Origin: Psammoneis japonica | Lineage: Eukaryota | DNA: 64,000 bases | Direction of reading: 5' to 3' | Assembly: GCA_008632985.1 (NCBI GenBank) | Contig: QPGO01000252.1 | Coordinates: forward strand, 1 to 64,000 | In this document: positions 1 through 64,000 of the stretch, piece by piece | How the letters are laid out: every line of letters begins with the position of its first letter | Numbering within the stretch: position 1 is the first letter of the stretch | The notes under the pieces: generated by a model | The model's database searches: none | What the model was told of the DNA's origin: nothing | Seen by the model: only the letters and a program-made list of their open reading frames with translations | Position numbers and translations under genes: made by a program

Positions 1-1324
1 TTTCTCTCTCTTGTTGATGTTGTTCATGCCTGCTGCAGCAAGAGTGATGTCATGATTTCAGAAACATTTGAACAGCCTGTTTTGCTCTGGGTCTTTTCTG
101 AATCTGTGTTTTTGCCTCAAAGCTCTGCACCAGAGCAGCTGCTGGCCTGCTCTCCTTCTTCTGCAATTCTGCACACCCACAGCTTTTTGTTGAAAAGTGC
201 GCACATTTCTTCCACACCTTCTCCCTAGCCACAGGCTCCAATTGCATGTGAAATCACCTGGTTCAGTAAACAGGGTTTGTCAAAATCACTTTTTGTGTTG
301 CTGCCAGGCATTTTTGAATTTTGCTGGCTGTGTGGTGGGCATGAGCAATGACATTGTGCACCACATCGTCAAGAGAGGGGGGGGGGGGGGTTGATGGAAG
401 ACAGAGTGGTGCAAGGGGCATGGAAATGAGTCATGCAGGTGGGGGGTTGGCAGATGGGACAGTCAGCTTGGAGTCAACTTTGTGGCAGTGATTGGAGAGC
501 TGGGCAGCTGATGCATTGAGGCTTTGCAAGCCCCGTTGGGAGGGAGCAGCCATGTGATGAGTGGCTCCAAAGAAGAAAAAGAAGGAAACTGAGGTGAGTG
601 AAGAGCATGGGAGCATGATGAGGTGAGTGCAGAAGGGTGCTGAGAAAGGAGGTTGTGGTGACCCAAGGGGATTCACGAGGTGAGGGTGGGGTGGGGTGTT
701 CATTTGGAGATGCAAAAAGCATCCAAGGGTGCCAAGGTGACCAATGGCAAAGGAGACAACATTGATTCCAGCATGGTTGAGGCACAGCTGGTAAAAGCAG
801 AGCCAGTTGGGAGTCATGATTCTCTCATGAAACTTCTGCTGGTGCTCTCATTGTGTGCCTTGGTTGATGGACTTTTGGCAGGGCAGGCAAGCCAGGAGGA
901 GGGAGAGGAGGAGGTTTGGGGATCATGATGTCAATCGCCATCACTCTTGACTGTCATTAACATGCAGCGCAACATTGATGAAAGAAAGAAATGAGCTTGC
1001 TGCGCCTCGAATGGTGCTTGTAGGCTTGTTCAAGGTCTCTGTGGGATTTTGTAAAGCTGCCACACGACTTTTTGGGTTGCAGCCATGTCATGGGAGACGG
1101 CACCACACATCTGCTTTGTGCCACATCCTCTGGCTTCTACCATTTCTAACTGTAGGTTGCAGAACATGTTGTAACACTTCATTGTCAAGGGATATAATAT
1201 CATGCTGTTTGTGTGTTAGAGGCTATAGTTTCTACTGCATTCACTACATGGTCAATGAGTGCCGTATCATCACTGTTTCGGCATGTACCATGGCGCTACA
1301 TTTTCGAACAGCTCTAGTCCATCA

Positions 1325-2491
1325 CTATAAAATTGAGTCATGCCAGCTTTCAATGTCGGGGCACAGTCTCAAGGCCTTCTGATGGTTTCGAATAGCCTCA
1401 GGGATATCTCCTCTTTCCTCAGCTTTTCCGGCTTCAAGTACGAACGGAATCGCATCCATGAGGCCATCAGATAGATCAGTCTCACCGATTTTTTCATTGT
1501 CCCCATCATCCAGACAGTTCACATCCCTTCCGAGTGGGGATAGGGAATGAGGGAACCGCTGCCCATCAATTCCAAGAGCTTTCATTACAATCTTTTTTCG
1601 TCGCAAGAATTCCTTTCGTTCTTGAACACGCGAATCTGATTTCACCTCCATCATGCAATAGTGTACAATACGGTGATCCTTATGGTGTGTATTGGGGAAG
1701 TTTTGGTGTGGCAGACGGCTATCCCAAATAATCATGGACCCCGCCGGAGCTAGGACTCTGACAACTTGTTGTTGACACGGGTCATCAAGAGGAATGGGAA
1801 ATGGTTGGTTCACGCCATAGCCTTCATCCAGAACAGATCCAGATGCTGAGACTAATGATCCCAATGGGTGATCTTGTCCCCATTTCAAGAACCTGTGGTG
1901 AAAGCCAGGGACGCAAGCAAAGCCACCCGAGGCCGCCGTGTTGTCGGTCAAACACACAATGGCCTGGAGCCGCACAAAGTCAGGTTCCACCCATGGATTC
2001 TGATCCCAGTGCAACCAACTCTCTCTTGTTCTCCATTCAGGATGTTCCGCTGTCGGTCGCATTATGCCCCATCTTCCAAAACTAGAGCACATAATGTCGT
2101 CTCGCCCATACAAAAGTCGTTGGAGCTTAACAATTCTTGGGTGTGATGCCAAATCCCAAGATGCGGCATCCTGAAATACATCCGACGAACCCAAGAAATT
2201 GATTCCTCCATTTTGTTGAGGCCAATTGCCTTCTCCATCTCCTCGCCATGATTCAGGAACATTCCGATCGATTCCTGGACGGCCAAGCAATCTCGGCGAC
2301 GTCCACAGCTCTTGCAAAAAAGTGGAAATTTCCTCGGGAGTCAAGACGTTTGTCACAACAACGAATCCGTCCTCTTTGAAAGCTTTGACAATGTCCTCGT
2401 CGTTTCCAAATGGAATATGCTTATCGCTATACGTGTGTTCTACCATGTCGTTGGTTTCTGTTTCGCTTCTTGCTGTTGATGCTTCTCTCAT
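1325..2491 (-). CDS. Phytanoyl-CoA dioxygenase (PhyH)-family Fe(II)/2-oxoglutarate dioxygenase with a C-terminal TPR-like helix pair
   Basis: Uninterrupted ORF 1325..2581, first in-frame ATG at 2491 (alternative at 2446). PhyH hallmarks: FKEDGFVVVTNVL, HxD in WLHWDQNP, GGFACVPGFH, AGSMIIWDSRLPH. The C-terminal GKAEERGDIPEAIRNHQKALRLCPD resembles a TPR. Normal TA/CG content. Confidence 0.85.
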   Translation of the reverse strand: MREASTARSETETNDMVEHTYSDKHIPFGNDEDIVKAFKEDGFVVVTNVLTPEEISTFLQELWTSPRLLGRPGIDRNVPESWRGDGEGNWPQQNGGINFLGSSDVFQDAASWDLASHPRIVKLQRLLYGRDDIMCSSFGRWGIMRPTAEHPEWRTRESWLHWDQNPWVEPDFVRLQAIVCLTDNTAASGGFACVPGFHHRFLKWGQDHPLGSLVSASGSVLDEGYGVNQPFPIPLDDPCQQQVVRVLAPAGSMIIWDSRLPHQNFPNTHHKDHRIVHYCMMEVKSDSRVQERKEFLRRKKIVMKALGIDGQRFPHSLSPLGRDVNCLDDGDNEKIGETDLSDGLMDAIPFVLEAGKAEERGDIPEAIRNHQKALRLCPDIESWHDSIL

Positions 2492-4239
2492 CCATTCATT
2501 CCGCGTCTCACGTCTCACCCGCGGATATCCCAGTCGTGCATGATTCTGCGTCCGTTCATCTGTCCCATTAGACGCTTGCACAATTGTTGTTGTTGTTGTT
2601 GCTTTTCTTTTCTGTCATGAGTGGTGATAACATCTGTATTCAAGGCTCACTTCTGATGTACACTCCAAGTGAACAGAGTCAATTACAGCAGAAGAGGGCA
2701 ATGTTCACCACAAGTGCACATTTGCTCCAGCACCCTGGGTGCTGGTCAGAAGGAAGAAGTTTGCCCGACTCTCTCTCTCATGGCCGGCCATTTTGACACA
2801 TTGAGCCCCACACAGGTCCACGCACCCAGTCTTTGTTAGAAACTTCCCACTCAAACATTTACAAAGTCATCAACAGCAGAGATTTGTGACAATGGCCTGC
2901 TTCGTGCAGCATTCTTTGAGTGCACCGCCTTCTGGACACACAGCTGTGCAACAGCCCTGCGTGCTTGCTGCCAGCCGACTTTTTGTTGTGGGTTGCTGAG
3001 ATGAGAATTGCAAAAGTTTTTCAAAAGCTGGCATGAAACAAATGGATGCTCAACACTTTGCCTTGTCAACCCCACTTGGAGTTGCTTTTCCTCACAAGTG
3101 CTGCAGCAAGGCTCTGCACTTCAGGTCTTGGTTGTGCACTCAGTGTCAATGCTGCCTGCTGCTTCAATGGGTTCAGCTGCTCACAAGCTCAGTAAAACAG
3201 TGTGGCAAAAACAATGGGATCAAAGATGCTCACCCTGTCATCAATCAAAGCCCATCCCATCCATCTGACCTGCTGGACAGAGCGGCCAGCTTTTGGCTTG
3301 CTTGTGCTGAAAACAAGTTCACATGCCATCTGGTTGCCATGCAGGCCCTGACAATGTGCAGCTGGTCTGCATGGGAGAGCAGCTTTCACCTCCTGCTCAA
3401 TGATGAAGCTACTCAACTCTGCTCCCTTGGGCTTGCCTCCCACTCTTGCTCCAAAAGTGCTTGATGAGCTGACTGCAGATCATCTCCTTTTGCACTGGCT
3501 TTCTGATCAATCTCTTGGCATCTTCTGATGCATTTGCACTGTTGCAGCAAAATCATGCAGTTCACCCATGGCAGTGTCCAGATGCAAAACTAACTTGAAA
3601 TGTGGAGAGTTGAGGGAAGTGCCACCTTGAAACACCCGCTCCTTGTTGTGGTGTGGGTGGTGTGCACTGGTTCATGCAAAATTGAGACACACAGACAAAA
3701 TGATGAGCTCCCTCTGACACAATTGCCACAACACAATGACAAGAAGGTGCAAAGATGAGGGCAAAAAAGGACCAAACGCAACAGAATTGTCTTCATGCAG
3801 TGATGCTCAGAGTGTTTGGCATGCACAATGTGAAGGAGGGGATAAGAGCAAGAACCCGTGTCAATGCTGACGTCAATGCAGATGCAAGAAGCTAGAGTGT
3901 GAGGCGCGTTAGATGGCCAAGATTGGTTTCTCATTGTTTCTTGAGCAGTGGGAGGATCTGCATAAATTCCACATGACCTGCCTTTCTCATTTGCAAAAAC
4001 ACACCAAACAGGACACACACACATTTCCCATTTTTCACAGTGCATTTCAAAAGATGATCATTGCACCAATGATGAATCATCGCAGCAAGGTCATGAAATT
4101 TTTCAAAGAGCATTGCCATGGCATGAGAGGACATTGCAAAGAACAAGAGAAAGTGAAACAAGGGCAGTGAGAACAAGCTCGGACAAATCATGAGGCAGGT
4201 GCATCATGCAAAACCACTTCTCCCACTCTTCATGCTCCT

Positions 4240-6112
4240 TGCAGAGATGAGAAGAATCAACACAAGGAGGAAGAAAAGTTCATGCACGACCAAGTCATTC
4301 TGCCATCCTTGCCGACAGGTCGTTTTGCACTGGACGACAACATCGCTGATGCATCTGACTTAGAAATTTCATCCTCCAACAAGAGCAACACACTGGATTC
4401 CTTGATTGAACACAGAATTGACATGGAAAATGCAGCACCTTTGAGTTCCACTGCTGGCACCTTTTCAGTCAGACCCAGGGGAGTGGTGATTCTGAGAGCA
4501 GGAAGAGATCTGGACAGCGTGACTTCAATGCCCACAGAATCAGAGACAATTCTTCTGGCCCCATCTGCCTCCCCCCGGCGGCAACATGCGTGACAGCACA
4601 ACCTTGCTTGTTGAAGCTCATTTGGCAGAATTGACAGAGAATGTGGGTGAGGCACAGGCACAAATGTTGTGGCTTGAGAAAGAGAACATGCAGTTTCAGA
4701 ATGTGTTGCCTCTCACAGAGGCAGAAGTGGCCCAACTGGACAAGGATGCAGTGGATCATGACACTGAAGAAGCAAGACATGGAGCAGCGGCCTTCATTGG
4801 GGATGTCTGGGAAAGCACAGTTGCAGATTCATTGTTGCTGTGGTGCCAGTGGCATTGACAATCACTGTGGCTTCAACAGCAATTGTGTTTGGAATTGCCA
4901 GAGGAGATGCCACATCCACAACACCAACCAAGGTTCTGTTGCAGCTGGTTGGCCAAGTCTTGCATGGAAATGCTGCAAATGATCACTTTGGCAGATCCAT
5001 CTCCTTGTCTTGCAACAGAAGGGCCTTGGCAGTGGAAGCATTTGGTTTTGCATCCATCTTTCATTTCAATCAAGCCATCAACACCTGGGCTCACATTGGC
5101 AAAGACTTGGTTGGGACAACAGAAGACGATGGATTTAGCTTTTTGATTTTCTGTTTGTGTCAATGATGATGGCTCAATTCCAGCTGTTGGGGCACCACGG
5201 AATGACACCCTGGGGAGCAGTGCAGGCCAAGTGCAAGTGTTTGAATGCAGCAACTCCACAAAAAGTTGGGTTCAACTTGGGTGCAACATCGTTGGAGAAG
5301 CATCTTTTGAATTGTTTGGATTTTCCGTGTCACTGTCAGAAGTGGGAGACATTTTTGCTGTGGGAGCACTTCTTGGTGACATGGAAAATGGCAAAGATTC
5401 TGGATCAGTTCACTTGCTTCAACGCAATGGCAACACAACCTTGTGGGAACCCCTTGGGCAGCAATTGTTTGGTGATGCTGCTGAGGACGCATTTGGCTGT
5501 TCCGTGTCCCCGAGTTGACAGGGGACAATTGCTGGCATCTGGGCAGATCTAAATGATGCAAAATGAGAAAAGATTCAGGCCAAGTGATTGCACATGAATG
5601 CAACTCTTTGTTGTCAAGGTGGGACTTGTTGGGTGATCAAATCAATGGGCAAGTGGAATTTGGTGAATTTGGGACATCTGTCTGTCTTGATGAGCTTGGT
5701 CATGGCAGTCAGTGCAGCAAAGGCAAGCCCAAGAGTCTTAGTGTGTGAGCATGACCACGCAACATCAAGTTGGGCACAGTGTGGACAAACTCTCTTGTCA
5801 GAGCAGAGTTGGAGTCATTTTGGTGAATCTGTGTCCTTGAGCTCCAAAGGAAATGTCTTGGTCATTGGAAGCAGTGGGCATGACCTCAAGGGAAGAGCAA
5901 AAGCAGGTCAAGTCACAATCTTTCAATGCAACAGCAGTTCATTGAAATGGACTCAACTTGGAGAACCATTCAATGGCAAGGCTGAGCCACATTGGTTTGG
6001 TTCGTCAGTGTCCTTGTCAGCTGATGGAAGCATCATTGGAGCAGGTGTGACTCAAGTCTTTGGCAATGAGGGCAAAGGTTCCGTGTGCACATTCTTTGCA
6101 CATTCTGTCTAA
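4240..6112 (+). pseudogene. Decayed host-type membrane protein gene with FG-GAP/integrin-alpha-like beta-propeller repeats
   Basis: Repeats spread over several frames: VGQVLHGNAANDHFGRSISLS, LFGFSVSLSEVGDIFAVGA, HFGESVSLSSKGNVLVIGSSG, WFGSSVSLSADGSIIGAG. A TM-like segment (VPVALTITVASTAIVFGIA) lies upstream. Multiple frameshifts; Tyr expected in these repeats reads Cys or His (VFECSN, AHECNS, VCEHDH, IFQCNS). 5' boundary approximate. Confidence 0.8.
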
Positions 6113-6777
6113 ACTCACAAAGTTATGATGCTTTTGCCTTGGGGCTAAAATGTCAAATGGCATGGCTTCAATTCTTCATCTTGTGAACATGTGATTGTTG
6201 CCTTCATCTTCAAAATTTGCTGCAGCACTTGTTGTCCCATGGGCATTGTAGCTTGCCTCATTCTTTCCTGAACTTAGCAGCAACAACAACAGCATCAGCA
6301 GACCATCATGAGATGGTCAACCAATTTCACATTTGACCATGCACAGCACATTGAAGATGAGTCACAGAGCAGCCTCTGATTCTCTCATGGCATCACCACA
6401 ACCTGACTGACATGAGTTGTAAAATGAGTGACTTGAAAGGAACATGTAAAATCACAAAGTGTTGATGTTTTTGCCTTGGCTAAAATGTCAAATGACATGG
6501 CTTAAAATGCAAAATTCCTCTCAGTCTCACAGTGTGAACATGTGATTGTTGCTGTCATCTTCAAATTTTGCTGCCACACTTGCCATCCCATGGGTGTTGT
6601 GGCTCACCTCATTCTTTCCTGTTCCAGCAGCAGCAACAACAGTGTCAGCCAATTTCACACTTGGCAGCTGGCACAGCACATTCTTGAATGTGAGTCACAG
6701 AACAGTCTAAATTTCCCTGATGGCATGACCACAATCTGTCCAAAATGAGTTGTGAAATGTGAGTTGCTTGAAAGGAA
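6111..6777. repeat. Diverged tandem duplication, ~337 bp unit x2
   Basis: 6111-6447 aligns with 6448-6777 (shared gccttgg..ctaaaatgtcaaatg, gtgaacatgtgattgttgc, cctcattctttcctg, cttgaaaggaa). Differences include gggCAttgTAgctTG vs gggTGttgTGgctCA. Confidence 0.85.
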
Positions 6778-9374
6778 GACGAGGCCAACAGGGGAAAAGA
6801 TGCCACAGAGTCATGAAAGATGCAAAAAAGCTTTGGTTGACAGGTGCCATTGTCAGTCCCTTCCCAGTGTGCAACAACACCCATGAATGTGACATTGTTC
6901 AGGCATGTGAGTCAACAAACAAATGCAGCATTTGTGCTTTCTGCATCTGTTGCCAAGAGTTTTGCCCTTCTTGCAAGAGTTCCACCCATGGCAACATCAT
7001 TCTGCCTTTGCTTGGCAAGTCTGCACAAAGTTGAGGTGCATCTGGGAAGTGTTGTCAAGCCATTTTGGCACAGCTGTGCCAACAAGGTGCTTTCAAATTG
7101 CACATGCTGTCTCACTCTCTTGACAATCATGGTGGCCAAATGAAGAACATTTGTAGACCAAGTGTTGTTCGGCCATGCTTTCGGTGCCATTTTGATGTCA
7201 GCCAAGCTGTTCACATGAGAGCCAATGGCCAGGGAAGGAGGTGGCAGGGTGGTGGGTGGGTGTGATGGATCGATGGGGTGGGGTGAGGCAGCAGGCAGCA
7301 CAAAAAGGATGTTGTGAAACACAAATGATGGGAAGCAGGTGAGCATTGGCTGAAGCTGTGGCATGCCCTGGGGAGGCCACTTTTTGAGTTTGGCACATTT
7401 TGGTGTGTGGTGGTTCTTCATTGGAAGGGGGGGGGGATGAAAGTGAAAATGACCCATTGCAAAGGAGACACAGCAAGACACCCACAGTCAACACAGTTTT
7501 TGTTGTCAGAGAAAATGAAATTGTTGGCATTCTTCAAGGGCAGAATCAAGGAGGTTGGTGCAAATTGTGAATTTTGTGAGAGGGAACAAGTTTGAGTGAT
7601 GTGAGTTGTGCACGTCAAAGGTGGCATCAAATTGCAATGGCCCACATGTGCTGAAAGCAACACAAGCAATGAAGTGCTGGCCAAATGAAAGGAGATGTCT
7701 GAAAAAGAGAAAGAGAGAGAAGAGAGGAGGAAGGAGATGGGCACTGAAGAGGTTGTTGAGTTGAGAAAGCAAAGGAAGAAAACCAGGGAAAAGGGGGAGT
7801 GAGAAATGTGCTGCATCAGCCACACATCCTGTGGCTGCTCTGATTTTGCTTTGGCCATCTGAAAATTGAACAACAGAAGCAAATTGCAAAATCATGTTTG
7901 CAGAGAATGGCTGTCACAATCCCGTGGCATTTGGAAGAGTGTCAGCACAGTGCCCAAGCAAGGCAGCAAACAATGTGAGACAAGCAACAGTGCTGGTTCA
8001 CAGTTGAGGCAATGAAAAAAAGGCTGAAAACAGAAAATCAGAAAAGAAGGAAGACAAAAGGCATGAAACAGGGTTTTGACTTGAAAAATCTTGTGGCTCC
8101 CATGATTGGAAAGGATGATTGACGCACACCCGGAGACATCAAAAATTGTTTGATGATGCAACCATGTGGAGTTGAGGATGGAGCAAAGAAATGTGCAGTG
8201 TGCTGTGATGGCATCAAAGTGAAGCAAAAGATGGAAAAGGGAATGCCCAGCAGTTGGCACATTTGACTTTGTTGACTCTGGCTGGTGAAGAAGATGTGGA
8301 CAGTAGCCACAAAAAAGGAAGCTGAGAAAGAAGAAGGGGGTGGCAGAAGAAAAAATGCAAAAGGAGAAATGTTTGCTTTGACAAAAGGAAAAATTGGTGG
8401 GAGAAAATGGCCAATGTTGTTGAAGCTGACAGATTTTGGAAGTGACATTTCAGTGGGCTTTGGTGGTGTTTGATCCAAAGGTTCTTGGTGGCAACAGTGT
8501 GGGGTTGTTGCAACACTTGAAAGCTCTTTCTTGCACAAGCTTTGCCAGCACAGAAAGCTGCTGCAGAAGAAAGAAAAGATGCTGATGCCAGCTAGAAACA
8601 CAAAAAAACAAGGCCAACAGGAAGGAGCAACAAGAAACAATCTGAGAAAAAACAACAAAAAGTTGTTTGTGGCCATCATGGGACAAAAATGGCAGAGGCA
8701 ACAATGAAAAGAAGAGAGAAAAGAGACGGCTTGTTCTGTGAGAATGTGCTGAAGTTTGGGGTGTGTCATGTGCACACTGCATGGACAAGAATGTTGATGC
8801 AAGAGAGACAAGGGCAAAGAGATGGCAATGGCAAGTGACAAAGCCATGTGCTTGTTTGTCCTTGAGAGAGCTGCTGGTGGTGCACCACATGGAACTTCAA
8901 GTGACTGCAAATGAAGAGCAGCCCAAGGGCCAAAAACAGGCAAAAAACCAAGAGAGGCAAGTGCCAGCACCTGTCCACACATGAATCCAAAAAGACACAG
9001 AAAATCACGGAAAGATGAGTGTGCATCAAGAGGCTCAAAAATTTGCCAGGCGGCAATCAAGCATGGCAAAAGAGATGGCACATGAAGTTGCTTTTGACAA
9101 GACATTTGCAGAGCAGAAGAGGAGGAGTGCAAGTGTGCCACAAAGCTTGACAAAAACAAAAAAGACAAAGCATGACTCCAGTGGCAGCACTGACAAGGGC
9201 AGAGATTGAGGTGCTTGCATCAGATGAGGAAAATGAAAATGGCAGCCAGTTGGAAGGCAACAGTGTCAGCACACAAAAACAACACAACAAAGTGAAAGTG
9301 AAGGTTGGGATTGGTCTGACACCAGTGGCACACAGTTGAGACATTCCACTGGCACAAAAGTGCACAATGTCACA

Positions 9375-9861
9375 TTGCTGCAACACTTGGATCAATGCAT
9401 TGTTGCTTGAAATCAAATGGGCTGCACATGAGCTCCAGCTCTGGGTGGAGCTGTGCAGTGGGGGGCTGCAACATTTCACATTTTTGATGCCTCACACACT
9501 GCGCAAAACCCACGCACACACTCTTGCATGACTTTGGACTCATTTTGTGTGCCAGCCAATGTTGCAGGCTGTTTGGCATCCACTGATTCTGACAAATTTG
9601 TCATTTGCACACAGATGCTGACTGTTTCAGGGAAAATCCTGAGCCATGGGAGCTGTTGCTTGGCAACACGCAGCTGTCAGAGGAGGTGCAAATGTGCCAA
9701 CTCAACACATGATGTGATGATGTCATTGCACATTGCACCCACCTGCATCCCATCGCAGCACTTGCAAAGGGGTGCATTGGAGCTCATTTGTGGTGGTGGA
9801 TTTTGGTGAGTTCTTGCCACACCACAATGGCTGCAGAAAACCTTGTGTTGACTTTCTGGGC
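9375..9861. repeat. Copy of a dispersed ~1 kb repeat family, interrupted by the Copia insertion (continues at 15525-15690)
   Basis: 9375-9577 aligns with 20527-20726. 9773-9861 joined to 15525-15690 aligns with 21240-21470. Confidence 0.75.
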
Positions 9862-10150
9862 TGTCAGAGAGCAAGAAGCTCATGGGGCTCTCAACACAAA
9901 TCACAAGACTCAAGTTGATTCTGCAAAAAGGAAAGAAATGATGATCAACTGACAAGTGTCATTTGACAAGTGCAATGATTCAAGTTTGGCAAGTGTCAAT
10001 TTGGGTGAGAATGAAAAGAGAGATGCAAGCAAAATTGGTGGTTTGTGATGCAGAAACAGCAAGAAAAGTGAGTGAAAAAAATTTCCAGATGTTTTCACAT
10101 GCTGTCTGCAGGTCACAGGCAGTGTCAGTCAGTTGTTGGATTGTCCAACA
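9862..10150 (+). repeat. 5' LTR
   Basis: tgtcagagagcaagaagct ... ttgtccaaca, colinear with 15223-15524. Confidence 0.9.
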
Positions 10151-13100
10151 TGACACATGTTGATGCTTTGGGGCAACAATCTACCTGAGATAGAGCAAGA
10201 AACCATGTCTGAAGAAGTGATGAAGGAATCCACTTTGCTGTGGAGCACAAGAGAGTGGATTTTGAGATTTTTGCAATGAAACTGGAGGCATTCAAGAGCA
10301 AGCAAGGCTGCAAGGAAGCAACAGTGATTGATGTTGGTGACAAGCTCATCAAGAAGACAGAGAAAAGGAAGACAAGAAAATCTGCAAGCTGAGCACAAAG
10401 TCCTGCAGCAAGATCATGAAGGCAATGCCAGACAGCTGGGTTCAGGTGGCTGAGAATGCTGGTGGAGAGCACCAGTCTGCTTTCAAGACAAAGGAATGGT
10501 TTTGAGGGAATGTCACTTGGAACAGGTCAAGACCAATGATTGTCAAGCTTTGAATGCAAGCATGAAAGATCTGGATCCAGGGAACTTCTAAGATGTCCTC
10601 ATGTTGCATCTTGGCAAGTTGGGAGACATCAATGTGAAGTGGGGAGCAATCAAGCCAGAGTGCAAGAACAACAAATTACAGCAGTTGAAGACTGAGATCC
10701 TGTTGAAGATCCCAAGGGATGATGACAACCAAAAGTCATTCAAAGGTGAGTTCTGGAAGGAGAAGGCCATGGAAGCCACTTTGTGTCAGGCAGCACTGTG
10801 ACAGAGAGTGAAAACAGTGTGGGCCTTTAGGAGGTTTCAAAGGTGCCAAGGAAGGCATGCACAAGATGCTTGTGAGATGCAGGCACCAGAGAGTGTGGCA
10901 AGATGGGTTGCAAAGCCAAGTTCTGCACCAACAAGAACAATGACAAGTTCAAGTCCAAGAAGTTCAGTGGTGATTGCAGTTTTTGTGGCAAGTGGGGGCA
11001 CAAGGAGAAGGATTGCTTCAAGAAGAAGAAGCAAAATGGTGACAAGAATGTGGAAGAATCAAACAAGGGAATCCTTGGAGCATTTGTGGAATCTGCAAGT
11101 GAGGTTGAGGAGTGGCAAGACAACACCCCTTCTTCCTTCTTTGATGACTGGTTTTCCAATTCTCAAGTTAGAACAATGATGGGCAGACACCCACTCCAGT
11201 GATGAGACCAACAAGTGTGCATGGCTTGTGCACTGTTGTGGCATGAGTGGAACAAAATGCCAGACAATGAGTCCAATGATGACACAAGTGTGCCAGGAGA
11301 AGTTGACATCACCACATTGTTGGTCAACATCATGAGTGATGAGGACAAAGATGACAGAGGTGGCACGCCAGAGCTGGAACCTTCAGACAGTCATCATGAT
11401 GCAGACTCTGATGATGGCAGTGACAGAGAGACTTTGCCAGAGCTGTCATGTCATGAAAAATCAAATGACAGTGATGATGAAGACAATCTTTCAGGTGTGT
11501 TTTCTCTTTCATGAGACATCAATGGAGACAATGACACAATCCCTGAAGTTGCTCCTCATGTGCTGAAGTTGTGGTGTGATGCAACTGCTTGTGATGGCAT
11601 TGATGATGACACACAGAGTTGTGACTTCAAGGGGTTGAGGCAGCAAAAAGTGTCAAGAGCAGTGGAGACAAGAAACAGCTTGATGCACTCTGTCATCTGT
11701 TCCAAGCAAAGACAATTGAAGCATTCCAGATTTGATGCCTGGATGCTGTGACAGTGATTTAGATGACAAGGATTCTGTTGTGGCTGACCTGATTCATTTG
11801 AATGGAGTGATGATGAACAAGTTGAGTGGCAATGCAGCAAAACTGTCGCTGGACTCTGGGTCCACAGCTCACACCAAGTGTTCATCAAAAGGCATGAGGA
11901 ACTTTCAAGAGGTGAGTGAGGTCATGAAGGATGCCCACAAGGGCACTTCTGTGGCTAGACTGCAGGGAGAGTTCTCTTTTATGAGGAAAGACTGGGGCAA
12001 GACAGTGGCGACAATGGAGGTTTATGTCCAACCAAACTTCTCCCACAACATTGTGAGTCTCACTGAGTTTTTTGAGAAGGGCTGTCACTTGAGTTCTAAG
12101 ATGGGCCCAAAGAAAGCAATTGGTTTGGTTTGACCAGGTGGCACCAAGTCACTTTTTGAAAAATCCACAAAAGATGGACCACACTGCATGGAAGTTGAAG
12201 AGGTGATGTGTTGTGATGGAGAAGTGGCCACACAGCTCTCCACAGACAAGAAAAAACCATCTGAGAACAATGTCCACGTGAATTGCATGCACTTTCTTCT
12301 TGTGCGTGAGCCACATGGGGAAGACCACAACAAAGAGAAAATGTCAGTGGGTTTTGGCTGGAAGTTGACCAGAATGCCTGCTGTGCACTAGTTTTCTGTG
12401 TGAAGGCAAAGGTTGCTGCAAAGAAAACAGTCAAGCCAAGTGCCAAAAAGGCAAAAAGGCCTGGACAACACTTGCATTTGGGTGCATCAGGCCTGCACAA
12501 GGCAACTTGGGGAGGAATTGCTGTCATGTGATGCTGGCTGATCAGTGCACTGACAGGCTTTGGTTGTTCTTCAAACCACCAAAGCAGGCCAATTTTGCCA
12601 AGGATGTCATTGAGTTGAAGGGGAAAGGTTTCACTGTTGAACACTTGGGCTTGGACAATGCACCCAAGTGGGTGGCATTGGAGCCAATTTGCGGTGAGTT
12701 GGGCATCATGATGGAGTGTGCTGCTGGACCACATGCACCACAGTTCAATGCAGCTGTCAAAAGAGCTTTTGCAGTGGTTCAAAACATGGCCTCTGCTGCC
12801 TTGAAAGGAGCCAGCATGACTGAGGCTGATCAAGCTTTACAGTGGGCAAATCCTGTTCAAGATTGCATGCATGTGTGCAACCTGGTCCCACAAGAAGACT
12901 GAGGCAATGCATGCAAACCTTTTTGGGGAAGAGTCTCCTGTTGAGCCAGAAGATTCAATTGCATTTGGGGGGACAAGGGCTGGATGATGAAGCAAAATGA
13001 GATCAAGGCCAAGTCCAAGACAAGGCTGAGGAAGTTTGATGTGCATGACATGCACCTCAGTGCTCAAGCAACACCTGTGTTGTGCTCAAGGCTTTGACAG

Positions 13101-15222
13101 ACCATTGTGCACATGGTTGTGACACTGGGAGTCCAAGAAATGTTGTGACAAGATTGACCTGGCCATTGAGAAAGGCAGAAGCTTGCCATCACTTGGGTGG
13201 ATGATGATGACATCATGGATGTGCTTGCTGATGATGCCAACAGACCCCATGTTGTTCCCAATGATGACAATGTGGGGTTGCTGATGACATTGACAATGGC
13301 AATTTTGGTCCTTGAGAGGATGTCAGCTGTGGTGCAGATGAGCAACAGCTGAGTCAGGATGATTGATGTGACTCAAAAACCATGTCAAGGTCAGAGCATA
13401 AATTGAATCATCTGCAGATGTCACACAATCCAGCCAATGTTCTAAAAAGTCAAAACAAGCCTGCGGAGACTGAAGATGACATGGAAGTTGAGGCAGCCAA
13501 CATGCAGTGCCAGGACATGCCGATCCAGTGAATGTGACAAGGAAGTGATGTTGTGCAATGAAAAGGATGAATGGCAGAAAGGACTTGTTGCAGAGTGTGA
13601 TGGCTTCTTTGAGTTGAAGACTTGGACTGCAAAGAAGTGGAAGGACCCAGAAGGTGCCAAAGCAAGCAAGCCTTTGACCATGAAGAATGTCTGCAAGAAG
13701 AAGTTGCATGCCAGTGCAAAGGAGCTGAGACGTCACATCAGGAGTTGCACTTGAGGATTTGATGTGATTCCACCAGGTGCACACTTTGACAAACAACACC
13801 TGCAGATCAAACCATGAGACTGGCATTGGCAATGTCATTGTGGATGTTGTCAGAAATTGGGGCACAAGAGATGTGTGTTTGAAGCAGAGAAAGCTTGGAC
13901 AGTGGGAGATTTGTTTGATGTTGTTCAAGCATTTCTGAACTCTGAGATGACAGGAGATCCAGTTTGTGTCAATCTTCCACCATTGCAGAAGGAGTGTTGC
14001 AAGCACAAGGGGATTGAATGTGATCTCACTGATTTGATGTTGCTTTGAAAGGCACAGCATGGGCAAGTGGATGCAGCCACATGGTGGATGGACATGTTTG
14101 TCAAGATTGTGACAGAGAAAAGTGGAGCAGAATCCAAGAGGAGCAAGCCTGACCCTTGTGCATTGTGTTGGCATGACAAAATTGGCAAGTTGAAAGTGCC
14201 AGCGCTGACATGTGTTGATGATGGCTTCATCTGTGGGAAGCCCAAAGTGGTCAAATGGATGAAGGACTGTCTCACAACCAGAGTGAAGATCCCAGATGTT
14301 GGAAGGATCAACACACACCTTGGAGTTGATTGTGAGCTCAAGAAGGATGAGCATGGGTGGCACTTTGAGCCTTCTGTGGAGAAGTGTGTGTCACTGAAAT
14401 GGCGGCAGAGTGTGAGTTGCACACCAGAAAGAAAGCCAAGGATTTCAAGACACCTGGTGTTCCAAGTGAGATTCTGATGAAAGTGGATGATGAGACCATG
14501 ATCCTGTCAATGAGAGTGGATGCCATGCTCATGTTGTTGGAAAGATCTCATGTGCTGTGTTGAAGGTGTTGCCCAAGTCTGTGAATGCCACAAGAGCACC
14601 AATCATGCATTTGTTAAATCCGACCAAACAGCATTGGAAAGTGCTGGACAGGAGACTGGTCAGATGCTTGAAGCACTGCCATCATCTGTTGAAGCCAAGG
14701 ATGCCATTGGAGTCAAGGTCAATTGGCATTTGAAATTCTGGTTGCTGGGGAGCTGACAAAAATGCCAGAAGAGCATGACAAGAATGTTGAATGCTCTGGG
14801 CGGCACAGCACTCACAAGTTGGCAGTCAAAGAAGCAAGCCCACCACTGCTGCACTCAGCAGTTGTGAGAGCAAGACAATGGCAGGGATGACATTTGCACA
14901 AGATGTGTCATTTCAAAATGACTTGTTGGAGGAGATTTTGGGTGCAGATTTGTGGAAGATGCCAAGCTGTGTTTGTGGCAACAATGCGGCCTCACTGTTT
15001 TTGGTGGTGAACAATCAAGTTGGTCAGTGGGCCAAGGAAATCCACATTCATGACCAATTTTTTGGGCAAGTTGGTGGAGCAAGGCAAAGCAGAGCCATGC
15101 CATGTCAGTGCAGAAAACAATCTGGCAGATGTCAAGAGAAAGAATTCCAAGATTGAGACACAGAAAAGATCAAAAGAGACTTTGCATGAAGGGTTTGTCA
15201 TGGTCAAGACAATCAAGGAGGA

Positions 15223-15524
15223 TGTCAGAGAGCAAGAAGCTTGTGGGACTTGAGTCATGATTGAGTCCTGACCAGTGCTCAAGTTGATTCTGCAAAAAGG
15301 AAAGAACTGATGATCAGCCAACAAGTGCTGTCATTTGACAAGTGCAACGATGATCGCAGTTTGACAAGTGTCAATTTGGGCAAGAATGAAAAGAGAGGTG
15401 CAAGCAAAGCTGGTTTGTGATGTGCAAGCAGTGTGAGAAAAGTAAGAAGAAAATTTTTCTGGATGTTTTTGCATGCTGTCTGCAAGTTGCAGGCAGCGTC
15501 AGCCAGTCATTGGGTTGTCCAACA
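15223..15524 (+). repeat. 3' LTR
   Basis: tgtcagagagcaagaagct ... ttgtccaaca, directly after the polypurine tract. Confidence 0.9.
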
Positions 15525-17865
15525 GTGGGCCACAACCTGGCTTTTGGGGGAGCCCTGCTTGTCCTGAGACAGCTTCTTTTGGACAGACAAGAGGTGGCAA
15601 GAAAGAAAAAGATTTTATTTGAAGAAGTGTGCAGGTGAAGAAAAAAAGGTTTTGCTCCTCTTCAAGTTTGCACATCATCCTGCCAAGAGATTTTGGATTG
15701 TGAGAGGCACAAAAGGGGAGGCCACCAAAGGCAGCCCTGAAGCACAAAATGTAAAGAAGAAAAGGCCAGGGAGAAAAGAAGAGAAAAGAGAGGGAGGAGA
15801 AAAGGAGAAAGAGTTGCCACATTGTCAATTTGTGATCATCAGGCTTTCCTGCAAAGAGTGTGTGGGAAATGCTTTGTGGCAATCTGGTTTGGTGTTGCAC
15901 CAGAGTTGAGCCACTGTGGCTTTTAGCCATGGGGTGGCGTTGGCATGGGAAAGGCCCAAAATCACATCTTTGGTGAACACTTGCACCAGCCAAGATCTCT
16001 TTGCCCTGGCATCTCCTTGGCAAAGCTGCACTCCATGAATTTTCCTGCCATGTTCTTTCAGCAGCCATTTGACATGTGACATGCAAATCTTGCTGCCAAG
16101 GCCTGCTTAAGATCCAGTGCCATGCATCAAGTTGGCATGTTGAAGGTTCCATGCATTGGAAACTTTTCTTGAGAAATCCTCGTGACTCAAGTCGCCACCA
16201 AACACGTTCTGCAATTCTGCTGCAATGCTCCAGAGCTGCATCATTTGCCAGTTAGATGGACTTTGTGACTCTAAAAGGCACACGTTTTGGAGTGCTGGTG
16301 AGCCCACCTTCCCCAACTTTTGACTCCAAACTTGCTGCTCACAACAAAAATCTCCTGCAGAAGCCAGGGAGGATGAGGAGCTGAGGAAACCATGAAGCCA
16401 GTGACAGGAGCAGTGGGGGTGCAACACTGGCACTGTGGGTGGCAGTGCTGGCTGCACTGGCATTGGCTGGGGCACTGTTTGCAGCTTCCTCAATGCTTTC
16501 AGTTGGCACCTGTTCCATTTGACAATGGAGAGGTCGTCAAGCTCCCCATGCCAATTCTCATGAGCAGTGGCCACTCATCAACCTTTGCCCATCTCTTGCA
16601 TTTGCCACAGTCTGCACACCACAACCCCCAAGCTCAAGGGAAAATGATTCCATGGTGCATTGACAGATTAGAGCGCTGAGCCCAGAGTGCTTCATGCAAG
16701 CACAGCTCAACAGTGCAGGGGTTGGCAATGTTCACTGCACTGTTGGTGCTTTCTGGGCTGTGGAGAATGGGCCATTTTGAGCTGGTGAAGACAAACTTGC
16801 AATTCAACCCCACTTGTTTCCAGACCTTCACAGTTTGAGTGACAACTCTGTCTTAAAGCAGATCACTGCCATCATCTGTCAGAACTTGCCAGATGAGAGC
16901 TGCCCCAAAGACTTGGAAAACTCATTCTCTGCAAAATCATCATCATGCAAAGAGAGCACATCAGAGCTGATGGACACCCATCAACAAATGGTTTGGATGT
17001 TTGCAGTTGCTCTGGTTGCTCAACAGGGACAACAATTGATGTGTGTGCAGACAAGTCATTCTTTGCAGGATGAGGGGGCTTCATGGAGCCAAGAGCTTGG
17101 CACATGTTGACGTGGGGACAAAGGAGCCAAGACTCAAGTGCTTGGAAGCCACATGACAAACACCATCAGCACATTGTTGGAAAAACTTTTTGTCATGTCT
17201 GCACCTGACTTTAAGCCTGGGAGAACATTGCACGTTGTGGTCTGAATGTGCGCAGCATTGTCAACTGTGTGCCACACAGCGGTCATTGCCAAGTTCTCAC
17301 CATCAAATCCTGTGGCAACTGAGCTTCAAGAAGCCACTTAAGAGGCAAGAATTTCTGATGCTTGCCATCCCAATGAGGCGCCAGAATGTGTTTTGAGTCC
17401 TTGGTCAGAAACAATTCAACAAGACCTCAACTCTGGAAACCAAGATTTGGCAGGCATCGCCAATGTGGCGAGCCAACAAACTGCCATGCTGCCATCTGTC
17501 AGCACCAAATTGAAAGAGCTTGTGCAACAAAGGCAACAATGTGAGGCATGCTGTGATGTGCAGCAGCAACAGACGTCGCATCTCCAACACAAGTTTGCGC
17601 CCATCAAAGGAGAACCAGCAGCACCAGCAGCATGAGCTCACGGCAAGCTTGAATGTCTCAAGACGCTGGAGGAGCCATCGCCAAGAAAGTGGCCCACATC
17701 AGATCTGCCACGCATGCAGCAGCAGGACAATTCTGCAGCAGAGGAAAGCAACAAAAGTGCTCCACTGGAAACAGCTGGCTCGCCTTGTCGCGGTGTCGAA
17801 GCACTCCGAACCAGCTCAGCTGAGAGAGACAATGACAACAACATGGAATTTCAGAACCGGAAAAA

Positions 17866-18385
17866 TTCTTTTCCTGGCCAGTGCATGAGATCTTTCATTT
17901 GAGTGCTTGAAAAGGGCGGGAAAATGAACACCGAATGTTTGCAGGTGGTGGTCTGAATTTCTGACAAATTCTCATCCTGGCCAGCGCATGAGATCTTTTA
18001 TTTGAGCGCGTGAAAAGGGCGGGAAAATGGAAAACATAATGTTTTAGGTTGAATTTATGATGAGTTCTTTTCCTGGCCAGCGCATGAGAGTCTTTCATCA
18101 TTTGAGCGTGTGGAAAGGGTGGGAAAATGGAACATTGAAGTTTTCGTGGCACGAACTTCAGGTCTGACGACTTCTTTTCCTGGCCAGCGCATGAGATCTT
18201 TCATTTGAGCGCGTAAAAGGGCGGGAAAGTGGAACATTGAAGTTACTAATGTCTGAATTTCTGATGAATTCTTTTCCTGGCCAGCGCATGAGATCTTTCA
18301 TTTGAGCGCGTGAAAAGGGCGGGAAAGTGGAACATTGGAATTTATAATGTTTGAATATCTGATTACGTGAAAAGGGCGGGAAAAT
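17866..18385. repeat. ~100 bp minisatellite, 5 units plus a partial one: ~65 bp conserved core and a variable linker
   Basis: Core ttcttttcctggccagcgcatgagatctttcatttgagcgcgtgaaaagggcgggaaaRtggaacat starts at 17866, 17969, 18065, 18172 and 18269, with a partial unit at ~18365. Confidence 0.92.
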
Positions 18386-18580
18386 CGATGTTTTGGGTTT
18401 GTGCAGATGGATACGCCACAGGCCACCACGAGTGGATCCTCTGATACTGTAGTCTAAAGGCAAGCACACATTTTTGTCACGCTTTCAGCTTTTAAGAACC
18501 CTCTGTCGGTGATTGCATCTCACTCTACTCTAGCTAGCTAGCTACGGCCCTAGTTCATTTTATCTTCGTCTGGGAGCAGC

Positions 18581-19534
18581 ATGATGAGCTCACTCGCTTA
18601 CTCCCCCCTCCTTCTCCTCCTCTTTTCAACGACCGCTTCAGTCGAGGCAAAAACATTGGATAGGACGGGAACGGCCAATTGTGACTGCGAGGGCGAGAAA
18701 AGGTGTACAGCTTCATGTCCAGTTGAAGGATGCGTCAATGTCTGTGAATGCTTAATAGAAGGAGTGGAGATGCCGGTGGAGTGTAGGTTGGATCTGTGTT
18801 GTGACGACAGACGTTTGCTCCAAGAGAGTGCAACGGCGTATGACCCAGCGGTACACGAGCTTGACGAACTCACCAAGTATCAAGTCTGTGAAAAAATGAA
18901 ATATGATGTACGTGCTTACTTTGTAGCTTCTCAGATCATCGCGTGTATGTACTGAATTACTTCGCCTCACCATGCATTCACTACCACGTTTTATTGTATG
19001 CAGATTGTGCTGCACGTAGACAACCACTTGTTGGCAGCTGCGCTACCCGACGAGGATGCAGTCGCCGAGGGTTGTCCGACAATGGTTACCCATGCGCAGT
19101 TGCAAGGTGATCACGAGACGATCAAAAAGCAGCTTCTGGTTTGGGATCATCAACCGGAAGATTTCCTTGAATACGCCGAGGGTTCCTATCCGCTTGGACA
19201 GATGCAGTTGTCTGAGTTCCTTCATGCCTACGAGAATGCCGAGGTTGGGGTCGAAAACTACGATGTCATCGACCATAACTGCGCTGACTATATGATCTCA
19301 TTTGTGAATGTGGCTGGTATCAAGATCAACAGCGGAGCGACCAAGTACGTGGCTCGTCGTCTTTTGGGAGGTGACGGTGGGAAAAAATTGGTAAAGTCGA
19401 TTCGAAACAGTGCGAGCTTCCTCTCCCTCCTGTCATCTAAGGAAAGCGATCACAAGCGCAAGCTCCGCGCTTTGTCAGACGACGAAGTTGTCGAGCATCT
19501 CGTTGAACACAAGTTGACCAAGCAGCATCCATAG
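18581..19534 (+). CDS. Secreted protein: signal peptide, Cys-rich module, RxL site, possible permuted papain-like (PPPDE/LRAT-like) domain
   Basis: Exon 1 18581-18907; phase-0 intron 18908-19003 (gtacgt...atgcag); exon 2 19004-19534, joining as KMKYD|IVLHVDNH. Hydrophobic N-terminus, 9-Cys module followed by DDRRLL, and YDVIDHNCADY resembling the YxxxxxNC catalytic motif. The domain call is tentative. Confidence 0.75.
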
Positions 19535-20309
19535 CCCACAGCACACCGGTAGCCTTACAATGCTACCCATTACATAATCATTTCCATCTAATACATAATG
19601 TAATCTACTTTTAATGGCAGCATGCCATATCCAGCTAGCCACAGCAACACCGTGACTCTTCTTGTGGCCACGCCATAATCATGATTGCGGCGACCCTCAA
19701 CTGCCAGCTAGAGTTCGGCGCAGATCGGCCGGACCGACGCGGAGACCAACAGGAAATTGTCTGTGCCCCCCCTGCGCGAGTGGGGGGTCTGTTTCGCGTT
19801 GCTGTGCTTCGGAGACGTTCTGTACGCCGTGGAAGCAGTCCTCGGGGCTACGAGCACCCGAGGAGCCGCAGCAACCTCACTTTTTTCTTTCATCAACGTT
19901 GTGATGCACGTTGATGAGTTGAGAGTGAGTTTTCGCTTGCAGGCCACACCACACACCCTCAGTGGCTCTCTGGCAAGAGCTCTGATTCTGGGCTCCCGGA
20001 ATTGTGAGATCCTGCTTGAGGTCTGGTGCTCGTGGCTCACGCAACAACCAACCAGAGTTGCTCAGTCAGGAGCATCAGCCACCAGAGAACAGCATGGTCA
20101 GAGAACAACAGAGGGCAATCAACCAGTGATTGCCAGTGACCAGCACAGCTGGCTGCCCAGGCAAATTTCATGATTCCACACCTGCGATCCTCCTTGCCGG
20201 CTGCGCAGTTGTCAAGATTGCTCACAAGCTACACGCAAGATCAGCTCTCATTTTGAGCACACTCTGACCTTTCCATCAAGATTGCAAGGGCAACCCTGGT
20301 GCACACCAT

Positions 20310-21470
20310 GAAAAACCTGGTTTTCTGGGAAGCCAGGCTTGTTCAAGATTCTTCTCATGGGCACACAAGAGGTGGCAAAGAAAAAAGTTTTGATTGAAGT
20401 GTGCAAAGGAAGAAAGGGGGGAACATGACTTTTGCTTCTCTTCCAGTTTGAGTGTCATCCTGCTGCCAGGGACCATGCTTGTTTTCTCTGCAAATGAAAG
20501 CATTTGTTTGATGTCAGACAACCAGCTGCTGCAGCACTTGGGTTGGCGCATTGTTGCTCAATGTCAAATGCACTGCACATGACCTCCAGCTTTAGGTGGC
20601 ACTTTGCAGTGGGCAGGAGGTGACATTTTGCATTTTTGACACCTTGCAGTGCAAAACCCATGTGTGCACACTTCCACATGACTTTGGATCCATTTTGTGC
20701 TGGCCAGTGTTGCAGGCTGTTGGGCCAACCACTGAGTGACTTTTGTTTTGTTTTTGTGCAGTTGCATTCAGTGACAGCTGCAGAGTGCAGCCACACTCTC
20801 TGGCTCTCCAAAATTTTGAGGGTGAAGAGGTGTGGTGGTGGCGCAGAAGTGCTGTCATTTGATTTGACATCAAAGAGAAGTGGAGACTGTTTTGGTCATG
20901 AAGTGGTGTGCTGTGGTGCCTCAAAAGCAGTCATTTGTTTTGATGTCAAAGACAAGCACACTTCTGTTGCTGCCTGGCATGTGAGCTGTAGAGCTCCTGA
21001 ACAGAGGAGCTCTGTGGCCCTCACCCACACAGTCAGGACCCTCAGCAGACTGGCCATGCCCATTTCAGGTTGGGGTCATTCTTGGCTTTTGTTGCAGAAT
21101 GATGATGAGCTGCAAGGCTGCACATGCACTCCAGAATGAAAAAGCACTTCCAAACAAGCTGAAAAGAAAACAAAAAAAAACTGCAAGACTGCAAACCTGG
21201 CAGTTGAGAGAGCAACCTCGCCACTCCAGAAGGTTGCTCTGCATTGGAGCTCATTTGTGGCACCAGGTTTTGGTGGAGCTCTTGCCTCACTTGTGTTGAC
21301 TGTGTGGGCCACACAAAACCTGGCTTTTCTGCTCATCTTGAGACAGCTTCTTTTGGGTGCAGAGAAGAGGTGACAAAGAAAAAAATTTGACTGAAGTGGT
21401 GCAGAGGAAGAAAAAAAAGTTTTGTTTCTCCTTGAGCATGTGTGTTGTCCTTCTGCACAGGGACCATGCC
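20310..21470. repeat. ~1 kb repeat unit plus the start of a second tandem unit (same family as 9375-9861 and 15525-15690)
   Basis: The aaacctgg...agaggtgRcaaagaaaaaa...tgaagtg...agggaccatgc block occurs at ~20310-20470 and ~21315-21470; a related block is at ~15532-15690. Confidence 0.75.
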
Positions 21471-22501
21471 AACTTTCTCTGCACTTGTGAGCTTTTGTTT
21501 GATGCCCAACCAAAGGGCCCAAAAACGTGCTGTGTGACAAGCCATTTTGTGTCAACACTTTGGGCAGCCAGCCCACACACCCAGAATTTGCACCAGGGAG
21601 GGGGTGAAGGAAAAAACAAAATTGTAATTTTCATTGTTTGCCCCAACAAGTTTCCCCCCCTCATTTTCAAATGCCACGGTCTTTCGAAGCTTCAGCTTCT
21701 GTCGATTTTGCGGAATGGTTTTTCTTCATTTTTGGCTCAAGAAAATGTGACAAAACTCATTTTGAACAGCACTGGACATTTTTCATTAAAATCCATCATC
21801 AAGGTTTGCACCTTTCACACAATTCTTGGCAAGGCAATGGGTGACGTTGACTGAGTTTGCTTCATTCAAGATGATCAGAACTCTGATTTGAGTCATTCAC
21901 AACAACCCTCTCACCCCTCCCTTTTTTGTGGGACAGTTTGTTTCAAATTCAAATCCTGCCAAATGACTCAAACTGCAAAAACCAAAAAAGGCCTCTCAGG
22001 GGGGACTGTTTTGATGCACTGGAATTTGAGATTCATCCCTTGCAGATTTCACTGAGGCTGTTCCAAGATCATTCCAAAAGCATTTCAAGAACATTCTCAA
22101 ATGCACCAATTTGTGTGGAAAGCCAACTTTGGACAATTGGCCAATGGGACAGCCAGAACTGCCCAAGCATGGCACAACATTGCAAAAGTTAAATGGATTT
22201 GATCAACATGTTGCTGACAGGCACACCTGTCAAAACCAGTTTGTGTTTTCTCCAAAAAAAAAAAAAAGAGTGGCTCTTGGAAGCCTCAACACTTTTCAAA
22301 TGCAGCAGCTGTGGTTGAACTGTTGCGGGATGCAGTGCAACTGCTGGGCTGGGTTTGCACCAAATGTGCCTCTGCAACAATCACCAACAGCTCCAACATT
22401 GAAACACCATTCAATGAAACAGGCATTTTGTCATTCCCTCATTTGACCATTCTCGGAACATTCCAAAAACATTCCTGAACTGCAACCAAACTGCACCCAA
22501 A

Positions 22502-23116
22502 GTTGACTCTGTCATTCTGCCTGTCTTCCATGCATGACCATGTGAGCTCCAATTTCAACTTCCTCCATCAAAATCTCTGATCGACACTGCAGTCACAATT
22601 TTCAGTCAACAGCTTTTGCAACAACAAAACAGCTTTTGTGGTGTGCAACCTTGAGCTTTGCTCTTTTGATTTCTCTAGTTGTGCATTGGTGTGACAAAGC
22701 ACAATCTACATCTGCTGATCAGAAACCCACAAAACAGGACAACCGCAATGTGAGATGACATGCCCGATGCAAGACTTGATGCTGACTGGGTCTTCATGAC
22801 CACGAGGCCAGCAAAGTTGGCACCAACAAAGCAATCAATGCACTCATTGTTGAAAAGGGTGCAAACAGAGTCCCTTGTCCTCAGCACCCAGCAAATGTCA
22901 TGGAACATGCTTCATGGTTGAGATGGAGAGTCGACGTCTGCCTCATTCTGCCTGCCTTCCATGTGGGACTGGTGCGCGCACTCCAACCTCAGATTCCACC
23001 ATCAAAATTTCTGATTGATGCATTTTTTTCTTTTGCAACAACAGCAGCTTCTGCAGTTTACAACCTTGAGCTCTTGCTCTTTCATCATCTCTGGTTGTGC
23101 ATGGCGCAACAAGTCC
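22502..23116. repeat. Diverged direct repeat, two ~190 bp copies about 430 bp apart
   Basis: 22502-22700 vs 22931-23116 share tcattctgcctgYcttccatg, ccatcaaaatYtctgat, cttttgcaacaaca, caaccttgagct and gttgtgcat. Confidence 0.75.
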
Positions 23117-23824
23117 AAAAGGGAATCTTTGAAAAGGCCTGTCCTCACGAAACACAATGTTTCGCTGCACACTCCTGAGCAGATGAGAACCCCAACAGCT
23201 CTGCAGAAGATCAATCCACCTGCAGTGACAAAAGCTTCTGTGCACTGAAAGTGGTGGCAGTGGCACACAGCCAGCATCACATGATGGTGAGAACAAAAAA
23301 GACAAGCACAAGATGCCCACAGAAGCACGCACTTGCCGCGTCAATGCACCCACCACCCAAAGCTGCCTGCAGCACATCATAAAGCCCAGAAAGTCATCCA
23401 GAGGCCAATGCAGCAGGGTTGGAATGGATTTTGGAACAGCAGTGCTGTCGGTTCATTCGCATCGTGCTTTGCTCCGCAAGACGATGCACCAGAAGGCGAA
23501 CCGCGTGACCGTGTGGTGATGTTCGAAAAAGCGCGAAAAAACAAGGAAAAATGAAAATTTCGATTCTTCACCTTCCAGCGCGCGACGCGCAACTGAAAAA
23601 GTGGGAGCAAGTAATTTCCCTCCGACAATTTTAAATTTGGGCAGCCGTTCCCGATGTTCGCGCAATGACGTGTTATGGTTTCCTTCGCCTTTCGCCTTTC
23701 GCCGCTTCCACCAAAAAGAGCGGAATACGGTGCTTGTTGTACAACCACACTGTACAACGGCTCTGAACTTCCTCCTTACAGCAGCAGCAACAGGAAATCT
23801 GCAAATCCCGAACGCCTTTTACAA

Positions 23825-25268
23825 ATGAAGTCGTTGCTGATAACTTTCGTAACACTGTTTACAACACATGCTGTTGTTCTCGGACTCTCGACTCCCGCCA
23901 CTACAACGCGGCCAACACCAACCACAGCAAAAGCAACGTCGTTCAATCAAGAAGCACTCGAAAAGTACAAGTTCCCTCGAACATGGGTTCCAATGGCATC
24001 CACCTTTGAACTGGATCCCAATCGACCAACGCCGCTGCAGTTTCTCGGACAAACCTATGTTACCTACCAAGACAATGACGAAAATTGGATCGTCATGGAC
24101 GATACGTGTCCGCATCGACTGGCGCCCTGTCGGAAGGCCGTATCGATCGCTCCAAAAACGTGATTCAATGCTCCTATCACGGATGGGAATTTGATTCTCA
24201 CGGCAAGTGTGTTCGAATCCACAAGCCACGGAACGAATTGAGCAAGCCGCTCTCAACACAAAACTCTCGTGTGTAACATCCTTACCGGTGCACGTGGAGA
24301 ACCAAGTCCTTTTTGTGTGGCCTTGGAAAGATGATGTTTTGACTGTCGCAAACAATGTATCCGCTTGTCCCGAGGGCTCATGGAGGATGTGAATCCAATC
24401 ATGGCCACGTATACTCGTGATTTACCCTATGGTTGGGATTCGCTTGTGGAAAACCTGATTGATCCCTCTCATGTGCCCTTTGCTCATCACGGCATGCAGG
24501 GCAAACGAGATGATGCTATACCCATCAACATGACTTTGCCTACATTAAACAAGGAGAAGGGATTTTCCTTTACATGGGGCGACCGCACAATGGGCATGAT
24601 GCGGGCGGGGACTGGAGAATTTCGTGCTCCGTTCTTGACAAAGTACAATGCGGACTTTGATACGGGACGACCATTTCGATTGTCCGTCTTTTGTGTACCA
24701 ACCAGACCCGGGTGGTCACGAGCCATTATTTTATCGGAAAAGAGCAACGCGACGTGGAAACAACCGATGGAGATGACAAGAAAAGCTTTTCGCTCATGAG
24801 CGCCGTGTTTAAACGAATCCCCATTTGGCTCGTTCATTTACTCAGCAATCGCTTTTTAGATTCTGATTTGGCCTTTTTGCATTACCAGGAACGCAAACGA
24901 CGACAAGAGAAGCAAAGTATTTCATGCCGGCTCCAGCTGACCGGTGCATTGCGGCGCTCCAAAAGTGGGTTTCAACCTATACAAACATTTGCAACGAGGA
25001 CATCTCCCAGCGACACCCCTACCCGTTCGACTCTGTTTGATCGGTACAGTCAACACACGAGCCATTGCAAACACTGTCAAGCGGGTCTAAAGTCGATCCA
25101 AACATGGCGGCGCGCCACCTATGCGATATTGGCCACGTCTGTAATGCTGGCAAGCAATTCTTAGTTGCCAAAGTATTCGTGTTGCTTAGTCTTGGACTCT
25201 TGCGGGCGCTTTTCAAGCTAGAAGGTCCATTCAAAGAGGGCGAATTCAAGCATTACGAGAATCATTAA
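23825..25268 (+). CDS. Rieske non-heme iron oxygenase, pheophorbide a oxygenase/Tic55/PTC52 family, probably plastid-targeted; frameshifted in this assembly
   Basis: Signal peptide MKSLLITFVTLFTTHAVVLG followed by a Thr-rich transit-like stretch. Rieske CPHRLAP..LSEG..CSYHGW, mononuclear Fe motif ENLIDPSHVPFAHH, FLDSD and C-terminal HTSHCKHC. Split over several frames by small shifts, of which those at ~24128, ~24220 and ~24372 are in homopolymer runs. Confidence 0.88.
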
Positions 25269-26442
25269 TTGATTTTCCGTCGCAGGCATGTGCAACGTGT
25301 TGAAGGATGACTAACAACCAATGGTAGTGTGCTTCGAGATAGCGCGCTTTCAATCCCGCAATTCCGTAACTGACTTTTTTCTACTGCTGTTATTATTTTC
25401 ATCACTCTGAGGCCTCGCCCTCCTTCCCATCCACAAAGTATGTAAGACTTGGGACATCGTGTCTCGCGCCACTGAATACATTTGTCACGCTCACAATTGG
25501 TGAACCAAGCATTTTTTAGAGTTTTCCACGGATCATTCTTCAGTGACACTTTCACCAATGTCTGTCGTTCATCAAAGAGACAATCATCTTTGATGCTGAT
25601 TCTTTCTTGAAGCCATGCCACAGCACAGACCACTCACTCATGAAAGCCGTGACACACCAAATGTGAGTGATGCCAAATCAATCTCTCCTGCTTTCTTGGG
25701 TCACCATGTGAGGGGGCATTTCTTCCCTTGCTTGTGAACTTTAAAATGAGCCAATGGGAGACAACCACTGAAAAAGTGCTGCCTTTTCATTGCGTGCTTC
25801 AACTTGCACATCCAGGCAAAAACATTTGGGTCATGAGCATGCCTGAGCATGCCTGCAATGTCTGCCAAGAACTTGACCTCTCTTCATGCTTGGCACACAA
25901 TCACCTTCCACAAATGAACCCTAGAGTGGCAAGGAAAAGGCTGAGCCGCACACGTTTCCCCAGAGTGCCACAGGCTGGCCGAGTTGGGGCACTCAATCAT
26001 GCTGGTGAAGCTGCCATCTTTCTCAGCCTGCCATGGCCTTTTTCCAACTCCAGGGCTCAACTGTTCTTGTTCCACGCAGCTCTTGTGCTTCTCTTGGTGT
26101 TTGGCGCCACAAAACACCAAGAGTCGTCGTGAGGAGTTGTGTGGTGTGCTGCCCGGTGTGGTGATGAGCTGCAGGATGGGAGCTGGATGATGCAGGTGTG
26201 GCAATGTGTGAGATAGAGAGAGAGAGAGACAATGAGTGAGGAGCATGGCCAAGGCAAAAAAGTTTTTGACACACGGCAAATCACCGATTTTTCGGTGAAT
26301 GAAAATGCATTCGCGCGATCGCGCATGGGAATCCAGAATCTCGGTATTTTGCAATGACTGCACATTTTTCTCACAATCATCACACACAAAAAGACCCGCA
26401 CATTGTTGTTATTGTTTTGCAATCATCAAAGAACCATACACC

Positions 26443-29400
26443 ATGCTGACCAAGTTTGAAAGCAAGTCAGCCCGTGTCAAGGGACTTGCGTTTCATCCGG
26501 TTCGACCATGGGTTTGTGCATCTCTTCACAATGGTGTGATTCAATTGTGAGTAGTTTGTTGGTGTCTGTGCGTAGAATTGCGTAGAATTTGTACTAGTCC
26601 AATATCTTTTTTTATTGAAAATGACCGGGCGTGTGGGTGCAACCATGACGATAATGTGCGTTCAAACTTGAGATTCTCACACAATCCTTACTATTCTTAC
26701 TATCATCATTATCAACAGATGGGACTATCGCGTCGGCACTGTGATTGATCGTTTTGAAGAACACGAGGGCCCCGTCCGGGGTGTTGATTTTCACTTGCAC
26801 GAGCCTCTCATTTGCAGTGGAGGCGACGATTACAAGATCAAGGTTTGGGATTACAAACTCCGTCGTTGTCTCTTACACTCTTGGGTCATTTGGATTACAT
26901 TCGTACCGTCCAATTCCATCCCAATGCGACGCAATTTCCGTGGATTTTGAGTGCCAGTGACGATCAAACGCTGAGGCTGTGGGATTTCAACAAGCGATCG
27001 TGTCTTTCTGTATTGACGGGACATAATCATTATGTCATGTGTGCCGCGTTTCATCCGAGTGAAGATTTGATTGTGAGTGCATCACTCGATCAGACGGTGC
27101 GTGTGTGGGATACGACGGGATTGCGGAAAAAACAAATGGGATTGCCGACCGGAAACAGTGGTGGTGGTATGCAGGAATTGAACGGTGGAAGTCATGCCAA
27201 CCGTGCCAATGCGGCGGCACTCAATGTGCAGGCGGAACTGTTTGGAACAAATGATGTTGTGGTCAAGTATGTCTTGGAGGGACACGACCGTGGTGTCAAT
27301 TGGGCAGCCTTTCATCCGACTTTGCCCTTGTTGGCGAGTGCGGCCGATGATCGGCAAGTCAAGTTGTGGAGAATGAGTGGTGCGTAGTATTGTAGTATGA
27401 TATTGTTATTGATGCTGTTTCTTCGTTACTCAACTTGCGCTTCTCTCTTTCTCAGAAACAAAAGCATGGGAGGTGGATACACTCCGCGGACACGCCAACA
27501 ATGTGTCGTGCTGTCTCTTTCATCCCAAACACGATTTGGTCGTGTCCAATTCCGAAGACCGCAGCATTCGCGTATGGGACGTGTCCAAACGCGTGGGTGT
27601 TCAAACCTTTCGTCGTGAAGGCGATCGCTTTTGGATTCTTGCCGCACACCGTTCCCAGAATTTGTTGGCGGCCGGACACGATTCCGGCATGATTGTGTTC
27701 AAACTGGAACGCGAACGACCGGCGGCCGCACAGGGACCGTCCAACAAGTTGTATTATGTTCGTGGACGAGAATTGTTTTGTCACGATTATGCTCGTGCCG
27801 CGACGTCATCGGGCAGTGGTTCTTCGGGTGTCGATGTACCGATTGCCTCACTCCGTCGTGTCGGACAACAGGCACAAACGGATGGCATTGGTTCGGCACC
27901 ACGCTTTATTGCCTACAACCAACACAATCCCGCCGAGGGCAATGTTTGGTTTGTTCCGATGTCGATGGTGGTGTTTATGAACTCGTGACGTTTTCACTCA
28001 CCAACACGAGCGGTTCCGTCACGGACGGCAAACGCGGTGCCTGTTTGGGACCCGGCGTCTTTTTGGGACGCAACCGCTTTGCCGTTTTGGACCGGCAGTC
28101 GCGTCAAATTATCGTCAAGAATTTGAATAACGAAACCACCAAACGTGTCCAACCGCCGGTACCCAATGTCGATGGTTTGTTGGAGGGCGGAGCGTCGGGA
28201 AGAATTTTGCTTCGAGCCGAAGACCGGGCCATTTTGTTTGAAGTGCAGAGCCGACGTGTCTTGGGAGAAATTACGGCACCCAAGATTAAATCCGTCGTTT
28301 GGTCTCCCGACAACAGCAAGGTGGCAATCTTGTGCAAGTACGGTGTCGTGATTGCCGACAAGCAATTGGAACAGCTCTGTTCGGTCAGTGACAATGTCCG
28401 CATCAAGAGTGGAGCGTGGGATGTCAGTTCGGGATCATCGTCGCAACTCTTTGTCTACACGACACTCCATCATGTCAAGTATTGTTTGCCGTCGGGTGAT
28501 ACGGGAACGATTCGTACCTTGGACAATCCCTTGTATGCCATGCGTGTCGTGAAGGATCAATTGTTTTGTTTGGACCGTGAAGCACGGGCTCGTGTGGTGA
28601 ATATCGATACGACCGAGGCGCGATTCAAACTGGCATTGGCCAACAAGAAGGTGAGAGGTGATATACTGAGATTGTTGTTGTTGTTGGCTTGGTCATTTAT
28701 TCTCACACAATTGCATCTCTTTTGTCTATCGCAATAAACAGTACGGCCAAGTCATGCACATGGTTCGTCACAGCCGTCTCTGTGGCCGCGCCATTGTGGC
28801 ATACCTTCAGTCCAAGGGCTTTCCCGAGGTGGCGCTTCATTTTGTCCGCGAACCACACACGCGCTTCCGCCTTGCCTTGGCGTGCGGTAACATTGAGGCT
28901 GCCATGGAGAGTGCCTTTGCGATTGAACAGCAAGGCAGCACCACGGAATCCAAACGTGACGTTTGGGGTGAGCTGGGCAGTGAAGCCCTGCGTCAAGGCA
29001 ATCATCAAGTAGTGGAAATGAGCTATCAACGTACCAAGGACTTTGATCGGCTCTCCTTTTTGTATCTACTCACGGGTGACACGGAGAAGCTTCGTAAAAT
29101 GCTCAAGATTGCCAATATGCGTGGCGACATTATGGGGCGGTACCATAATGCGTTGTTGTTGGGTGATGCCGCCGAACGCGTTGCCGTGCTGGAGGAAAGC
29201 GGAAACTTGCCATTGGCGTATATTAGTGCCGTCATGCACGGTCTAGATGAGGCTGCCGAACGAATCAAGGTTGCCATTGAAACCAACGAAGGAACCGTCG
29301 AGGGACTGAGTGAGTACCTGTTTTGTTGTGTAGTTTGCTTTGAATGCGTTTACTCGACGCTAATTCTGTATTCCCTTTTTGTTTTTGCCGCAGTGGAAAA

Positions 29401-30763
29401 GGTCACGCCTACCAATCCTGCCGACAAGAAAAAGGCAAGCTGCCTCCTACAGCCTCCAACGCCAATCGTCCGGGCAAACAACTGGCCAACCTTGGATGTT
29501 CAAAAGACGACTTTGGAAGACTTGTCGGCTGCCGATGTCGCTGAAAATGGCGGCGAAGAATACGTGGAAACTCAGGCAACCACTCAAGACGGCGGTGTTG
29601 GTGGAGAATGGGACGATGATGCCTTTGACGATACCGGTGGTGCCGCACTACAGGAAGACGATGATTTGGACTTTGGCGACGATGATGGCATGGGTGGCTG
29701 GGGCGATGAACTTGATGATGATTTGGGTGATGACTTTGGTGAACCCGAACACGCCAAGGAACCCGTGGATGAAATGGCGGGTCTCAAGGAAATGTCAGAT
29801 GATGCCGCATTCTCCATGCCGGCCGCCGGACGTCCTCCCGTGGGTTGTTGGGTCGCCAACAGCTCGCATGCGGCGGATCATATCGCCGCCGGTGGCGCAG
29901 CGTCCGCCTTGCAGTTGCTCAATCGACAGATTGCTGCTAGTGAATTCTCGGTGGTCAAGGATTCCATGATGGGTTGTTACCTTGGGGCCATGATGAGTGT
30001 TCCCGGTGTCCCCGGAAGTGGCAGTTTGAGCATTCCATTGCTTCGAAATGACGGGGCTGGGCATCCCGGAGCGGAGAGCCTGCCTCGCACTTCTCTCAAG
30101 ATGAAGCATTTAGGTGCATCCATCAAGAATGGGTACAGGTTCTTCCAGGGCGGAAAGTTCAACGACTCCAAGGCTACGTTTAGTGATGTCCTTCAAAAGA
30201 TTCCTCTGGTTGTGACGGAGAGTCGAGCCGAAGCGAATGAAATCAAGGAAATGCTTGAGATTGGTCGCGAGTACATTACTGCGATTCGTATCAAGGCTGC
30301 CATGTCGGAGTGTGCTTCCGATCCTGTCCGTTCCACCGAACTGTCTGCGTATTTTACGCACTGCAACCTGCTTCCTGTCCACTTGTTGCTTGCTCTTCGT
30401 TCCGCCATGGGTGCTGCATTCAAGCACAAGAACTACATTACTGCCGCCGGTTTTGCACGACGCTTGCTTGAATTGCCCGATATGAGCAGTGAGCGCAATG
30501 CCGATTTGCGAGTCAAGGCACAAAAGGTTCTTCAAAAGAGTGAACAAATGGCACGCAACGAACACGAGTTGAACTATGACGAGTCTTCTACCTTTGCCAT
30601 TGACTGCAGGGACTTTGTACCCGTCTACAATGGTGACGCTTCCGTCAAGTGCTCGTATTGTGGATCTGTCTATGCCGATCTGGCCATGACGAAAAAGGTT
30701 TGTCTCACGTGTGGGTTTGCCGCCATTGGAGCCAACACAATTGGTCTCGTGACGGGATCGTAA
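26443..30763 (+). CDS. COPA: Coatomer subunit alpha (alpha-COP)
   Basis: Starts [21 protein letters not shown]40 repeats, [38 protein letters not shown] and a C-terminal CxxC pair. GT-AG introns at 26547-26718, 27380-27455, 28651-28741 and 29310-29393 all restore frame. Two apparent 1-nt deletions in T runs (~26872, ~27946). Confidence 0.97.
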
Positions 30764-30941
30764 ATCTGTGCTGGATGAATGCGACAGTCGAAATTAAAAA
30801 GAAAAATAAAACTACTTACTAGCGACCACAAACGCCAACGACATAGTATGGTGTTTCTTACTTTAAAATCGTATCGCATGCAGTCAGCTAGCTAGAGTGG
30901 TGTTACCTACTATCGTTTTGTTTCTTACCACTATCCAATTA

Positions 30942-32507
30942 TTACATGTAAAGCATTTCATTACCCGATGGATTCGGCACAACCTTTCGACGCCAATCAC
31001 CCGCCTGTACTTCTTGTGGACTGACATTGGTAATCTTGTCTTTTGGCACGTACACCATATTGTCCAGAGCCTGTACCATCCACGGTTCTTGCCGAAAGTC
31101 ATTGCCAAAGGGTTTGGGCAAGAGCCAATGCAATCCAACCGTCACGCCCTTGCGGGGGACGGGACGAAACTGTCCACTGGCACGAGCCACCAAGAGACGG
31201 TCGGCACAATAATCCTTGAGGGACTTGACAAAGGCAATCCTGGCGGCAGACGACGAAGATGATGCAGCTCCCTTGGCTTTGAGGTTTTTGGCGGCTTGCG
31301 AAAAGTCAGCAACCGACTCGGCCGCTGCCTTGTCCATGTCGGAGGCAAGGTTGGGAGAGATTTTGAGTTTGGATAGCTTTCTTCGAAAGTCTTCAAAGCA
31401 AGACAAACTCAATAACTGGAGTTGTTCATCCAACTTGTCACTGAGTTCGGCGTAGAGTTCTTCCTTGAGATTGGAACGGATCGTTTTGGCCAGAGACGAT
31501 TTGCCCGGTTGCTGTGTCGCATCGAATTCGTCCATGGCACGCGACACGGCTGCATCGACCAAATCACCAAAGTTGGTAACGAGTTGCGTCTCGCCCGTTT
31601 GAGGATTGGTGCTGGCGTTTGCCACCATTTTTTGAGCCGAATCCAAAGCCTCGAGTGCGGCGGGACCGAGCAAACGAGCGGCAGCCAAGTCTTGAGGAGC
31701 ATTCTCCGAAATGGTGGTGGAGCTAAAGGGCACGACGGATGCTAGATTAAAATCCGAAGTCGCCGCCGAAGCAACCGATGCTGTAGCCTCGGGGGGTTCA
31801 CACGCTCCACCTAAATGACACAACATGTCTTCAAAGCCCGCCGCCGACGCCGACACGTACTCGACCGCATCAAAGACGTCTTCCAACACGGTTGCTTTCT
31901 TTTTATTGTCGGGTTGCACCAACGTGGCAAGAACCGACGATGCCGCGTGCTCGAGTTGAATCTTGGCCTCGACAACATCACCCGTCACAACCACCACCAA
32001 GACGGCCTTGCGTCCCGTCTCATCATTCGCCGTGTTGCTTAAAAGCCGTTCCATGGAGGGCGCCAGTGCATCAAAGAGTCCTTCTCCCCGAGACAAATCG
32101 ACGGGACTCGGAACATAAATGACAGTCCCTCCACACGCCACAACCGTCGATGCCACTTCGGACGCGGACGCTTGTCGTCCAGGATGAGCCACGGCAATGC
32201 CATCGTCGTCATCGTCAAAAATTTTCTTGCCAAAGGCTGTCGTCGAAGCGAGTTGTTGTTCGTCGTGGTCGGCCAAGCCAAAGAGTTGTTGGAGCAGCGA
32301 TGCTCGTTGGGACTTGGTGACGCTACGAGATGCCATGAAACAAGCCGTTGTCAAGTGAGTGCAGCCTTCGGCTTCTAAATCGGAAATGACTGTCGAGAGA
32401 CTCATGGGAAGACGAGAACCGCTCTCACTAATGAGGGACGACGAGGATGCTACGCAAAGTGCAAGCGTCTTGCACAAGGCGATGGAAAAGAGGTAGCGTT
32501 TTGACAT
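30942..32507 (-). CDS. Hypothetical protein with an N-terminal signal peptide and a helical C-terminal half
   Basis: Long uninterrupted ORF (30942..32591) with coding-like composition. Likely ATG at 32507 (MSKRYLFSIALCKTLALCVAS). Convergent with COPA. No family confidently recognised. Confidence 0.8.
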   Translation of the reverse strand: MSKRYLFSIALCKTLALCVASSSSLISESGSRLPMSLSTVISDLEAEGCTHLTTACFMASRSVTKSQRASLLQQLFGLADHDEQQLASTTAFGKKIFDDDDDGIAVAHPGRQASASEVASTVVACGGTVIYVPSPVDLSRGEGLFDALAPSMERLLSNTANDETGRKAVLVVVVTGDVVEAKIQLEHAASSVLATLVQPDNKKKATVLEDVFDAVEYVSASAAGFEDMLCHLGGACEPPEATASVASAATSDFNLASVVPFSSTTISENAPQDLAAARLLGPAALEALDSAQKMVANASTNPQTGETQLVTNFGDLVDAAVSRAMDEFDATQQPGKSSLAKTIRSNLKEELYAELSDKLDEQLQLLSLSCFEDFRRKLSKLKISPNLASDMDKAAAESVADFSQAAKNLKAKGAASSSSSAARIAFVKSLKDYCADRLLVARASGQFRPVPRKGVTVGLHWLLPKPFGNDFRQEPWMVQALDNMVYVPKDKITNVSPQEVQAGDWRRKVVPNPSGNEMLYM

Positions 32508-33979
32508 TTTGTTGTTGTGAAAGAACAAATTGAAATACAAGAGAATATGCTGACAAAAAAAACGATGTTGGTGGTACAAATAGAGTTCCACAATGTATCA
32601 AGACAGCAACCCTGCTGTGTTGATCATGGCAACAACAAAAAGATCATCAATCGGCGCCCATCAGATCGGGCGGATGACGCGTGGAGGCAGGCTGAATTCA
32701 CAAAAAATGCGTGAGCCGCAGAAAAAATGGCGGGAAAACGGACGCACGGAAGGACCGGGATTGCGCGCTTTGTCGACGGGGGCAATGACGCAATGGTTTT
32801 CTCTCATTGCATGAAGCACTGGCCCTCGCTCTGTGCACACTCTCTCAATTTGTCACCTGTGTCAGCGACATGGTTGCTGGAGGCAATCTTATGTCATGCA
32901 AACAACAAAAGGACTTAGCATCTCAAGGTTTGTGGGAGGAGCAATCATCTTGTTGGAGAGCATGTGCCTCTCCTGCTGCCTCTGTGTGAGAGTCAGCCAG
33001 GCACATTGCAACAACAGCACAAGCAAGCATGCCTCCCAGTGCAAGGGTGCAAGAAATCCATCCATGCACAAGGTGCCAGAACTGAAGCTGGTGCAATGAG
33101 CATTGTGGTTGTGGAAAAGTGAAAAAATCTGTCTGAAAATGTGGTGCAAACAACGCTGCGAGACCAGCAAGCTGGCGCAACACTCTTCACTGATTTTGCT
33201 GGCTGGGCATTGGGGATTGTCACTGTTGCACTGGCAGGTGCTGCCTTTGGGCAAGAGAGCAGAAGTGAAAATTCATTGCGCATTGTGCAAAGTGCTCTGA
33301 CACTGTCAACTGTCCCAACAAACAACAAGCAATGCGGCGCACAAATGATCTTTTGATTTCAAGATGGCATTTTCACAATGACGCCAGTCTCTTGAAAAAG
33401 AATTTTTTGACTTGATCTTCTGGGGGTGGTGGAGCCACACTGTCAGTCTGCTGCACCTGCTGGTTTTTTAGATGTGGTGTGCTTTTTGGTGCTTTCAGCT
33501 GTTGTTCTCTCATGTCAATTGTTGGGCTGCTCCAAGACAAAAAAAATGTGGAGCTTGCTGCCAGTTTGTGCACTTGTTGCTCCTGAGGATCAAGCAAGTG
33601 GTTTTTTTGCTCAACTCACAAATTGCTGGAACAGCTTTTGTTCTGAAAAAAGCTGCTGTGTGTTCTTTGACTCCAGGTGCTGCTGCCACAGTTGCTCACC
33701 TGTGCTGGTGGCTGGTGCACCAGCATTGGCATCATCTTGGTGCTGGGCCACGTGCAGGGATGTGCTTCAAACAAGCCCTCAGGCCCTCCAGACAGGATGA
33801 CCATGTTGGCAATGATGCTGCTGCCCAAACTGGTGCACACCTGATTCCCAGCCAGCTCATGGGCAACAGATTGACCCCATGACAACAAACCACAGTTCTG
33901 AAAGTGATGGTGCCTGGCACCTGCCAAAGATTGGTTGGTGGGCAGGTCACACTCTGACCTCTGGTGGCAGTGGCTCTGC

Positions 33980-34241
33980 CAGCATCAAATTTCAAGTCTC
34001 CTCCCTCAGACATGCAGGTGACAAGTGGCTGCATGGGCAACAAGAGATTGACCATGTGGTGCTGGCTGTTCACAACAGTTCTTGGGGTGATGCCTGACTG
34101 TCACCTGCCTTTGGCCTGTGCACTGTGTGACTGGTGGTGTGCCCCATTTTGACCTCTTTCACTCCAGGCAGCACAAAATTTCAAGTCTCCTCCCCCAGAG
34201 GACATGCAGGTGAGAATTGGCAGCAAAGACATTGACATGTG
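33980..34241. repeat. Diverged direct repeat, ~189 bp period
   Basis: cagcaNNaaatttcaagtctcctccc..gacatgcaggtga..attgac at 33980 and 34169. Confidence 0.7.
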
Positions 34242-37200
34242 AAACACAGACAAGATTGACAAAAAAGATTTCAAAATGTTGGTGCTCATTGACTTGGGGT
34301 GTTTCTGGAATGGCCAGAGCCAACTTAGTTGGATGAGTTGAGTTCATGACTGGCAACTCTGATGCAGCTGTCACAAAAAACTGAAGTGCAATGCATGAGC
34401 CATCAAGAGCCAGTGAAGCATCATCCTTGTCTTTCAAAGCTCTTCATTGGCTGGCTGACAAGTTTCAGCATTGCTGCTGCACCCAGCAAAATCACAAAAC
34501 TGATGACATGAGTGCCTTGTTTCTCTGATGTGTTGTTCTCCAAATGAAGGATGAGCACTCACAAGTCACAGGCTCATTCAAGCAAGAGGAAAGTGGCAAA
34601 GGTGATGGGTTGATGAAAAACACCTGCAAGAAGAAGAAAAGGCTGGCAAGGCACCTGGAGAAAAGGGTTGGAAGTGGAGGACAGTGAAAGACCCAAAAGA
34701 AGGTTGGGAGGCACCAAAGAGCAGCCACAGAAGTGGTGAATGCAGCAATGATGACACAGCAATGCCAGTGCCAACAAGGACAAGTGTGCAGACAAGGTGT
34801 GCAAAAACAGTCATTGGAAAAAGGCTGTTGGCAAGGAGCAACAGCAATGAGCAAGAAAAATTTAGCACCAACAGGCAGCCACCAAGAAACCACAGAAACA
34901 GAAAGAGATCAAGAAACAGGTTCTGCTGGCAACTGCAAAAACCAAGCTGGCAAAGCAACTGGGGCAGCTGCTTCTGGCCCACTTCAGACACACTTGACAG
35001 ACAATGACACACTCAGTTGTGCAAGCAGCACTGGCTTTTGAATGCAAGATAGAAGATGCTCAACAATGACAGTGCACTTGTGGAGCTCATTTGCAATTGA
35101 TGAAGTGATTGATCAAAACAGCACTGTTTCTTGGATGTGTGTGAGTTTTCTTTCTCATCTGTGGAATCGGTCACAAATCACATGGGTCATTGTCACTGTG
35201 GGCAAGTTGTCTCACCTGAAAAGTTGACTTTGCAGACATCATTGGTTTGATTTGGGAGGAGATGGTTTCTCAACTCAAATGAAAGATCAACCTGAATTTT
35301 CAACCCAGCACCCCAAATGTCAGCAGAGCAGTGCCAGGACAATGAGCCCCAGCTTAACACAGTGTGCTGCCACACAGCACCCCCCATCCACCTGGCACAC
35401 TTCCACTGGCACAAGGCAAGGCAATGCTGCCTTGAGGGCTTCTGGTTGTGAGAAAGGGATGTGCACTGCAGCCCCTCACCTCATCAGGCAGCCACAGTGC
35501 AAGTGCCAACTCCTCCAACAGAGCCGCCCACATGCACTTTGTGACTTCCACAGTGGCAGATGCAAAGACCCACACAACAAGAAGCATGTGACCATGATGG
35601 GTTTTGCAGTCACAGTGCAAGGTCAGGCCTGGCGCAGCCAAGATCTGCTGTTGTCTCACCCCATGGTGCCCTGGCAGTGCTCATGTGACACTGCAATGCA
35701 GCTGGCATGCAGGGCATGAGAGCCATCCTGTTCTGCCATCAAGTTGCCCATGGCCCCATGACAGTGGCAGGACCAAACCAGAAAAACCTTGGGAAGGAAA
35801 CAACTGCAGCCTGGCCGGCAATCTCAGCCACAGTCTGCGGACTGTTCTTGTCCCACTCACTGGAGGAGTGCTGGTTGGCACCAGCAGAGACAGTCATTTT
35901 CCCAATGATGCAAGAGCACCCATGGCCATCACAACCCAACCCCCAACCCAAACAGGCTTGCCCATTTAGTGGATCCCTTGGCCAGCACTTTCAGTTCAGT
36001 TGGGGCCTGGCTGGAATGCCATGTTGGCATGCTCAACCACACAAGAAATTTGTTGCTCTGCAGTCATTTGGGGCTGGCAATGGCTGTTCTTCAACCACTC
36101 AACAAAGCACTCTTCTGCCTCTTTGAGGATTTGACAAACAGTGGCCATCAGATCAGAACAGGGTGCCAGCAGCCATGGTGCCTGAGCAAGTCCAGCCCCC
36201 TCTGGACACCTCCACTCCTGCCATTGGAGGGGACACCCAGCCTGCACTGAAGTCTGCATTGATGGCTTCATTGTCACTGCTTGAGGTCCGCAGCTGCCTG
36301 GAGAGGGGTCCCACATCTGGAGTCAATGGTGAAGGGGGGGGGGGGGGGGGCACAGCAGAAGCAAAGTGAGTGCAGCCTCCTGGGTTGGTTTGCCCTGTCA
36401 TCTCCTCTTTTGGCACTTGTGGAGCAGCAAAAAAGTTTGAAATTCAGAATGGACAGGACATCCTGGCTGCTGCTCATCATTGCCTTCATTGCATTGTGCT
36501 CCTGTGTGTCACAGACATGACATGTGTGTTGCCCTGGCAGTGCAAGAGGCAGACTCACAAGCTTGAAAAAAGCAGCACATGTCCAGCTTCTCAAAAAGGT
36601 GATGCTCTGTGATGCTGCACAGTCCAACAAAAAGGAAATCCTGGGTTGGTTGATGCCCAAGATGACAACACTTTTGCTGACATCCCGTTGCAAAGTCCTG
36701 TGAAGCCATGCCAGTGCAACAACACCTCTCAAGACTTCTGCTGCTGGCTCCCACCATGTGAGCTTTGCTCCTGGATGCCCTGGCTCTCCAAGGGCTGTTC
36801 TTTCTCATCTCCAGGAGGGGGGAGTCTTTTGCCATGCTGCTCTAGACCCATGGGCCCAACTTGCAGAGAACACACCCATGCTGTCTTGGATGATGATTTC
36901 TGCTCCAATTGTCATGATCTCCACCTGCACCCTGTGTGCATCCAGGAGCTTGCTCTTCTTCTTACCTGGGTCAATGTGGCTGTTGTGGTGCAGCTGGCCA
37001 CAATGTGTGTGTGGCACTCCTCTCCCCACTCCATGCCATTGGCCACTGCCATGTGAACTGCACTCTAAAGCACCACCACCCAACAGCTTGCCAGTGACTG
37101 TGGCTGAACAGAGGTGCTGTCATTTGCTGTGCAGCATTCCCAAAGAGCACTGAGGCATGCTTGGCTGCCAGCAAGAATGGGGCTTGTTGACTGCAAAGTG

Positions 37201-38639
37201 TTTTCAAACAATCAGTCAAAACTGTCAACCACTGTCCTGCACACACAGCAACAACTGCAATCATGCCATGATTGCCACAGCACTTCACAATCATGACTGG
37301 CTGCAACTGCAACTCTGTGCCTCTGCAACAGCAGCAGTGCTGCTTGCTCCATGCACAGGGACACCCTGTGTGCAAGAATGTGCAAGATTGCTTTTGGCAT
37401 CCTTGCATGTGCACTTTCTAATGCTGCTTCAATTGTTGACCATGGCTGCCACATTTGTGTGCCACAACGGCAGGTCCAAACACATCCACACTTTTTGCAT
37501 TGCAGCCTTTCTTTGTGGCAGTGACTTTTAGAAACAAGAAGACAATGAAGCATGCAGTGCTTGGGCAATGGCGGGTTGTGCATGACTGTGCTTGAGATGT
37601 CCAAAAAGCACTTGCAAACAATGTCAAGAAAAAAGGTCACAGTGGAAATTCTGCTCTGATGTTGGTGCCATTTTGTGACACAATCTCACATTTCTTTCTT
37701 TTTGTCTTCTTTTTTGTTGACACTTTGGGCCACTTTCTATCATGATGAGATTGTCCATCAACCATTTTCACATGAATGCTTGCACACACACCCTCCTGAA
37801 GGTTGCCACATGGACTCTTCTGGCAGAATGAGTTGGACAGATGGTGTGTTGTTGCCATGCTGCTCCATTCCCTCTTGTTTGAAACCATGTGCACAAAAAA
37901 CTTTGTCACGGAGAATTCTGTGTGAAATGCACTGGAGAGCATTGGAGCAAATGATCTGCATGCAACCCTTTTGCATCATCCATCTCACTTCTGCCACAAG
38001 AGTTTCTGAGGAGACTTTGGGAGTGTGCAGCACATGCAACAATGGTCAATGCATGAACTCATGATGAAGAGTGACTTTGGTGCATTGACCCAAGACAGAA
38101 TGGCTGCAGCATCTCAGCAACGGTCACATTCTCTTCAGCAACGGTGGCAACCACATCCCCCAGTGGGCTGGCCACAACCCATTTCTGAGGACTGGTTGGG
38201 GGTCATTGACTCTCATTGCAAAATGATGACAAGGTTGCATGTGCATCAGGACATTGACAAAAAGTGCTTTTGAGCTGCTTCTAAACTCAACAAAAAAGAA
38301 GTCCAAAAGCTGTGAGACAGTTTTTGTGACAGTCTCAAACAACAAACTTGATGCTCCTTGGCACAACCAACTGACAGTCCCTGCACTGCTTGAGGAGGAG
38401 CAGAGCTTTGTGCATGCAAGCATTTTGTTTGTTGCTGTTTGTCAAGTCTTGCCAAGCTGTGCCAGTCAGTGCAGTTCAAACAATCAATGGAGACATGATT
38501 TGTTGATCAATTTGAAAAAAAAACATTGAGCCAGCTCCTGGACAAAGTTGAAAGCAGCCTGCTGGAACAAAAGAGTGGAAAAAGCTTGGGAAAAAAGCAG
38601 GCATGAGCAAATTGTTCTGCGACAATCCATGGCCTTGCA

Positions 38640-39685
38640 AAACTCAATGGTGTTCTTCTCTGAGCCACTGATGTGAAGAACAGTTTTCTGAACTGCAGCT
38701 CAAGAGATACACTGGGGAGTTCTGCAGCACTTGACACTTGGCTGTGCCAGCTCTTTCGCAGCACAAATGCACAGAAAAGGCACTGCTGTCACAACGGCAG
38801 TGAAGCAACCCAGTCAAATCATGCTCAACACTTTCAGTTTGTGGTTGTGTGCTGTGCAAATGCTGTGCAAAGCAAAGCTGAGAGTGCAAAAGAATTTGTT
38901 TGAAGTGACTTTTTTCACTGTTCAACACTTGGCCACCAGCTGTTTTTGTAACTTGCCAGTGAGGCACTGTGACCAGCCACAACACAGTGGTCAAGAATCC
39001 CAGCCAAGCTGTGCTCAACACTTTTAGTTTGTGCTTTCAAACATGTTGAGCATGTTCAAAAGCTGATGGTGCAAATAAATTGTCAGAGGTTGCTTTTTGC
39101 ATTGCTTGAAACTTGGTCACCAGCTGTTTCTGCATGCAAAAAGGAGGTGCTGCTGCCATTTCTGTGTTCAAGCAAGAACCCACCTGGGTCACTGTGCTTG
39201 ACACTTTCATTTTGCAGCTGGACATCATGGGAATGCCTGGAACCCAAGAATGCAAACAATTTGTCAGAAGTGAATTTTTTTGTGCTGCTTGAAAGACTTG
39301 GTCACCACCAGCTGCTTTTGCACCGCGCATGAAGAAAGCACTGCAGACACAATGGCAGCAAAACCACCCAGCCAAACTGTGTTCTGCACTTTTTTTATTT
39401 GTGACTTTAGATGCATGGAGCATGCTCAAAAACAGAGAGCAAAAACATTTGTCAGAACGAAGTTGTGTGCTGCTTGACATCACAGTCACCAAGTGATTCT
39501 GCACACACTGGCCTGCACACACAAAGGAGGCACTGTCACCACAACAGCAGTCAAACAACCCAGCCAAACTGTGCTCAACACTGTCAATTTGCAGCTTCAG
39601 GTGTGCAGAGTGTGCCCAGAAGCTCAAAGTGCAAACAATTTGTCTGAAGTGAATGTTTGTGCTGCTTGTCACTTGGTCACCAGGT
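38640..39685. repeat. Degenerate satellite, ~180-192 bp unit, at least 5 copies
   Basis: Anchor cccagYcaa..tgctcaacact recurs at ~38809, 39000, 39181 (diverged), 39367 and 39559, each followed by tgcaaa.aatttgtc.gaagtga and acttggtcaccag variants. Confidence 0.8.
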
Positions 39686-40182
39686 TGTTGGAGGAAAGTG
39701 TTGGTGGATGCAAAGCTTTCAGCAGAGACATTCCTGATTCTTCCACCAAGGAGGAAGTTGTGCCCAGGTCTCCAACACAAGGACCCACTTGTTCTGTCAA
39801 CAAGTGTTGGCTTTGATTTCTTGAACCATGCTTGTGATCAAGATGCATCTGAAGGCATCCAAAGTTGGGTTCTTGCACAGTGGGCAATTTGAAGGCGAAC
39901 GAATGAATGCATGCCACGCATGTGAGTGACACTGGGTTCTCACCTCCTTGGACTAGATGGCTGCAGTGGCCACCAGCAGGACAACTGAGGGTGAACAGGA
40001 ACCGCAAGCGATGTGGGTTGCCGCCAGCTACAACCAGAGAGATGTGCCATTAACACAGATTGGCTGTTGGTGTCAGTGTCCCACTCTTTCTGTGTCGTTT
40101 GTGGTTGTCCATGTACAAAGCGGGCATGCTCTGAGCAAACGATTTGGGGAATTAATTATAACATGAATTTATGTGATGTGCA

Positions 40183-41417
40183 TTACAATTCAGGGGCTTT
40201 GAGAAAGCTCTTCATGAAGTCAAACCAGTACATTCTCGTTAACTTCTCATAGTTGTAGGTTGCTGAGCGACCCACAATCTTATCATATGACTCTTCCAGT
40301 AATTCAGGTGTCACGTCATGCTCTAAATTGTTTACAAGCAAGACGGGCAAGTCATCAAACACCCGATACCAGCCATCGGTCCGATTAAGTGTGTCCACAA
40401 CGGGGATCGTTCCCATGTACAGGGCTTCCCAAGTGCGGTAGCAGTCGTACCCGTGACCAGATGGAGACAGAACAAACTTGGATCGTCTTAATTCTTCAAA
40501 GTAGTCATCCTCAGTTCCCATCCTGTAAGTATTCTTGACACCAAAACTGGCAAACTTCTTCAATGCGGACTTTGTGATGTTCAACCGGTGATCAAATCCT
40601 GGTGGTTGACCATGAGTAACTGCGTCCTGTTTGCAGACCAGGGCTGCTTCAAATGCTTGAGAACTTCCCCCCTTCTCCTTACTCCTAATGGTAGAGTATG
40701 CACTTTTGGGTGGTCCACACATTGTTGATGGTTTGTTATTACGGCCAACATGTTGGGGTGTTCAAAGTACTCGACAAGGTCGTCCATCTTACAAGCTCCG
40801 TTTTCCGGGGATTTCCAATAATCAGGGAGTTTCGATGTTCGCCCTGGTATATGTGAGGAAAGAGCACCGCCGTCCCAAGTAGGTTTCGCAATGACTACGT
40901 GTGGCTTCATTCCTCCAAAGTGAAAAAAGCTGCGAACGGACTTGCAAATGTCGTCTTCGTAAACAATGGACGGAGTTGTGTTGTTCCACACAACAGCTCG
41001 CTCTTCGGTTATGTTGATTCCTTCTGACTTCAACGGACTGCCGAAGAGATCAACAAACTTAAAATCAGCCGGATGTTCAGCCACAAAGTGTTCGTCAAAA
41101 CGCCCCCCGCGCGGACCCCAGCTGAGCAGGTTGCTCTCTTCATTTTTATTTGCCAGGATGGAAGCGTTGATGCTTTTGTAGAGGTTTGAGTAGAATACCT
41201 CTGCAGACGCCTCATTTCGCTTCGACCTCGAAGCGACGGTTCCGAGAGAATTAAGTGCTCTTGCATCGAAATATACACGGTTTTCCTTGAACCAGCTACT
41301 GATGCTGCCAATGAAGAAATTCGATAAAGTGAACAACCCCATTAGGACAAGTGGCACCTTCCGTATCGATGATGACTGTGGTTTTCGTTCCGAAGTTCCT
41401 TCGCTCGTCAACGTCAT
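40183..41417 (-). CDS. Exostosin/GT47-family glycosyltransferase, copy 1 (1-nt frameshift near 40595)
   Basis: N-terminal TM anchor (type II) and SKFVLSPSGHGYDCYRTWEALYMGTIPVV. Near-identical to 47643-48881 but reads atcaaatcc where copy 2 reads atcaaaatcc, so either an assembly error or a young pseudogene. Confidence 0.85.
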
Positions 41418-41725
41418 AATATATTGCTTGTTCTTCGTTTAGGGCCTAGAAGGTCACTGCTGCTCGTACTGTACACTGCACTTCTCTTTAGACTATGGGT
41501 GCTATCAGATTGGCCGTTTTTGGCAGATAATCATGGATGGAGCGACGAGGAGGAGAGTCGCCTCAAAAACATTGAAATACATAATAACGGCTACAATCAA
41601 TTCTTATATTTTCATATACGTTCATTTTTAAAAACAAATGAATAATCATTTTTTAAATGTAACAATTTGAACAACAGTCATAGTGTCGGTCGTCGCGGCT
41701 TTCAACGAATTCTTTTTCAACGGAA

Positions 41726-44700
41726 ATGTGTCACTGCTGTGGCAAGACAGGCCACAAGTCCCCAGAGTGTGGCTGGCATGACCACAAGGAGAGTGTCGCA
41801 TGTGACGGCTGCCTGGTGCAAGAACACCGGAAGGAAACTGGATGTCGGGGGACAGAGCCATGCACAGATGCAAGGCAGAGACAATGACAACTCATCAGTG
41901 GACAGCGACAATGTGAGCATCAACACCACCAGATCTGGCAAATCAACCCGCCGTTTTTCAAAGCCGGAGCAGCAGAGAGGTGCTGCTGCATGGCACAAGT
42001 TGCAACTGGTTGGTGAGCAGCCAGAAGTGAGTGTGAACAAAGCCAATGTGAACATTGAGTCAGATGACATCATCCTTGACAATGGATCCACCTCTGGGCA
42101 TGTTGGCATGTCAGCAAGAAACCATTGCACAACATGCAACTGGCAAGGATCAAAAGATTGACTCTCAACAACAGATGCTCCCGACAAAGACTGAACTGTG
42201 CTGGGATGGAGAGTTGTGAAGCTTAGAACAGACAATGCCACAGCAAACATCCTCAGTCTGAAGGATGGGTGGCGAACAAGTTCAAACTGCTGGGTGAAAA
42301 AACTGGCAAAAATGTCGTGGTTTTCAAAGTCAACGACATTGGGCTGTGTGCATTTTGCAACAAGCCAGAAATTTTTTGACTGCGTTGAAGAGCTGCAAGA
42401 AAGTGAGTTGCACTTGAGTGTGCTGTCAAAGAAAACAAAAAAGAAGAGCAACAAGAAGTGCGCAAAGGTGCACCTGGTGAAGTGGCAGCTCCCACATGGT
42501 GGAACAGAGTGGTGCCAAGAAGGGCCCACCCCGCTGCTCCAAGAGAGAAACAGCCAATGCTGAGGAAGCACTCAGGCCATGCTGTGAAGCTGGAGTTGCC
42601 AGTGTGAAGGATTTCAAGCTGTTTTTGCAATCAAACCAGGTGAAAAACATGACCACAGTCCCTGAGAACATTGACAGGATGCTGGAAGACATTTGGAGCC
42701 TCCCAACAAACACCATGCTAAAAGGAAATGCTGCAAGTGTGTGCATTGTTGCCACAAGAGGAACAACATTGTGGCATCACCATGTGAGACACACAAAAAG
42801 CAGAGAGAAAGCATGACCCTGTGGTGCATTGATGTTCTTGCAGAATTGTGCAGAGTCAAGCCACTGCACGTGATTGACAAGATGATCAAGTGCCAACCCA
42901 GTGTGAAGCTGAGTTCCAAGAACCATGATGATGCACACAATGCCCTGGTCATGATTCTACAACAGTCCATCATGGCTGCATTTAAGATTGATTTCATCAA
43001 GTGTGATCCTGCCAAGTTGAAGAACATCATGCTGGTGGAAGTTGCCGATGGCATTGACCTGGAATTGCTGTCAACAAACACCAAAGACCATGTTCCCAAA
43101 GTTGGAAGGAACACTCAGACTGTGAAAGAGTGAGCTCAAGCCTCAAGCCACTGTGCACCACATGCTGGGGAAGACAGTGCCCAAGTTGATGCGCAAGCAT
43201 GCCGTGATCAAGAACACTGTCATGTTGAACAAGCACTCACAGAAGGAAGGAATTTTGGACACACACAGACAACAAACTGTCACGCAATTGCAAAACCTCA
43301 TCTGTGACAAGCACTTTGGGAGAGTCTTCTTAGGAGAATTTGTCCTGTTTGAAATCTTGTTTGGAGAATTTGTCCTGTCCCACACCAAACCCCAGACATT
43401 GAATGCTGTGGAAGAAAGTGGCATCAACAGCATCCACCAGCAACCACATTGTGGCACTCCAAAAGGCAGACACCACACTGTGAACATGCACATCATGGGC
43501 AAGCCACTGAGTCCCTGCAAGTGTGCCAAGATCCCCCTGGCCAATGCACACATGCATGCAGTTGAGAAAATGGCTGTTGCCGAGGGCATGATTGAGGATT
43601 TTAAAGTTGCAGGTAGATGCAGGGATGACCCACACAATGCTGATTGGACTGCAGGAGTGGAGTGCAAAGAAACTGGTGCAGAAAGCAACAACAAAGAACA
43701 TGAAAGTGACAAAGAAAACAAAGACAAAACTGGAAATGCAGCAACCAATCATGAAGAGGACTGCAAAGAAGAACATGTGAAGCAGACCCTGACAAAGAAT
43801 GCAAAGAAGCCCAAGACATCCCAACAGACAAAAAGTCCAGCCCAAATCAGCAGCACAAGAAACAAGACCCCAACAAAGATGATGATGACCACAATGGCCA
43901 AGAGAAACATGATGACAAGCCACAAGATGGAAATGAACCAAGTGAGCACATTGAACAGTCAGCAACCAGGAGTGAAAGAATCTGTGGTGCAGCGACACAT
44001 CACCAGAGACACAAGGAAACAGAGCTGGAAACAAGAGCGCAATTTACAGGAATGGCAGACACCAAAGAAGAGACAAGATGCAAACAGAGCAAGCTTGTGT
44101 GCTGCTTTCAGCCATCTGCAAACAAATGTGTGAGTCCCAATCTAGAAGAGGACATGGAATGTGCTGACACAGAATCAGCAGGAATGGTTGTGGCACAATT
44201 TGTGCAAGAGATCAATGACCAATTTCAATCAGGAGAGGGCGTGTCATTTCCCCACCAGCATTTGCTGCATGAAGACCTCAAGTCATTTGGTCAGCAAGGA
44301 CATGTGAAACCTTGGAGAAGGAGATTAAACAACTCCACAACAGAGCATGCTTTGCACCAGATGTGACTTGTTTGACTGAGAGAAAGAGAGCCATGGTGGC
44401 CCCAATGTTTCTCACTGAGAAGCAAGATGGTCACATGGAAGGACAAATGGCCTGCAATGGACAACCAACAAGAGAGTGGCCAGACAAGGATGAGTCAGCC
44501 AGTCCTGCCACATCACTGGAAGGAACAATGACAACAACCATCATCAACACCAAGGAAAGGTGTGACGCAATGCCATTTCTGAGTGCCAGAGGCTGAACAC
44601 CCAAAGCAGTGCAGAGAGGCCAAACTCATCATGAGAGTTGACAATGTCATGACTGTGATCTCATGGACCAAGTCATTTGTGGAGCACCAAGGGCATCCAG

Positions 44701-44945
44701 TCAACAAGAACATCCTCCATCAGGACAACAAGAGTGCCGTCCTGTTGGAAACAAATGGGCACAAGAGTGCTGGGAAGTGGTCCAGAGCATTCAATGTTTG
44801 ACATTTCTTTGTCACAGATCAGATCAAATGGGGCAACTTGAGAGTGCAGTGCTGCCAGACAGATGACATGCTGGGAAACTTTGTGACAAAGCTGTTGCAG
44901 GGTGAGAAGTTCCAAAAGTGCAAGCAAGCCATCATGGGCTGCTGA
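41726..44945 (+). mobile_element. 5'-truncated, internally deleted CoDi-like Ty1/copia retrotransposon remnant
   Basis: Zinc knuckle CHCCGKTGHKSPEC (41729-41770), protease IILDNGST, integrase HVPKVGRNTQTVKE. The RT N-terminus (MFLTEKQDG..SASPATSLE) runs directly into RNase H (HQGHPVNKNILHQDNKSA..FFVTDQI..TDDMLGNFVTKLLQGEKF). No LTR pair found. Confidence 0.88.
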
Positions 44946-47642
44946 AGAGAAGGCAAGTGCAACAGATGCACAATTAGATGAGAATTCTGACACATGTGGG
45001 TGAAAGATCCCTGTCAAATGAGAGGCCAGCAGCGCCTCAGTTCCAATGAAACACAATTCTCAACTAAAGAGACTTGTTTTTTGAGAACATGTTGACCATG
45101 GAAGAGGTCATTCTCAATGTTGATGACATGTTTAATGGTGCACTCGACACATTGTGCAATGCGGTGATGCAACCATGGCCTGTGGATTGCTGGCTTAGGA
45201 TCAGAGACCATGAGACTTTCAAGCATCTGGTGAACTGCAACAAGTTCAAGTTTCTTGTGGCAGAAGGAAGACTGCAAAAATTCTGATGCACATGGGTAAA
45301 AGATCCCTGCAACCTGGAATGGGTCATGAACTGGCAATTTTGACCAGTGTCTCCATTTTGTTGTGGCGATGATTTTTCACACTTCATGTCAGCCACTGAC
45401 CACAAGTTGCCATGATGCACAACCTGACTTGCCATGCCACCACATTGCTCAGAAATGGCCTTCTGGCCATTGGGAGGAGAGGTTCAAAAAGTTGGACAGA
45501 AACAGAAGATGGGACAAGAGAACATCTGCCAACAAGTGCATGATCAACACACTGGCTGCATCAACCCACTGGAAAGTGTTCAACAAGATTGAGTTGCAGA
45601 CAGAGACCCATTTGTTCAATGAGACCTTTTGGATTGCTGCCAACTGCCATTGTTGTGTGGTCGTCAGTCCTGCAAAACAAAAGAACTCCTGGCTGCAGCA
45701 ACGCAGCATGGGAGAGCAGATGAAAGGCACAAACTCATGAGATGAGTGTGCAAGACATGCAAGACATGGTCTCATGATGTGCACGCTTTTGTTTCCACCA
45801 CAACACTGATGATGTCAACACACAATGATCTGACGACAGCGAACAAGATCAAGACATGCAGAGAAGATGTGACCCTGCACAAAGAGAGCTGGCAATTTGT
45901 TGGGAGTTGACCTTGTGAAAAATGAGAGCTGCATCACAGCAGAGATGGCCAATGAGTCAAAAAGAGTGAAGCACACCTCATGGAGAATTGAGTCACAGCA
46001 GGCACAGATGACAATGTGTTTCAGCTTGTTTTCACAGACAAAGATTTCAAAGATTTGCAGCAAAACAACAGCACCAGCAGTTGTCCTTCCTGTGGAATGG
46101 ACAAGAATGGGGTGTGTGGTCCCCTGATGCAGTTAAATTTAACCCAATGTGATGGACAGCCCCACTTTGAACTGGTTCAAGGAATGAACAGAATTGTCTT
46201 TGATGCCAAAAAGTTGCCAGATTTCTTCCATTGCAACACCCACAATGTCAAGCTCAAGACCAGATGGGTTTGTCACCGCACGCAGCACATGTGAACTTGA
46301 CCCCAGAAGTGATCAATGGTTGAAATGTGTGCTTGCTGCAAGGTCCGTTTGTTGAGATTTTAAGAGAGAGACTCATCATGCTTTTGTCATCATGCTTTGT
46401 GGAGTGTGTCCGTGGAGTTGCCAACACATTGGATGATGTGGTTGACTGCTCCAACAAGGGAGACAATGTGCCAACCTGCAAGTTTGAAAGACATGAGATG
46501 TCAACTTTGAAAAGCAATGGGTGCAGCCGGCAGCAATGTGATTGATGTTCCCAGCATGGAGCCCTGTTCCAGTTGTCTGATGCCAAGCAACAACATCAAC
46601 ACAATGCAAGTGGCAGGAGTGTGTTGGAACAATGAGTTCTTTTGATGCCTGGATCCAAGACATGTGTGACCCAGAGTTGTTGAAGAGAAGACAATTGATC
46701 TCTGATGTGGATTGGAAGAACACTTCTTTAGTGTGTTCAATGATCTCATCCACATTGATTGACAAATTTGTGTTTTTTTGTCTCACTCTTTTTTGGAGTG
46801 AATCATTTGGCTCACATGTTTGTTGATTGGTGTCAAGAGATGCACGCATTTCAGCAGTTGCAGAGTTTACATTGTTGACACCTGGGCACACTGCAGCCAC
46901 TGGAGTTTGCCAAGGCAAGTGCAATGAGTGGCACAGGAGACATCACAGGATTCCCCTTTTGGTGACATTGACTTGCTGGTTCAACACAGCTCAACTTCTG
47001 CAGCACTGAGCACAAGTTCTTGGAGCTGGTGCCTGCCACTGTCAGGTGTGTCAAGCCTGTCACATGTCTTTCAGAGGAAGTCAACAAAAGGTTTTGCTGA
47101 GTCACAGTTTGGCCTTTTGTCTGCTTCAAATTTTTTTCAACTTGGCTCTTTTCAGGATCTCCAATGTTGCTCTCTTGTGCACCCTTCACATTTTTGCCCG
47201 TTGCCATTTTCAATGCAAGGTCCCCAACAAGTGCCTCGTTGGTCTGTCAACAAGCACCAAGCTCCAATTTCTTGACATGTGATCAAGGTGCAACTGAAGG
47301 CATCTGCAATTGGGTTCTTGGGTGGCAGAGTGCAACCACCCAGCACAGTGGGCAATTTGAAGGAGAGCAAATGAATGCATGCCACGCATGTGAGTGACAC
47401 TGGGTCCTCACCTCCTGTGACTGGATGGCTGCAGTGGCCACCAGCAGTACAACTGAGAGTGAACAGGAACCACAAGCGATGTGGATTGCCACCAGCTACA
47501 ACCAGAGAGATGTGCCATTAACACAGATTGTCTGTTGGTGTCAGTGTCCCACTCTTTCTGTGTCGCTTGTGGTTGTCCAAGTACAAAGCGGGCATGCTTT
47601 GAGCAAACGATTTGGGGAATTAATTATTTCATGTGATGTGCA

Positions 47643-48881
47643 TTACAATTCAGGGGCTTTGAGAAAGCTCTTCATGAAGTCAAACCAGTACATTCTCGTT
47701 AACTTCTCATAGTTGTAGGTTGCTGAGCGACCCACAATCTTATCATATGACTCTTCCAGTAATTCAGGTGTCACGTCATGTTCTAAATTGTTTACAAGCA
47801 AGACAGGCAAGTCATCAAACACCCGATACCAGCCATCGGTCCGATTAAGTGTGTCCACAACGGGGATCGTTCCCATGTACAGGGCTTCCCAAGTGCGGTA
47901 GCAGTCGTATCCGTGACCAGAGGGAGACAGAACAAACTTGGATCGTTTTAATTCTTCAAAGTAGTCATCCTCAGTTCCCATCCTGTAAGTATTCTTGACA
48001 CCAAAACTGGCAAACTTCTTCAATGCGGACTTTGTGATGTTCAACCGGTGATCAAAATCCTGGTGGTTAACCATGAGTAGCTGCGTCCTGTTTGCAGACC
48101 AGGGCTGCTTCAAATACTTAAGAACTTCCTCCCTTCTCCTTACTCCTAATGGTAGAGCATGCACTTTTGGGTGGTCCACACATTGTTGATGGTTTGTTAT
48201 TACGGCCAACATGTTGGGGTGTTCAAAGTACTCAACAAGGTCGTCCATGCTACAAGCTCCGTTTTTCGGGGATTTCCAATAATCAGGGAGTGGCGATGTT
48301 CGCCCTGGTATATGTGAGGAAAGAGCACCGCCGTCCCAAGTAGGTTTCGCAATGACTACGTGTGGCTTCATTCCTCCAAAGTGAAAAAAGCTGCGAACAG
48401 ACTTGCAAATGTCGTCTTCGTAAACAATGGACGGAGTTGTGTTGTTCCACACAGCAGCTCGCTCTTCGGTTATGTTGATTCCTTCTGACTTCAACGGACT
48501 GCCGAAGAGATCAACAAACTTAAAATCAGCCGGATGTTCAGCCACAAAGTGTTCGTCAAAACGCCCCCCGCGCGGACCCCAGCTGAGCAGGTTGCTCTCT
48601 TCATTTTTATTTGCCAGGATGGAAGCGTTGATGCTTTTGTAGAGGTTTGAGTAGAATACCTCTGCAGAAGCCTCAATTCCCTTCGACCTCGAAGCGACGA
48701 TTCCAAGAGAAGCAAGTGCTTTTGCATCGAAAAATACCCAGTTTTCGTTGTACTTACTGATGCCAATAAAGAAATTCGACAAAATGAACAACCCCATTAG
48801 GGTGATAATTAGCACCTTCTGCATCGATGACGACTGTGGTTTTCCCTCCGAAGGTATAGGTCCTTTGCTCGTCAACGTCAT
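47643..48881 (-). CDS. Exostosin/GT47-family glycosyltransferase, copy 2 (intact, 412 aa)
   Basis: Single intact ORF with an N-terminal TM helix and the GT47 C-terminal motif SKFVLSPSGHGYDCYRTWEALYMGTIPVV. Confidence 0.9.
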   Translation of the reverse strand: MTLTSKGPIPSEGKPQSSSMQKVLIITLMGLFILSNFFIGISKYNENWVFFDAKALASLGIVASRSKGIEASAEVFYSNLYKSINASILANKNEESNLLSWGPRGGRFDEHFVAEHPADFKFVDLFGSPLKSEGINITEERAAVWNNTTPSIVYEDDICKSVRSFFHFGGMKPHVVIAKPTWDGGALSSHIPGRTSPLPDYWKSPKNGACSMDDLVEYFEHPNMLAVITNHQQCVDHPKVHALPLGVRRREEVLKYLKQPWSANRTQLLMVNHQDFDHRLNITKSALKKFASFGVKNTYRMGTEDDYFEELKRSKFVLSPSGHGYDCYRTWEALYMGTIPVVDTLNRTDGWYRVFDDLPVLLVNNLEHDVTPELLEESYDKIVGRSATYNYEKLTRMYWFDFMKSFLKAPEL

Positions 48882-49088
48882 AATCTTCTTTCCGCAGGAA
48901 GAAGGTCACTGCTCGTACACTGCACTTCTCTTTAGACTACGATGGTAAAGTATGGGTGCATAGACTACTGACTAGTAGAGGGCCCTACTGTATTCTTTGG
49001 GTGCATCGCCCTACCCCAATCCAAAAAATGCACCGTTGCATTGAGCGAGTGAGAGGAGTCGAGTCGTCGTCGTCGTCGTCGTCCAGTG

Positions 49089-49758
49089 TAAAGGTAAAGG
49101 TAAAGTACGATACCGGTAGCCCTAAGTTTCCATGTACGGTACTGTATGTACGTCAGCTACTACTTCCTGATCTATCAATACATATCAGTATCTACGTACT
49201 GTAGAACGCAATTTTTTCAAAGAGAAATGCTGCTTATGAAAAATATTCAAGGGNTTTAGAAGTTTTTGCAGATGTTACACATTCAACCGTCGATACTCCG
49301 TTTGTCAACTCCGTCTTTGGATAATACTATATATATGCTCGAATGACTGATTTAATGGCGTGGCGGGCGTGGGCATGACCTTCATTTGAATTCGTACTTA
49401 TGAAGAGACATTCTATTTATTGCCTCAGCATTTTGTTCGTTAAGTGCGTAGACCAGTACAAATCCTACACAAAAAGTCATATGCAGTCAATCAACATTGT
49501 TGTATATTCGTCATGAATAAATCATTTGAATGTTTTTTATGTGTCAATGGTTACATCATATTGCATTTTATGCTAGTCGTAGCCCCATAAAGGTAAAGGT
49601 AAAGTACGATACCGGTAGCCTTAAGTTTCCATGTACGGTACTGTATGTACGTCAGCTACTACCGGTACTTCCTGATCTATCAATACATATCAGTATCTAC
49701 GTACTGTAGAACACAATTTTTTCAAAGAGAAATGCTGCTTATGAAAAATATTCAAGGG
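49089..49758. repeat. ~165 bp near-identical direct repeat next to an assembly N
   Basis: 49089-49253 is repeated at 49588-49758. The first copy ends exactly at the N (49254), so contig or haplotype overlap is likely. Confidence 0.8.
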
Positions 49759-51489
49759 ATAGCATTTAAATAAACGTTTAAAAACGAAAAACCCGCGCGA
49801 GCCGGCAGCAAAATCTCAAACAACTACAGTACATACGGTATATACAGGGGGTTACCATATATCCTGGGTTTTGTGTCGGTTTCGTAACTCAACGTTTCTC
49901 AACGCGCGAACGACCCTGACTCGACCGGTCACAACAAACAAAAAACAGCAACCAACATGGCAAAAGACCGGCGCATGGCAAGCATCTCCACCGATGCCCC
50001 AACAATGCACACCTGCATTGTAACATGTGTTGCATCCTTTTCCCTCACTGGTCTTTTGCAGCCTCCTTCAGGTGAAATGGCAGGTGAAATGGGGGGTGGG
50101 CATTGTTCGCAAGGTCGCGCTGATGACGGTTGTGGCTGGAAGCAAAAAATCATTGCAAAGGGTGTGCCAAGTCAAGCACAGTGATGGTGTTTCCTTGCTG
50201 GCACAACCACTTTAACTTTTGAAACTTTGCCACTTGCGTTGAGTTGTCGTCACCAGCCAAGAAGCACAAACAGCAGGGTTGGCATGCACCTTGCCTCCCC
50301 TGCATCTGCATCTGACCCAGTGGTTTCTGCTGGTGCTGCTGCTGCTGTGGACCCTTGCTGCCTTTTCCCTGATCATGACACTGCTGTTGATGAGAGCAGC
50401 AGCACTGCACACATCAGCACTTCCCCTGCTCACGACGTGTTCCAGCCGCACGTGAACCAAATCGTGCACAAAAACGACATTTGCGCGATTTTTGCGCGGT
50501 CCCTAACTTACGATCGAACTTTCACCACCAAAAGTATAGATTTATACAAATATAAATGTTTTGCAACACTAACAAGACTCGTGTGAGTGTTGCAATATCA
50601 TTCTTATTGTACTATCTATGTTTTTCATTGCGTTAAAAGACTCGTAACACAACGGATGATTTTCGGCGAAAATATTGCCGTTATTTGGGTGTTACCTAAA
50701 TACATCTTTCTACGATGCGACTTGGTAGGTTTTCTACCTACAAAGAAATCTCAGTATAATTCTACTGACGTACAATCAGCATTGAGTCTACTGAGGAAGT
50801 TTATGATACATGTCCCATGAGGACTTGAATACCCCAAAAAAAACTATTTAAATGTTCATACTCCAGACGCCTATAAAAGCCAATCCGCTTAAGTATTTTA
50901 TATGAAAATGCTCCATACACTAAAAGATACATAATTTATATTCAAAATCGATTGTCGTTTTGTGCGTCACCTGGGATGGAACACGTCTCACAGCTCCTTT
51001 TCTCTGATGGCAGCGCTGCTGGCGCTGATGTCACCAGCGGCTCAGTTTGGTTTTGCCGTGTAATTTCTCAAAATTCCCTGGGATTACCACCTTTTACCCT
51101 GTTTTTCCATGGGAAGGGTGAATTCCTGGGGAATCGCCACGAATTGTTGTTCGTTGCACATGTGCTGAATGCATGAATGAAAAACAATGCATTGGCAATT
51201 CCCCGTGCTTCCCTTCTCGCACATTTCTGCGCGTTCTACATGCCGGGACATGTGCGGAACCACACACCAGATGTGCAACAATCAACCATCGACCGACCGC
51301 AGCCAAAAATGGGCAACACGCCATGGAGCGTTCATGCCCCATTTATGACGGCTCTTGTCAAACAAAAATGACACCAGTCAATCTAGTGAACAAGATTACG
51401 ATCAACAGTGTGAAGTAAAAAATGAACAGAAGTGTGATTGATGGTGTTGAGCAGAAAACCAGTGCATTGATCGTTGTGCTTGTTTTTCT

Positions 51490-51910
51490 TTCCTGCGGTC
51501 ACAAATGTGAGCCATGCGGCATTTGTGGTGCAAAGTTCAAGGCAAAAGTAGAACTGCACATGGCTGACAAAAATGTGGCGGATTGAATGGTCATGGTTTT
51601 TGTTTCAATTGACACATCTTGTGTGCAGAACAAAGCGGGTCGTTTGGAATCACTCTGTTGTCGTGCAGCCACAAATGCAAACCATGAGGCATCTGGAGCA
51701 AAGGCCAAGGCAAAAGCACAGCCTCACAAGGTTAGTGAAAATGTGGCAGATTGATTGACAATGTTTGTTCTTCCCTTTGACCAATCTCATGTGCAGAACA
51801 CAGTGTGTCATTTTTTCCTTCTTGTGTCGTGTGGTCACAAATGCAAACCACAACAGCTCTGGAGCAAAGGCCAAGGCAAAAACAGAGCCACATGTGAGCA
51901 ATGTTAATGT
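51490..51910. repeat. Degenerate tandem repeat, ~168 bp unit, about 2.5-3 copies
   Basis: cacaaatg...gcaaag..caaggcaaaa...aatgtg recurs at ~51500, 51670 and 51836. Confidence 0.75.
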
Positions 51911-54900
51911 GCATGATTTAATGGTGAAGTTTGTTCTTCCCTCACTCCACCACAAGGGGCCGCTTTGTGTCGATTTGCATCCGTCATGGTCGTGCATCAT
52001 TTTTTCCGCGCGCCGCACCGGTCGCCATGAGGATAAAAGCACACCCGCCTGTCTGTGGTTGCCGCACATTGCCGCATTCCATTCATTTTTTGTTCCCCTC
52101 CCCTGAGCCCCCGCTGAATTACCCTCATTTCCCGGGAATTCCCCAAAAGGGCAAGGCAATTCCCCCTTGCCCTTGCCATTTTGGGGAATCCCCAAATGGC
52201 TAAAACCAAACTGAGACCATCGGTGTTGCGGACATTGGCCCTTCCCCTGCCACAGCACTGTTGATGGTGCTGCTGCCAACACATGACCAGACAAGTGCTT
52301 CTGCTCATCTCCATGTCCCCCTGCTTGCTGAACAAAATTTAAGGTGCTTCCTGCACTGTTCCTTTTTGCCAGCTTCTCTGTGTGAGAAGTCCATTTTCAA
52401 CCGTGGCTTTTTGTCAAGAAGTTCAATGACAAATGGTCTGAGCTCACCAAAAAAGAGAAATCTGCTCTGGTCAACTGAGGTGGGCTGGACATTGACCACA
52501 TTCTTGAGTGTGTTTCCAACATTTGCTGCTGGCCACATGATGTGAAGTGCCAAGCTTGTTTGTTGCACAAGGGTGAGTGTGGCCATGGCCACCAGTGTCA
52601 GATTGATTTTTTGATGAGCAAATTGAAACAGCTCTGCCAAGCTCTGGGCATGGCTCCTGCCATTTGTCTCTGTGATCCCAAGATGTTTGTGCATTGCAAT
52701 GACACAGCAGTGACTCACAATGGGAACCAAGAAGATGCTGGTGCTTTGGCAAAAGACACAGACTGGCATGGTGTTCATGACAGAATTGAGTGTGGATGTG
52801 AGTTCAATGCCATTCCCAAGAAGAAAGCAGTCAAACAGCAGAAACCAACCCACTGCTGTGACATTGGCTTTGATGGTGGCCATCGAATGGATGTTCTTCC
52901 AGTTCAGATGGACACAGCTGTTCCAGCCTTCTTCAAGCCATGTGGCTGCCCAAGTCAAAGTCGTCAAACTTCTCAAACACCCATCAGGCCAACAATGTGT
53001 TCATTGATGCTGTGATTGAAGCTTGAGATGCCACAGGAAAATCAGGCACCCTTTGTCCCCAGGAGCAGCATGCATCTGTTTGATGATCCCTCTCACCCTC
53101 AGTGCAATGCAACATTTGGCAACACCTTGCACCCAAGATCAACACAAACTGTTCATGTTTCAGTGTGACCTGCAAAGTTCCTGGCTTTGATTGGGAGCAT
53201 CATGATGGCTCCCAGCTTGTGTGTGAGGTGTGCCTCTGTCTGTGTTTGACTTTCCAGCTTAACTGTGTTAAGATGGTTTTGGCACAATGTGCAATGAACC
53301 CAGCAAAATGTTGGTTGAGTCTGGTGGGGCAGGTGCACTCACAAAAACACAAAGTGCATTCCATCCGGTGCCCTTGCTGAAAGCTGAAAAAGCAAGGAGT
53401 GTTCTCTTCCCATTGTCAGAGTGGGGTGCAGCATCAACCTTAACAACATGAGGCAACATGTGGAACAATTGCTTCTCATCCCAATTGTCCATGCAGAACC
53501 AGCAAAAAGATTGTTGCAAGAGCACTGCTTGAACAAATCGCACTCTCCCATTGGCGCTGATCTAGAATGTCTGAGCACAATTGCTCCAAATCTTTGACTT
53601 ATCTTTCTCCATCAACACGTGCTTTGCTGAACAGCAAGGCAGACTAGAAATGAAGACTTTGCTCACAGTGGGGAGCATGGCCAGTGTTGTCTCCACTTGC
53701 AAGGATGCAGCAATCAACGACATTGCATTTGCAACTTCATTGCCCCATTGAGGAGAGGTTCATCCAACTCAGGCAGCAACAGAGCAAGGTTTTCTTTGTC
53801 TGCCTCTCTCATGACTCATTTGATTTGTGACCACATCAGAAAAATGTCCTTGTTCACCAAAATGCAGTTGCAAACTTGACCAGCACACAAATGCCCCTTC
53901 CTTGTGCATTTCATGGTGTGGTGATCTCTGACACACCAATGTGTTGTGCCTTCAAAGTCATTTCTTTGGGAAGATGCCAGAAGTGATTGGCATGACAAGA
54001 CCAACCTTTTCCACACATGAAACAATGACAAACTGGTTGCACTTGAAGTGAGTGTTCCATCCCCACAAGTTTCTTTGTCATCAATGGACTTTGTGGCTTG
54101 GTCACAATGTGGCTCTTTCTTGTGGCCTTGCTTCCAATTGTTGTGATGATGATCATCATGCAGAGAAGACTTCCGGCAATTTGGACAGAGTTGCTGGGGT
54201 GAAGAGTCTGCCAAGTGTCTTTGCAACATGTGTGCTTGAGATGGCACAAGTGTCTGTGCACAACCTGTTGCATGTCACATTGTCTTTGCTGCAGCCATTG
54301 GTGGAGGTGGGCATTTGCTGTGTCAAAATGGACAAGTCTGCCTTGCACAGATTGTCCTTTGAGCTGCCACTGAGATGATCATCCATGAAACAAGATGGCA
54401 GGACACCCTTGGTTGCAGAATCACAAATGGGCATGAACAAGAGAGCTGTCCCAGCCCAACTCCAACCCCAAAAACATGGTGTCAACAACACCAAGCATGT
54501 CACACATGTTGTTGCAGCTGCAAACCATGGGATCATTCCCTTCCTCCCCCACATTGAAAATGTCACCACCATCTTGATGCCTGTCATCTCCTGCATCTTT
54601 GGGATGGTTTTCCTTTGTGTCTGCACAACACAATCCAAAGCAGCAGCAATGGCAGAACAATGTGCATTTGTGGTGGCAGCAAGCAGCAAGCAAGGGTTCA
54701 TCATCGTCCTTGCCTTGCCCTTGCCCTTGTCATCAGATTGTTCATTGGAATCAGGCCCACATTGAGAGAGTGCCAGCATCAGAGAGATGTCCTCATTGCT
54801 GGAGCAACACAAAATTCATCTGAGCAAACAGAGTCATTGTTCAAGTCCAGTGAAAAATGAGTGTGCCATGGTGAAAGCACAAGTGAAGAATGGTGCAGAA

Positions 54901-55512
54901 TGGGGCACAACTGAGAATTCTTGATGATGCAATTAAGTTGGCATGCCACCAAAAACAGTGGTTTTTCATTTCACATCATCATTGCATGCATTCCTGGAGT
55001 TGAGCATGAAAAGGTCAGTTGGGACAAGTCTGTGACTTGGCACACACCCACTGTTGACCCCCAACTGGGATGCTGGCAGGCATTTTTGGTGATTTCTCTT
55101 TGAATTTTTCCACCGGGCATCAAATCCATCAATTGAATGGAAATTGGAGATTGGGAACAGAACTCACAAGTGCTCCCTGCCACATCACATGCACCAGTGC
55201 AATGCATGTCCACTGAGAGTTCTTGGGCCCCTCTTCCTTGGTGGCAGCTGACACTGGCTTTTTGGCAGTGGCAGACTGACTTGGGCCACTTGGCAACAGC
55301 ATCCTGCCTCTTCTGCCTTGCTCCTCTGAGCTGCAGCCTGAGCAGTCATTGCAACCCTGTGTCTCAGGAGCAGCAAAGGCTCTTCTTTCTCAGCCTTGCT
55401 TGCAAATTGCCAGCTGGAGTGCTGGCTTTCTGTTGAATGCTAAATGTGCAGAGTTGCAGCAGTGCTGGCCAACAAAAAAGACAAAATTGCCACTGTCACC
55501 ACAAGCCGGCAC

Positions 55513-55630
55513 AAGATCCTTGGCAGTGACCACAAAGAGACCTGGACTCACTGCTTGCCACACAGCAGCTTAAGATCCTTGACAGTGACCACAAAAAGAC
55601 CTTGAGTCACTTCTTGCCACACAACAGCTT
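55513..55630. repeat. 59 bp tandem duplication
   Basis: aagatccttgRcagtgaccacaaaRagacc...cttgccacacaRcagctt at 55513 and 55572. Confidence 0.85.
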
Positions 55631-57789
55631 TCTTCTTGGGAGCAACAGGGGCATCAGCAGGGCTGACAATGTTGGAAGACAGTGGCTCACATTTCCCCCC
55701 AAACAGAAGCTGCTTGAACTTTGCACTGGGAGGCTGCTCCTGCTGACCTGGTGTGCTGCATGGCTGCAAACTCAACTTGGGCAAGGGCACAGCTTTTGGA
55801 GTGTTGTTTTGCCACTGACAACTCTGGAAGCATTCTTCTCTTGAGAACACTGATGCCTGCTTTTGCAGATCTTCCATTGCTCTCTGCAAAAAAGAGAGGG
55901 ATGCAAGAGAACAAAAAAGACTGAAAAAGCAGAGGCAAAGGCCCAAACAGCTGCAGTGCAAAAATGTGGCAGCCACCATGACAACATGGTGGCTGCCACA
56001 CCTGGGGTTGTGGCAGCTCTCATGATGAGAACTGTGACCACCCCAGCACTCATTTCCATGGGTTTTTTGCACTTCTTTCCTTCCTGTTTTGTGCTCCTTT
56101 GGCATGATCACATCCAGTCTTTTCAGACTGATTGGCCACAGAACTTTTCCATGATCTTTGCTTGGACAGCATGGGATCAGGCAGCTGCCAAAGAGGTTGA
56201 GAATGACAAAGGGAACCTGGGAAATTTGCAGGTTTGAACTCTTCTGAGATTCCAGGCTGGCGCCAATGCAGACAGCAAAGATTTTGAACCTTTGCAACTT
56301 TCTACATGTTGCTCTTTCCACTGCCTCAACAAAGCCATTCTTTGAACTTTCAAACTTTGCTTGAACAATTCCTCACAAACAAAAAATGTCACATTGAGCA
56401 TGCACTGCATGTGCTGCTCTTGAGAACTTGTGGGTCATGGCAATGCAGGGTTGTGCACTCATTTGTCCGACATGGAGAATGAAACACAAAAAATAAAATG
56501 ACAACAGAGACAACTGCCAGCACTTGCAAGGGTTTTTAGGGCAACAATGCTGCAACCAAACAGACTGCTTGACAACAATTCCATCACAATCATTCTCAAT
56601 CCTCTGGAAAGGTCAGATGAAAAGAGAAGCATTGTTGTGCACTCAGCAATGGATGTGATGCAAGGTGTTGCATGTTGTTGAGTTAAAAGATGGCATTGGA
56701 ATTTGAGAGCAATGCACAAAATGTTGATTTTTGTGGGCAACGTGGAGCTGTTTGAATGCACTCAAACACTTCTGGGGGCACTGTGAAGTTTCAATTTTTT
56801 TTCATCAGAGCTTTTTCAGATGGCTCAAACTTTTTTTGTTGATGACAGAAACAATCTGCAAAGTGCACACATGGTCAAAAACATTGCAGGAATGTCAGAG
56901 AATGCAAAATCTTGTTCTTTTTCTGACTCTCAAAAATGTGAGACGAGTTGTCAACATGGTTCTTGGCACTTGCTTGGCAGACATTTTCTGTGCTTTTCAC
57001 GACATGAAGGCCATCTCCCTCATGCCACCTTTCTCAGAAATGGACAGCACCAACCCAAAAAAAAAACAAACTCATTTGCACTTCTTGGGTTTTGGGAGAT
57101 GCAGCAACTGCGCCAATGGAGCCTTTTCTGTCCATCACATGCACCCCTGAATCTGCTGATTGGCTGCAAAATGCACACCTGGGCAAGTTTGAATGACAAC
57201 AAGCCAAGCACACTTGCACCCACCTTTGTTGGCAAGCACCATGATTGTCACAGAAAATCTGTGCTATTTTGAAGCTTGTGCACCTGTGTTCAGAGGACAA
57301 ACAAAATCAGCATCTGCTCTGACATCTGCACAGCATCTGTCTTTCCTTCTCTGCAATGCAACACAGCAAGATCTGCGTGGACCTGGGCCATGCAAAAGGG
57401 AGAAGTGGCGGATGGAAGGATTCTTTGAAGACTGCACAATCCACCTGGTTCATGCCAAATCCAACCCAGTTTTAGCCAAGTCAGCAAAAATCTGTGCTTT
57501 TTGACAATCTGCACATGGAGAGCACAGGAAAATTGGGCAGCTGTGTCACTTTTTGGACATTTGTTGAAATGAGGTGGCCAAACATGTTTCAATGAGGCTT
57601 GCATGGGTTTTGTGTGTTGGCAACAAATGAAGTTGCTAAAAATGTCAGCACTGGCAATTGTGCCAAAAATGAACATGACAAGAGCTGCTCAACCTTGAGT
57701 GGAGCAGCAAAGAAAAACCAGCTTGAGAGTGCAGCAAATTTCATCCTGGCTGCACTCATTGCAGAGAAGAGTGCAAGCCCAAAACTTTC

Positions 57790-58060
57790 CAATGCAGAGT
57801 GGAAGAAAAAAATGGTTTCCAAAAAGACACAAGTTGGACAATTCTGCAAGTCATCCAAGTTCACTGCTGGGCATCGATCATGTCAACACATTGTTGCCAA
57901 GATGCAAGCAGTCAAATTTGGTCAGCTGTCCAAGCTCCACAACAGGGACAGTGTTTGTTGACAGGTTGTCTGCAAGACAGAATTCTGCCAGTTCTGTAAG
58001 TTGCCCAAGCTCTGTTGGAGTGGTTCCTTCTATTTTGCTGTTGCAAAACCCAAGATCACA
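57790..58060 (-). pseudogene. Decayed partial duplicate of the adjacent LRR coding segment
   Basis: Aligns with 58330-58590; translation DLGFCNSKIEGTTPTELGQLTELAEFCLADN...LGQLTKFDCLHLGNN followed by stops. Confidence 0.85.
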
Positions 58061-58237
58061 CACACACCAAAGCAGGTTATTGTGATCAGTGTCCAGACAC
58101 AAAAACAAGTGATTTTCAAACTGATGACATAAGAAAACGGACACCAGCAAGTCAAACCAATCTTAAAAGCTTGCATCCACTCTACCATAGAAAAGGATTT
58201 ATTTGAAAAACATTTTTTCACATCGCACAGGGTTTCT

Positions 58238-58830
58238 TCAAGAGTGTGGCCAAGGAAACGCGTCGGCCCAGTAAATTTCATCCCGGTGGCGTTTGTCGCC
58301 GAGAACGCGCAAGTCCAAAATTTCACAAGGCAGAGTGGAAGAAAAATGGCTTCCGAAAAGATACAAATTTGCCAATTTTGTGAGTCGTCCAAGTTCGCTG
58401 GGTTTGGATCCCATCAACAAGTTATCAGCCAGATGCAAGTAGTCAAGTTTGGTCAGCTGTCCAAGCTCCGTAGGGATGGTGCCTGATAATAGGTTGTCCG
58501 CAAGACACAATTCTCTCAGTTTTGTAAGTCGTCCAAGCTCAGTTGGAATGGTTCCTTCCATTTTGCAATTGCAAAACCCAAGATCTGTCAATTTCATTAA
58601 TCCAAGCTCAGTTGGAATTCTCTGGTGCATTGGACTGTGCTCAAGTTCAAAAACGTCAACGACTGCAGGTCGAAGACCTGCGTTGGTAGGTGAGCATCCG
58701 CGTTCGTCATGTCACCTGTCCTGGAGTCACCCGAATAAATAGATTTTAGCTCAGATTTTAACAAGCCAAGTTCTGTTGGAATGTATCCACTGTAGTTACT
58801 ATGCTCATTAGAGAATTCTCCGCACTCCAC
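58238..58830 (-). CDS. Plant-type LRR protein segment (IPTELGxLTxL repeats); frameshifted, possibly pseudogenising; 5' structure unresolved
   Basis: SGYIPTELGLL, EGTIPTELGRLTKLRELCLADNLLSGTIPTELGQLTKLDYLHLADN; frame change near 58620. Confidence 0.7.
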
Positions 58831-59389
58831 TCCCTTACGCCCGCCATCCTCGATTCCTCCGAAGCGACGAGTAAAGGATCAAGTCGGGGTCAATGCTGTC
58901 GATTTCTTTCTCATGATTCGGTTCTACCCATGCCGGCAACACGATCCTTCATAACGTTCTCTGAAAATGGCGTTGAGCCTATCAGCCATATCATTTAAAC
59001 TATCTGCTTTTTACGTGCTGCTTTCTTTTTCGAGCAGCCTTGTTGGTACTCTAGGCCTCCAGTCAGAATGCGCGGGTGCCACAACGAATGCTTCTGTTTG
59101 CCCAATTCGCACACTTTGCTGCTGCATCAGCAACGACAAAAGCAAGATAAGACAACACATGGGAAAGGTCCTCCATTATGTGGCCGAGAGCATGATGCGG
59201 ATTTCAAGACGCCGATGACAGAGAATCGCCGCAAGAAAATTTCCACGTTGCAACTCTTGTGTGCGTAACGCGAAAACCGGAAACTTGAGTCGTGCCCAAT
59301 TGCCAAATCTTCTCCAAAGAGGAAATCACAACCCTGATCGACTGACTCACTGACTGATGGAATGCTAGGACTCCTTGTTGCGCTCTCTG

Positions 59390-60417
59390 TCATGGGCTTC
59401 CGACAAAAACAAAATTCTGGAAATCAATTTCACCATTGGTGGCGCTCAACAGGGCAATCACAGACGAAGCCTGGACTGCTGGCGACAAATCTATTCTCTC
59501 TGCTACAACGTCATTGGCATTGTTACCCTGTGCATTTTGCCCACGCCGTGGCATTACTGTTTGCGTGCCAACGAGTTGGCTGTTTGCCGTGAAGAATTGA
59601 CAATCGATTTGGTCCACGTCAAAGCCTTCTCCAAAATAGTTCCAAAAATATACTGCTTCGAGATTGTACTCTACCCCATCAAAGTCAAAAATGAGTTCCA
59701 AAGGACCTGGATTCCACCGAACGTGCTCTGTTGGTTGTGCTGTTCACCTTCGTCCAAACCAAGACAGTCAACGACATTGGCGAGGGACTGCTGTGTGGGG
59801 ACATTCACAAAACCACCGCTCGGATTAGAATTTGGTCCTACGGATACCGTCACCGGAATGTTGTCGCTGCATAGCTGTAGAGTTGGAGTTGGTGTAGTCA
59901 CCACTACTTGTGTTGGCAGGTTTGTAGGGGATGGTGTTGGCTGCGGCGGTTCAGTCGGCGTAGTAGGTGTCGGAGCGGGCGTTGACGGGGAAGGCGATGG
60001 TGTAAGTAAAGGTGTCGGCGCTGGAGTTGGACTCGTTGTTGGTGATGGTGAAGGAGCTGGTGTTGGTGACGGCGTTAGTAGAGGCGTCGGAATGTGCGTC
60101 AGTGGAGTTGGTGGTAATGTTGGGGACAAGATACTGCCTTCTTCTGAATCCAACAGTCGCTACCAGAACGTGCTGTGTTCATCTCGTTCTTCTTGTGAAT
60201 CCACAATTTGTTTCCACAAGTCTTTGTACTGTCCATTGTTTTTCTTGTTATATGTAAAACCATATCCACTCAAAAGCATAGAGGAAGATGTTTGTACCTC
60301 ATTGCCGTTGCGAGTCTTTCTCAACATTGACGCACGAACCGCATCATTCTTGGCAGAACCCGCTTTTGCCTCAGAGGTGGCCACAAACACAACAAAGAGA
60401 AGCTCACTGAATCTCAT
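59390..60417 (-). CDS. Secreted mucin-like Pro/Thr-rich protein with a C-terminal beta-sandwich (discoidin/F5-8C-like) domain; interrupted in this assembly
   Basis: ATG at 60417 with signal peptide [25 protein letters not shown] repeats; [20 protein letters not shown]. In-frame TAG at 60160-60162 and a 1-nt shift near 59712. The domain call is tentative. Confidence 0.65.
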
Positions 60418-60658
60418 TCTGTTGCCAATGATTCGTTCTTTCCAATGAAGCAAAAGCTAATGACCAATCTCGTTGCTGCCGCTTGATGCAATGATTCCTT
60501 TTTGTTTTTTTGCATCGCTGATTTTGTGAGCGGAATTTTTCTTCAACAACGGTCATCCGTTGAGATAACGGTTGTAACCGCCAAACATTGCGTCTGGTTT
60601 TCGTCAGTTTCCCGCCACCACCCCTCATTTTTTCTTTCGAAATAAAAGCAACACCACG

Positions 60659-62628
60659 ATGTCCGACGACGAGCCCTTGACAAAGAAACAACGGGGTCGA
60701 TTAAAAAAGCTTCGAAAGAAAATATCCGAAACAAAAGTAGGAAGCGAAACAAGTGGCTTGACGTCTCGTCAGGATTGGGAAGAATGGAAACAATTGAGTA
60801 GTAGCAACGACAGCGACAATGGTCCGTGCGTGAGGCTGCGAAACGTTGTAGAGACATGCGAGGGCACAGATCATATGCACATTCTTGGTCGATTCTTATC
60901 TCGAAACCAAGTGGTCGGTAAGAAACGGAAACGCAATAAGGAAATTCCCCAATTCATAATTCCCTCTTGGGCAACCCTGCACAATCCCGCTGCTGCCGAC
61001 CGCATCGCCGTGATTCAAGTACAATTGGAAAACAATCTCGAATGCAAGGATGTGTCGGAACAACTACAGCATGTTATTACAGGAAAGGCTTTACCGACGC
61101 GCTGGTTTCAGGGAGAATCTCCCAAGTCTCTTTCCAATGTGCTCATGTATCTACCAAAAAATCATGGTTCTTCAAGACAAGAAGAGCAACGCGACAAGAA
61201 CGACGACCAAGCTGTAGTTTCGCTCTTGTTAAAACTGGTCTTGACCAAGGAACAGCAAGCTGGTGAGGGCTATCCCATGGCAAAGGAAGTAGCAAATGAC
61301 GATAGTAAGGATGTGAAAGCTAACGACAAGAAAACATATGTTGCAACAACTCCAGATGGCGATGTTGGAGAGCCTCGAGTGTTTGGTTTGGACTGTGAAA
61401 TGGTCCAAACTGCCGCCGGATCGGAACTTGCGCGGATCACTTTGATACAACTCGAAGCAATGTCTGAGCCTGAGTTTTCGTACGGTTGTCATGGACGAGC
61501 TGGTGAAACCTCATTTGCCCATATTGAATTACTTGACGGGTAAGGTGTGGTCGTTGTGTGTTGTTGGAAGTAGATACCTCTAGTTTCACTCGTGTCTAAT
61601 TTGCTTCTATTGATTTGCGCTACACCTTTTCTCAGAATACTCGGGCATAAATCGAACCATGTTGGAAAATGTCGAAACTCGCCTCAACGAAGTTCAAGAA
61701 AAGTTTTTGCATCGCGTCCATGCTAACGACGTTTTGGTGGGACATTCCTTGGAGAATGATTTGCACGCGGTGGGTGTGGTGCACGACAGGGTGGTAGACA
61801 CGGCGGTGTTGTTTCAAGCTTCGAATGGGAAAAAGTACTGTGCGTACAGTAGAATAGGACCCTTGCGTTTATGATGTTTTACAGTGGTCGTCGAACATGT
61901 CTCACTCTCAGATCATTCTATTTCTTTTCCAGCCCTCCGCCACCTGTCGGCCGTCTTGCTGAAGAAGCACATTCAACATCAAAAAGGTGGACATTGTAGC
62001 CAAGAGGACGCTGCTGCAGCCTTGGAATTGGCTGTACGCCGCGCGCAACAAGGAGATAGCTTTTGTATACATGAACGCAACGCGAATCACTTGTTTGGCG
62101 CCTTGCCGCCAATACATAAAACTGTTTGCGTGGGTCCCGCCGAGTGGCTACAACAACACGTGACTACTTGTAGTAACAGTGCACACGCACTGTCGTGTTC
62201 CAATGTATCAGATACTAACAGCAAGGCAATTGAATCTTATCTAACCAGCACAACAACGCGCAAAGCGGATTTGGTGTGGGCCAATCTAGTGGTGGAAAAC
62301 GAACAGCATGTCTTGAAACTTAGGGAATTGCTGGTGAGTCGTTCGGAGAATGGTTGATCTTCTACCTCTACGCGTCTCAAACTAAAATGTTTCTTTCGTT
62401 ATGTAGTCTCGATTGGTTACAAAGTTACCGTCTGGCACAATCGTTTTGGTGGCTTTGCAACAGGGGCACAACCGTGCCATGGCGAGTGCCAAGCAACGCA
62501 AAGCGTGCCGAGACCATCGAAGCACGACGGGTTGGTCCGTAGTACAGGAACAAGCCCACCAAGACTTGCTGGAAAAGAGCCGCTACGGCGCAGCCTTTTG
62601 GATTGGAACGAGGAGTAGTACTAGTTGA
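60659..62628 (+). CDS. DEDDh RNA exonuclease, REX1/REXO1-like
   Basis: ExoI VFGLDCEMV, LT|EYSGI, ExoII LVGHSLENDL, SLRHLS, ExoIII HCSQEDA. Introns 61540-61635, 61840-61932 and 62334-62406. One apparent 1-nt frameshift near 61484. Confidence 0.9.
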
Positions 62629-62701
62629 ATGGCAATTTGGCGCTATACCAGTTAAATCGACGATGTTATCAAGCAGAAACACCATTTATGACTTCCCATC
62701 A

Positions 62702-64000
62702 CTAGGGTGCCGTCTCGGTCGGCGTCGCTTCACGAGACACGCAAGTATCCGTCTGACATGGCATCTCTGGGGCCTTGTGCCAAAGTGCTCTAAAGTCCTT
62801 AATGGCACGGACAAGGTTTGCGCTGCTCTGATACGAAAAGCCGGTGGTCTTTGTGTATCCATCAATCCCGTAAAAAGCTTCTCCGTCGACCGCAGAAAAC
62901 TCAAACCGATGCGCCAAGGCGGGGTTGCTCTCAGGAAAGTCTGAGGTAGCGGCATAATCAAAGGTCCTTCCCTTATTGGTGTCCAAGGTTAGCTGGTACA
63001 GCTTGTTGTTGTACACGTAGCCAGCCACATTTACGATCCACTCGTCGTCATCGAGGTCGACACGGGGGTGAATGACTTTGCTGGGATTGGCTAAACCAAT
63101 CTTCCTTGAAAATGATGGCGCTCCCTCGCGCTCGACAAAGGTGTGAAAACCGACAATGGATGTCAAATCGCCTCTTCGAGTGGTACGTTGCACGATCTGG
63201 AATCCACTTACAGCCGCCTCAGGGCCCTTACCAGACTGATCCTCAGCACTTTCAAGCCTCCAGTAGTCGGGAGAAGCCTCGCGGTCCTTTGTGGTGCTGG
63301 GACTGATGAACTGCGTTTGGCGAAAGCGCTTCACCTGTTTCAAGGGAACACGTGGTGGGGGAAGAACAGAAGTCTTTCGCAGCTGCAAAGGTCCCAACTC
63401 AGCTACACGCAAGGTGTAGGAGAAAGACCCTCGAAAAAATGGGCCAAGACTGAAGCGAACTGCTGGTCGAACCCGCACAGTGGTGGTCCAACGATCGGCC
63501 CGGCGACTGTCCTCTGGCATGATATCCACCAACGCATCCGCCGAAAGTGACAATACTCCGGCCGCACTGACTTCTACACCCAACGAACCGCCAATGCCAG
63601 CAAAACGGGGTTTACCATCACCGACGTTGCTCACAGATACGGATGCAGATCCTAGCAACTCGACTGAGACCTCCTTTTTGCGTATTTCTGCTTTTACCTT
63701 GGCTGACATTTTTAGGCCACCCTGGATCGTTCCATTATCTCGCCAGATGAGATCTCCGCCTTTGCACACCACCACACTGACTTGTGCGAGACCCTTCACT
63801 TTGACTTTTTTGGGTGTGGCACATCCCCGAGCACTGCCCTGCACAAAAGTAAGCTCACCCGAGGGACCCGCAAAGTACTGACCATAGAGTTCCGCCGTAC
63901 GGTTCTTCGAATCACGAAAGAGCGAGTCAAAGCGATAACCGCTTTCCAAATCACCGGCCACGCTACGAGTGATCCTGGATATCCGGGCACACACTTTGGC
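62702..64000 (-). CDS. 3' part of a protein with a C-terminal jacalin-like lectin domain (5' end outside the window)
   Basis: Open frame running to the window edge. LDDDEWIVNVAGY..LYQLTLDTNKGRTF..FEFSA..AFYGIDG matches the jacalin beta-prism pattern; the upstream region is rich in beta-strands. Confidence 0.75.
   Translation of the reverse strand, partial: AKVCARISRITRSVAGDLESGYRFDSLFRDSKNRTAELYGQYFAGPSGELTFVQGSARGCATPKKVKVKGLAQVSVVVCKGGDLIWRDNGTIQGGLKMSAKVKAEIRKKEVSVELLGSASVSVSNVGDGKPRFAGIGGSLGVEVSAAGVLSLSADALVDIMPEDSRRADRWTTTVRVRPAVRFSLGPFFRGSFSYTLRVAELGPLQLRKTSVLPPPRVPLKQVKRFRQTQFISPSTTKDREASPDYWRLESAEDQSGKGPEAAVSGFQIVQRTTRRGDLTSIVGFHTFVEREGAPSFSRKIGLANPSKVIHPRVDLDDDEWIVNVAGYVYNNKLYQLTLDTNKGRTFDYAATSDFPESNPALAHRFEFSAVDGEAFYGIDGYTKTTGFSYQSSANLVRAIKDFRALWHKAPEMPCQTDTCVSREATPTETAP

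Follow-up and report, generated by a model that had tools for sequence, protein, structure and literature searches.

Near-complete loss of TpA from discrete blocks of a diatom-lineage genome points to in-place TpA to TpG/CpA hypermutation of silent DNA

The window analyzed here, a stretch of 64,000 nucleotides from Psammoneis japonica (contig QPGO01000252.1, positions 1 to 64,000), contains eight blocks depleted in both TA and CG, together with zones in which only TA is reduced and genes of normal composition (Table 1). The retrotransposon in the largest block was assigned to Ty1/Copia by its LTR pair (9859-10150 and 15220-15524), the order gag-protease-integrase-RT-RNase H and an RVT_2-type RT. 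Its recognizable motifs are a gag zinc knuckle at about 10981, the protease motif DSGSTAH at 11852, the RT motif CVDD at 14211 and the RNase H region at about 14740-15100. The degraded frames themselves gave no Pfam match at E <= 0.001; of the 146 RT relatives of this element, the intact ones nearest to it carry Pfam RVT_2. Fetched Copia proteins also matched the second RNase H relic. When stop codons were treated as X, the frame that begins at 4487 gave three stretches matching Pfam FG-GAP_2 (E 4.7e-15, 55.9 bits, cut-off 23), by which the FG-GAP gene was recognized. No Pfam family was found in the three plus-strand frames of block 32925-39872, and a Pfam search found no deaminase gene within the 64-kb window. 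The best named relatives of the COPI alpha-subunit gene are from diatoms.

Table 1. Features of the 64-kb window (strand "." where none applies).
Feature	Position	Strand	Basis or details
TA/CG-depleted block, continues past window start	1..871	.	3 TA, 4 CG in 871 bp
TA/CG-depleted block	2972..3755	.	TA and CG counts
Intermediate zone directly after block 2972-3755	3756-4485	.	TA 6.8/kb, CG 16.4/kb
Depleted block, largest (13 kb)	4486..17491	.	43 TA, 62 CG
Degraded FG-GAP-repeat gene, host-type, non-transposon, within block 4486-17491	5100..6020	+	Pfam FG-GAP_2
Old Ty1/Copia LTR retrotransposon	9859..15524	+	LTR pair, motifs, RT relatives
TA-only border zone	17001..18000	.	RTAY absent, CG normal already
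TA-only border zone	19712..20181	.	TA 4.3/kb, CG 54/kb; ORF with 0.6% Tyr
Depleted block	20182..23308	.	9 TA, 26 CG
Control: COPI alpha-subunit gene, normal composition	26788..30763	+	Pfam WD40, COPA/B, COPI_C
Depleted block	32925..39872	.	19 TA, 26 CG
Diverged tandem array, five ~187-bp units, within block 32925-39872	38749..39683	+	Alternating CA/TG columns
Control gene, copy 1 of 1.7-kb duplicate	39766..41495	-	Copy 2 at 47218-48939, GT47/RXYLT1-like (Pfam)
Depleted block	41957..47432	.	20 TA, 37 CG
Second Copia-like RNase H relic	44616..44942	+	tblastn E 4e-9; HQDNKS 44718, *HFF 44799
TA-only zone, no RTAY	50939..52270	.	CG still ~25-45/kb
Depleted block	52271..53468	.	4 TA, 4 CG
Depleted block	53690..58033	.	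12 TA, 14 CG
Tandem duplicate across block border	57732..58585	+	Copy 57732-58057 depleted, copy 58269-58585 normal

Pooled over the eight blocks (35,754 bp, more than half of the window, with individual lengths of 0.8-13 kb), 113 TA and 176 CG remain, corresponding to observed/expected (o/e) ratios of 0.05 and 0.09, respectively. As about 2,490 TA are expected from the base composition of the blocks, chance is excluded as a cause of the TA loss. CA (o/e 1.83) and TG (o/e 1.88) are enriched, and AA (1.19), TT (1.26) and AT (0.80) are still frequent. Outside of the blocks (26,947 bp) the o/e values are 0.48 for TA, 0.91 for CG, 1.30 for CA and 1.29 for TG. Per kb of block, TA and CG together are reduced by about 77 and TG and CA together increased by about 68, and all blocks share a similar residual floor of about 3 TA/kb. 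The block borders could be resolved to about 200-400 bp and the adjoining genes are normal in composition, in agreement with the restriction to sharply bounded domains proposed in an initial annotation of this DNA. Its local counts (one TA in 4201-5100, none in 13501-14600) and its degenerate motifs (CVDD, HQDNKS and *HFF) were likewise recovered.

It is extremely unlikely that the blocks reflect a sequencing or assembly artefact, e.g. mis-called modified bases, or elements that are natively free of TA. The block DNA is probably heavily modified, and the window and the public run X1 disagree in some indels at 20104-21541. However, contigs built from exact 31-mers of X1 recover the depleted letters at about 70x. 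The four pieces listed cover 4001-15299 and 15318-18030 at a depth of 65-72 and differ from the window by two substitutions and one indel. X1 shares its sample with its companion runs, may itself underlie the assembly or polishing of the window and has no platform on record. One X1 contig (16305-18030) runs across a block border into normal DNA. Thus, the concern raised in the initial annotation, that the consensus might be wrong at these sites, was not borne out by the k-mer contigs of this run of unrecorded platform, which show the same letters. Between the window and a second contig set, seven TA to TG/CA differences were counted and one in the reverse direction. Native absence of TA is contradicted by the coding capacity of the Copia element: a functional polyprotein cannot lack Tyr, and each frame of the element contains only 1-2 Tyr codons per about 1,690 codons. 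The element as a whole (5,666 bp) retains 17 TA, 17 CG and no RTAY. Moreover, three intact relatives from metagenomes (L001-L003) are normal in both dinucleotides (TA o/e 0.49-0.67, CG 0.95-1.21) and encode 7-15 Tyr in the RT frame, so that the initial annotation's worry about intact relatives already devoid of TA does not apply. Artefact and native composition are therefore contradicted by the X1 contigs and the intact relatives, unless X1 is a nanopore-only run, and the TA/CG-poor blocks are confirmed as a real mutational outcome.

The direction of change was assessed with the 141 of 146 RT relatives that have normal Tyr content. None of the 14 RT columns with Tyr as the plurality residue is kept in the Copia element (5 Cys, 5 His, 4 other), compared to 166 of the 307 columns other than Tyr and Arg (P ~2e-5). 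With strict thresholds, all five conserved Tyr columns are CAY or TGT. Conserved Arg is kept at 7 of 10 columns, every one as an AGR codon, and two of the three lost ones read TGG and CAT. A tandem pair at a block border gives the same picture, since the depleted copy has CA or TG in place of 7 of the 8 TA of the normal copy and TG or CA in place of 9 of the normal copy's 12 CG. The TA to TG/CA direction inferred earlier from a few motifs is thus upheld by the Tyr codons, now TGY or CAY, and by this pair.

Furthermore, the changes arose in situ. The two Copia LTRs differ by TG versus CA at the same sites, which accounts for 10 of their 12 double-transition differences; thus, these changes postdate the insertion, as the initial annotation had implied. 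CA versus TG likewise makes up 11 of the 16 double-transition differences between units of the tandem array, where 11 column pairs are strictly CA or TG as compared to 5 for all other double-transition classes, and 5 of the 8 in the tandem pair. The process acts on both strands, also as proposed before: the blocks contain 4,177 TG and 4,041 CA, and Tyr to Cys and Tyr to His replacements number five each. These data contradict ADAR-like A-to-I editing of retrotransposon RNA before reverse transcription and integration, which we regard as practically negligible: besides the LTR differences and the equal load on both strands, the non-retroelement pseudogene and the array are also hit, and TA sites with a purine on their 3' side are spared, whereas a 3' G is favoured by ADARs. 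APOBEC3 and ADAR in animals resemble the process described here in that retroelements are inactivated by deaminase mutation; they act on cDNA or RNA prior to integration and mark one strand, whereas here integrated DNA is changed on both strands and non-retroelement DNA is included. What speaks for RNA editing is the 5' U preference of ADARs (10.64898/2026.01.13.699255).

The loss is neither limited to transposable elements nor dependent on duplication. The dead FG-GAP gene is depleted, while TA and CG are normal in both copies of the 1.7-kb gene duplicate (39766-41495 and 47218-48939), whose identity is 90.6% across the full length of the BLAST match and 94-100% per 100 columns over 39875-41172, with lower values beyond. 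This argues against repeat-induced point mutation (RIP). RIP of ascomycete fungi changes C to T at CpA, creates TpA and is triggered by duplication. Both phenomena destroy transposons by heritable, context-specific transitions and leave a dinucleotide signature in blocks beside normal genes. However, in the window TpA is destroyed and CpA and TpG are enriched, the reverse of RIP as the initial annotation had recognized. C to T change at CpA with a rise of TpA is absent, as is dependence on duplication: the 1.7-kb duplicate was left untouched in spite of its core identity, and one tandem copy was hit with the other affected much less.

TA loss obeys a strict per-strand 5'-T-A-Y rule, which is new in this analysis. 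Survival of TA in the blocks is 0.003 for RTAY, 0.055 for YTAY, 0.07 for RTAR and 0.365 for YTAR, and a single RTAY site is left compared to about 380 at normal density. This order is unchanged when the DNA of the intact relatives serves as reference, and the predicted products RCAR and YTGY are increased by 26.8/kb as compared to 11.4/kb for RTGR and YCAY. Hence the A to G/T to C excess is specific for TpA, a point on which the initial annotation had made its reading depend, and further restricted to T-A-Y. The rule also bears on two alternatives. Sequence cannot separate A to G from T to C on the opposite strand, and T-A-Y could be the complement of the real target if a thymine in R-T-A were modified (e.g. 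to 5-hydroxymethyl- or 5-formyluracil by a TET/JBP-type enzyme) and paired with G, giving T to C. 5-Formyluracil mispairs, and 5-hydroxymethyluracil of dinoflagellates favours TpA; we know of no such modified thymine in diatoms. We consider thymine modification unlikely, also given that the sole group studying a live process of this type puts forward adenine deamination as a hypothesis (10.64898/2026.01.13.699255).

The second alternative is that no dedicated system exists and that slow, passive, TpA-biased polymerase or mismatch-repair decay occurred in late-replicating or poorly repaired heterochromatin. Leaving YR changes aside, 34 of 292 positions differ between the LTRs (~12%), and 16 of their 56 differences are transversions. 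This marks the Copia element as old, so that its depletion may be a slow build-up rather than the work of a dedicated burst-like system; the TA floor common to all blocks is what an equilibrium predicts. At equilibrium, however, the forward/reverse ratio at RTAY would have to be about 960, far above any repair bias that is known, zones that are TA-only and retain their CG adjoin the blocks, and the same signature comes in bursts, in some lines only, in Bigelowiella natans (10.64898/2026.01.13.699255). We regard passive decay as still less probable than a modified thymine.

TA and CG losses leave separate footprints. CG survival is flat over contexts (0.07-0.14), whereas TA survival varies 120-fold. 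In a scan of 128 windows, each of 500 bp, TA-only windows number 15 (1.8 expected by chance) and CG-only windows zero; since the TA footprint is the wider one, the two losses are separate processes. At the right edge of block 20182-23308 (22501-23500), CG recovers before TA, and an ORF in the zone 50939-52270 (51650-52396, minus strand) has 0% Tyr, 6.4% Cys and 5.6% His. The distinction from CpG decay made in the initial annotation is therefore substantiated, and we read the accompanying CG loss as a separate process superimposed on the TA loss. Diatom transposons are CpG-methylated, and 5-methylcytosine decay would account for the CG to TG/CA part with its flat flank dependence; it cannot touch TpA, which is lost under a flank rule of its own and over a wider footprint. 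The two losses are nearly co-extensive in the domains and may have a single shared cause. One dual-specificity deaminase, acting on the C of CpG as well as the A of TpA and producing TpG on the hit strand in each case, would fit these almost identical domains, and amphioxus ADAT2/3 is reported to deaminate not only A but also C in DNA, the latter in TCG (PMC10354150). We nevertheless regard such an enzyme as improbable, as the 120-fold context range of TA stands against flat CG survival without marked TCG preference, CG-only windows are lacking, and the B. natans process is reported to be almost without C to T changes (210/211, NCLDV region) (10.64898/2026.01.13.699255).

To our knowledge, no cellular process that specifically erases TpA was known before 2026. 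The statement in the initial annotation that no described system does this no longer holds, as Mettrop et al. (bioRxiv 2026, 10.64898/2026.01.13.699255) report that silent DNA integrated in the B. natans genome undergoes TpA to TpG/CpA hypermutation, which was caught live in mutation-accumulation lines. According to this report, A to G and T to C changes made up 230 of the 231 mutations of two silent viral regions; every one of them lay at TpA, and they arose in bursts with a rate of about 6e-7 per site and generation (~1000-fold elevated). An ADAT2-type adenine deaminase is put forward there as a candidate agent. In both organisms only TpA is hit, with TpG or CpA as product depending on the strand, as documented here by the TGY/CAY codons, the tandem pair and the mass balance. 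Discrete regions are affected, the larger B. natans region being transcriptionally silent and those in the window being sharply bordered and containing, besides Copia elements, a pseudogene and an array. Long-term TpA depletion with CpA/TpG gain is likewise common to both, in B. natans including RT and DDE-transposase genes. The footprint thresholds given there (a Rho(TpA) of at most 0.43 together with a Rho(CpA+TpG) of at least 1.52 in clustered consecutive 1-kb windows) compare with TA o/e 0.05, CA/TG o/e 1.83-1.88 and block lengths of 0.8-13 kb in the window. The two cases differ in lineage (diatom-like stramenopile versus chlorarachniophyte, Rhizaria), in saturation (TA o/e 0.05 versus 0.45 in the NCLDV region) and in targets (Copia, satellite-like array and host-type pseudogene versus viral inserts). 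CpG loss is near total here (o/e 0.09), in contrast to the missing C to T component in B. natans; the main text of that report does not mention CpG (0 occurrences) and does not discuss a T-A-Y flank rule. The window is a further, saturated, diatom-lineage case of B. natans-type TpA hypermutation.

As an overall explanation, we consider it likely that B. natans-type TpA hypermutation and 5-methylcytosine CpG decay ran in place in silent DNA. The blocks would represent silent DNA of a diatom-like alga, comprising the Copia element, the second Copia relic, the satellite-like array, the dead FG-GAP gene and unidentified sequence, in which both context-specific transition processes would be almost complete. 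The first would change TpA to TpG/CpA by A to G on either strand, strongly preferring 5'-T-A-Y-3', and adenine in DNA may be converted to inosine by a deaminase of the CDA fold (TadA/ADAT2-like) that is directed at silent chromatin; the second would be ordinary CpG to TpG/CpA decay through 5-methylcytosine deamination. A DNA adenine deaminase is our best guess for the enzyme, held with somewhat less than even confidence. ADAT2/ADAT3, TadA and engineered adenine base editors share A to I chemistry, which yields A to G as seen here. In the natural tRNA substrate of ADAT/TadA, U33 precedes A34, a built-in 5'-T preference, and the site of bacterial TadA itself, U-A-C, matches T-A-Y. However, the only eukaryotic ADAT2/3 for which deamination of A in DNA is reported, that of amphioxus, differs from T-A-Y: for A, BjADAT2 is reported to prefer GAA rather than TA, and hairpin loops (PMC10354150). 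Targeting presumably occurs through chromatin or methylation, and we infer a function in genome defence.

TpA erasure has so far been reported once, for viral inserts of one chlorarachniophyte. The same signature, saturated, in ordinary transposons and a pseudogene of a diatom-like genome suggests that the process is widespread in marine protists and that TpA loss serves generally to inactivate silent DNA for good. It is possible, albeit even more tentative than the assignment to a deaminase, that TpA hypermutation is a conserved chromatin-guided defence, a functional mirror of RIP run by a T-A-Y DNA adenine deaminase, common to distant marine lineages and still active here, extending some hundreds of bases into adjacent genes and thereby shaping host gene evolution. 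Diatoms, chlorarachniophytes and the owners of Tyr-free metagenomic Copia genes would then share this pathway. A candidate enzyme has to target 5'-T-A-Y per strand, on both strands of integrated DNA and without need for duplication, and its footprint has to extend beyond that of CpG decay and be separable from it. Since some diatoms are genetically tractable, the enzyme question is testable. The depleted blocks also defeat Pfam-based annotation of transposable elements, and ORF calls in them are inflated because TAA and TAG stops vanish. Tyr-free Copia genes are also present in metagenomes.

The deficit of TA and CG across the whole window (observed/expected ratio, o/e, 0.22 and 0.45, respectively) is a mixture of two sharply separated states. 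A simple segmentation delimited eight depleted blocks with a total of 35,754 bp, which, when pooled, retain 113 TA (o/e 0.05) and 176 CG (o/e 0.09); CA and TG reach o/e values of 1.83 and 1.88, and AA, TT and AT are still common. The corresponding values for the remaining 26,947 bp outside the blocks are 0.48 for TA, 0.91 for CG and 1.3 for CA/TG. Per kb, the blocks show a deficit of about 77 TA+CG and an excess of about 68 TG+CA, a balance that fits a conversion of both palindromic pyrimidine-purine (YR) steps to CA or TG. The specific sequence statements of the initial annotation were all reproduced in this re-check.

Features of the window and their relation to the TA/CG-depleted blocks
Position	Strand	Feature	Remarks
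1-871; 2972-3755; 4486-17491; 20182-23308; 32925-39872; 41957-47432; 52271-53468; 53690-58033		Depleted blocks	
9859-15524	+	Ty1/Copia LTR retrotransposon, 5.7 kb	In the 13-kb block
		Degraded host-type FG-GAP-repeat gene	In the 13-kb block; Pfam E 4.7e-15
		Second Copia-like relic	In another depleted block
		Tandem array	In a further depleted block; recovered by BLAST and MAFFT
17864-18337		Tandem array, period 203 bp, 2.4 copies, 80% matches	In DNA of normal composition, close to the largest block but outside it
18907-19004		96 bases skipped by an X2 contig	GT..AG ends; depth 56
20104-21541		X1 contig at full depth (59.9)	Differs from the window within 1.4 kb by 3 substitutions plus 9 indels
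26.8-30.8 kb		Intact COPI-alpha gene	
30942-32597	-	Intact-looking 551-codon ORF	Adjoins a block; 1 RTAY in the central ~1.46 kb, CG ~80/kb
39766-41495; 47218-48939		GT47/RXYLT1-like gene, recent 1.7-kb duplication	Both copies abut a depleted block on its right side and are already TA/CG-free over their initial 100-200 bp
49089-49253; 49588-49758		165-bp stretch and its repeat	95% identity
49254		Sole N of the window	Directly 3' of 49089-49253

Depletion extends to a host-type gene. The FG-GAP gene is depleted, and TA and CG are normal in either copy of the gene pair duplicated over 1.7 kb, which sits between blocks (94-100% identity per 100 columns across most of the core), so that the process is domain-wise and neither TE-specific nor triggered by repetition. 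The domain restriction originally claimed is therefore supported. Such blocks are difficult to annotate. The diverged array inside a block was missed by Tandem Repeats Finder, and Pfam gave no match at E <= 0.001 for the degraded frames of the Copia region or at E <= 0.01 for the plus frames of 32925-39872, with stops read as X in both cases. Spurious long ORFs are abundant in all six frames of the depleted blocks because TAA and TAG are gone, and the true TE frames are interrupted by TGA that arose from CGA or TAA. In genomes with such blocks, this would mislead gene callers as well as TE annotation based on Pfam.

A consensus or polishing artefact as the source of the depleted sequence is contradicted by the public sequencing run X1. 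This run carries 96% of the sampled words from 12500-20500, and its Logan contigs, built of exact 31-mers at a depth of 65-72, reproduce the depleted sequence. Four pieces among those listed span 4001-15299 and 15318-18030 with 2 substitutions and 1 indel relative to the window, and a single contig (16305-18030) crosses from depleted into normal DNA. X1 may be the source data of the assembly, with its platform not on record, so that this support is not fully independent; from the contig statistics (657,387 contigs, 140.7 Mb) it looks to us like short reads. The stretch 20104-21541, where X1 and the window differ, whereas 4001-18030 agrees almost perfectly, represents either another haplotype or a local assembly error.

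Four independent lines of sequence evidence agree that TA was changed to TG or CA, and that this happened in place, as the initial annotation had proposed for the direction. A sensitive search with the degraded reverse transcriptase (RT) frame of the Copia element yielded 146 relatives, and the 141 with normal Tyr content were used for comparison. The window has lost Tyr from all 14 Tyr-plurality columns (Cys in 5, His in 5 and other residues in 4); with Tyr and Arg set aside, by comparison, 166 of 307 columns retain their residue. At strict thresholds, all five Tyr columns are CAY or TGT, and seven of ten conserved Arg are kept, every one as an AGR codon, with TGG and CAT in two of the three lost ones. 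Only 5 of 19 Ile columns are kept, and 8 are Val. Secondly, one metagenome scan for the DNA of the RT relatives gave three loci, all intact, whose TA o/e is 0.49-0.67 and CG o/e 0.95-1.21 and whose RT frame contains 7-15 Tyr; the 5-kb Copia interior has at most 2 Tyr per plus frame of about 1,690 codons each. Intact relatives are thus not already TA-free, which contradicts a native TA-free composition of the element.

Thirdly, the two LTRs of the Copia element differ at 56 of 292 aligned positions, with 10 CA<->TG double changes versus 2 for the other double-transition classes together, and the five units of the tandem array inside a block show 11 such changes versus 5. These double changes indicate that an ancestral palindromic dinucleotide was resolved separately in each copy after insertion. 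Finally, in a tandem duplicate straddling a block border, the depleted copy has CA or TG at 7 of the 8 TA sites and 9 of the 12 CG sites of the normal copy. Editing at the RNA level is contradicted by the post-insertion changes between the LTRs and by the action on both strands, which had been claimed before and follows from the nearly equal frequencies of TG and CA in each block and from the equal counts of Tyr->Cys and Tyr->His.

The A->G/T->C excess is specific to TpA and can be narrowed further. TA survival, defined as the density in the blocks divided by that in normal DNA, was 0.003 for RTAY (where a single site remains), 0.07 for RTAR, 0.055 for YTAY and 0.365 for YTAR (R, purine; Y, pyrimidine), and this order is unchanged when the DNA of the intact relatives serves as reference. 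It fits a per-strand target 5'-T-A-Y-3': RTAY contains this target on each strand and RTAR and YTAY on a single strand, whereas YTAR lacks it altogether. The products predicted by this model (RTAR->RCAR, YTAY->YTGY) gained 26.8/kb versus 11.4/kb for the alternative class. On the 10 codons available, a flank rule for Tyr->His versus Tyr->Cys was not confirmed (purine before the codon in 3 of 5 His). CG survival is nearly flat over flank contexts (0.07-0.14). If the blocks are near equilibrium, as we infer, the forward rate would exceed the reverse rate about 960-fold at RTAY, about 14-fold at YTAR and 16- to 31-fold at CG. GC-biased gene conversion was rejected as an explanation, since it can produce neither the tetranucleotide rule nor the simultaneous CG->TG change.

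Among 128 windows of 500 bp, RTAY and CG are both lost in 69, whereas 44 lost neither, 15 lost RTAY only (1.8 expected by chance) and none lost CG only. Most TA-only windows are found at the margins of blocks, e.g. 17001-18000, 19712-20181 and 50939-52270. These margins, together with the different flank dependence, argue for a TA process separate from CpG decay, in line with the second process originally postulated; a single dual deaminase behind both losses is a possible alternative. The RTAY deficit of the ORF at 30942-32597 may reflect a low-dose TA spill-over into a live gene or mere composition; as the stretch is GC-rich and Ala/Ser-rich, it was left out of the spill-over evidence.

We propose that T-A-Y on either strand is mutated in situ (A->G) by a process directed at domains, in which a CDA-fold deaminase most likely converts adenine to inosine; this would come on top of ordinary 5mC deamination at CpG. 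T-A-Y would match the U-A-C site of TadA and the invariant U33-A34 of tRNAs. A thymine-modification route or a passive repair bias could also possibly underlie the TpA loss. For deamination chemistry in DNA, amphioxus ADAT2/3 is described as a eukaryotic precedent, with GAA as context in contrast to T-A-Y in the window (PMC10354150).

The initial annotation knew of no described system of this kind, a claim that does not hold against a 2026 preprint. In mutation-accumulation lines of Bigelowiella natans, two integrated viral regions are reported to hold 231 of 302 nuclear mutations, of which 230 are of the A->G or T->C type, without exception at TpA and at a rate of about 6e-7 per site per generation in some lines only; older targets are marked by TpA-poor, CpA+TpG-rich clusters and RT/DDE genes, and the authors propose an ADAT2 homologue (Mettrop et al., bioRxiv 2026, 10.64898/2026.01.13.699255). 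The main text of the preprint does not mention CpG, diatoms or flanking context, whereas CpG loss and the T-A-Y rule are found here. Full-text literature searches found no report of a TpA-loss signature in diatoms and this one relevant work; PMC4504042 was rejected since its matching string was 'Tpase'. The window represents nearly saturated TpA hypermutation with CpG decay in a new lineage and with new mechanistic constraints. The top named relatives of its COPI-alpha gene are diatoms (Chaetoceros curvisetus 65%, Corethron hystrix 52%; top match without name 71%).

Five of the 146 RT relatives are nearly Tyr-free (0-0.5% versus a median of 3.8%), namely the JGI and ENA metagenome contig proteins P0131 (JGI), P0186 (with P0276), P0187, P0254 and P0274. 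Cys or His replaces Tyr at conserved sites, e.g. LHVDD, ARHVDD and GCHVDD, which indicates that the process acted on related elements elsewhere. The choice between Cys and His is often unlike that in the window, and these relatives, compared as proteins, have the appearance of Copia copies that were hypermutated independently in other public data sets. A word-indexed protein search gave P0131 alone, and no relatives turned up in viral_contigs.

Comparison of the window with X1 contigs gave 38 listed substitution differences and 12 further ones. In the border zone at 18.2-19.5 kb, 7 of the 26 listed differences pair TA in the window with TG or CA in a second contig set, an allele or paralogue, with 1 in the reverse direction; inside the blocks, 7 of the 12 listed differences belong to the YR<->YR type, one of them GTAG->GCAG at 8304. 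These are weak hints that the TpA process may have been active recently. A further public run, X2 ('DNA?' on record), covers only the genic part of the compared stretch and behaves like a transcriptome. On the depleted blocks its contigs gave only four matches of 18-53 bases at 5315-6642, where missing cover is no evidence of silence; these mismatched matches could derive from paralogues of the dead FG-GAP gene that are expressed. The N at 49254 probably marks an assembly gap whose flanks are duplicated, and the kilobase around it is the only one with a TA o/e of about 1.0 and a CG o/e of 1.29, at 41% GC.

Follow-up and report, generated by a model that had tools for sequence, protein, structure and literature searches.

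The feature at 9862..15524 of the window, the 64,000 nucleotides of Psammoneis japonica contig QPGO01000252.1 analysed here, is the dead remnant of an old Ty1/copia LTR retrotransposon of this diatom, lying inside a repeat block. Two direct LTRs with TG...CA ends, both recognized on the forward strand by direct-repeat detection and LTR alignment (LTR1, 289 bp, 9862..10150; LTR2, 302 bp, 15223..15524), enclose a degraded internal region (10151..15222), and a probable 5-bp target-site duplication, TGGGC, can be read directly on either side (9857..9861 and 15526..15530, the right copy lying one base past the end of LTR2). A purine run, AAGGAGGA (15215..15222, forward strand), adjoins LTR2 and presumably acted as a polypurine tract, which it resembles. 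On the forward strand the internal region is colinear (tblastn) with residues 257-1581 of the intact 1586-amino-acid polyprotein of a metagenome relative, L001, and runs in the order gag knuckle, protease barrel, integrase, reverse transcriptase (RT) and C-terminal pol, broken by frameshifts and stops. The Pfam domains of L001 itself (zf-CCHC, Pol_BBD, SH3_retrovirus and RVT_2, in that order) give the gag–protease–integrase–RT arrangement of Ty1/copia elements with a copia-type RT (RVT_2). The ten open reading frame pieces of the P. japonica element yielded a weak Pol_BBD match alone, the RVT_2 threshold being missed because the fragments are too decayed, and a word-indexed search of longer proteins with the integrase piece returned zero matches. 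The RT region (13536..14393, forward strand) retains 47% identity to L001 residues 1028-1312 and has 85 relatives by phmmer, but its conserved tyrosine positions are now His or Cys.

No second copy of the element's family was found within the window, and the sequences flanking the element (9376-9586 and 15525-15683) match another copy of a repeat at 20314-21504. A contig of 7873 nt (word depth 72) from a public run of the same sample showed 0 differences from window positions 9700-15299; it is not independent support, because it and the assembly may share their underlying data. Other contigs of this run contained short matches to the element that run on into CG- and TA-rich sequence. A search for a dinoflagellate spliced-leader motif gave 0 matches, and a dinoflagellate origin was discarded after homologs from diatoms emerged.

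Composition maps in 1-kb and 200-bp steps divide the window into two sharp classes, gene-bearing DNA with an observed/expected ratio (o/e) of about 1 for CG and about 0.5 for TA, and repeat blocks in which both dinucleotides fall to about 0.05 and TG and CA rise to about 1.9. Individual 1-kb bins range over 0.00-0.21 (CG) and 0.00-0.13 (TA) in the depleted class against 0.6-1.3 and 0.2-1.0 in the normal class, the latter TA level being kept in the gene-bearing DNA between blocks, non-coding parts included. The classes share a G+C of about 47%, and at a resolution of 100-200 bp the transitions between them are sharp. The element is nested in the depleted block at 3000..17800, and its internal region holds only 14 CG and 16 TA, compared with 628 TG and 531 CA. 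CG and TA boundaries are not exactly coincident, since stretches at 17.1-17.9 kb, 22.3-23.5 kb and 51.5-52.4 kb keep some CG where TA is gone. The affected DNA comprises repeats, the retrotransposon and relics of multi-copy gene families (FG-GAP, LRR); a Pfam search of 83 of the 93 long open reading frames in depleted blocks (the element's ten omitted) returned FG-GAP_2 twice, one sub-threshold match and nothing else.

When the two LTRs were aligned with MAFFT (286 aligned positions), they differed by 52 substitutions, 39 transitions and 13 transversions. At ten aligned dinucleotides one LTR reads CA where its partner reads TG (LTR1/LTR2 positions 9881/15242, 9897/15258, 9950/15319, 10006/15381, 10051/15423, 10060/15434, 10086/15460, 10096/15470, 10114/15488 and 10134/15508). 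These include all seven swaps that a sequence-only reading of the locus had listed; two of the three further ones (9897 and 10051) sit where the alignment is less secure. Both intermediates noticed in that reading are also present and survive on LTR2, a TA at 15443 and a CG at 15497, each opposite a TG in LTR1 (10069 and 10123); the aligned part of LTR1 contains 0 CG and 0 TA. Random placement of the 39 transitions and 13 transversions on LTR1 produced a mean of 1.18 swaps and a maximum of 7, and 0 of 20,000 trials reached the observed 10, so that the swaps are in clear excess over random transitions. Between the LTRs only two further cases of transitions at neighbouring bases, of whatever type, were counted. 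Further repeat pairs in depleted DNA gave 9 swaps against a null expectation of 1.57, 6 against 1.06, 4 against 0.87 and 3 against 0.37.

Both LTRs of an insertion are identical at integration. The changes must post-date integration because the LTRs differ from each other, and the earlier proposal that the change occurred on DNA is borne out by two LTRs of one insertion, flanked by the probable TGGGC duplication, having resolved differently. Its further proposals, that both TG and CA arise as products and that the process is near saturation, agree respectively with the LTR swaps together with the paralog and proxy sites described below, and with the 35,105 bp of depleted DNA, which hold 114 TA and 177 CG against 8055 TG plus CA. 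The proposed origin of the swaps from ancestral TA or CG largely stands: the loss of TA from the coding part of the element and the paralogs support the process, but in a simple Markov model about three of the ten swaps may have begun as TG or CA and passed transiently through CG or TA. This origin is stated for the pool of swaps, neither TA nor CG ancestry being assigned to any individual one. Divergence between the LTRs was 18.2% over all sites and 11.6% outside YR dinucleotides; dating by LTR divergence would thus overestimate the age of the element, as had been suggested, but the inflation is about 1.6-fold and 'greatly' was too strong a word here.

The scarcity of TA is, on comparison with intact relatives, a mutational loss rather than an ancestral state. 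The intact metagenome relatives L001-L004 have CG o/e of about 1 and TA o/e of 0.43-0.77. Among 31 Tyr codons of L001 aligned to the element, 16 are now Cys and 8 His, the remainder being Tyr (1), Phe (2) or other (4). The 93 TA sites of L001 appear in the element as TA in 2.2%, TG in 33.3% and CA in 20.4% of cases (53.7% now TG or CA), and its 186 CG sites as CG in 0%, TG in 25.3% and CA in 16.1%, whereas other dinucleotides are conserved at 16-47%. In seven alignment columns with Tyr in at least 60% of the intact homologs, the element keeps none (four His, two Cys and one Phe), compared with 130 of 208 other conserved residues (Fisher p=0.0013). All six conserved Arg residues that it retains are AGR codons, and changed Arg codons include TGG, CAT and TGC. 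A locus search with a five-sequence alignment recovered four loci, all intact-type and 0 depleted; Tyr-free RT fragments on other metagenome contigs (P0001, P0031, P0034 and P0068), and likewise the Tyr-poor fragment P0008, read His or Cys where those columns have Tyr.

A paralog pair within the window shows the same direction of change. At one domain boundary, an LRR gene-family copy on the depleted side (57732..58057) was aligned to its paralog on the normal side (58269..58585), which retains both CG and TA: the normal copy has 16 CG and 11 TA in the aligned stretch, the depleted copy 1 and 3. Nine CG sites of the normal copy read TG (six) or CA (three) in the depleted copy, and nine TA sites read CA (six), TG (two) or TA (one), giving 17 losses against 1 reverse change (p=0.00014). 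A direct duplicate of 1.7 kb in undepleted DNA (39766-41495 and 47218-48939), with 96.8% identity over a core of 1388 bases, conserves 50 CG and 44 TA in both copies; this 1.4-kb core contains 0 TG/CA swaps, and its differences between TA and TG or CA show no polarity by inspection.

The loss of TA depends strongly on the flanking bases. The 114 residual TAs of depleted DNA, spread through all blocks, comprise 73 YTAR, 40 mixed and 1 RTAY contexts, compared with 120, 417 and 240, respectively, in normal DNA, where RTAY exceeds YTAR (p=8e-21 for the YTAR/RTAY contrast between the classes). Per strand, TAY is down 41-fold and TAR 5-fold relative to normal DNA, a pattern that fits a TAY target on the strand undergoing A->G. 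The product contexts predicted from this, enrichment of TGY and RCA, were partly seen (ratio 1.19 against 1.01, p=4e-5), the signal coming from RCA and not TGY. A site-by-site test with distant proxies was not significant (p=0.16 and 0.08), and neighbour-specific transition rates against these proxies are masked by background divergence, which runs at about 20-25% whatever the context. The surviving YTAR could partly represent context-dependent creation of new TA and not slower loss.

We therefore hold, with good confidence, that this is a dead copia element in a repeat block in which conversion of CpG to TpG/CpA and of TpA to TpG/CpA has gone near to completion on integrated DNA. CG and TA are each self-complementary, so that a hit on either strand yields TG or CA, and two LTRs will often resolve one ancestral site oppositely, leaving a TG/CA double swap. 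Integrated repeat DNA would thus undergo two dinucleotide-specific transition processes, at CpG and at TpA, both probably aimed at silenced repeat chromatin. A model estimate from one LTR pair puts their rate at least about 40-fold above background transitions. The CpG part would be deamination of 5-methylcytosine (5mC) in methylated repeats, assuming that 5mC is present. It resembles ordinary 5mC decay in the CG o/e of about 0.05, the gain of TG and CA and the change of conserved CGN Arg codons to TGG, TGC and CAT, and differs in the loss of TA, which is beyond the reach of such decay. The passages cited describe diatom methylation as mainly CpG (PMC5124317) and report methylation of diatom transposons (PMC9998398); a term search of the searchable text of the Maumus 2009 paper on diatom retrotransposons found RIP, dinucleotide, deamination and TpA all absent.

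The TpA part may be the same kind of targeted hypermutation as in Bigelowiella natans, by analogy, and possibly enzymatic deamination of adenine on DNA. According to the main text of the preprint on mutation-accumulation lines of that alga, two integrated viral regions acquired 231 mutations, of which 230 were A->G or T->C, every one of these 230 on TpA, at a rate about 1000-fold above background, and its genome has TpA-depleted, CpA+TpG-enriched clusters that are enriched in reverse-transcriptase and DDE domains (bioRxiv 10.64898/2026.01.13.699255). The changes in P. japonica are likewise TpA to TpG or CpA according to strand (24 of 31 Tyr codons to Cys or His; 8 of 9 paralog TA sites converted) and, as in the regions described there, are restricted to delimited foreign, silent or repeat DNA in sharp domains. 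The two differ in several respects: B. natans is a chlorarachniophyte and P. japonica a diatom (by protein homology); the B. natans regions for which values are given are part-way depleted (Rho TpA 0.45 in an NCLDV region) against a TA o/e of about 0.05 here; rates were measured there, whereas those for the diatom come from a model; and mutation there is near-exclusively AT->GC, whereas CpG is lost in the same domains here, perhaps through a separate, superimposed process. The words CpG and flanking are absent from the preprint's main text (bioRxiv 10.64898/2026.01.13.699255); in the diatom a TAY/YTAR context effect is seen. Because the B. natans regions come without a CpG component, the joint depletion of CG and TA may have two unrelated causes or another origin altogether.

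The alternative that survives best, although we consider it unlikely, is a bias in mismatch repair, with no deaminase involved: a T:G-specific glycosylase (MBD4/TDG type) that methylated chromatin recruits for the repair of deaminated 5mC would also turn replication-error T:G at TpA into C:G, draining TA alongside CG. Very Short Patch repair, which depletes CTAG in E. coli, provides an analogy, and both the common domains of CG and TA depletion and the unchanged G+C are as expected; however, at a CpG o/e of 0.05 little methylated CpG remains for recruitment of the enzyme, the strong TAY/YTAR context is predicted by nothing that was tested, and the B. natans process runs with no CpG component reported in the main text.

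Still less probable is a RIP-like, repeat-triggered system that detects and mutates duplicated DNA. Fungal RIP converts C to T, mostly at CpA, and raises TpA. It shares with the pattern here irreversible dinucleotide-specific transitions in repeats, at the DNA level and on both strands, that inactivate elements, and the affected DNA does consist of repeats, a retrotransposon and multi-copy relics; here, in contrast, TpA is destroyed, G+C is unchanged and the near-identical 1.7-kb duplicate remains untouched and normal in CG and TA. Diatom DNMT4, whose function is unknown, may group with fungal RID in one moderately supported clade, in the passage cited (PMC9998398).

Ordinary CpG decay alone, acting on an element that was already TA-poor when active, could by itself yield TG/CA swaps, and one surviving intermediate is indeed a CG. 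We regard this as very improbable: the other intermediate is a TA, the LRR pair records 8 polarized TA losses, intact relatives are not so TA-poor, and for the coding part of the element, which has lost TA as fully as CG and whose conserved Tyr codons became Cys or His, the idea is contradicted, as is the view that everything in this element goes back to CG.

ADAR and APOBEC enzymes have RNA, or cDNA not yet integrated, as their substrate, and editing of this kind shares deaminase-type transitions with the pattern here. On the sense strand TG may outnumber CA at sites that were ancestrally TA or CG (78 against 49, p=0.013; suggestive only), which would suit such editing, but the same bias, seen as Cys over His, is equally expected from the TAY rule because the Tyr codon is itself TAY. 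ADAR usually prefers U ahead of the edited A (bioRxiv 10.64898/2026.01.13.699255). Such editing is contradicted by the differences between the LTRs, which arose after integration, and DNA that is not of retroelement origin is also hit, so there is very little likelihood that it explains the pattern. An artefact of sequencing or assembly at modified bases is the least probable of all, for although base modification typically targets the dinucleotides that are depleted here and no record names the sequencing platform, the public-run contig is identical at depth 72 (possibly from the same data), the element carries frameshifts and ordinary substitutions as well, and separate metagenome data sets also contain relatives that lack Tyr.

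Conversion at both CpG and TpA, as preferred here, has practical consequences. Decayed repeats shed TAA and TAG stops together with Tyr codons, which leaves long spurious open reading frames that Pfam misses, and LTR ages are inflated in such genomes unless all YR dinucleotides are masked. In the literature surveyed, hypermutation of invading DNA specifically at TpA has a single report, a 2026 preprint on one strain of a chlorarachniophyte. A footprint at saturation in a diatom, if true, would mean that the process is not a curiosity of a single alga and operates in a different lineage, alongside CpG decay, and an extended target context (TAY), if true, would be a constraint that any candidate enzyme must explain. 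Diatoms are major ocean primary producers with tractable genetics. We suggest, tentatively and with considerable doubt, that they possess a chromatin-targeted, adenine-editing genome defence acting on DNA at T-A-pyrimidine, which together with CpG-methylation decay would turn every self-complementary YpR step of a silenced element into TG or CA, an irreversible kill that leaves G+C unchanged. The question of whether diatoms have a mutational genome defence is thereby made testable; such a system would be a functional counterpart to fungal RIP and, if homologous to that of Bigelowiella, would be old within the SAR supergroup.

The window divides into two kinds of DNA. Gene-bearing stretches, which carry a Rieske/PaO-like ORF, coatomer alpha, a Sey1/RHD3-like ORF and LRR ORFs, show observed/expected (o/e) ratios of 0.6–1.3 for CG and 0.2–1.0 for TA; in blocks of repeat DNA (approximately 1–1000, 3000–17800, 19900–23200, 32800–40000, 41800–47400 and 51400–58000), hereafter called depleted, the ratios are 0.00–0.21 and 0.00–0.13, respectively, with TG and CA at about 1.9. 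The 35,105 bp of depleted DNA contain 114 TA, 177 CG and 8055 TG + CA dinucleotides, and G+C is about 47% in gene-bearing and depleted DNA alike. Intergenic non-coding DNA is undepleted, so the depletion is not the general neutral equilibrium of this genome. The borders of CG and TA depletion are sharp and agree with each other within a few hundred bases. Three transition zones (17.1–17.9, 22.3–23.5 and 51.5–52.4 kb) have already lost TA and partly retain CG; there the TA process either extends about 0.5–1 kb beyond the CG process or is faster. At the edge of a normal (undepleted) domain lies a tandem array of ~100-bp units (17860–18363; 80–93% identity among units), and a single assembly N at 49254 falls between two 165-bp repeats with 95% identity (49089–49253 and 49588–49758), where TA reaches its highest o/e ratio in the window, 1.0.

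The degraded Ty1/copia element is delimited by LTR1 (9862–10150) and LTR2 (15223–15524), both with TG...CA ends and both recovered by direct-repeat search, self-BLAST and alignment. The pentamer TGGGC directly precedes LTR1 (9857–9861) and recurs one base past LTR2 (15526–15530), and a purine run adjoins LTR2. Although heavily frameshifted, the 5.1-kb interior is colinear with residues 257–1581 of the intact 1586-aa polyprotein of L001, one of four metagenome loci (L001–L004) with intact relatives, whose domain order (zf-CCHC, Pol_BBD, SH3_retrovirus, RVT_2) together with this match identifies the element as one insertion of Ty1/copia type. Its flanks (9376–9586 and 15525–15683) match a second repeat copy at 20314–21504, which shows that the element inserted into older repeat DNA. 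A public-run contig from the same coded sample, possibly the same data as the assembly, covers 9700–15299 with 0 differences at a word depth of 72.

Over 286 aligned positions the two LTRs differ by 52 substitutions, 39 of them transitions, and ten sites are swaps, i.e. TG in one copy aligned with CA in the other. The repeated TG/CA swaps noticed in the sequence-only reading are thus confirmed by the alignment, which recovered all seven listed there as well as the two intermediates in LTR2 (TG/TA at 10069/15443 and TG/CG at 10123/15497); two of the three additional swaps lie in poorly aligned stretches. When the 39 transitions and 13 transversions were placed at random in 20,000 trials, the swap count averaged 1.18 and peaked at seven, so that swaps exceed the random-transition expectation; only two other adjacent double transitions were seen. 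Four other repeat pairs in depleted DNA had swap counts of 9, 6, 4 and 3 where 1.57, 1.06, 0.87 and 0.37 were expected by chance, and three more, with 1, 2 and 3 swaps, fell short of significance. LTR divergence is 18.2% raw and 11.6% outside YR dinucleotides, a dating bias of about 1.6-fold: the age of the element would indeed be inflated, as had been proposed, but not to the great extent envisaged. With these caveats, the proposed origin of the swaps, by independent change after integration, is supported in substance.

Four lines of evidence establish that TA loss in depleted DNA is mutational. A phmmer search with the RT fragment at 14049–14474 against 1.84 billion representatives returned 85 relatives, the ten best being known solely from metagenome collections. 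Of 88 proteins retrieved, the 77 containing at least 2.5% Tyr served as tblastn queries; at the seven columns with Tyr in at least 60% of these queries the element has no Tyr at all (His 4, Cys 2, Phe 1), compared with 130 of 208 other conserved residues kept (p = 0.0013). The six conserved Arg that it keeps are all AGR codons, and its altered Arg codons include TGG, CAT and TGC. Aligned with L001 over 1073 codons, the element has Cys at 16 of 31 Tyr codons, His at 8, Phe at 2, other residues at 4 and Tyr at one; L003, a second proxy, gave Cys 17, His 6 and Tyr 0 at 37 Tyr codons. Of 93 TA sites in L001, 33.3% are TG, 20.4% CA and 2.2% still TA in the element; its 186 CG sites became TG (25.3%) or CA (16.1%) and none stayed CG, compared with 16–47% conservation of the remaining dinucleotides. 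About 50 visible TG/CA in the interior are accordingly TA-derived and 77 CG-derived relative to L001, making TA the source of some two fifths of interior converted sites. The intact relatives themselves have CG ratios of about 1 and TA ratios of 0.43–0.77. At the 58-kb border, an LRR copy on the depleted side could be compared with its normal-side paralog: nine CG sites of the paralog correspond to TG (6) or CA (3), and nine TA sites to CA (6), TG (2) or TA (1), with a single case of the reverse pattern (17 vs 1, p = 0.00014). Among copia RT fragments listed as predicted proteins in metagenome collections, four lack Tyr (P0001, P0031, P0034 and P0068) and P0008 is Tyr-poor, with His or Cys at the same conserved Tyr columns, which suggests that the same decay signature occurs in other environmental eukaryote contigs. 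An FG-GAP repeat gene relic within a depleted block (5147–6109; FG-GAP_2 in Pfam, E = 1e-9 and 1.5e-8) has the same decayed look, with His or Cys where the family consensus presumably has Tyr, so that multi-copy host-type genes are affected besides transposons; the relic as a whole (5147–6777) includes a 330-bp tandem duplication (6110–6442 and 6447–6777, 72% identity by BLAST).

The surviving TAs are scattered over all depleted blocks and are strongly biased in context: 73 are YTAR, 40 mixed (RTAR or YTAY) and one RTAY. Normal DNA shows the opposite order of the pure classes (RTAY 240, YTAR 120, mixed 417; p = 8e-21). Per strand, TAY is down 41-fold from normal to depleted DNA and TAR 5-fold, and no comparable flanking-base effect was found for CG in the same comparison. 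Most simply, this pattern would reflect A-to-G change at a T-A-pyrimidine target on either strand: sites with TAY on both strands would be erased, those with TAY on one strand mostly erased, and those with it on neither would linger. Context-dependent creation of new TA may also account for part of the surviving pattern. The product contexts predicted from a T-A-pyrimidine target are enriched (1.19 vs 1.01, p = 4e-5), through RCA and not TGY, and a site-wise context test with distant proxies went in the expected direction without reaching significance. The Tyr codon TAY is the motif itself, and an excess of Cys over His at former Tyr codons, as observed, is therefore what the T-A-pyrimidine rule would lead one to expect. 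In tRNA substrates of TadA/ADAT enzymes U33 precedes the edited A34, so that a T-A target would be natural for such an enzyme.

Swaps would arise if ancestral CG or TA resolved at random to TG or CA separately in each LTR, leaving half of such sites discordant. By a two-step route, an ancestral TG could also become CG or TA by ordinary transition and then resolve rapidly, half the time to CA. A four-state model of this one LTR pair (non-YR transitions 12/146; 10 discordant, 49 concordant and 2 residual sites) fits with fast rates about 40-fold or more above background, and its equations, solved by hand, give about 15 ancestral CG + TA sites; on this model, we infer that about seven swaps would derive from ancestral CG/TA and about three from the two-step route.

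A 1.7-kb direct repeat with normal CG and TA (39766–41495 and 47218–48939; 90.6% identity overall, 96.8% over a 1388-base core) brackets the fully depleted 5.7-kb block at 41.8–47.4 kb, which has no Pfam matches. The repeats could be long LTRs of a younger element enclosing older DNA, or could be a segmental duplication. The 1.4-kb core, in gene-type DNA, contains no swaps. As both copies keep normal CG and TA, near-identical duplication by itself probably does not trigger depletion. This sets the process apart from fungal RIP, as does the fact that RIP makes TpA, the dinucleotide destroyed in the depleted blocks.

The closest match is a TpA hypermutation described for Bigelowiella natans (bioRxiv 10.64898/2026.01.13.699255). 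According to this 2026 preprint, mutation in two viral regions integrated in the genome is about 1000-fold faster than elsewhere in it; of their 231 mutations, 230 are A->G or T->C changes, every one of these 230 at TpA. The hypermutation is present in some lines only, TpA-poor and TpG/CpA-rich genomic clusters are enriched in RT and DDE domains, and an ADAT2-like enzyme that deaminates adenine in DNA is proposed as the cause. The words CpG, flanking and diatom are absent from its main text. TpA makes up 6.0% of dinucleotides outside the B. natans viral regions, compared with about 3.4% in normal DNA here. The Sey1-like ORF has 339 relatives at E <= 1e-20 (best 61% identical), and among the best 120 all those with an organism in the name are diatoms ('Thalass' (partial name), Cylindrotheca, Nitzschia, Pseudo-nitzschia, Cyclotella and Bacillariaceae); the Atlas result is in agreement. 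The window thus comes from a diatom without a close relative in the collection searched, and together with the TpA share this indicates an organism other than B. natans. No other account of hypermutation directed at TpA, in diatoms or elsewhere, appeared in the literature listings searched, subscription journals being outside their scope. CpG is described as the main diatom methylation context (PMC5124317), and diatom DNMT4 as possibly grouping with fungal RID and having no known function (PMC9998398).

With the stop codons TAA and TAG lost, decayed repeats can be read through in long open frames on either strand, the longest of 393 aa and nearly all without Tyr (e.g. 8041–9219 and 13326–14390, both on the minus strand). 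Of the 137 frames of at least 120 aa in the window, 93 fall in depleted blocks, and ORF-based annotation would take such frames for genes. The TpA loss may be the work of a deaminase, of biased repair or of some other process. The depletion is best filed as a saturated instance, in a new lineage, of a very recently described kind of hypermutation, with the CpG loss and the flanking-base preference as additions seen here.

Follow-up and report, generated by a model that had tools for sequence, protein, structure and literature searches.

The closest described counterpart of the pattern reported here comes from the chlorarachniophyte Bigelowiella natans. In mutation-accumulation lines of this species, two integrated viral regions mutate ~1000 times faster than the remaining genome (Mettrop et al., bioRxiv 10.64898/2026.01.13.699255). 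The changes, which fall in giant-virus and virophage DNA, are almost only TpA to TpG or CpA, for which the authors put forward an ADAT2-like enzyme that deaminates adenine (bioRxiv 10.64898/2026.01.13.699255). CpG, diatoms, and stramenopiles go unmentioned in the portion of the preprint on which we draw (bioRxiv 10.64898/2026.01.13.699255). This 2026 report is so far the sole published description of a TpA process, and our full-text literature searches turned up nothing on TpA loss in diatoms.

Other known systems match the pattern in part. Repeat-induced point mutation (RIP), as found in Neurospora and other ascomycetes, depends on a RID-type cytosine methyltransferase and acts before meiosis. 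Like the changes described below, it is a form of hypermutation by transitions at specific dinucleotides; non-genic or duplicated DNA is ruined (PMC2621366, PMC7296669), and the affected domains have sharp borders and a skewed composition. However, the parts of that literature used here describe a change of C:G to T:A, mostly CpA to TpA, which creates the TA steps that are destroyed at our locus, and both copies of a duplicate are hit, whereas our locus retains one intact copy and other duplicates escaped change. Animal APOBEC and ADAR editing of retroelements and viruses likewise consists of context-specific deaminase transitions on selfish or foreign nucleic acid, but those enzymes, as described in the passages we rely on, act on single-stranded DNA or double-stranded RNA replication intermediates, whereas the DNA altered here, a non-mobile gene fragment included, appears to have been resident in the chromosome and changed in place. 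Decay of methylated CpG is a further point of comparison. In the diatom Cyclotella cryptica, methylation is found mainly at CpG, and the DNA alternates between methylated blocks of repeats, up to 30 kb in size, and gene-rich blocks that are unmethylated (PMC5124317). As far as that account goes, the likeness lies in the loss of CG to TG or CA in blocks that alternate with genes, and the block sizes are similar (PMC5124317).

The DNA that we analyzed, a stretch of 64,000 bp referred to as the window, divides sharply between two states when observed/expected ratios (O/E) of dinucleotides are taken in 1-kb bins. Gene-bearing stretches have a CG O/E of ~1 and a TA O/E of ~0.5; in the remaining stretches, or deserts, both ratios are ~0.05, and those of CA and TG are ~2. 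By a sliding criterion, TA-poor zones total 39,950 of the 64,000 bp and CG-poor zones total 33,020 bp. The two overlap over 32,380 bp, leaving 7,570 bp that are poor in TA only and 640 bp that are poor in CG only. TA-poor zones usually outreach CG-poor zones elsewhere in the window; for example, TA density falls at ~50,940, and CG remains frequent until ~52,230. These unequal borders, with their 7,570 bp of TA-only sequence, suggest two processes of related but not identical reach. The decay of methylated CpG would account for only the CG half of the pattern; it does not include TA loss, and the TA-poor zones of the window are wider than the CG-poor ones.

The window is nuclear DNA of a diatom. 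The lineage is reflected in a coatomer alpha gene at 28670-30760, whose C-terminal 697 aa have only diatoms as best named matches (Trieres at 70%, then Thalassiosira, Skeletonema, Chaetoceros, Nitzschia, and others). The top match overall is 74-76% identical, meaning that the protein collection holds no close relative. The deserts have little recognizable protein content. Among 81 open frames of at least 130-140 aa that we scanned with Pfam for transposon domains, 46 lay in TA-poor zones, and their sole match was an FG-GAP repeat at 5588-6109; the TA-poor domain of this window therefore cannot be called “transposon DNA.” The domain of interest here, poor in both TA and CG by dinucleotide counts, spans 53571..58070, and none of the nine open frames of at least 130 aa scanned within it contained a Pfam domain. 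Between 52300 and 57731, TA O/E is 0.04 and CG O/E is 0.07, with CA and TG at 1.8-1.9. The missing steps are balanced by their transition products across the domain, with 1258 CA+TG against 676 expected and 37 TA+CG against 682 expected. A rough equilibrium estimate from such counts (17 TA and 1258 CA+TG in 5.4 kb) would put mutation at TpA and CpG steps of the domain at ~50-100 times the background.

At the right-hand end of this domain, a reading made from the sequence alone had placed a tandem LRR duplicate straddling the domain edge, with one copy at 58330-58590 and the other at 57795-58060. This pair was borne out, with somewhat wider true extents. One direct partial duplicate involving the region was found by blastn within the window, between 58269-58585 and 57732-58057, at 77.9% identity over 326 columns. 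In a global alignment, 254 of the 326 columns are identical, and the rest comprise 63 substitutions and 9 gap columns. Homology beyond this 326-bp core is absent on both sides, where local alignment scores equal those of a shuffled null. The outer copy thus amounts to a fragment of 326 bp, lying 211 bp from its parent. A full tandem repeat that includes the 3' flank was considered and rejected on the same flank scores.

The parent is the last exon of an LRR gene on the minus strand (58238..58878). The exon is a single open frame of 213 aa given a one-base homopolymer difference found after 58642 in a read-set contig, and it encodes four LRR units of the IPTELG type followed by a short tail. 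The open frame at 58238-58711 (minus strand) matches the Pfam models LRR_1 at 35.7 bits (cut-off 20.6) and LRR_8 at 34.5 bits (cut-off 27). The gene-side copy (58269..58585, minus strand), delimited with blastn, the codon table, and Pfam, makes up the coding 3' part of this exon, namely LRR units b, c, and d and most of the C-terminal tail, and contains 8 TA and 12 CG. The outer, or “repeat-side,” copy (57732..58057, minus strand) is a dead fragment of the same exon, as seen from the alignment and the codon table. It has two in-frame TGA codons (from GGA and CGA) and four indels, which make it a pseudogene fragment, and its dinucleotides include just 2 TA and 1 CG beside 40 CA and 31 TG. The 211-bp spacer between the copies (58058..58268, from the alignment and dinucleotide counts) is unduplicated. 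It contains a (CA)n run at the junction (58057-58068), next what is presumably the 3' flank of the LRR gene, and finally the gene's stop codon (58238-58240) and last 10 codons; it holds 6 TA and 5 CG, four of the latter within the coding end. A further 36 substitutions between the copies (~12% divergence) are neither TA/CG changes nor swaps between CA and TG. This residual divergence indicates that the duplication is old and that part of the changes occurred on the gene side.

In the global alignment, the eight TA steps of the gene copy correspond in the fragment to CA (five), TG (two), and a single retained TA. None of the 12 CG steps was kept: five read TG, three CA, and two AG, and two are broken by indels. 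Change in the reverse direction was rare, with TA opposite 1 of the 29 gene-copy CA steps and CG opposite 0 of the 21 TG steps. When the same substitutions were placed randomly on the gene copy in 20,000 trials, 1.9 TA and 2.8 CG conversions were expected (P = 5e-5 and 1e-4, respectively). From gene copy to fragment, CA+TG rises from 50 to 71 and TA+CG falls from 20 to 3. Both strands were affected, as TA gave five CA and two TG, and CG gave five TG and three CA. With 8 of the 12 CG converted to TG or CA, none kept, and a domain CG O/E of 0.07, the CG changes are what methylation-driven decay would leave. Resulting TA and CG O/E values are 0.08 and 0.06 in the fragment, 0.35 and 0.58 in the spacer, and 0.34 and 0.73 in the gene copy. 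There are exceptions: one TA is shared and kept at 57997, a new TA at 58031 stands opposite a gene-copy CA, the fragment's single CG (57875) stands opposite GG, and two CG steps were lost by a C>A transversion rather than a transition.

The individual changes that the sequence-only reading had quoted are all present. For TA, these are gaTAca to gaCAca (58362), aagTAgtc to aagCAgtc (58440), and TAaTAgg to TGaCAgg (58488, 58490); for CG, ttcCGaa to ttcCAaa (58355), gtCGtcc to gtCAtcc (58387), and gtcCGcaa to gtcTGcaa (58499). A fourth CG change, ttCGctg to ttCActg, also appears, but only under one way of placing a 3-nt indel at 58396. At the protein level, the codon table confirms LDYL becoming FDCL, as well as LRELCL and DYLHL in the gene copy.

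To assign a direction to these differences, we took the 72-nt LRR units of the gene itself as outgroups, together with coding logic, which allowed polarity to be assigned at roughly half of the TA/CG differences between the copies. Seven events, four TA/CG changes and three double changes between CA and TG, were placed in the fragment, and the same unit consensus and coding logic placed no TA/CG event in the gene copy. The fragment deviates from the unit consensus, with which the gene agrees, at L4 (CTT>TTT) and L7 (TTG>TTC), at L14, where TTA became TCA (TA>CA), at G16 twice, and at I18 (ATC>GTC). Likewise, the consensus Thr of IPTELG, ACG after a T, reads GTG in the fragment through one TA>TG and one CG>TG change, and the Thr of LTKL changed from ACA to GCA; the CGA>TGA change, which creates a stop codon, also polarizes to the fragment. 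One site outside the TA/CG class has the opposite polarity, at LRR position 12 of unit d, where the fragment keeps the consensus Asn (AAC) and the gene has Ser (AGC). The direction claimed from sequence alone, from TA/CG in the gene copy to CA/TG in the outer copy, thus holds wherever it can be polarized, with no contrary case; the accompanying suggestion of a spread into the gene's 3' end is not shown, as discussed below.

Our searches yielded no ortholog or close paralog as a further outgroup. A search for longer homologs listed 120 long LRR proteins at 31-53% identity, none of them usable as an ortholog, and the few homologs with a named source among those listed were mostly bacterial. These 120 proteins served solely for residue frequencies per LRR position. 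A metagenome scan matched 390 stretches with the pattern, none of which was a relative by tblastn, and the read set contained no further contig of at least 85% likeness over the duplicate.

An additional signature does not need an outgroup. Adjacent double differences in which CA in one copy faces TG in the other number five between the LRR copies, compared with 0.9-1.3 expected, and those that can be polarized occurred in the fragment. The same signature is found across the deserts of the window, where repeat pairs show 42 such swaps vs ~7 expected, summed over nine pairs that partly overlap and are not all independent; six of the pairs reach P<=0.002. In two control pairs outside the deserts, the counts were one swap against 0.2 expected and none against 0.03. 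These doubles are most simply explained by a two-step route in which an ordinary transition makes a TA or CG step from CA or TG, and the new step, being hypermutable within the domain, would quickly give way to one product or the other.

The edge of the erased zone can be mapped finely at this locus. Judged by the last converted and first surviving steps, it lies within 57962..58138: for TA, the last converted step is at 57962 and the first surviving one at 57997, and for CG, conversion is last seen at 58002, with 58138 the position of the first CG outside. This is ~170-240 bp beyond the stop codon of the LRR gene. Across it, TA O/E changes from 0.04 (domain) and 0.08 (fragment) to 0.34-0.56 in the gene and in other genic DNA. 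Another edge is visible in a 1.7-kb duplicate (39766-41495 and 47218-48939) that carries two GT47-type genes and whose left ends both enter a desert. There, one copy has lost TA/CG steps at 39901, 39955, 40004, and 40023 (in the coordinates of the copy that keeps them), indicating, as four sites were lost within 130 bp, that edges can differ slightly between young copies.

The erased state was also found in a second view of the same DNA. Among the public runs listed, none of them an RNA run, one contains 91% of the sampled words of the stretch, and a contig from it (X1, record 1; 5,320 nt, word depth 63) spans 56800-59430. This contig differs from the assembly by seven one-base indels, all at homopolymer edges, a pattern which suggests that the two derive from different kinds of data. 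Within the fragment, the X1 contig equals the assembly at 323 of 326 positions and restores no TA or CG. It differs at 57757, 57758, and 57875: the step at 57757-8 is CA according to the assembly and TG according to the X1 contig, and the fragment's only CG, at 57875, reads TG in the X1 contig. In all, differences of the TA/CG class make up two of the five spots (three of six listed letters) at which assembly and contig disagree in this stretch, a hint that those at 57757-8 and 57875 are recent or allelic events. As the contig shares the erased fragment, the loss of TA and CG is not a quirk of a single assembly. Further read-set contigs cover only the 57142-57597 part of the domain, and 57598-58057 is covered by a single contig, which places the fragment outside any multi-copy family at 85% likeness or more.

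We weighed several explanations other than mutation of the resident DNA. The pattern could be a base-calling artefact, in which base modifications in silent chromatin cause TA and CG steps to be called as CA or TG in long reads. Misreading the pyrimidine on either strand of a self-complementary step would yield exactly these two products, the assembly has the homopolymer indel errors typical of long reads, and 57757-8 does switch between CA and TG. Yet the depth-63 contig agrees with the assembly almost throughout, and its sole change at a CG removes that CG. Moreover, the fragment also carries indels, transversions, and stops as a truly decayed sequence would, and desert repeat pairs have diverged by CA/TG swaps as expected of fixed differences, making an artefact very improbable. 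Editing at the RNA level is, in our estimate, extremely improbable as well. In this scenario, an ADAR-like enzyme would have converted A to I in a transcript that was then reverse transcribed and inserted, and ADAR-type enzymes do favor U before the edited A according to the part of the Bigelowiella preprint that touches on them (bioRxiv 10.64898/2026.01.13.699255). However, the fragment shares the orientation of its parent and lies only 211 bp away, it bears no retrocopy marks that we could find, and all sequence of the domain is affected up to a sharp edge. Furthermore, both products of TA occur (five CA, two TG), and CG was lost as well.

The remaining alternatives concern what is targeted and how far the process extends. 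Under a RIP-like mechanism, duplication itself would be sensed and would trigger mutation, and the mutated stretch is indeed one member of a closely linked 326-bp direct duplicate. Still, we regard this as quite improbable. Of the two LRR copies, just one was mutated, and the gene copy retains its 8 TA and 12 CG, including those at synonymous sites. A longer and more similar duplicate, the 1.7-kb GT47 pair with a core identity of 96-100%, keeps its TA (64 and 61) and CG (71 and 60), as do the tandem repeats at 17860-18363, which also lie outside deserts. The desert continues for kilobases to the left through sequence that has no second copy in the window, and the chemistry is the reverse of RIP, with CA>TA at just 1 of 29 sites. 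Together, the intact 1.7-kb duplicate, the tandem repeats, and the spared gene copy indicate that duplication is insufficient and that the process follows domains. We infer that targeting is by position rather than by the presence of a second copy, and that the target is a silent, probably CpG-methylated chromatin domain. The intact state of the gene copy may nevertheless be partly due to purifying selection and not to position alone. The process could also have passed the edge already and be eroding the 3' end of the live gene, as had been proposed from LRELCL and DYLHL in the gene copy, where LRRs of this type often have Tyr. In the 1906 units of the 120 listed homologs, LRR position 8, that of the LRELCL Cys, is Tyr in 280 units and His in 90, with Cys in just 4. 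In addition, the 528 bp of spacer and gene copy contain 14 TA vs 23.3 expected (P = 0.027, uncorrected) and 17 CG vs 25.4 expected from pooled genic sequence (P = 0.053, uncorrected), and the edge at the GT47 duplicate is shifted by ~130 bp between copies. However, the codons for the LRELCL Cys and the DYLHL His are common to both LRR copies, so they predate the duplication and cannot show later spreading. The 528-bp deficits also fall within the spread of genic 1-kb bins (TA O/E 0.24-1.02), the CA/TG doubles polarize to the fragment wherever polarity can be assigned, and the last exon is an intact 213-aa frame. Spread into the gene is therefore unlikely; an old Tyr>Cys change (TAT>TGT) by TA>TG at LRELCL is plausible but would not be evidence of present erosion.

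The explanation that we favor, and consider likely, is mutation in place of a copied LRR exon fragment within a domain where TpA is converted to CpA or TpG and CpG to TpG or CpA. Under this explanation, a 326-bp piece of the last LRR exon would have been copied in the same orientation to a site 211 bp downstream of the gene. The landing spot would have been inside a kilobase-scale domain that is mutated at two self-complementary pyrimidine-purine steps, with TpA to CpA or TpG amounting to A:T to G:C and CpG to TpG or CpA to G:C to A:T. Free of selection, the fragment would have lost 7 of 8 TA and 12 of 12 CG, while the gene copy just outside the domain kept them. The CpG part would be ordinary deamination of 5-methylcytosine, methylation of the domain being presumed. 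The TpA part would be the work of an enzyme, with deamination of adenine on either strand (to inosine, which is read as G) as the most likely reaction and a TadA/ADAT-like deaminase as the candidate. This enzyme class prefers T before A, a preference that also enters the argument of the B. natans preprint (bioRxiv 10.64898/2026.01.13.699255). A single enzyme acting on both TA and CG is a less likely alternative that we set aside, given that the TA-poor zones include 7,570 bp beyond the CG-poor ones.

Set against B. natans, as far as the portion of the preprint used here describes it (bioRxiv 10.64898/2026.01.13.699255), the TpA half of the pattern is much alike. TpA becomes TpG or CpA depending on the strand, here at seven of eight TA steps vs 1.9 expected. 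TpA depletion with CpA+TpG enrichment occurs in kilobase clusters, and the changes are confined to regions, the rest of the genome being normal there and the neighboring gene spared here. Targets are not simply repeats in either case, as the viral inserts of B. natans are not described as repeated in that portion of the text. By contrast, the organism here is a diatom rather than a chlorarachniophyte, and the process that was watched there in mutation-accumulation lines is deduced here from sequence. Depletion is also mild in the viral region of B. natans (rho TpA 0.45) compared with the O/E of 0.04-0.08 found here. Furthermore, CG is erased here too (12 of 12) alongside 36 other substitutions, so the change is not restricted to TpA, and the target includes a fragment of a host gene.

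These parallels raise the possibility, to which we lean only tentatively and would give somewhat less than an even chance, that diatoms have an active, chromatin-domain-guided form of DNA editing, namely TpA adenine deamination on either strand, of the same kind as in the rhizarian Bigelowiella. If this chromatin-guided reading is true, editing would fill silent domains up to edges ~150-300 bp past the 3' ends of genes, and TpA editing would be an old genome defense of SAR lineages. Any host sequence landing in such a domain would be rewritten like the LRR fragment, by virtue of position and not of repeat sensing. In any case, a stretch of which over half has lost nearly all TA and CG steps is far outside the usual picture of eukaryotic mutation. 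To this the locus adds a fragment of a host gene, rather than a transposon, that can be compared base by base with its live parent 211 bp away, together with polarity from internal outgroups and a fine map of one edge. Targeting by position would separate the process from RIP and narrow the search for its guide to chromatin or methylation marks that end past genes.

There are also practical consequences for genomes of this type. Gene finders can be expected to report long false open frames in TA-free DNA, because TGA is the sole remaining stop codon there, and substitution models and repeat dating would be badly off. The double changes between CA and TG could serve as an outgroup-free test for the TA/CG process in any genome.

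Across the whole window, TA-poor zones cover 39,950 bp and CG-poor zones 33,020 bp, with the latter nearly all contained within the former. This nesting leaves 7,570 bp of TA-only zones vs. just 640 bp of CG-only zones. For example, TA density falls at ~50,940, while frequent CG persists to ~52,230. Similarly, the stretch at 25481-26400, flanked by two genes, is normal in CG but TA-poor.

Within the deserts, the zones nearly free of TA and CG steps and enriched in CA and TG, repeat copies are separated by many adjacent double changes, in which one copy carries CA and the other TG. The pairs 9859-10150/15220-15524 and 9376-9586/20527-20735 each contain nine such swaps, where 1-1.8 per pair would be expected. 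Repeat pairs outside deserts in the window showed no such excess.

A 1.7-kb duplicate (copy A, 39766-41495; copy B, 47218-48939) bears two GT47-type glycosyltransferase genes, and its copies share 96-100% identity in their core. TA and CG are normal in both copies, and deserts are entered at the left end of each. At four sites in these left ends, numbered as in copy A (39901, 39955, 40004, and 40023), CG or TA in copy A corresponds to CA/TG in copy B. Across an alignment of 1,410 bases, TA/CG was kept 13 times by copy A vs. three times by copy B. Two TA-rich repeat copies (49089-49253 and 49588-49758; 95% identity), each ~170 bp long with 22-23 TA, are free of TA depletion. The sole N in the window, at 49254, lies between them and is probably an assembly gap within the repeat.

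Compared with a 5,320-nt contig from a public read set, the assembly is one base short at seven homopolymer edges (57008, 57056, 57264, 57346, 57365, 58642, and 58934). Two of the seven fall within the minus-strand LRR gene and disrupt its reading frame; therefore, gene models built on this assembly will contain false frameshifts. For the duplicated 3′ part of this gene, no paralogue was found among read-set contigs at ≥85% likeness. Additional contigs match its 5′ part (59400-60200) with ~9-13% differences (for instance, 21/223 and 15/123 positions), indicating paralogues of this part elsewhere in the genome.

Finally, a plus-strand open frame at 5588-6109, matching the FG-GAP repeat (Pfam E 1.5e-8), sits within a TA/CG-free desert and could possibly be a further host-gene fragment trapped there.
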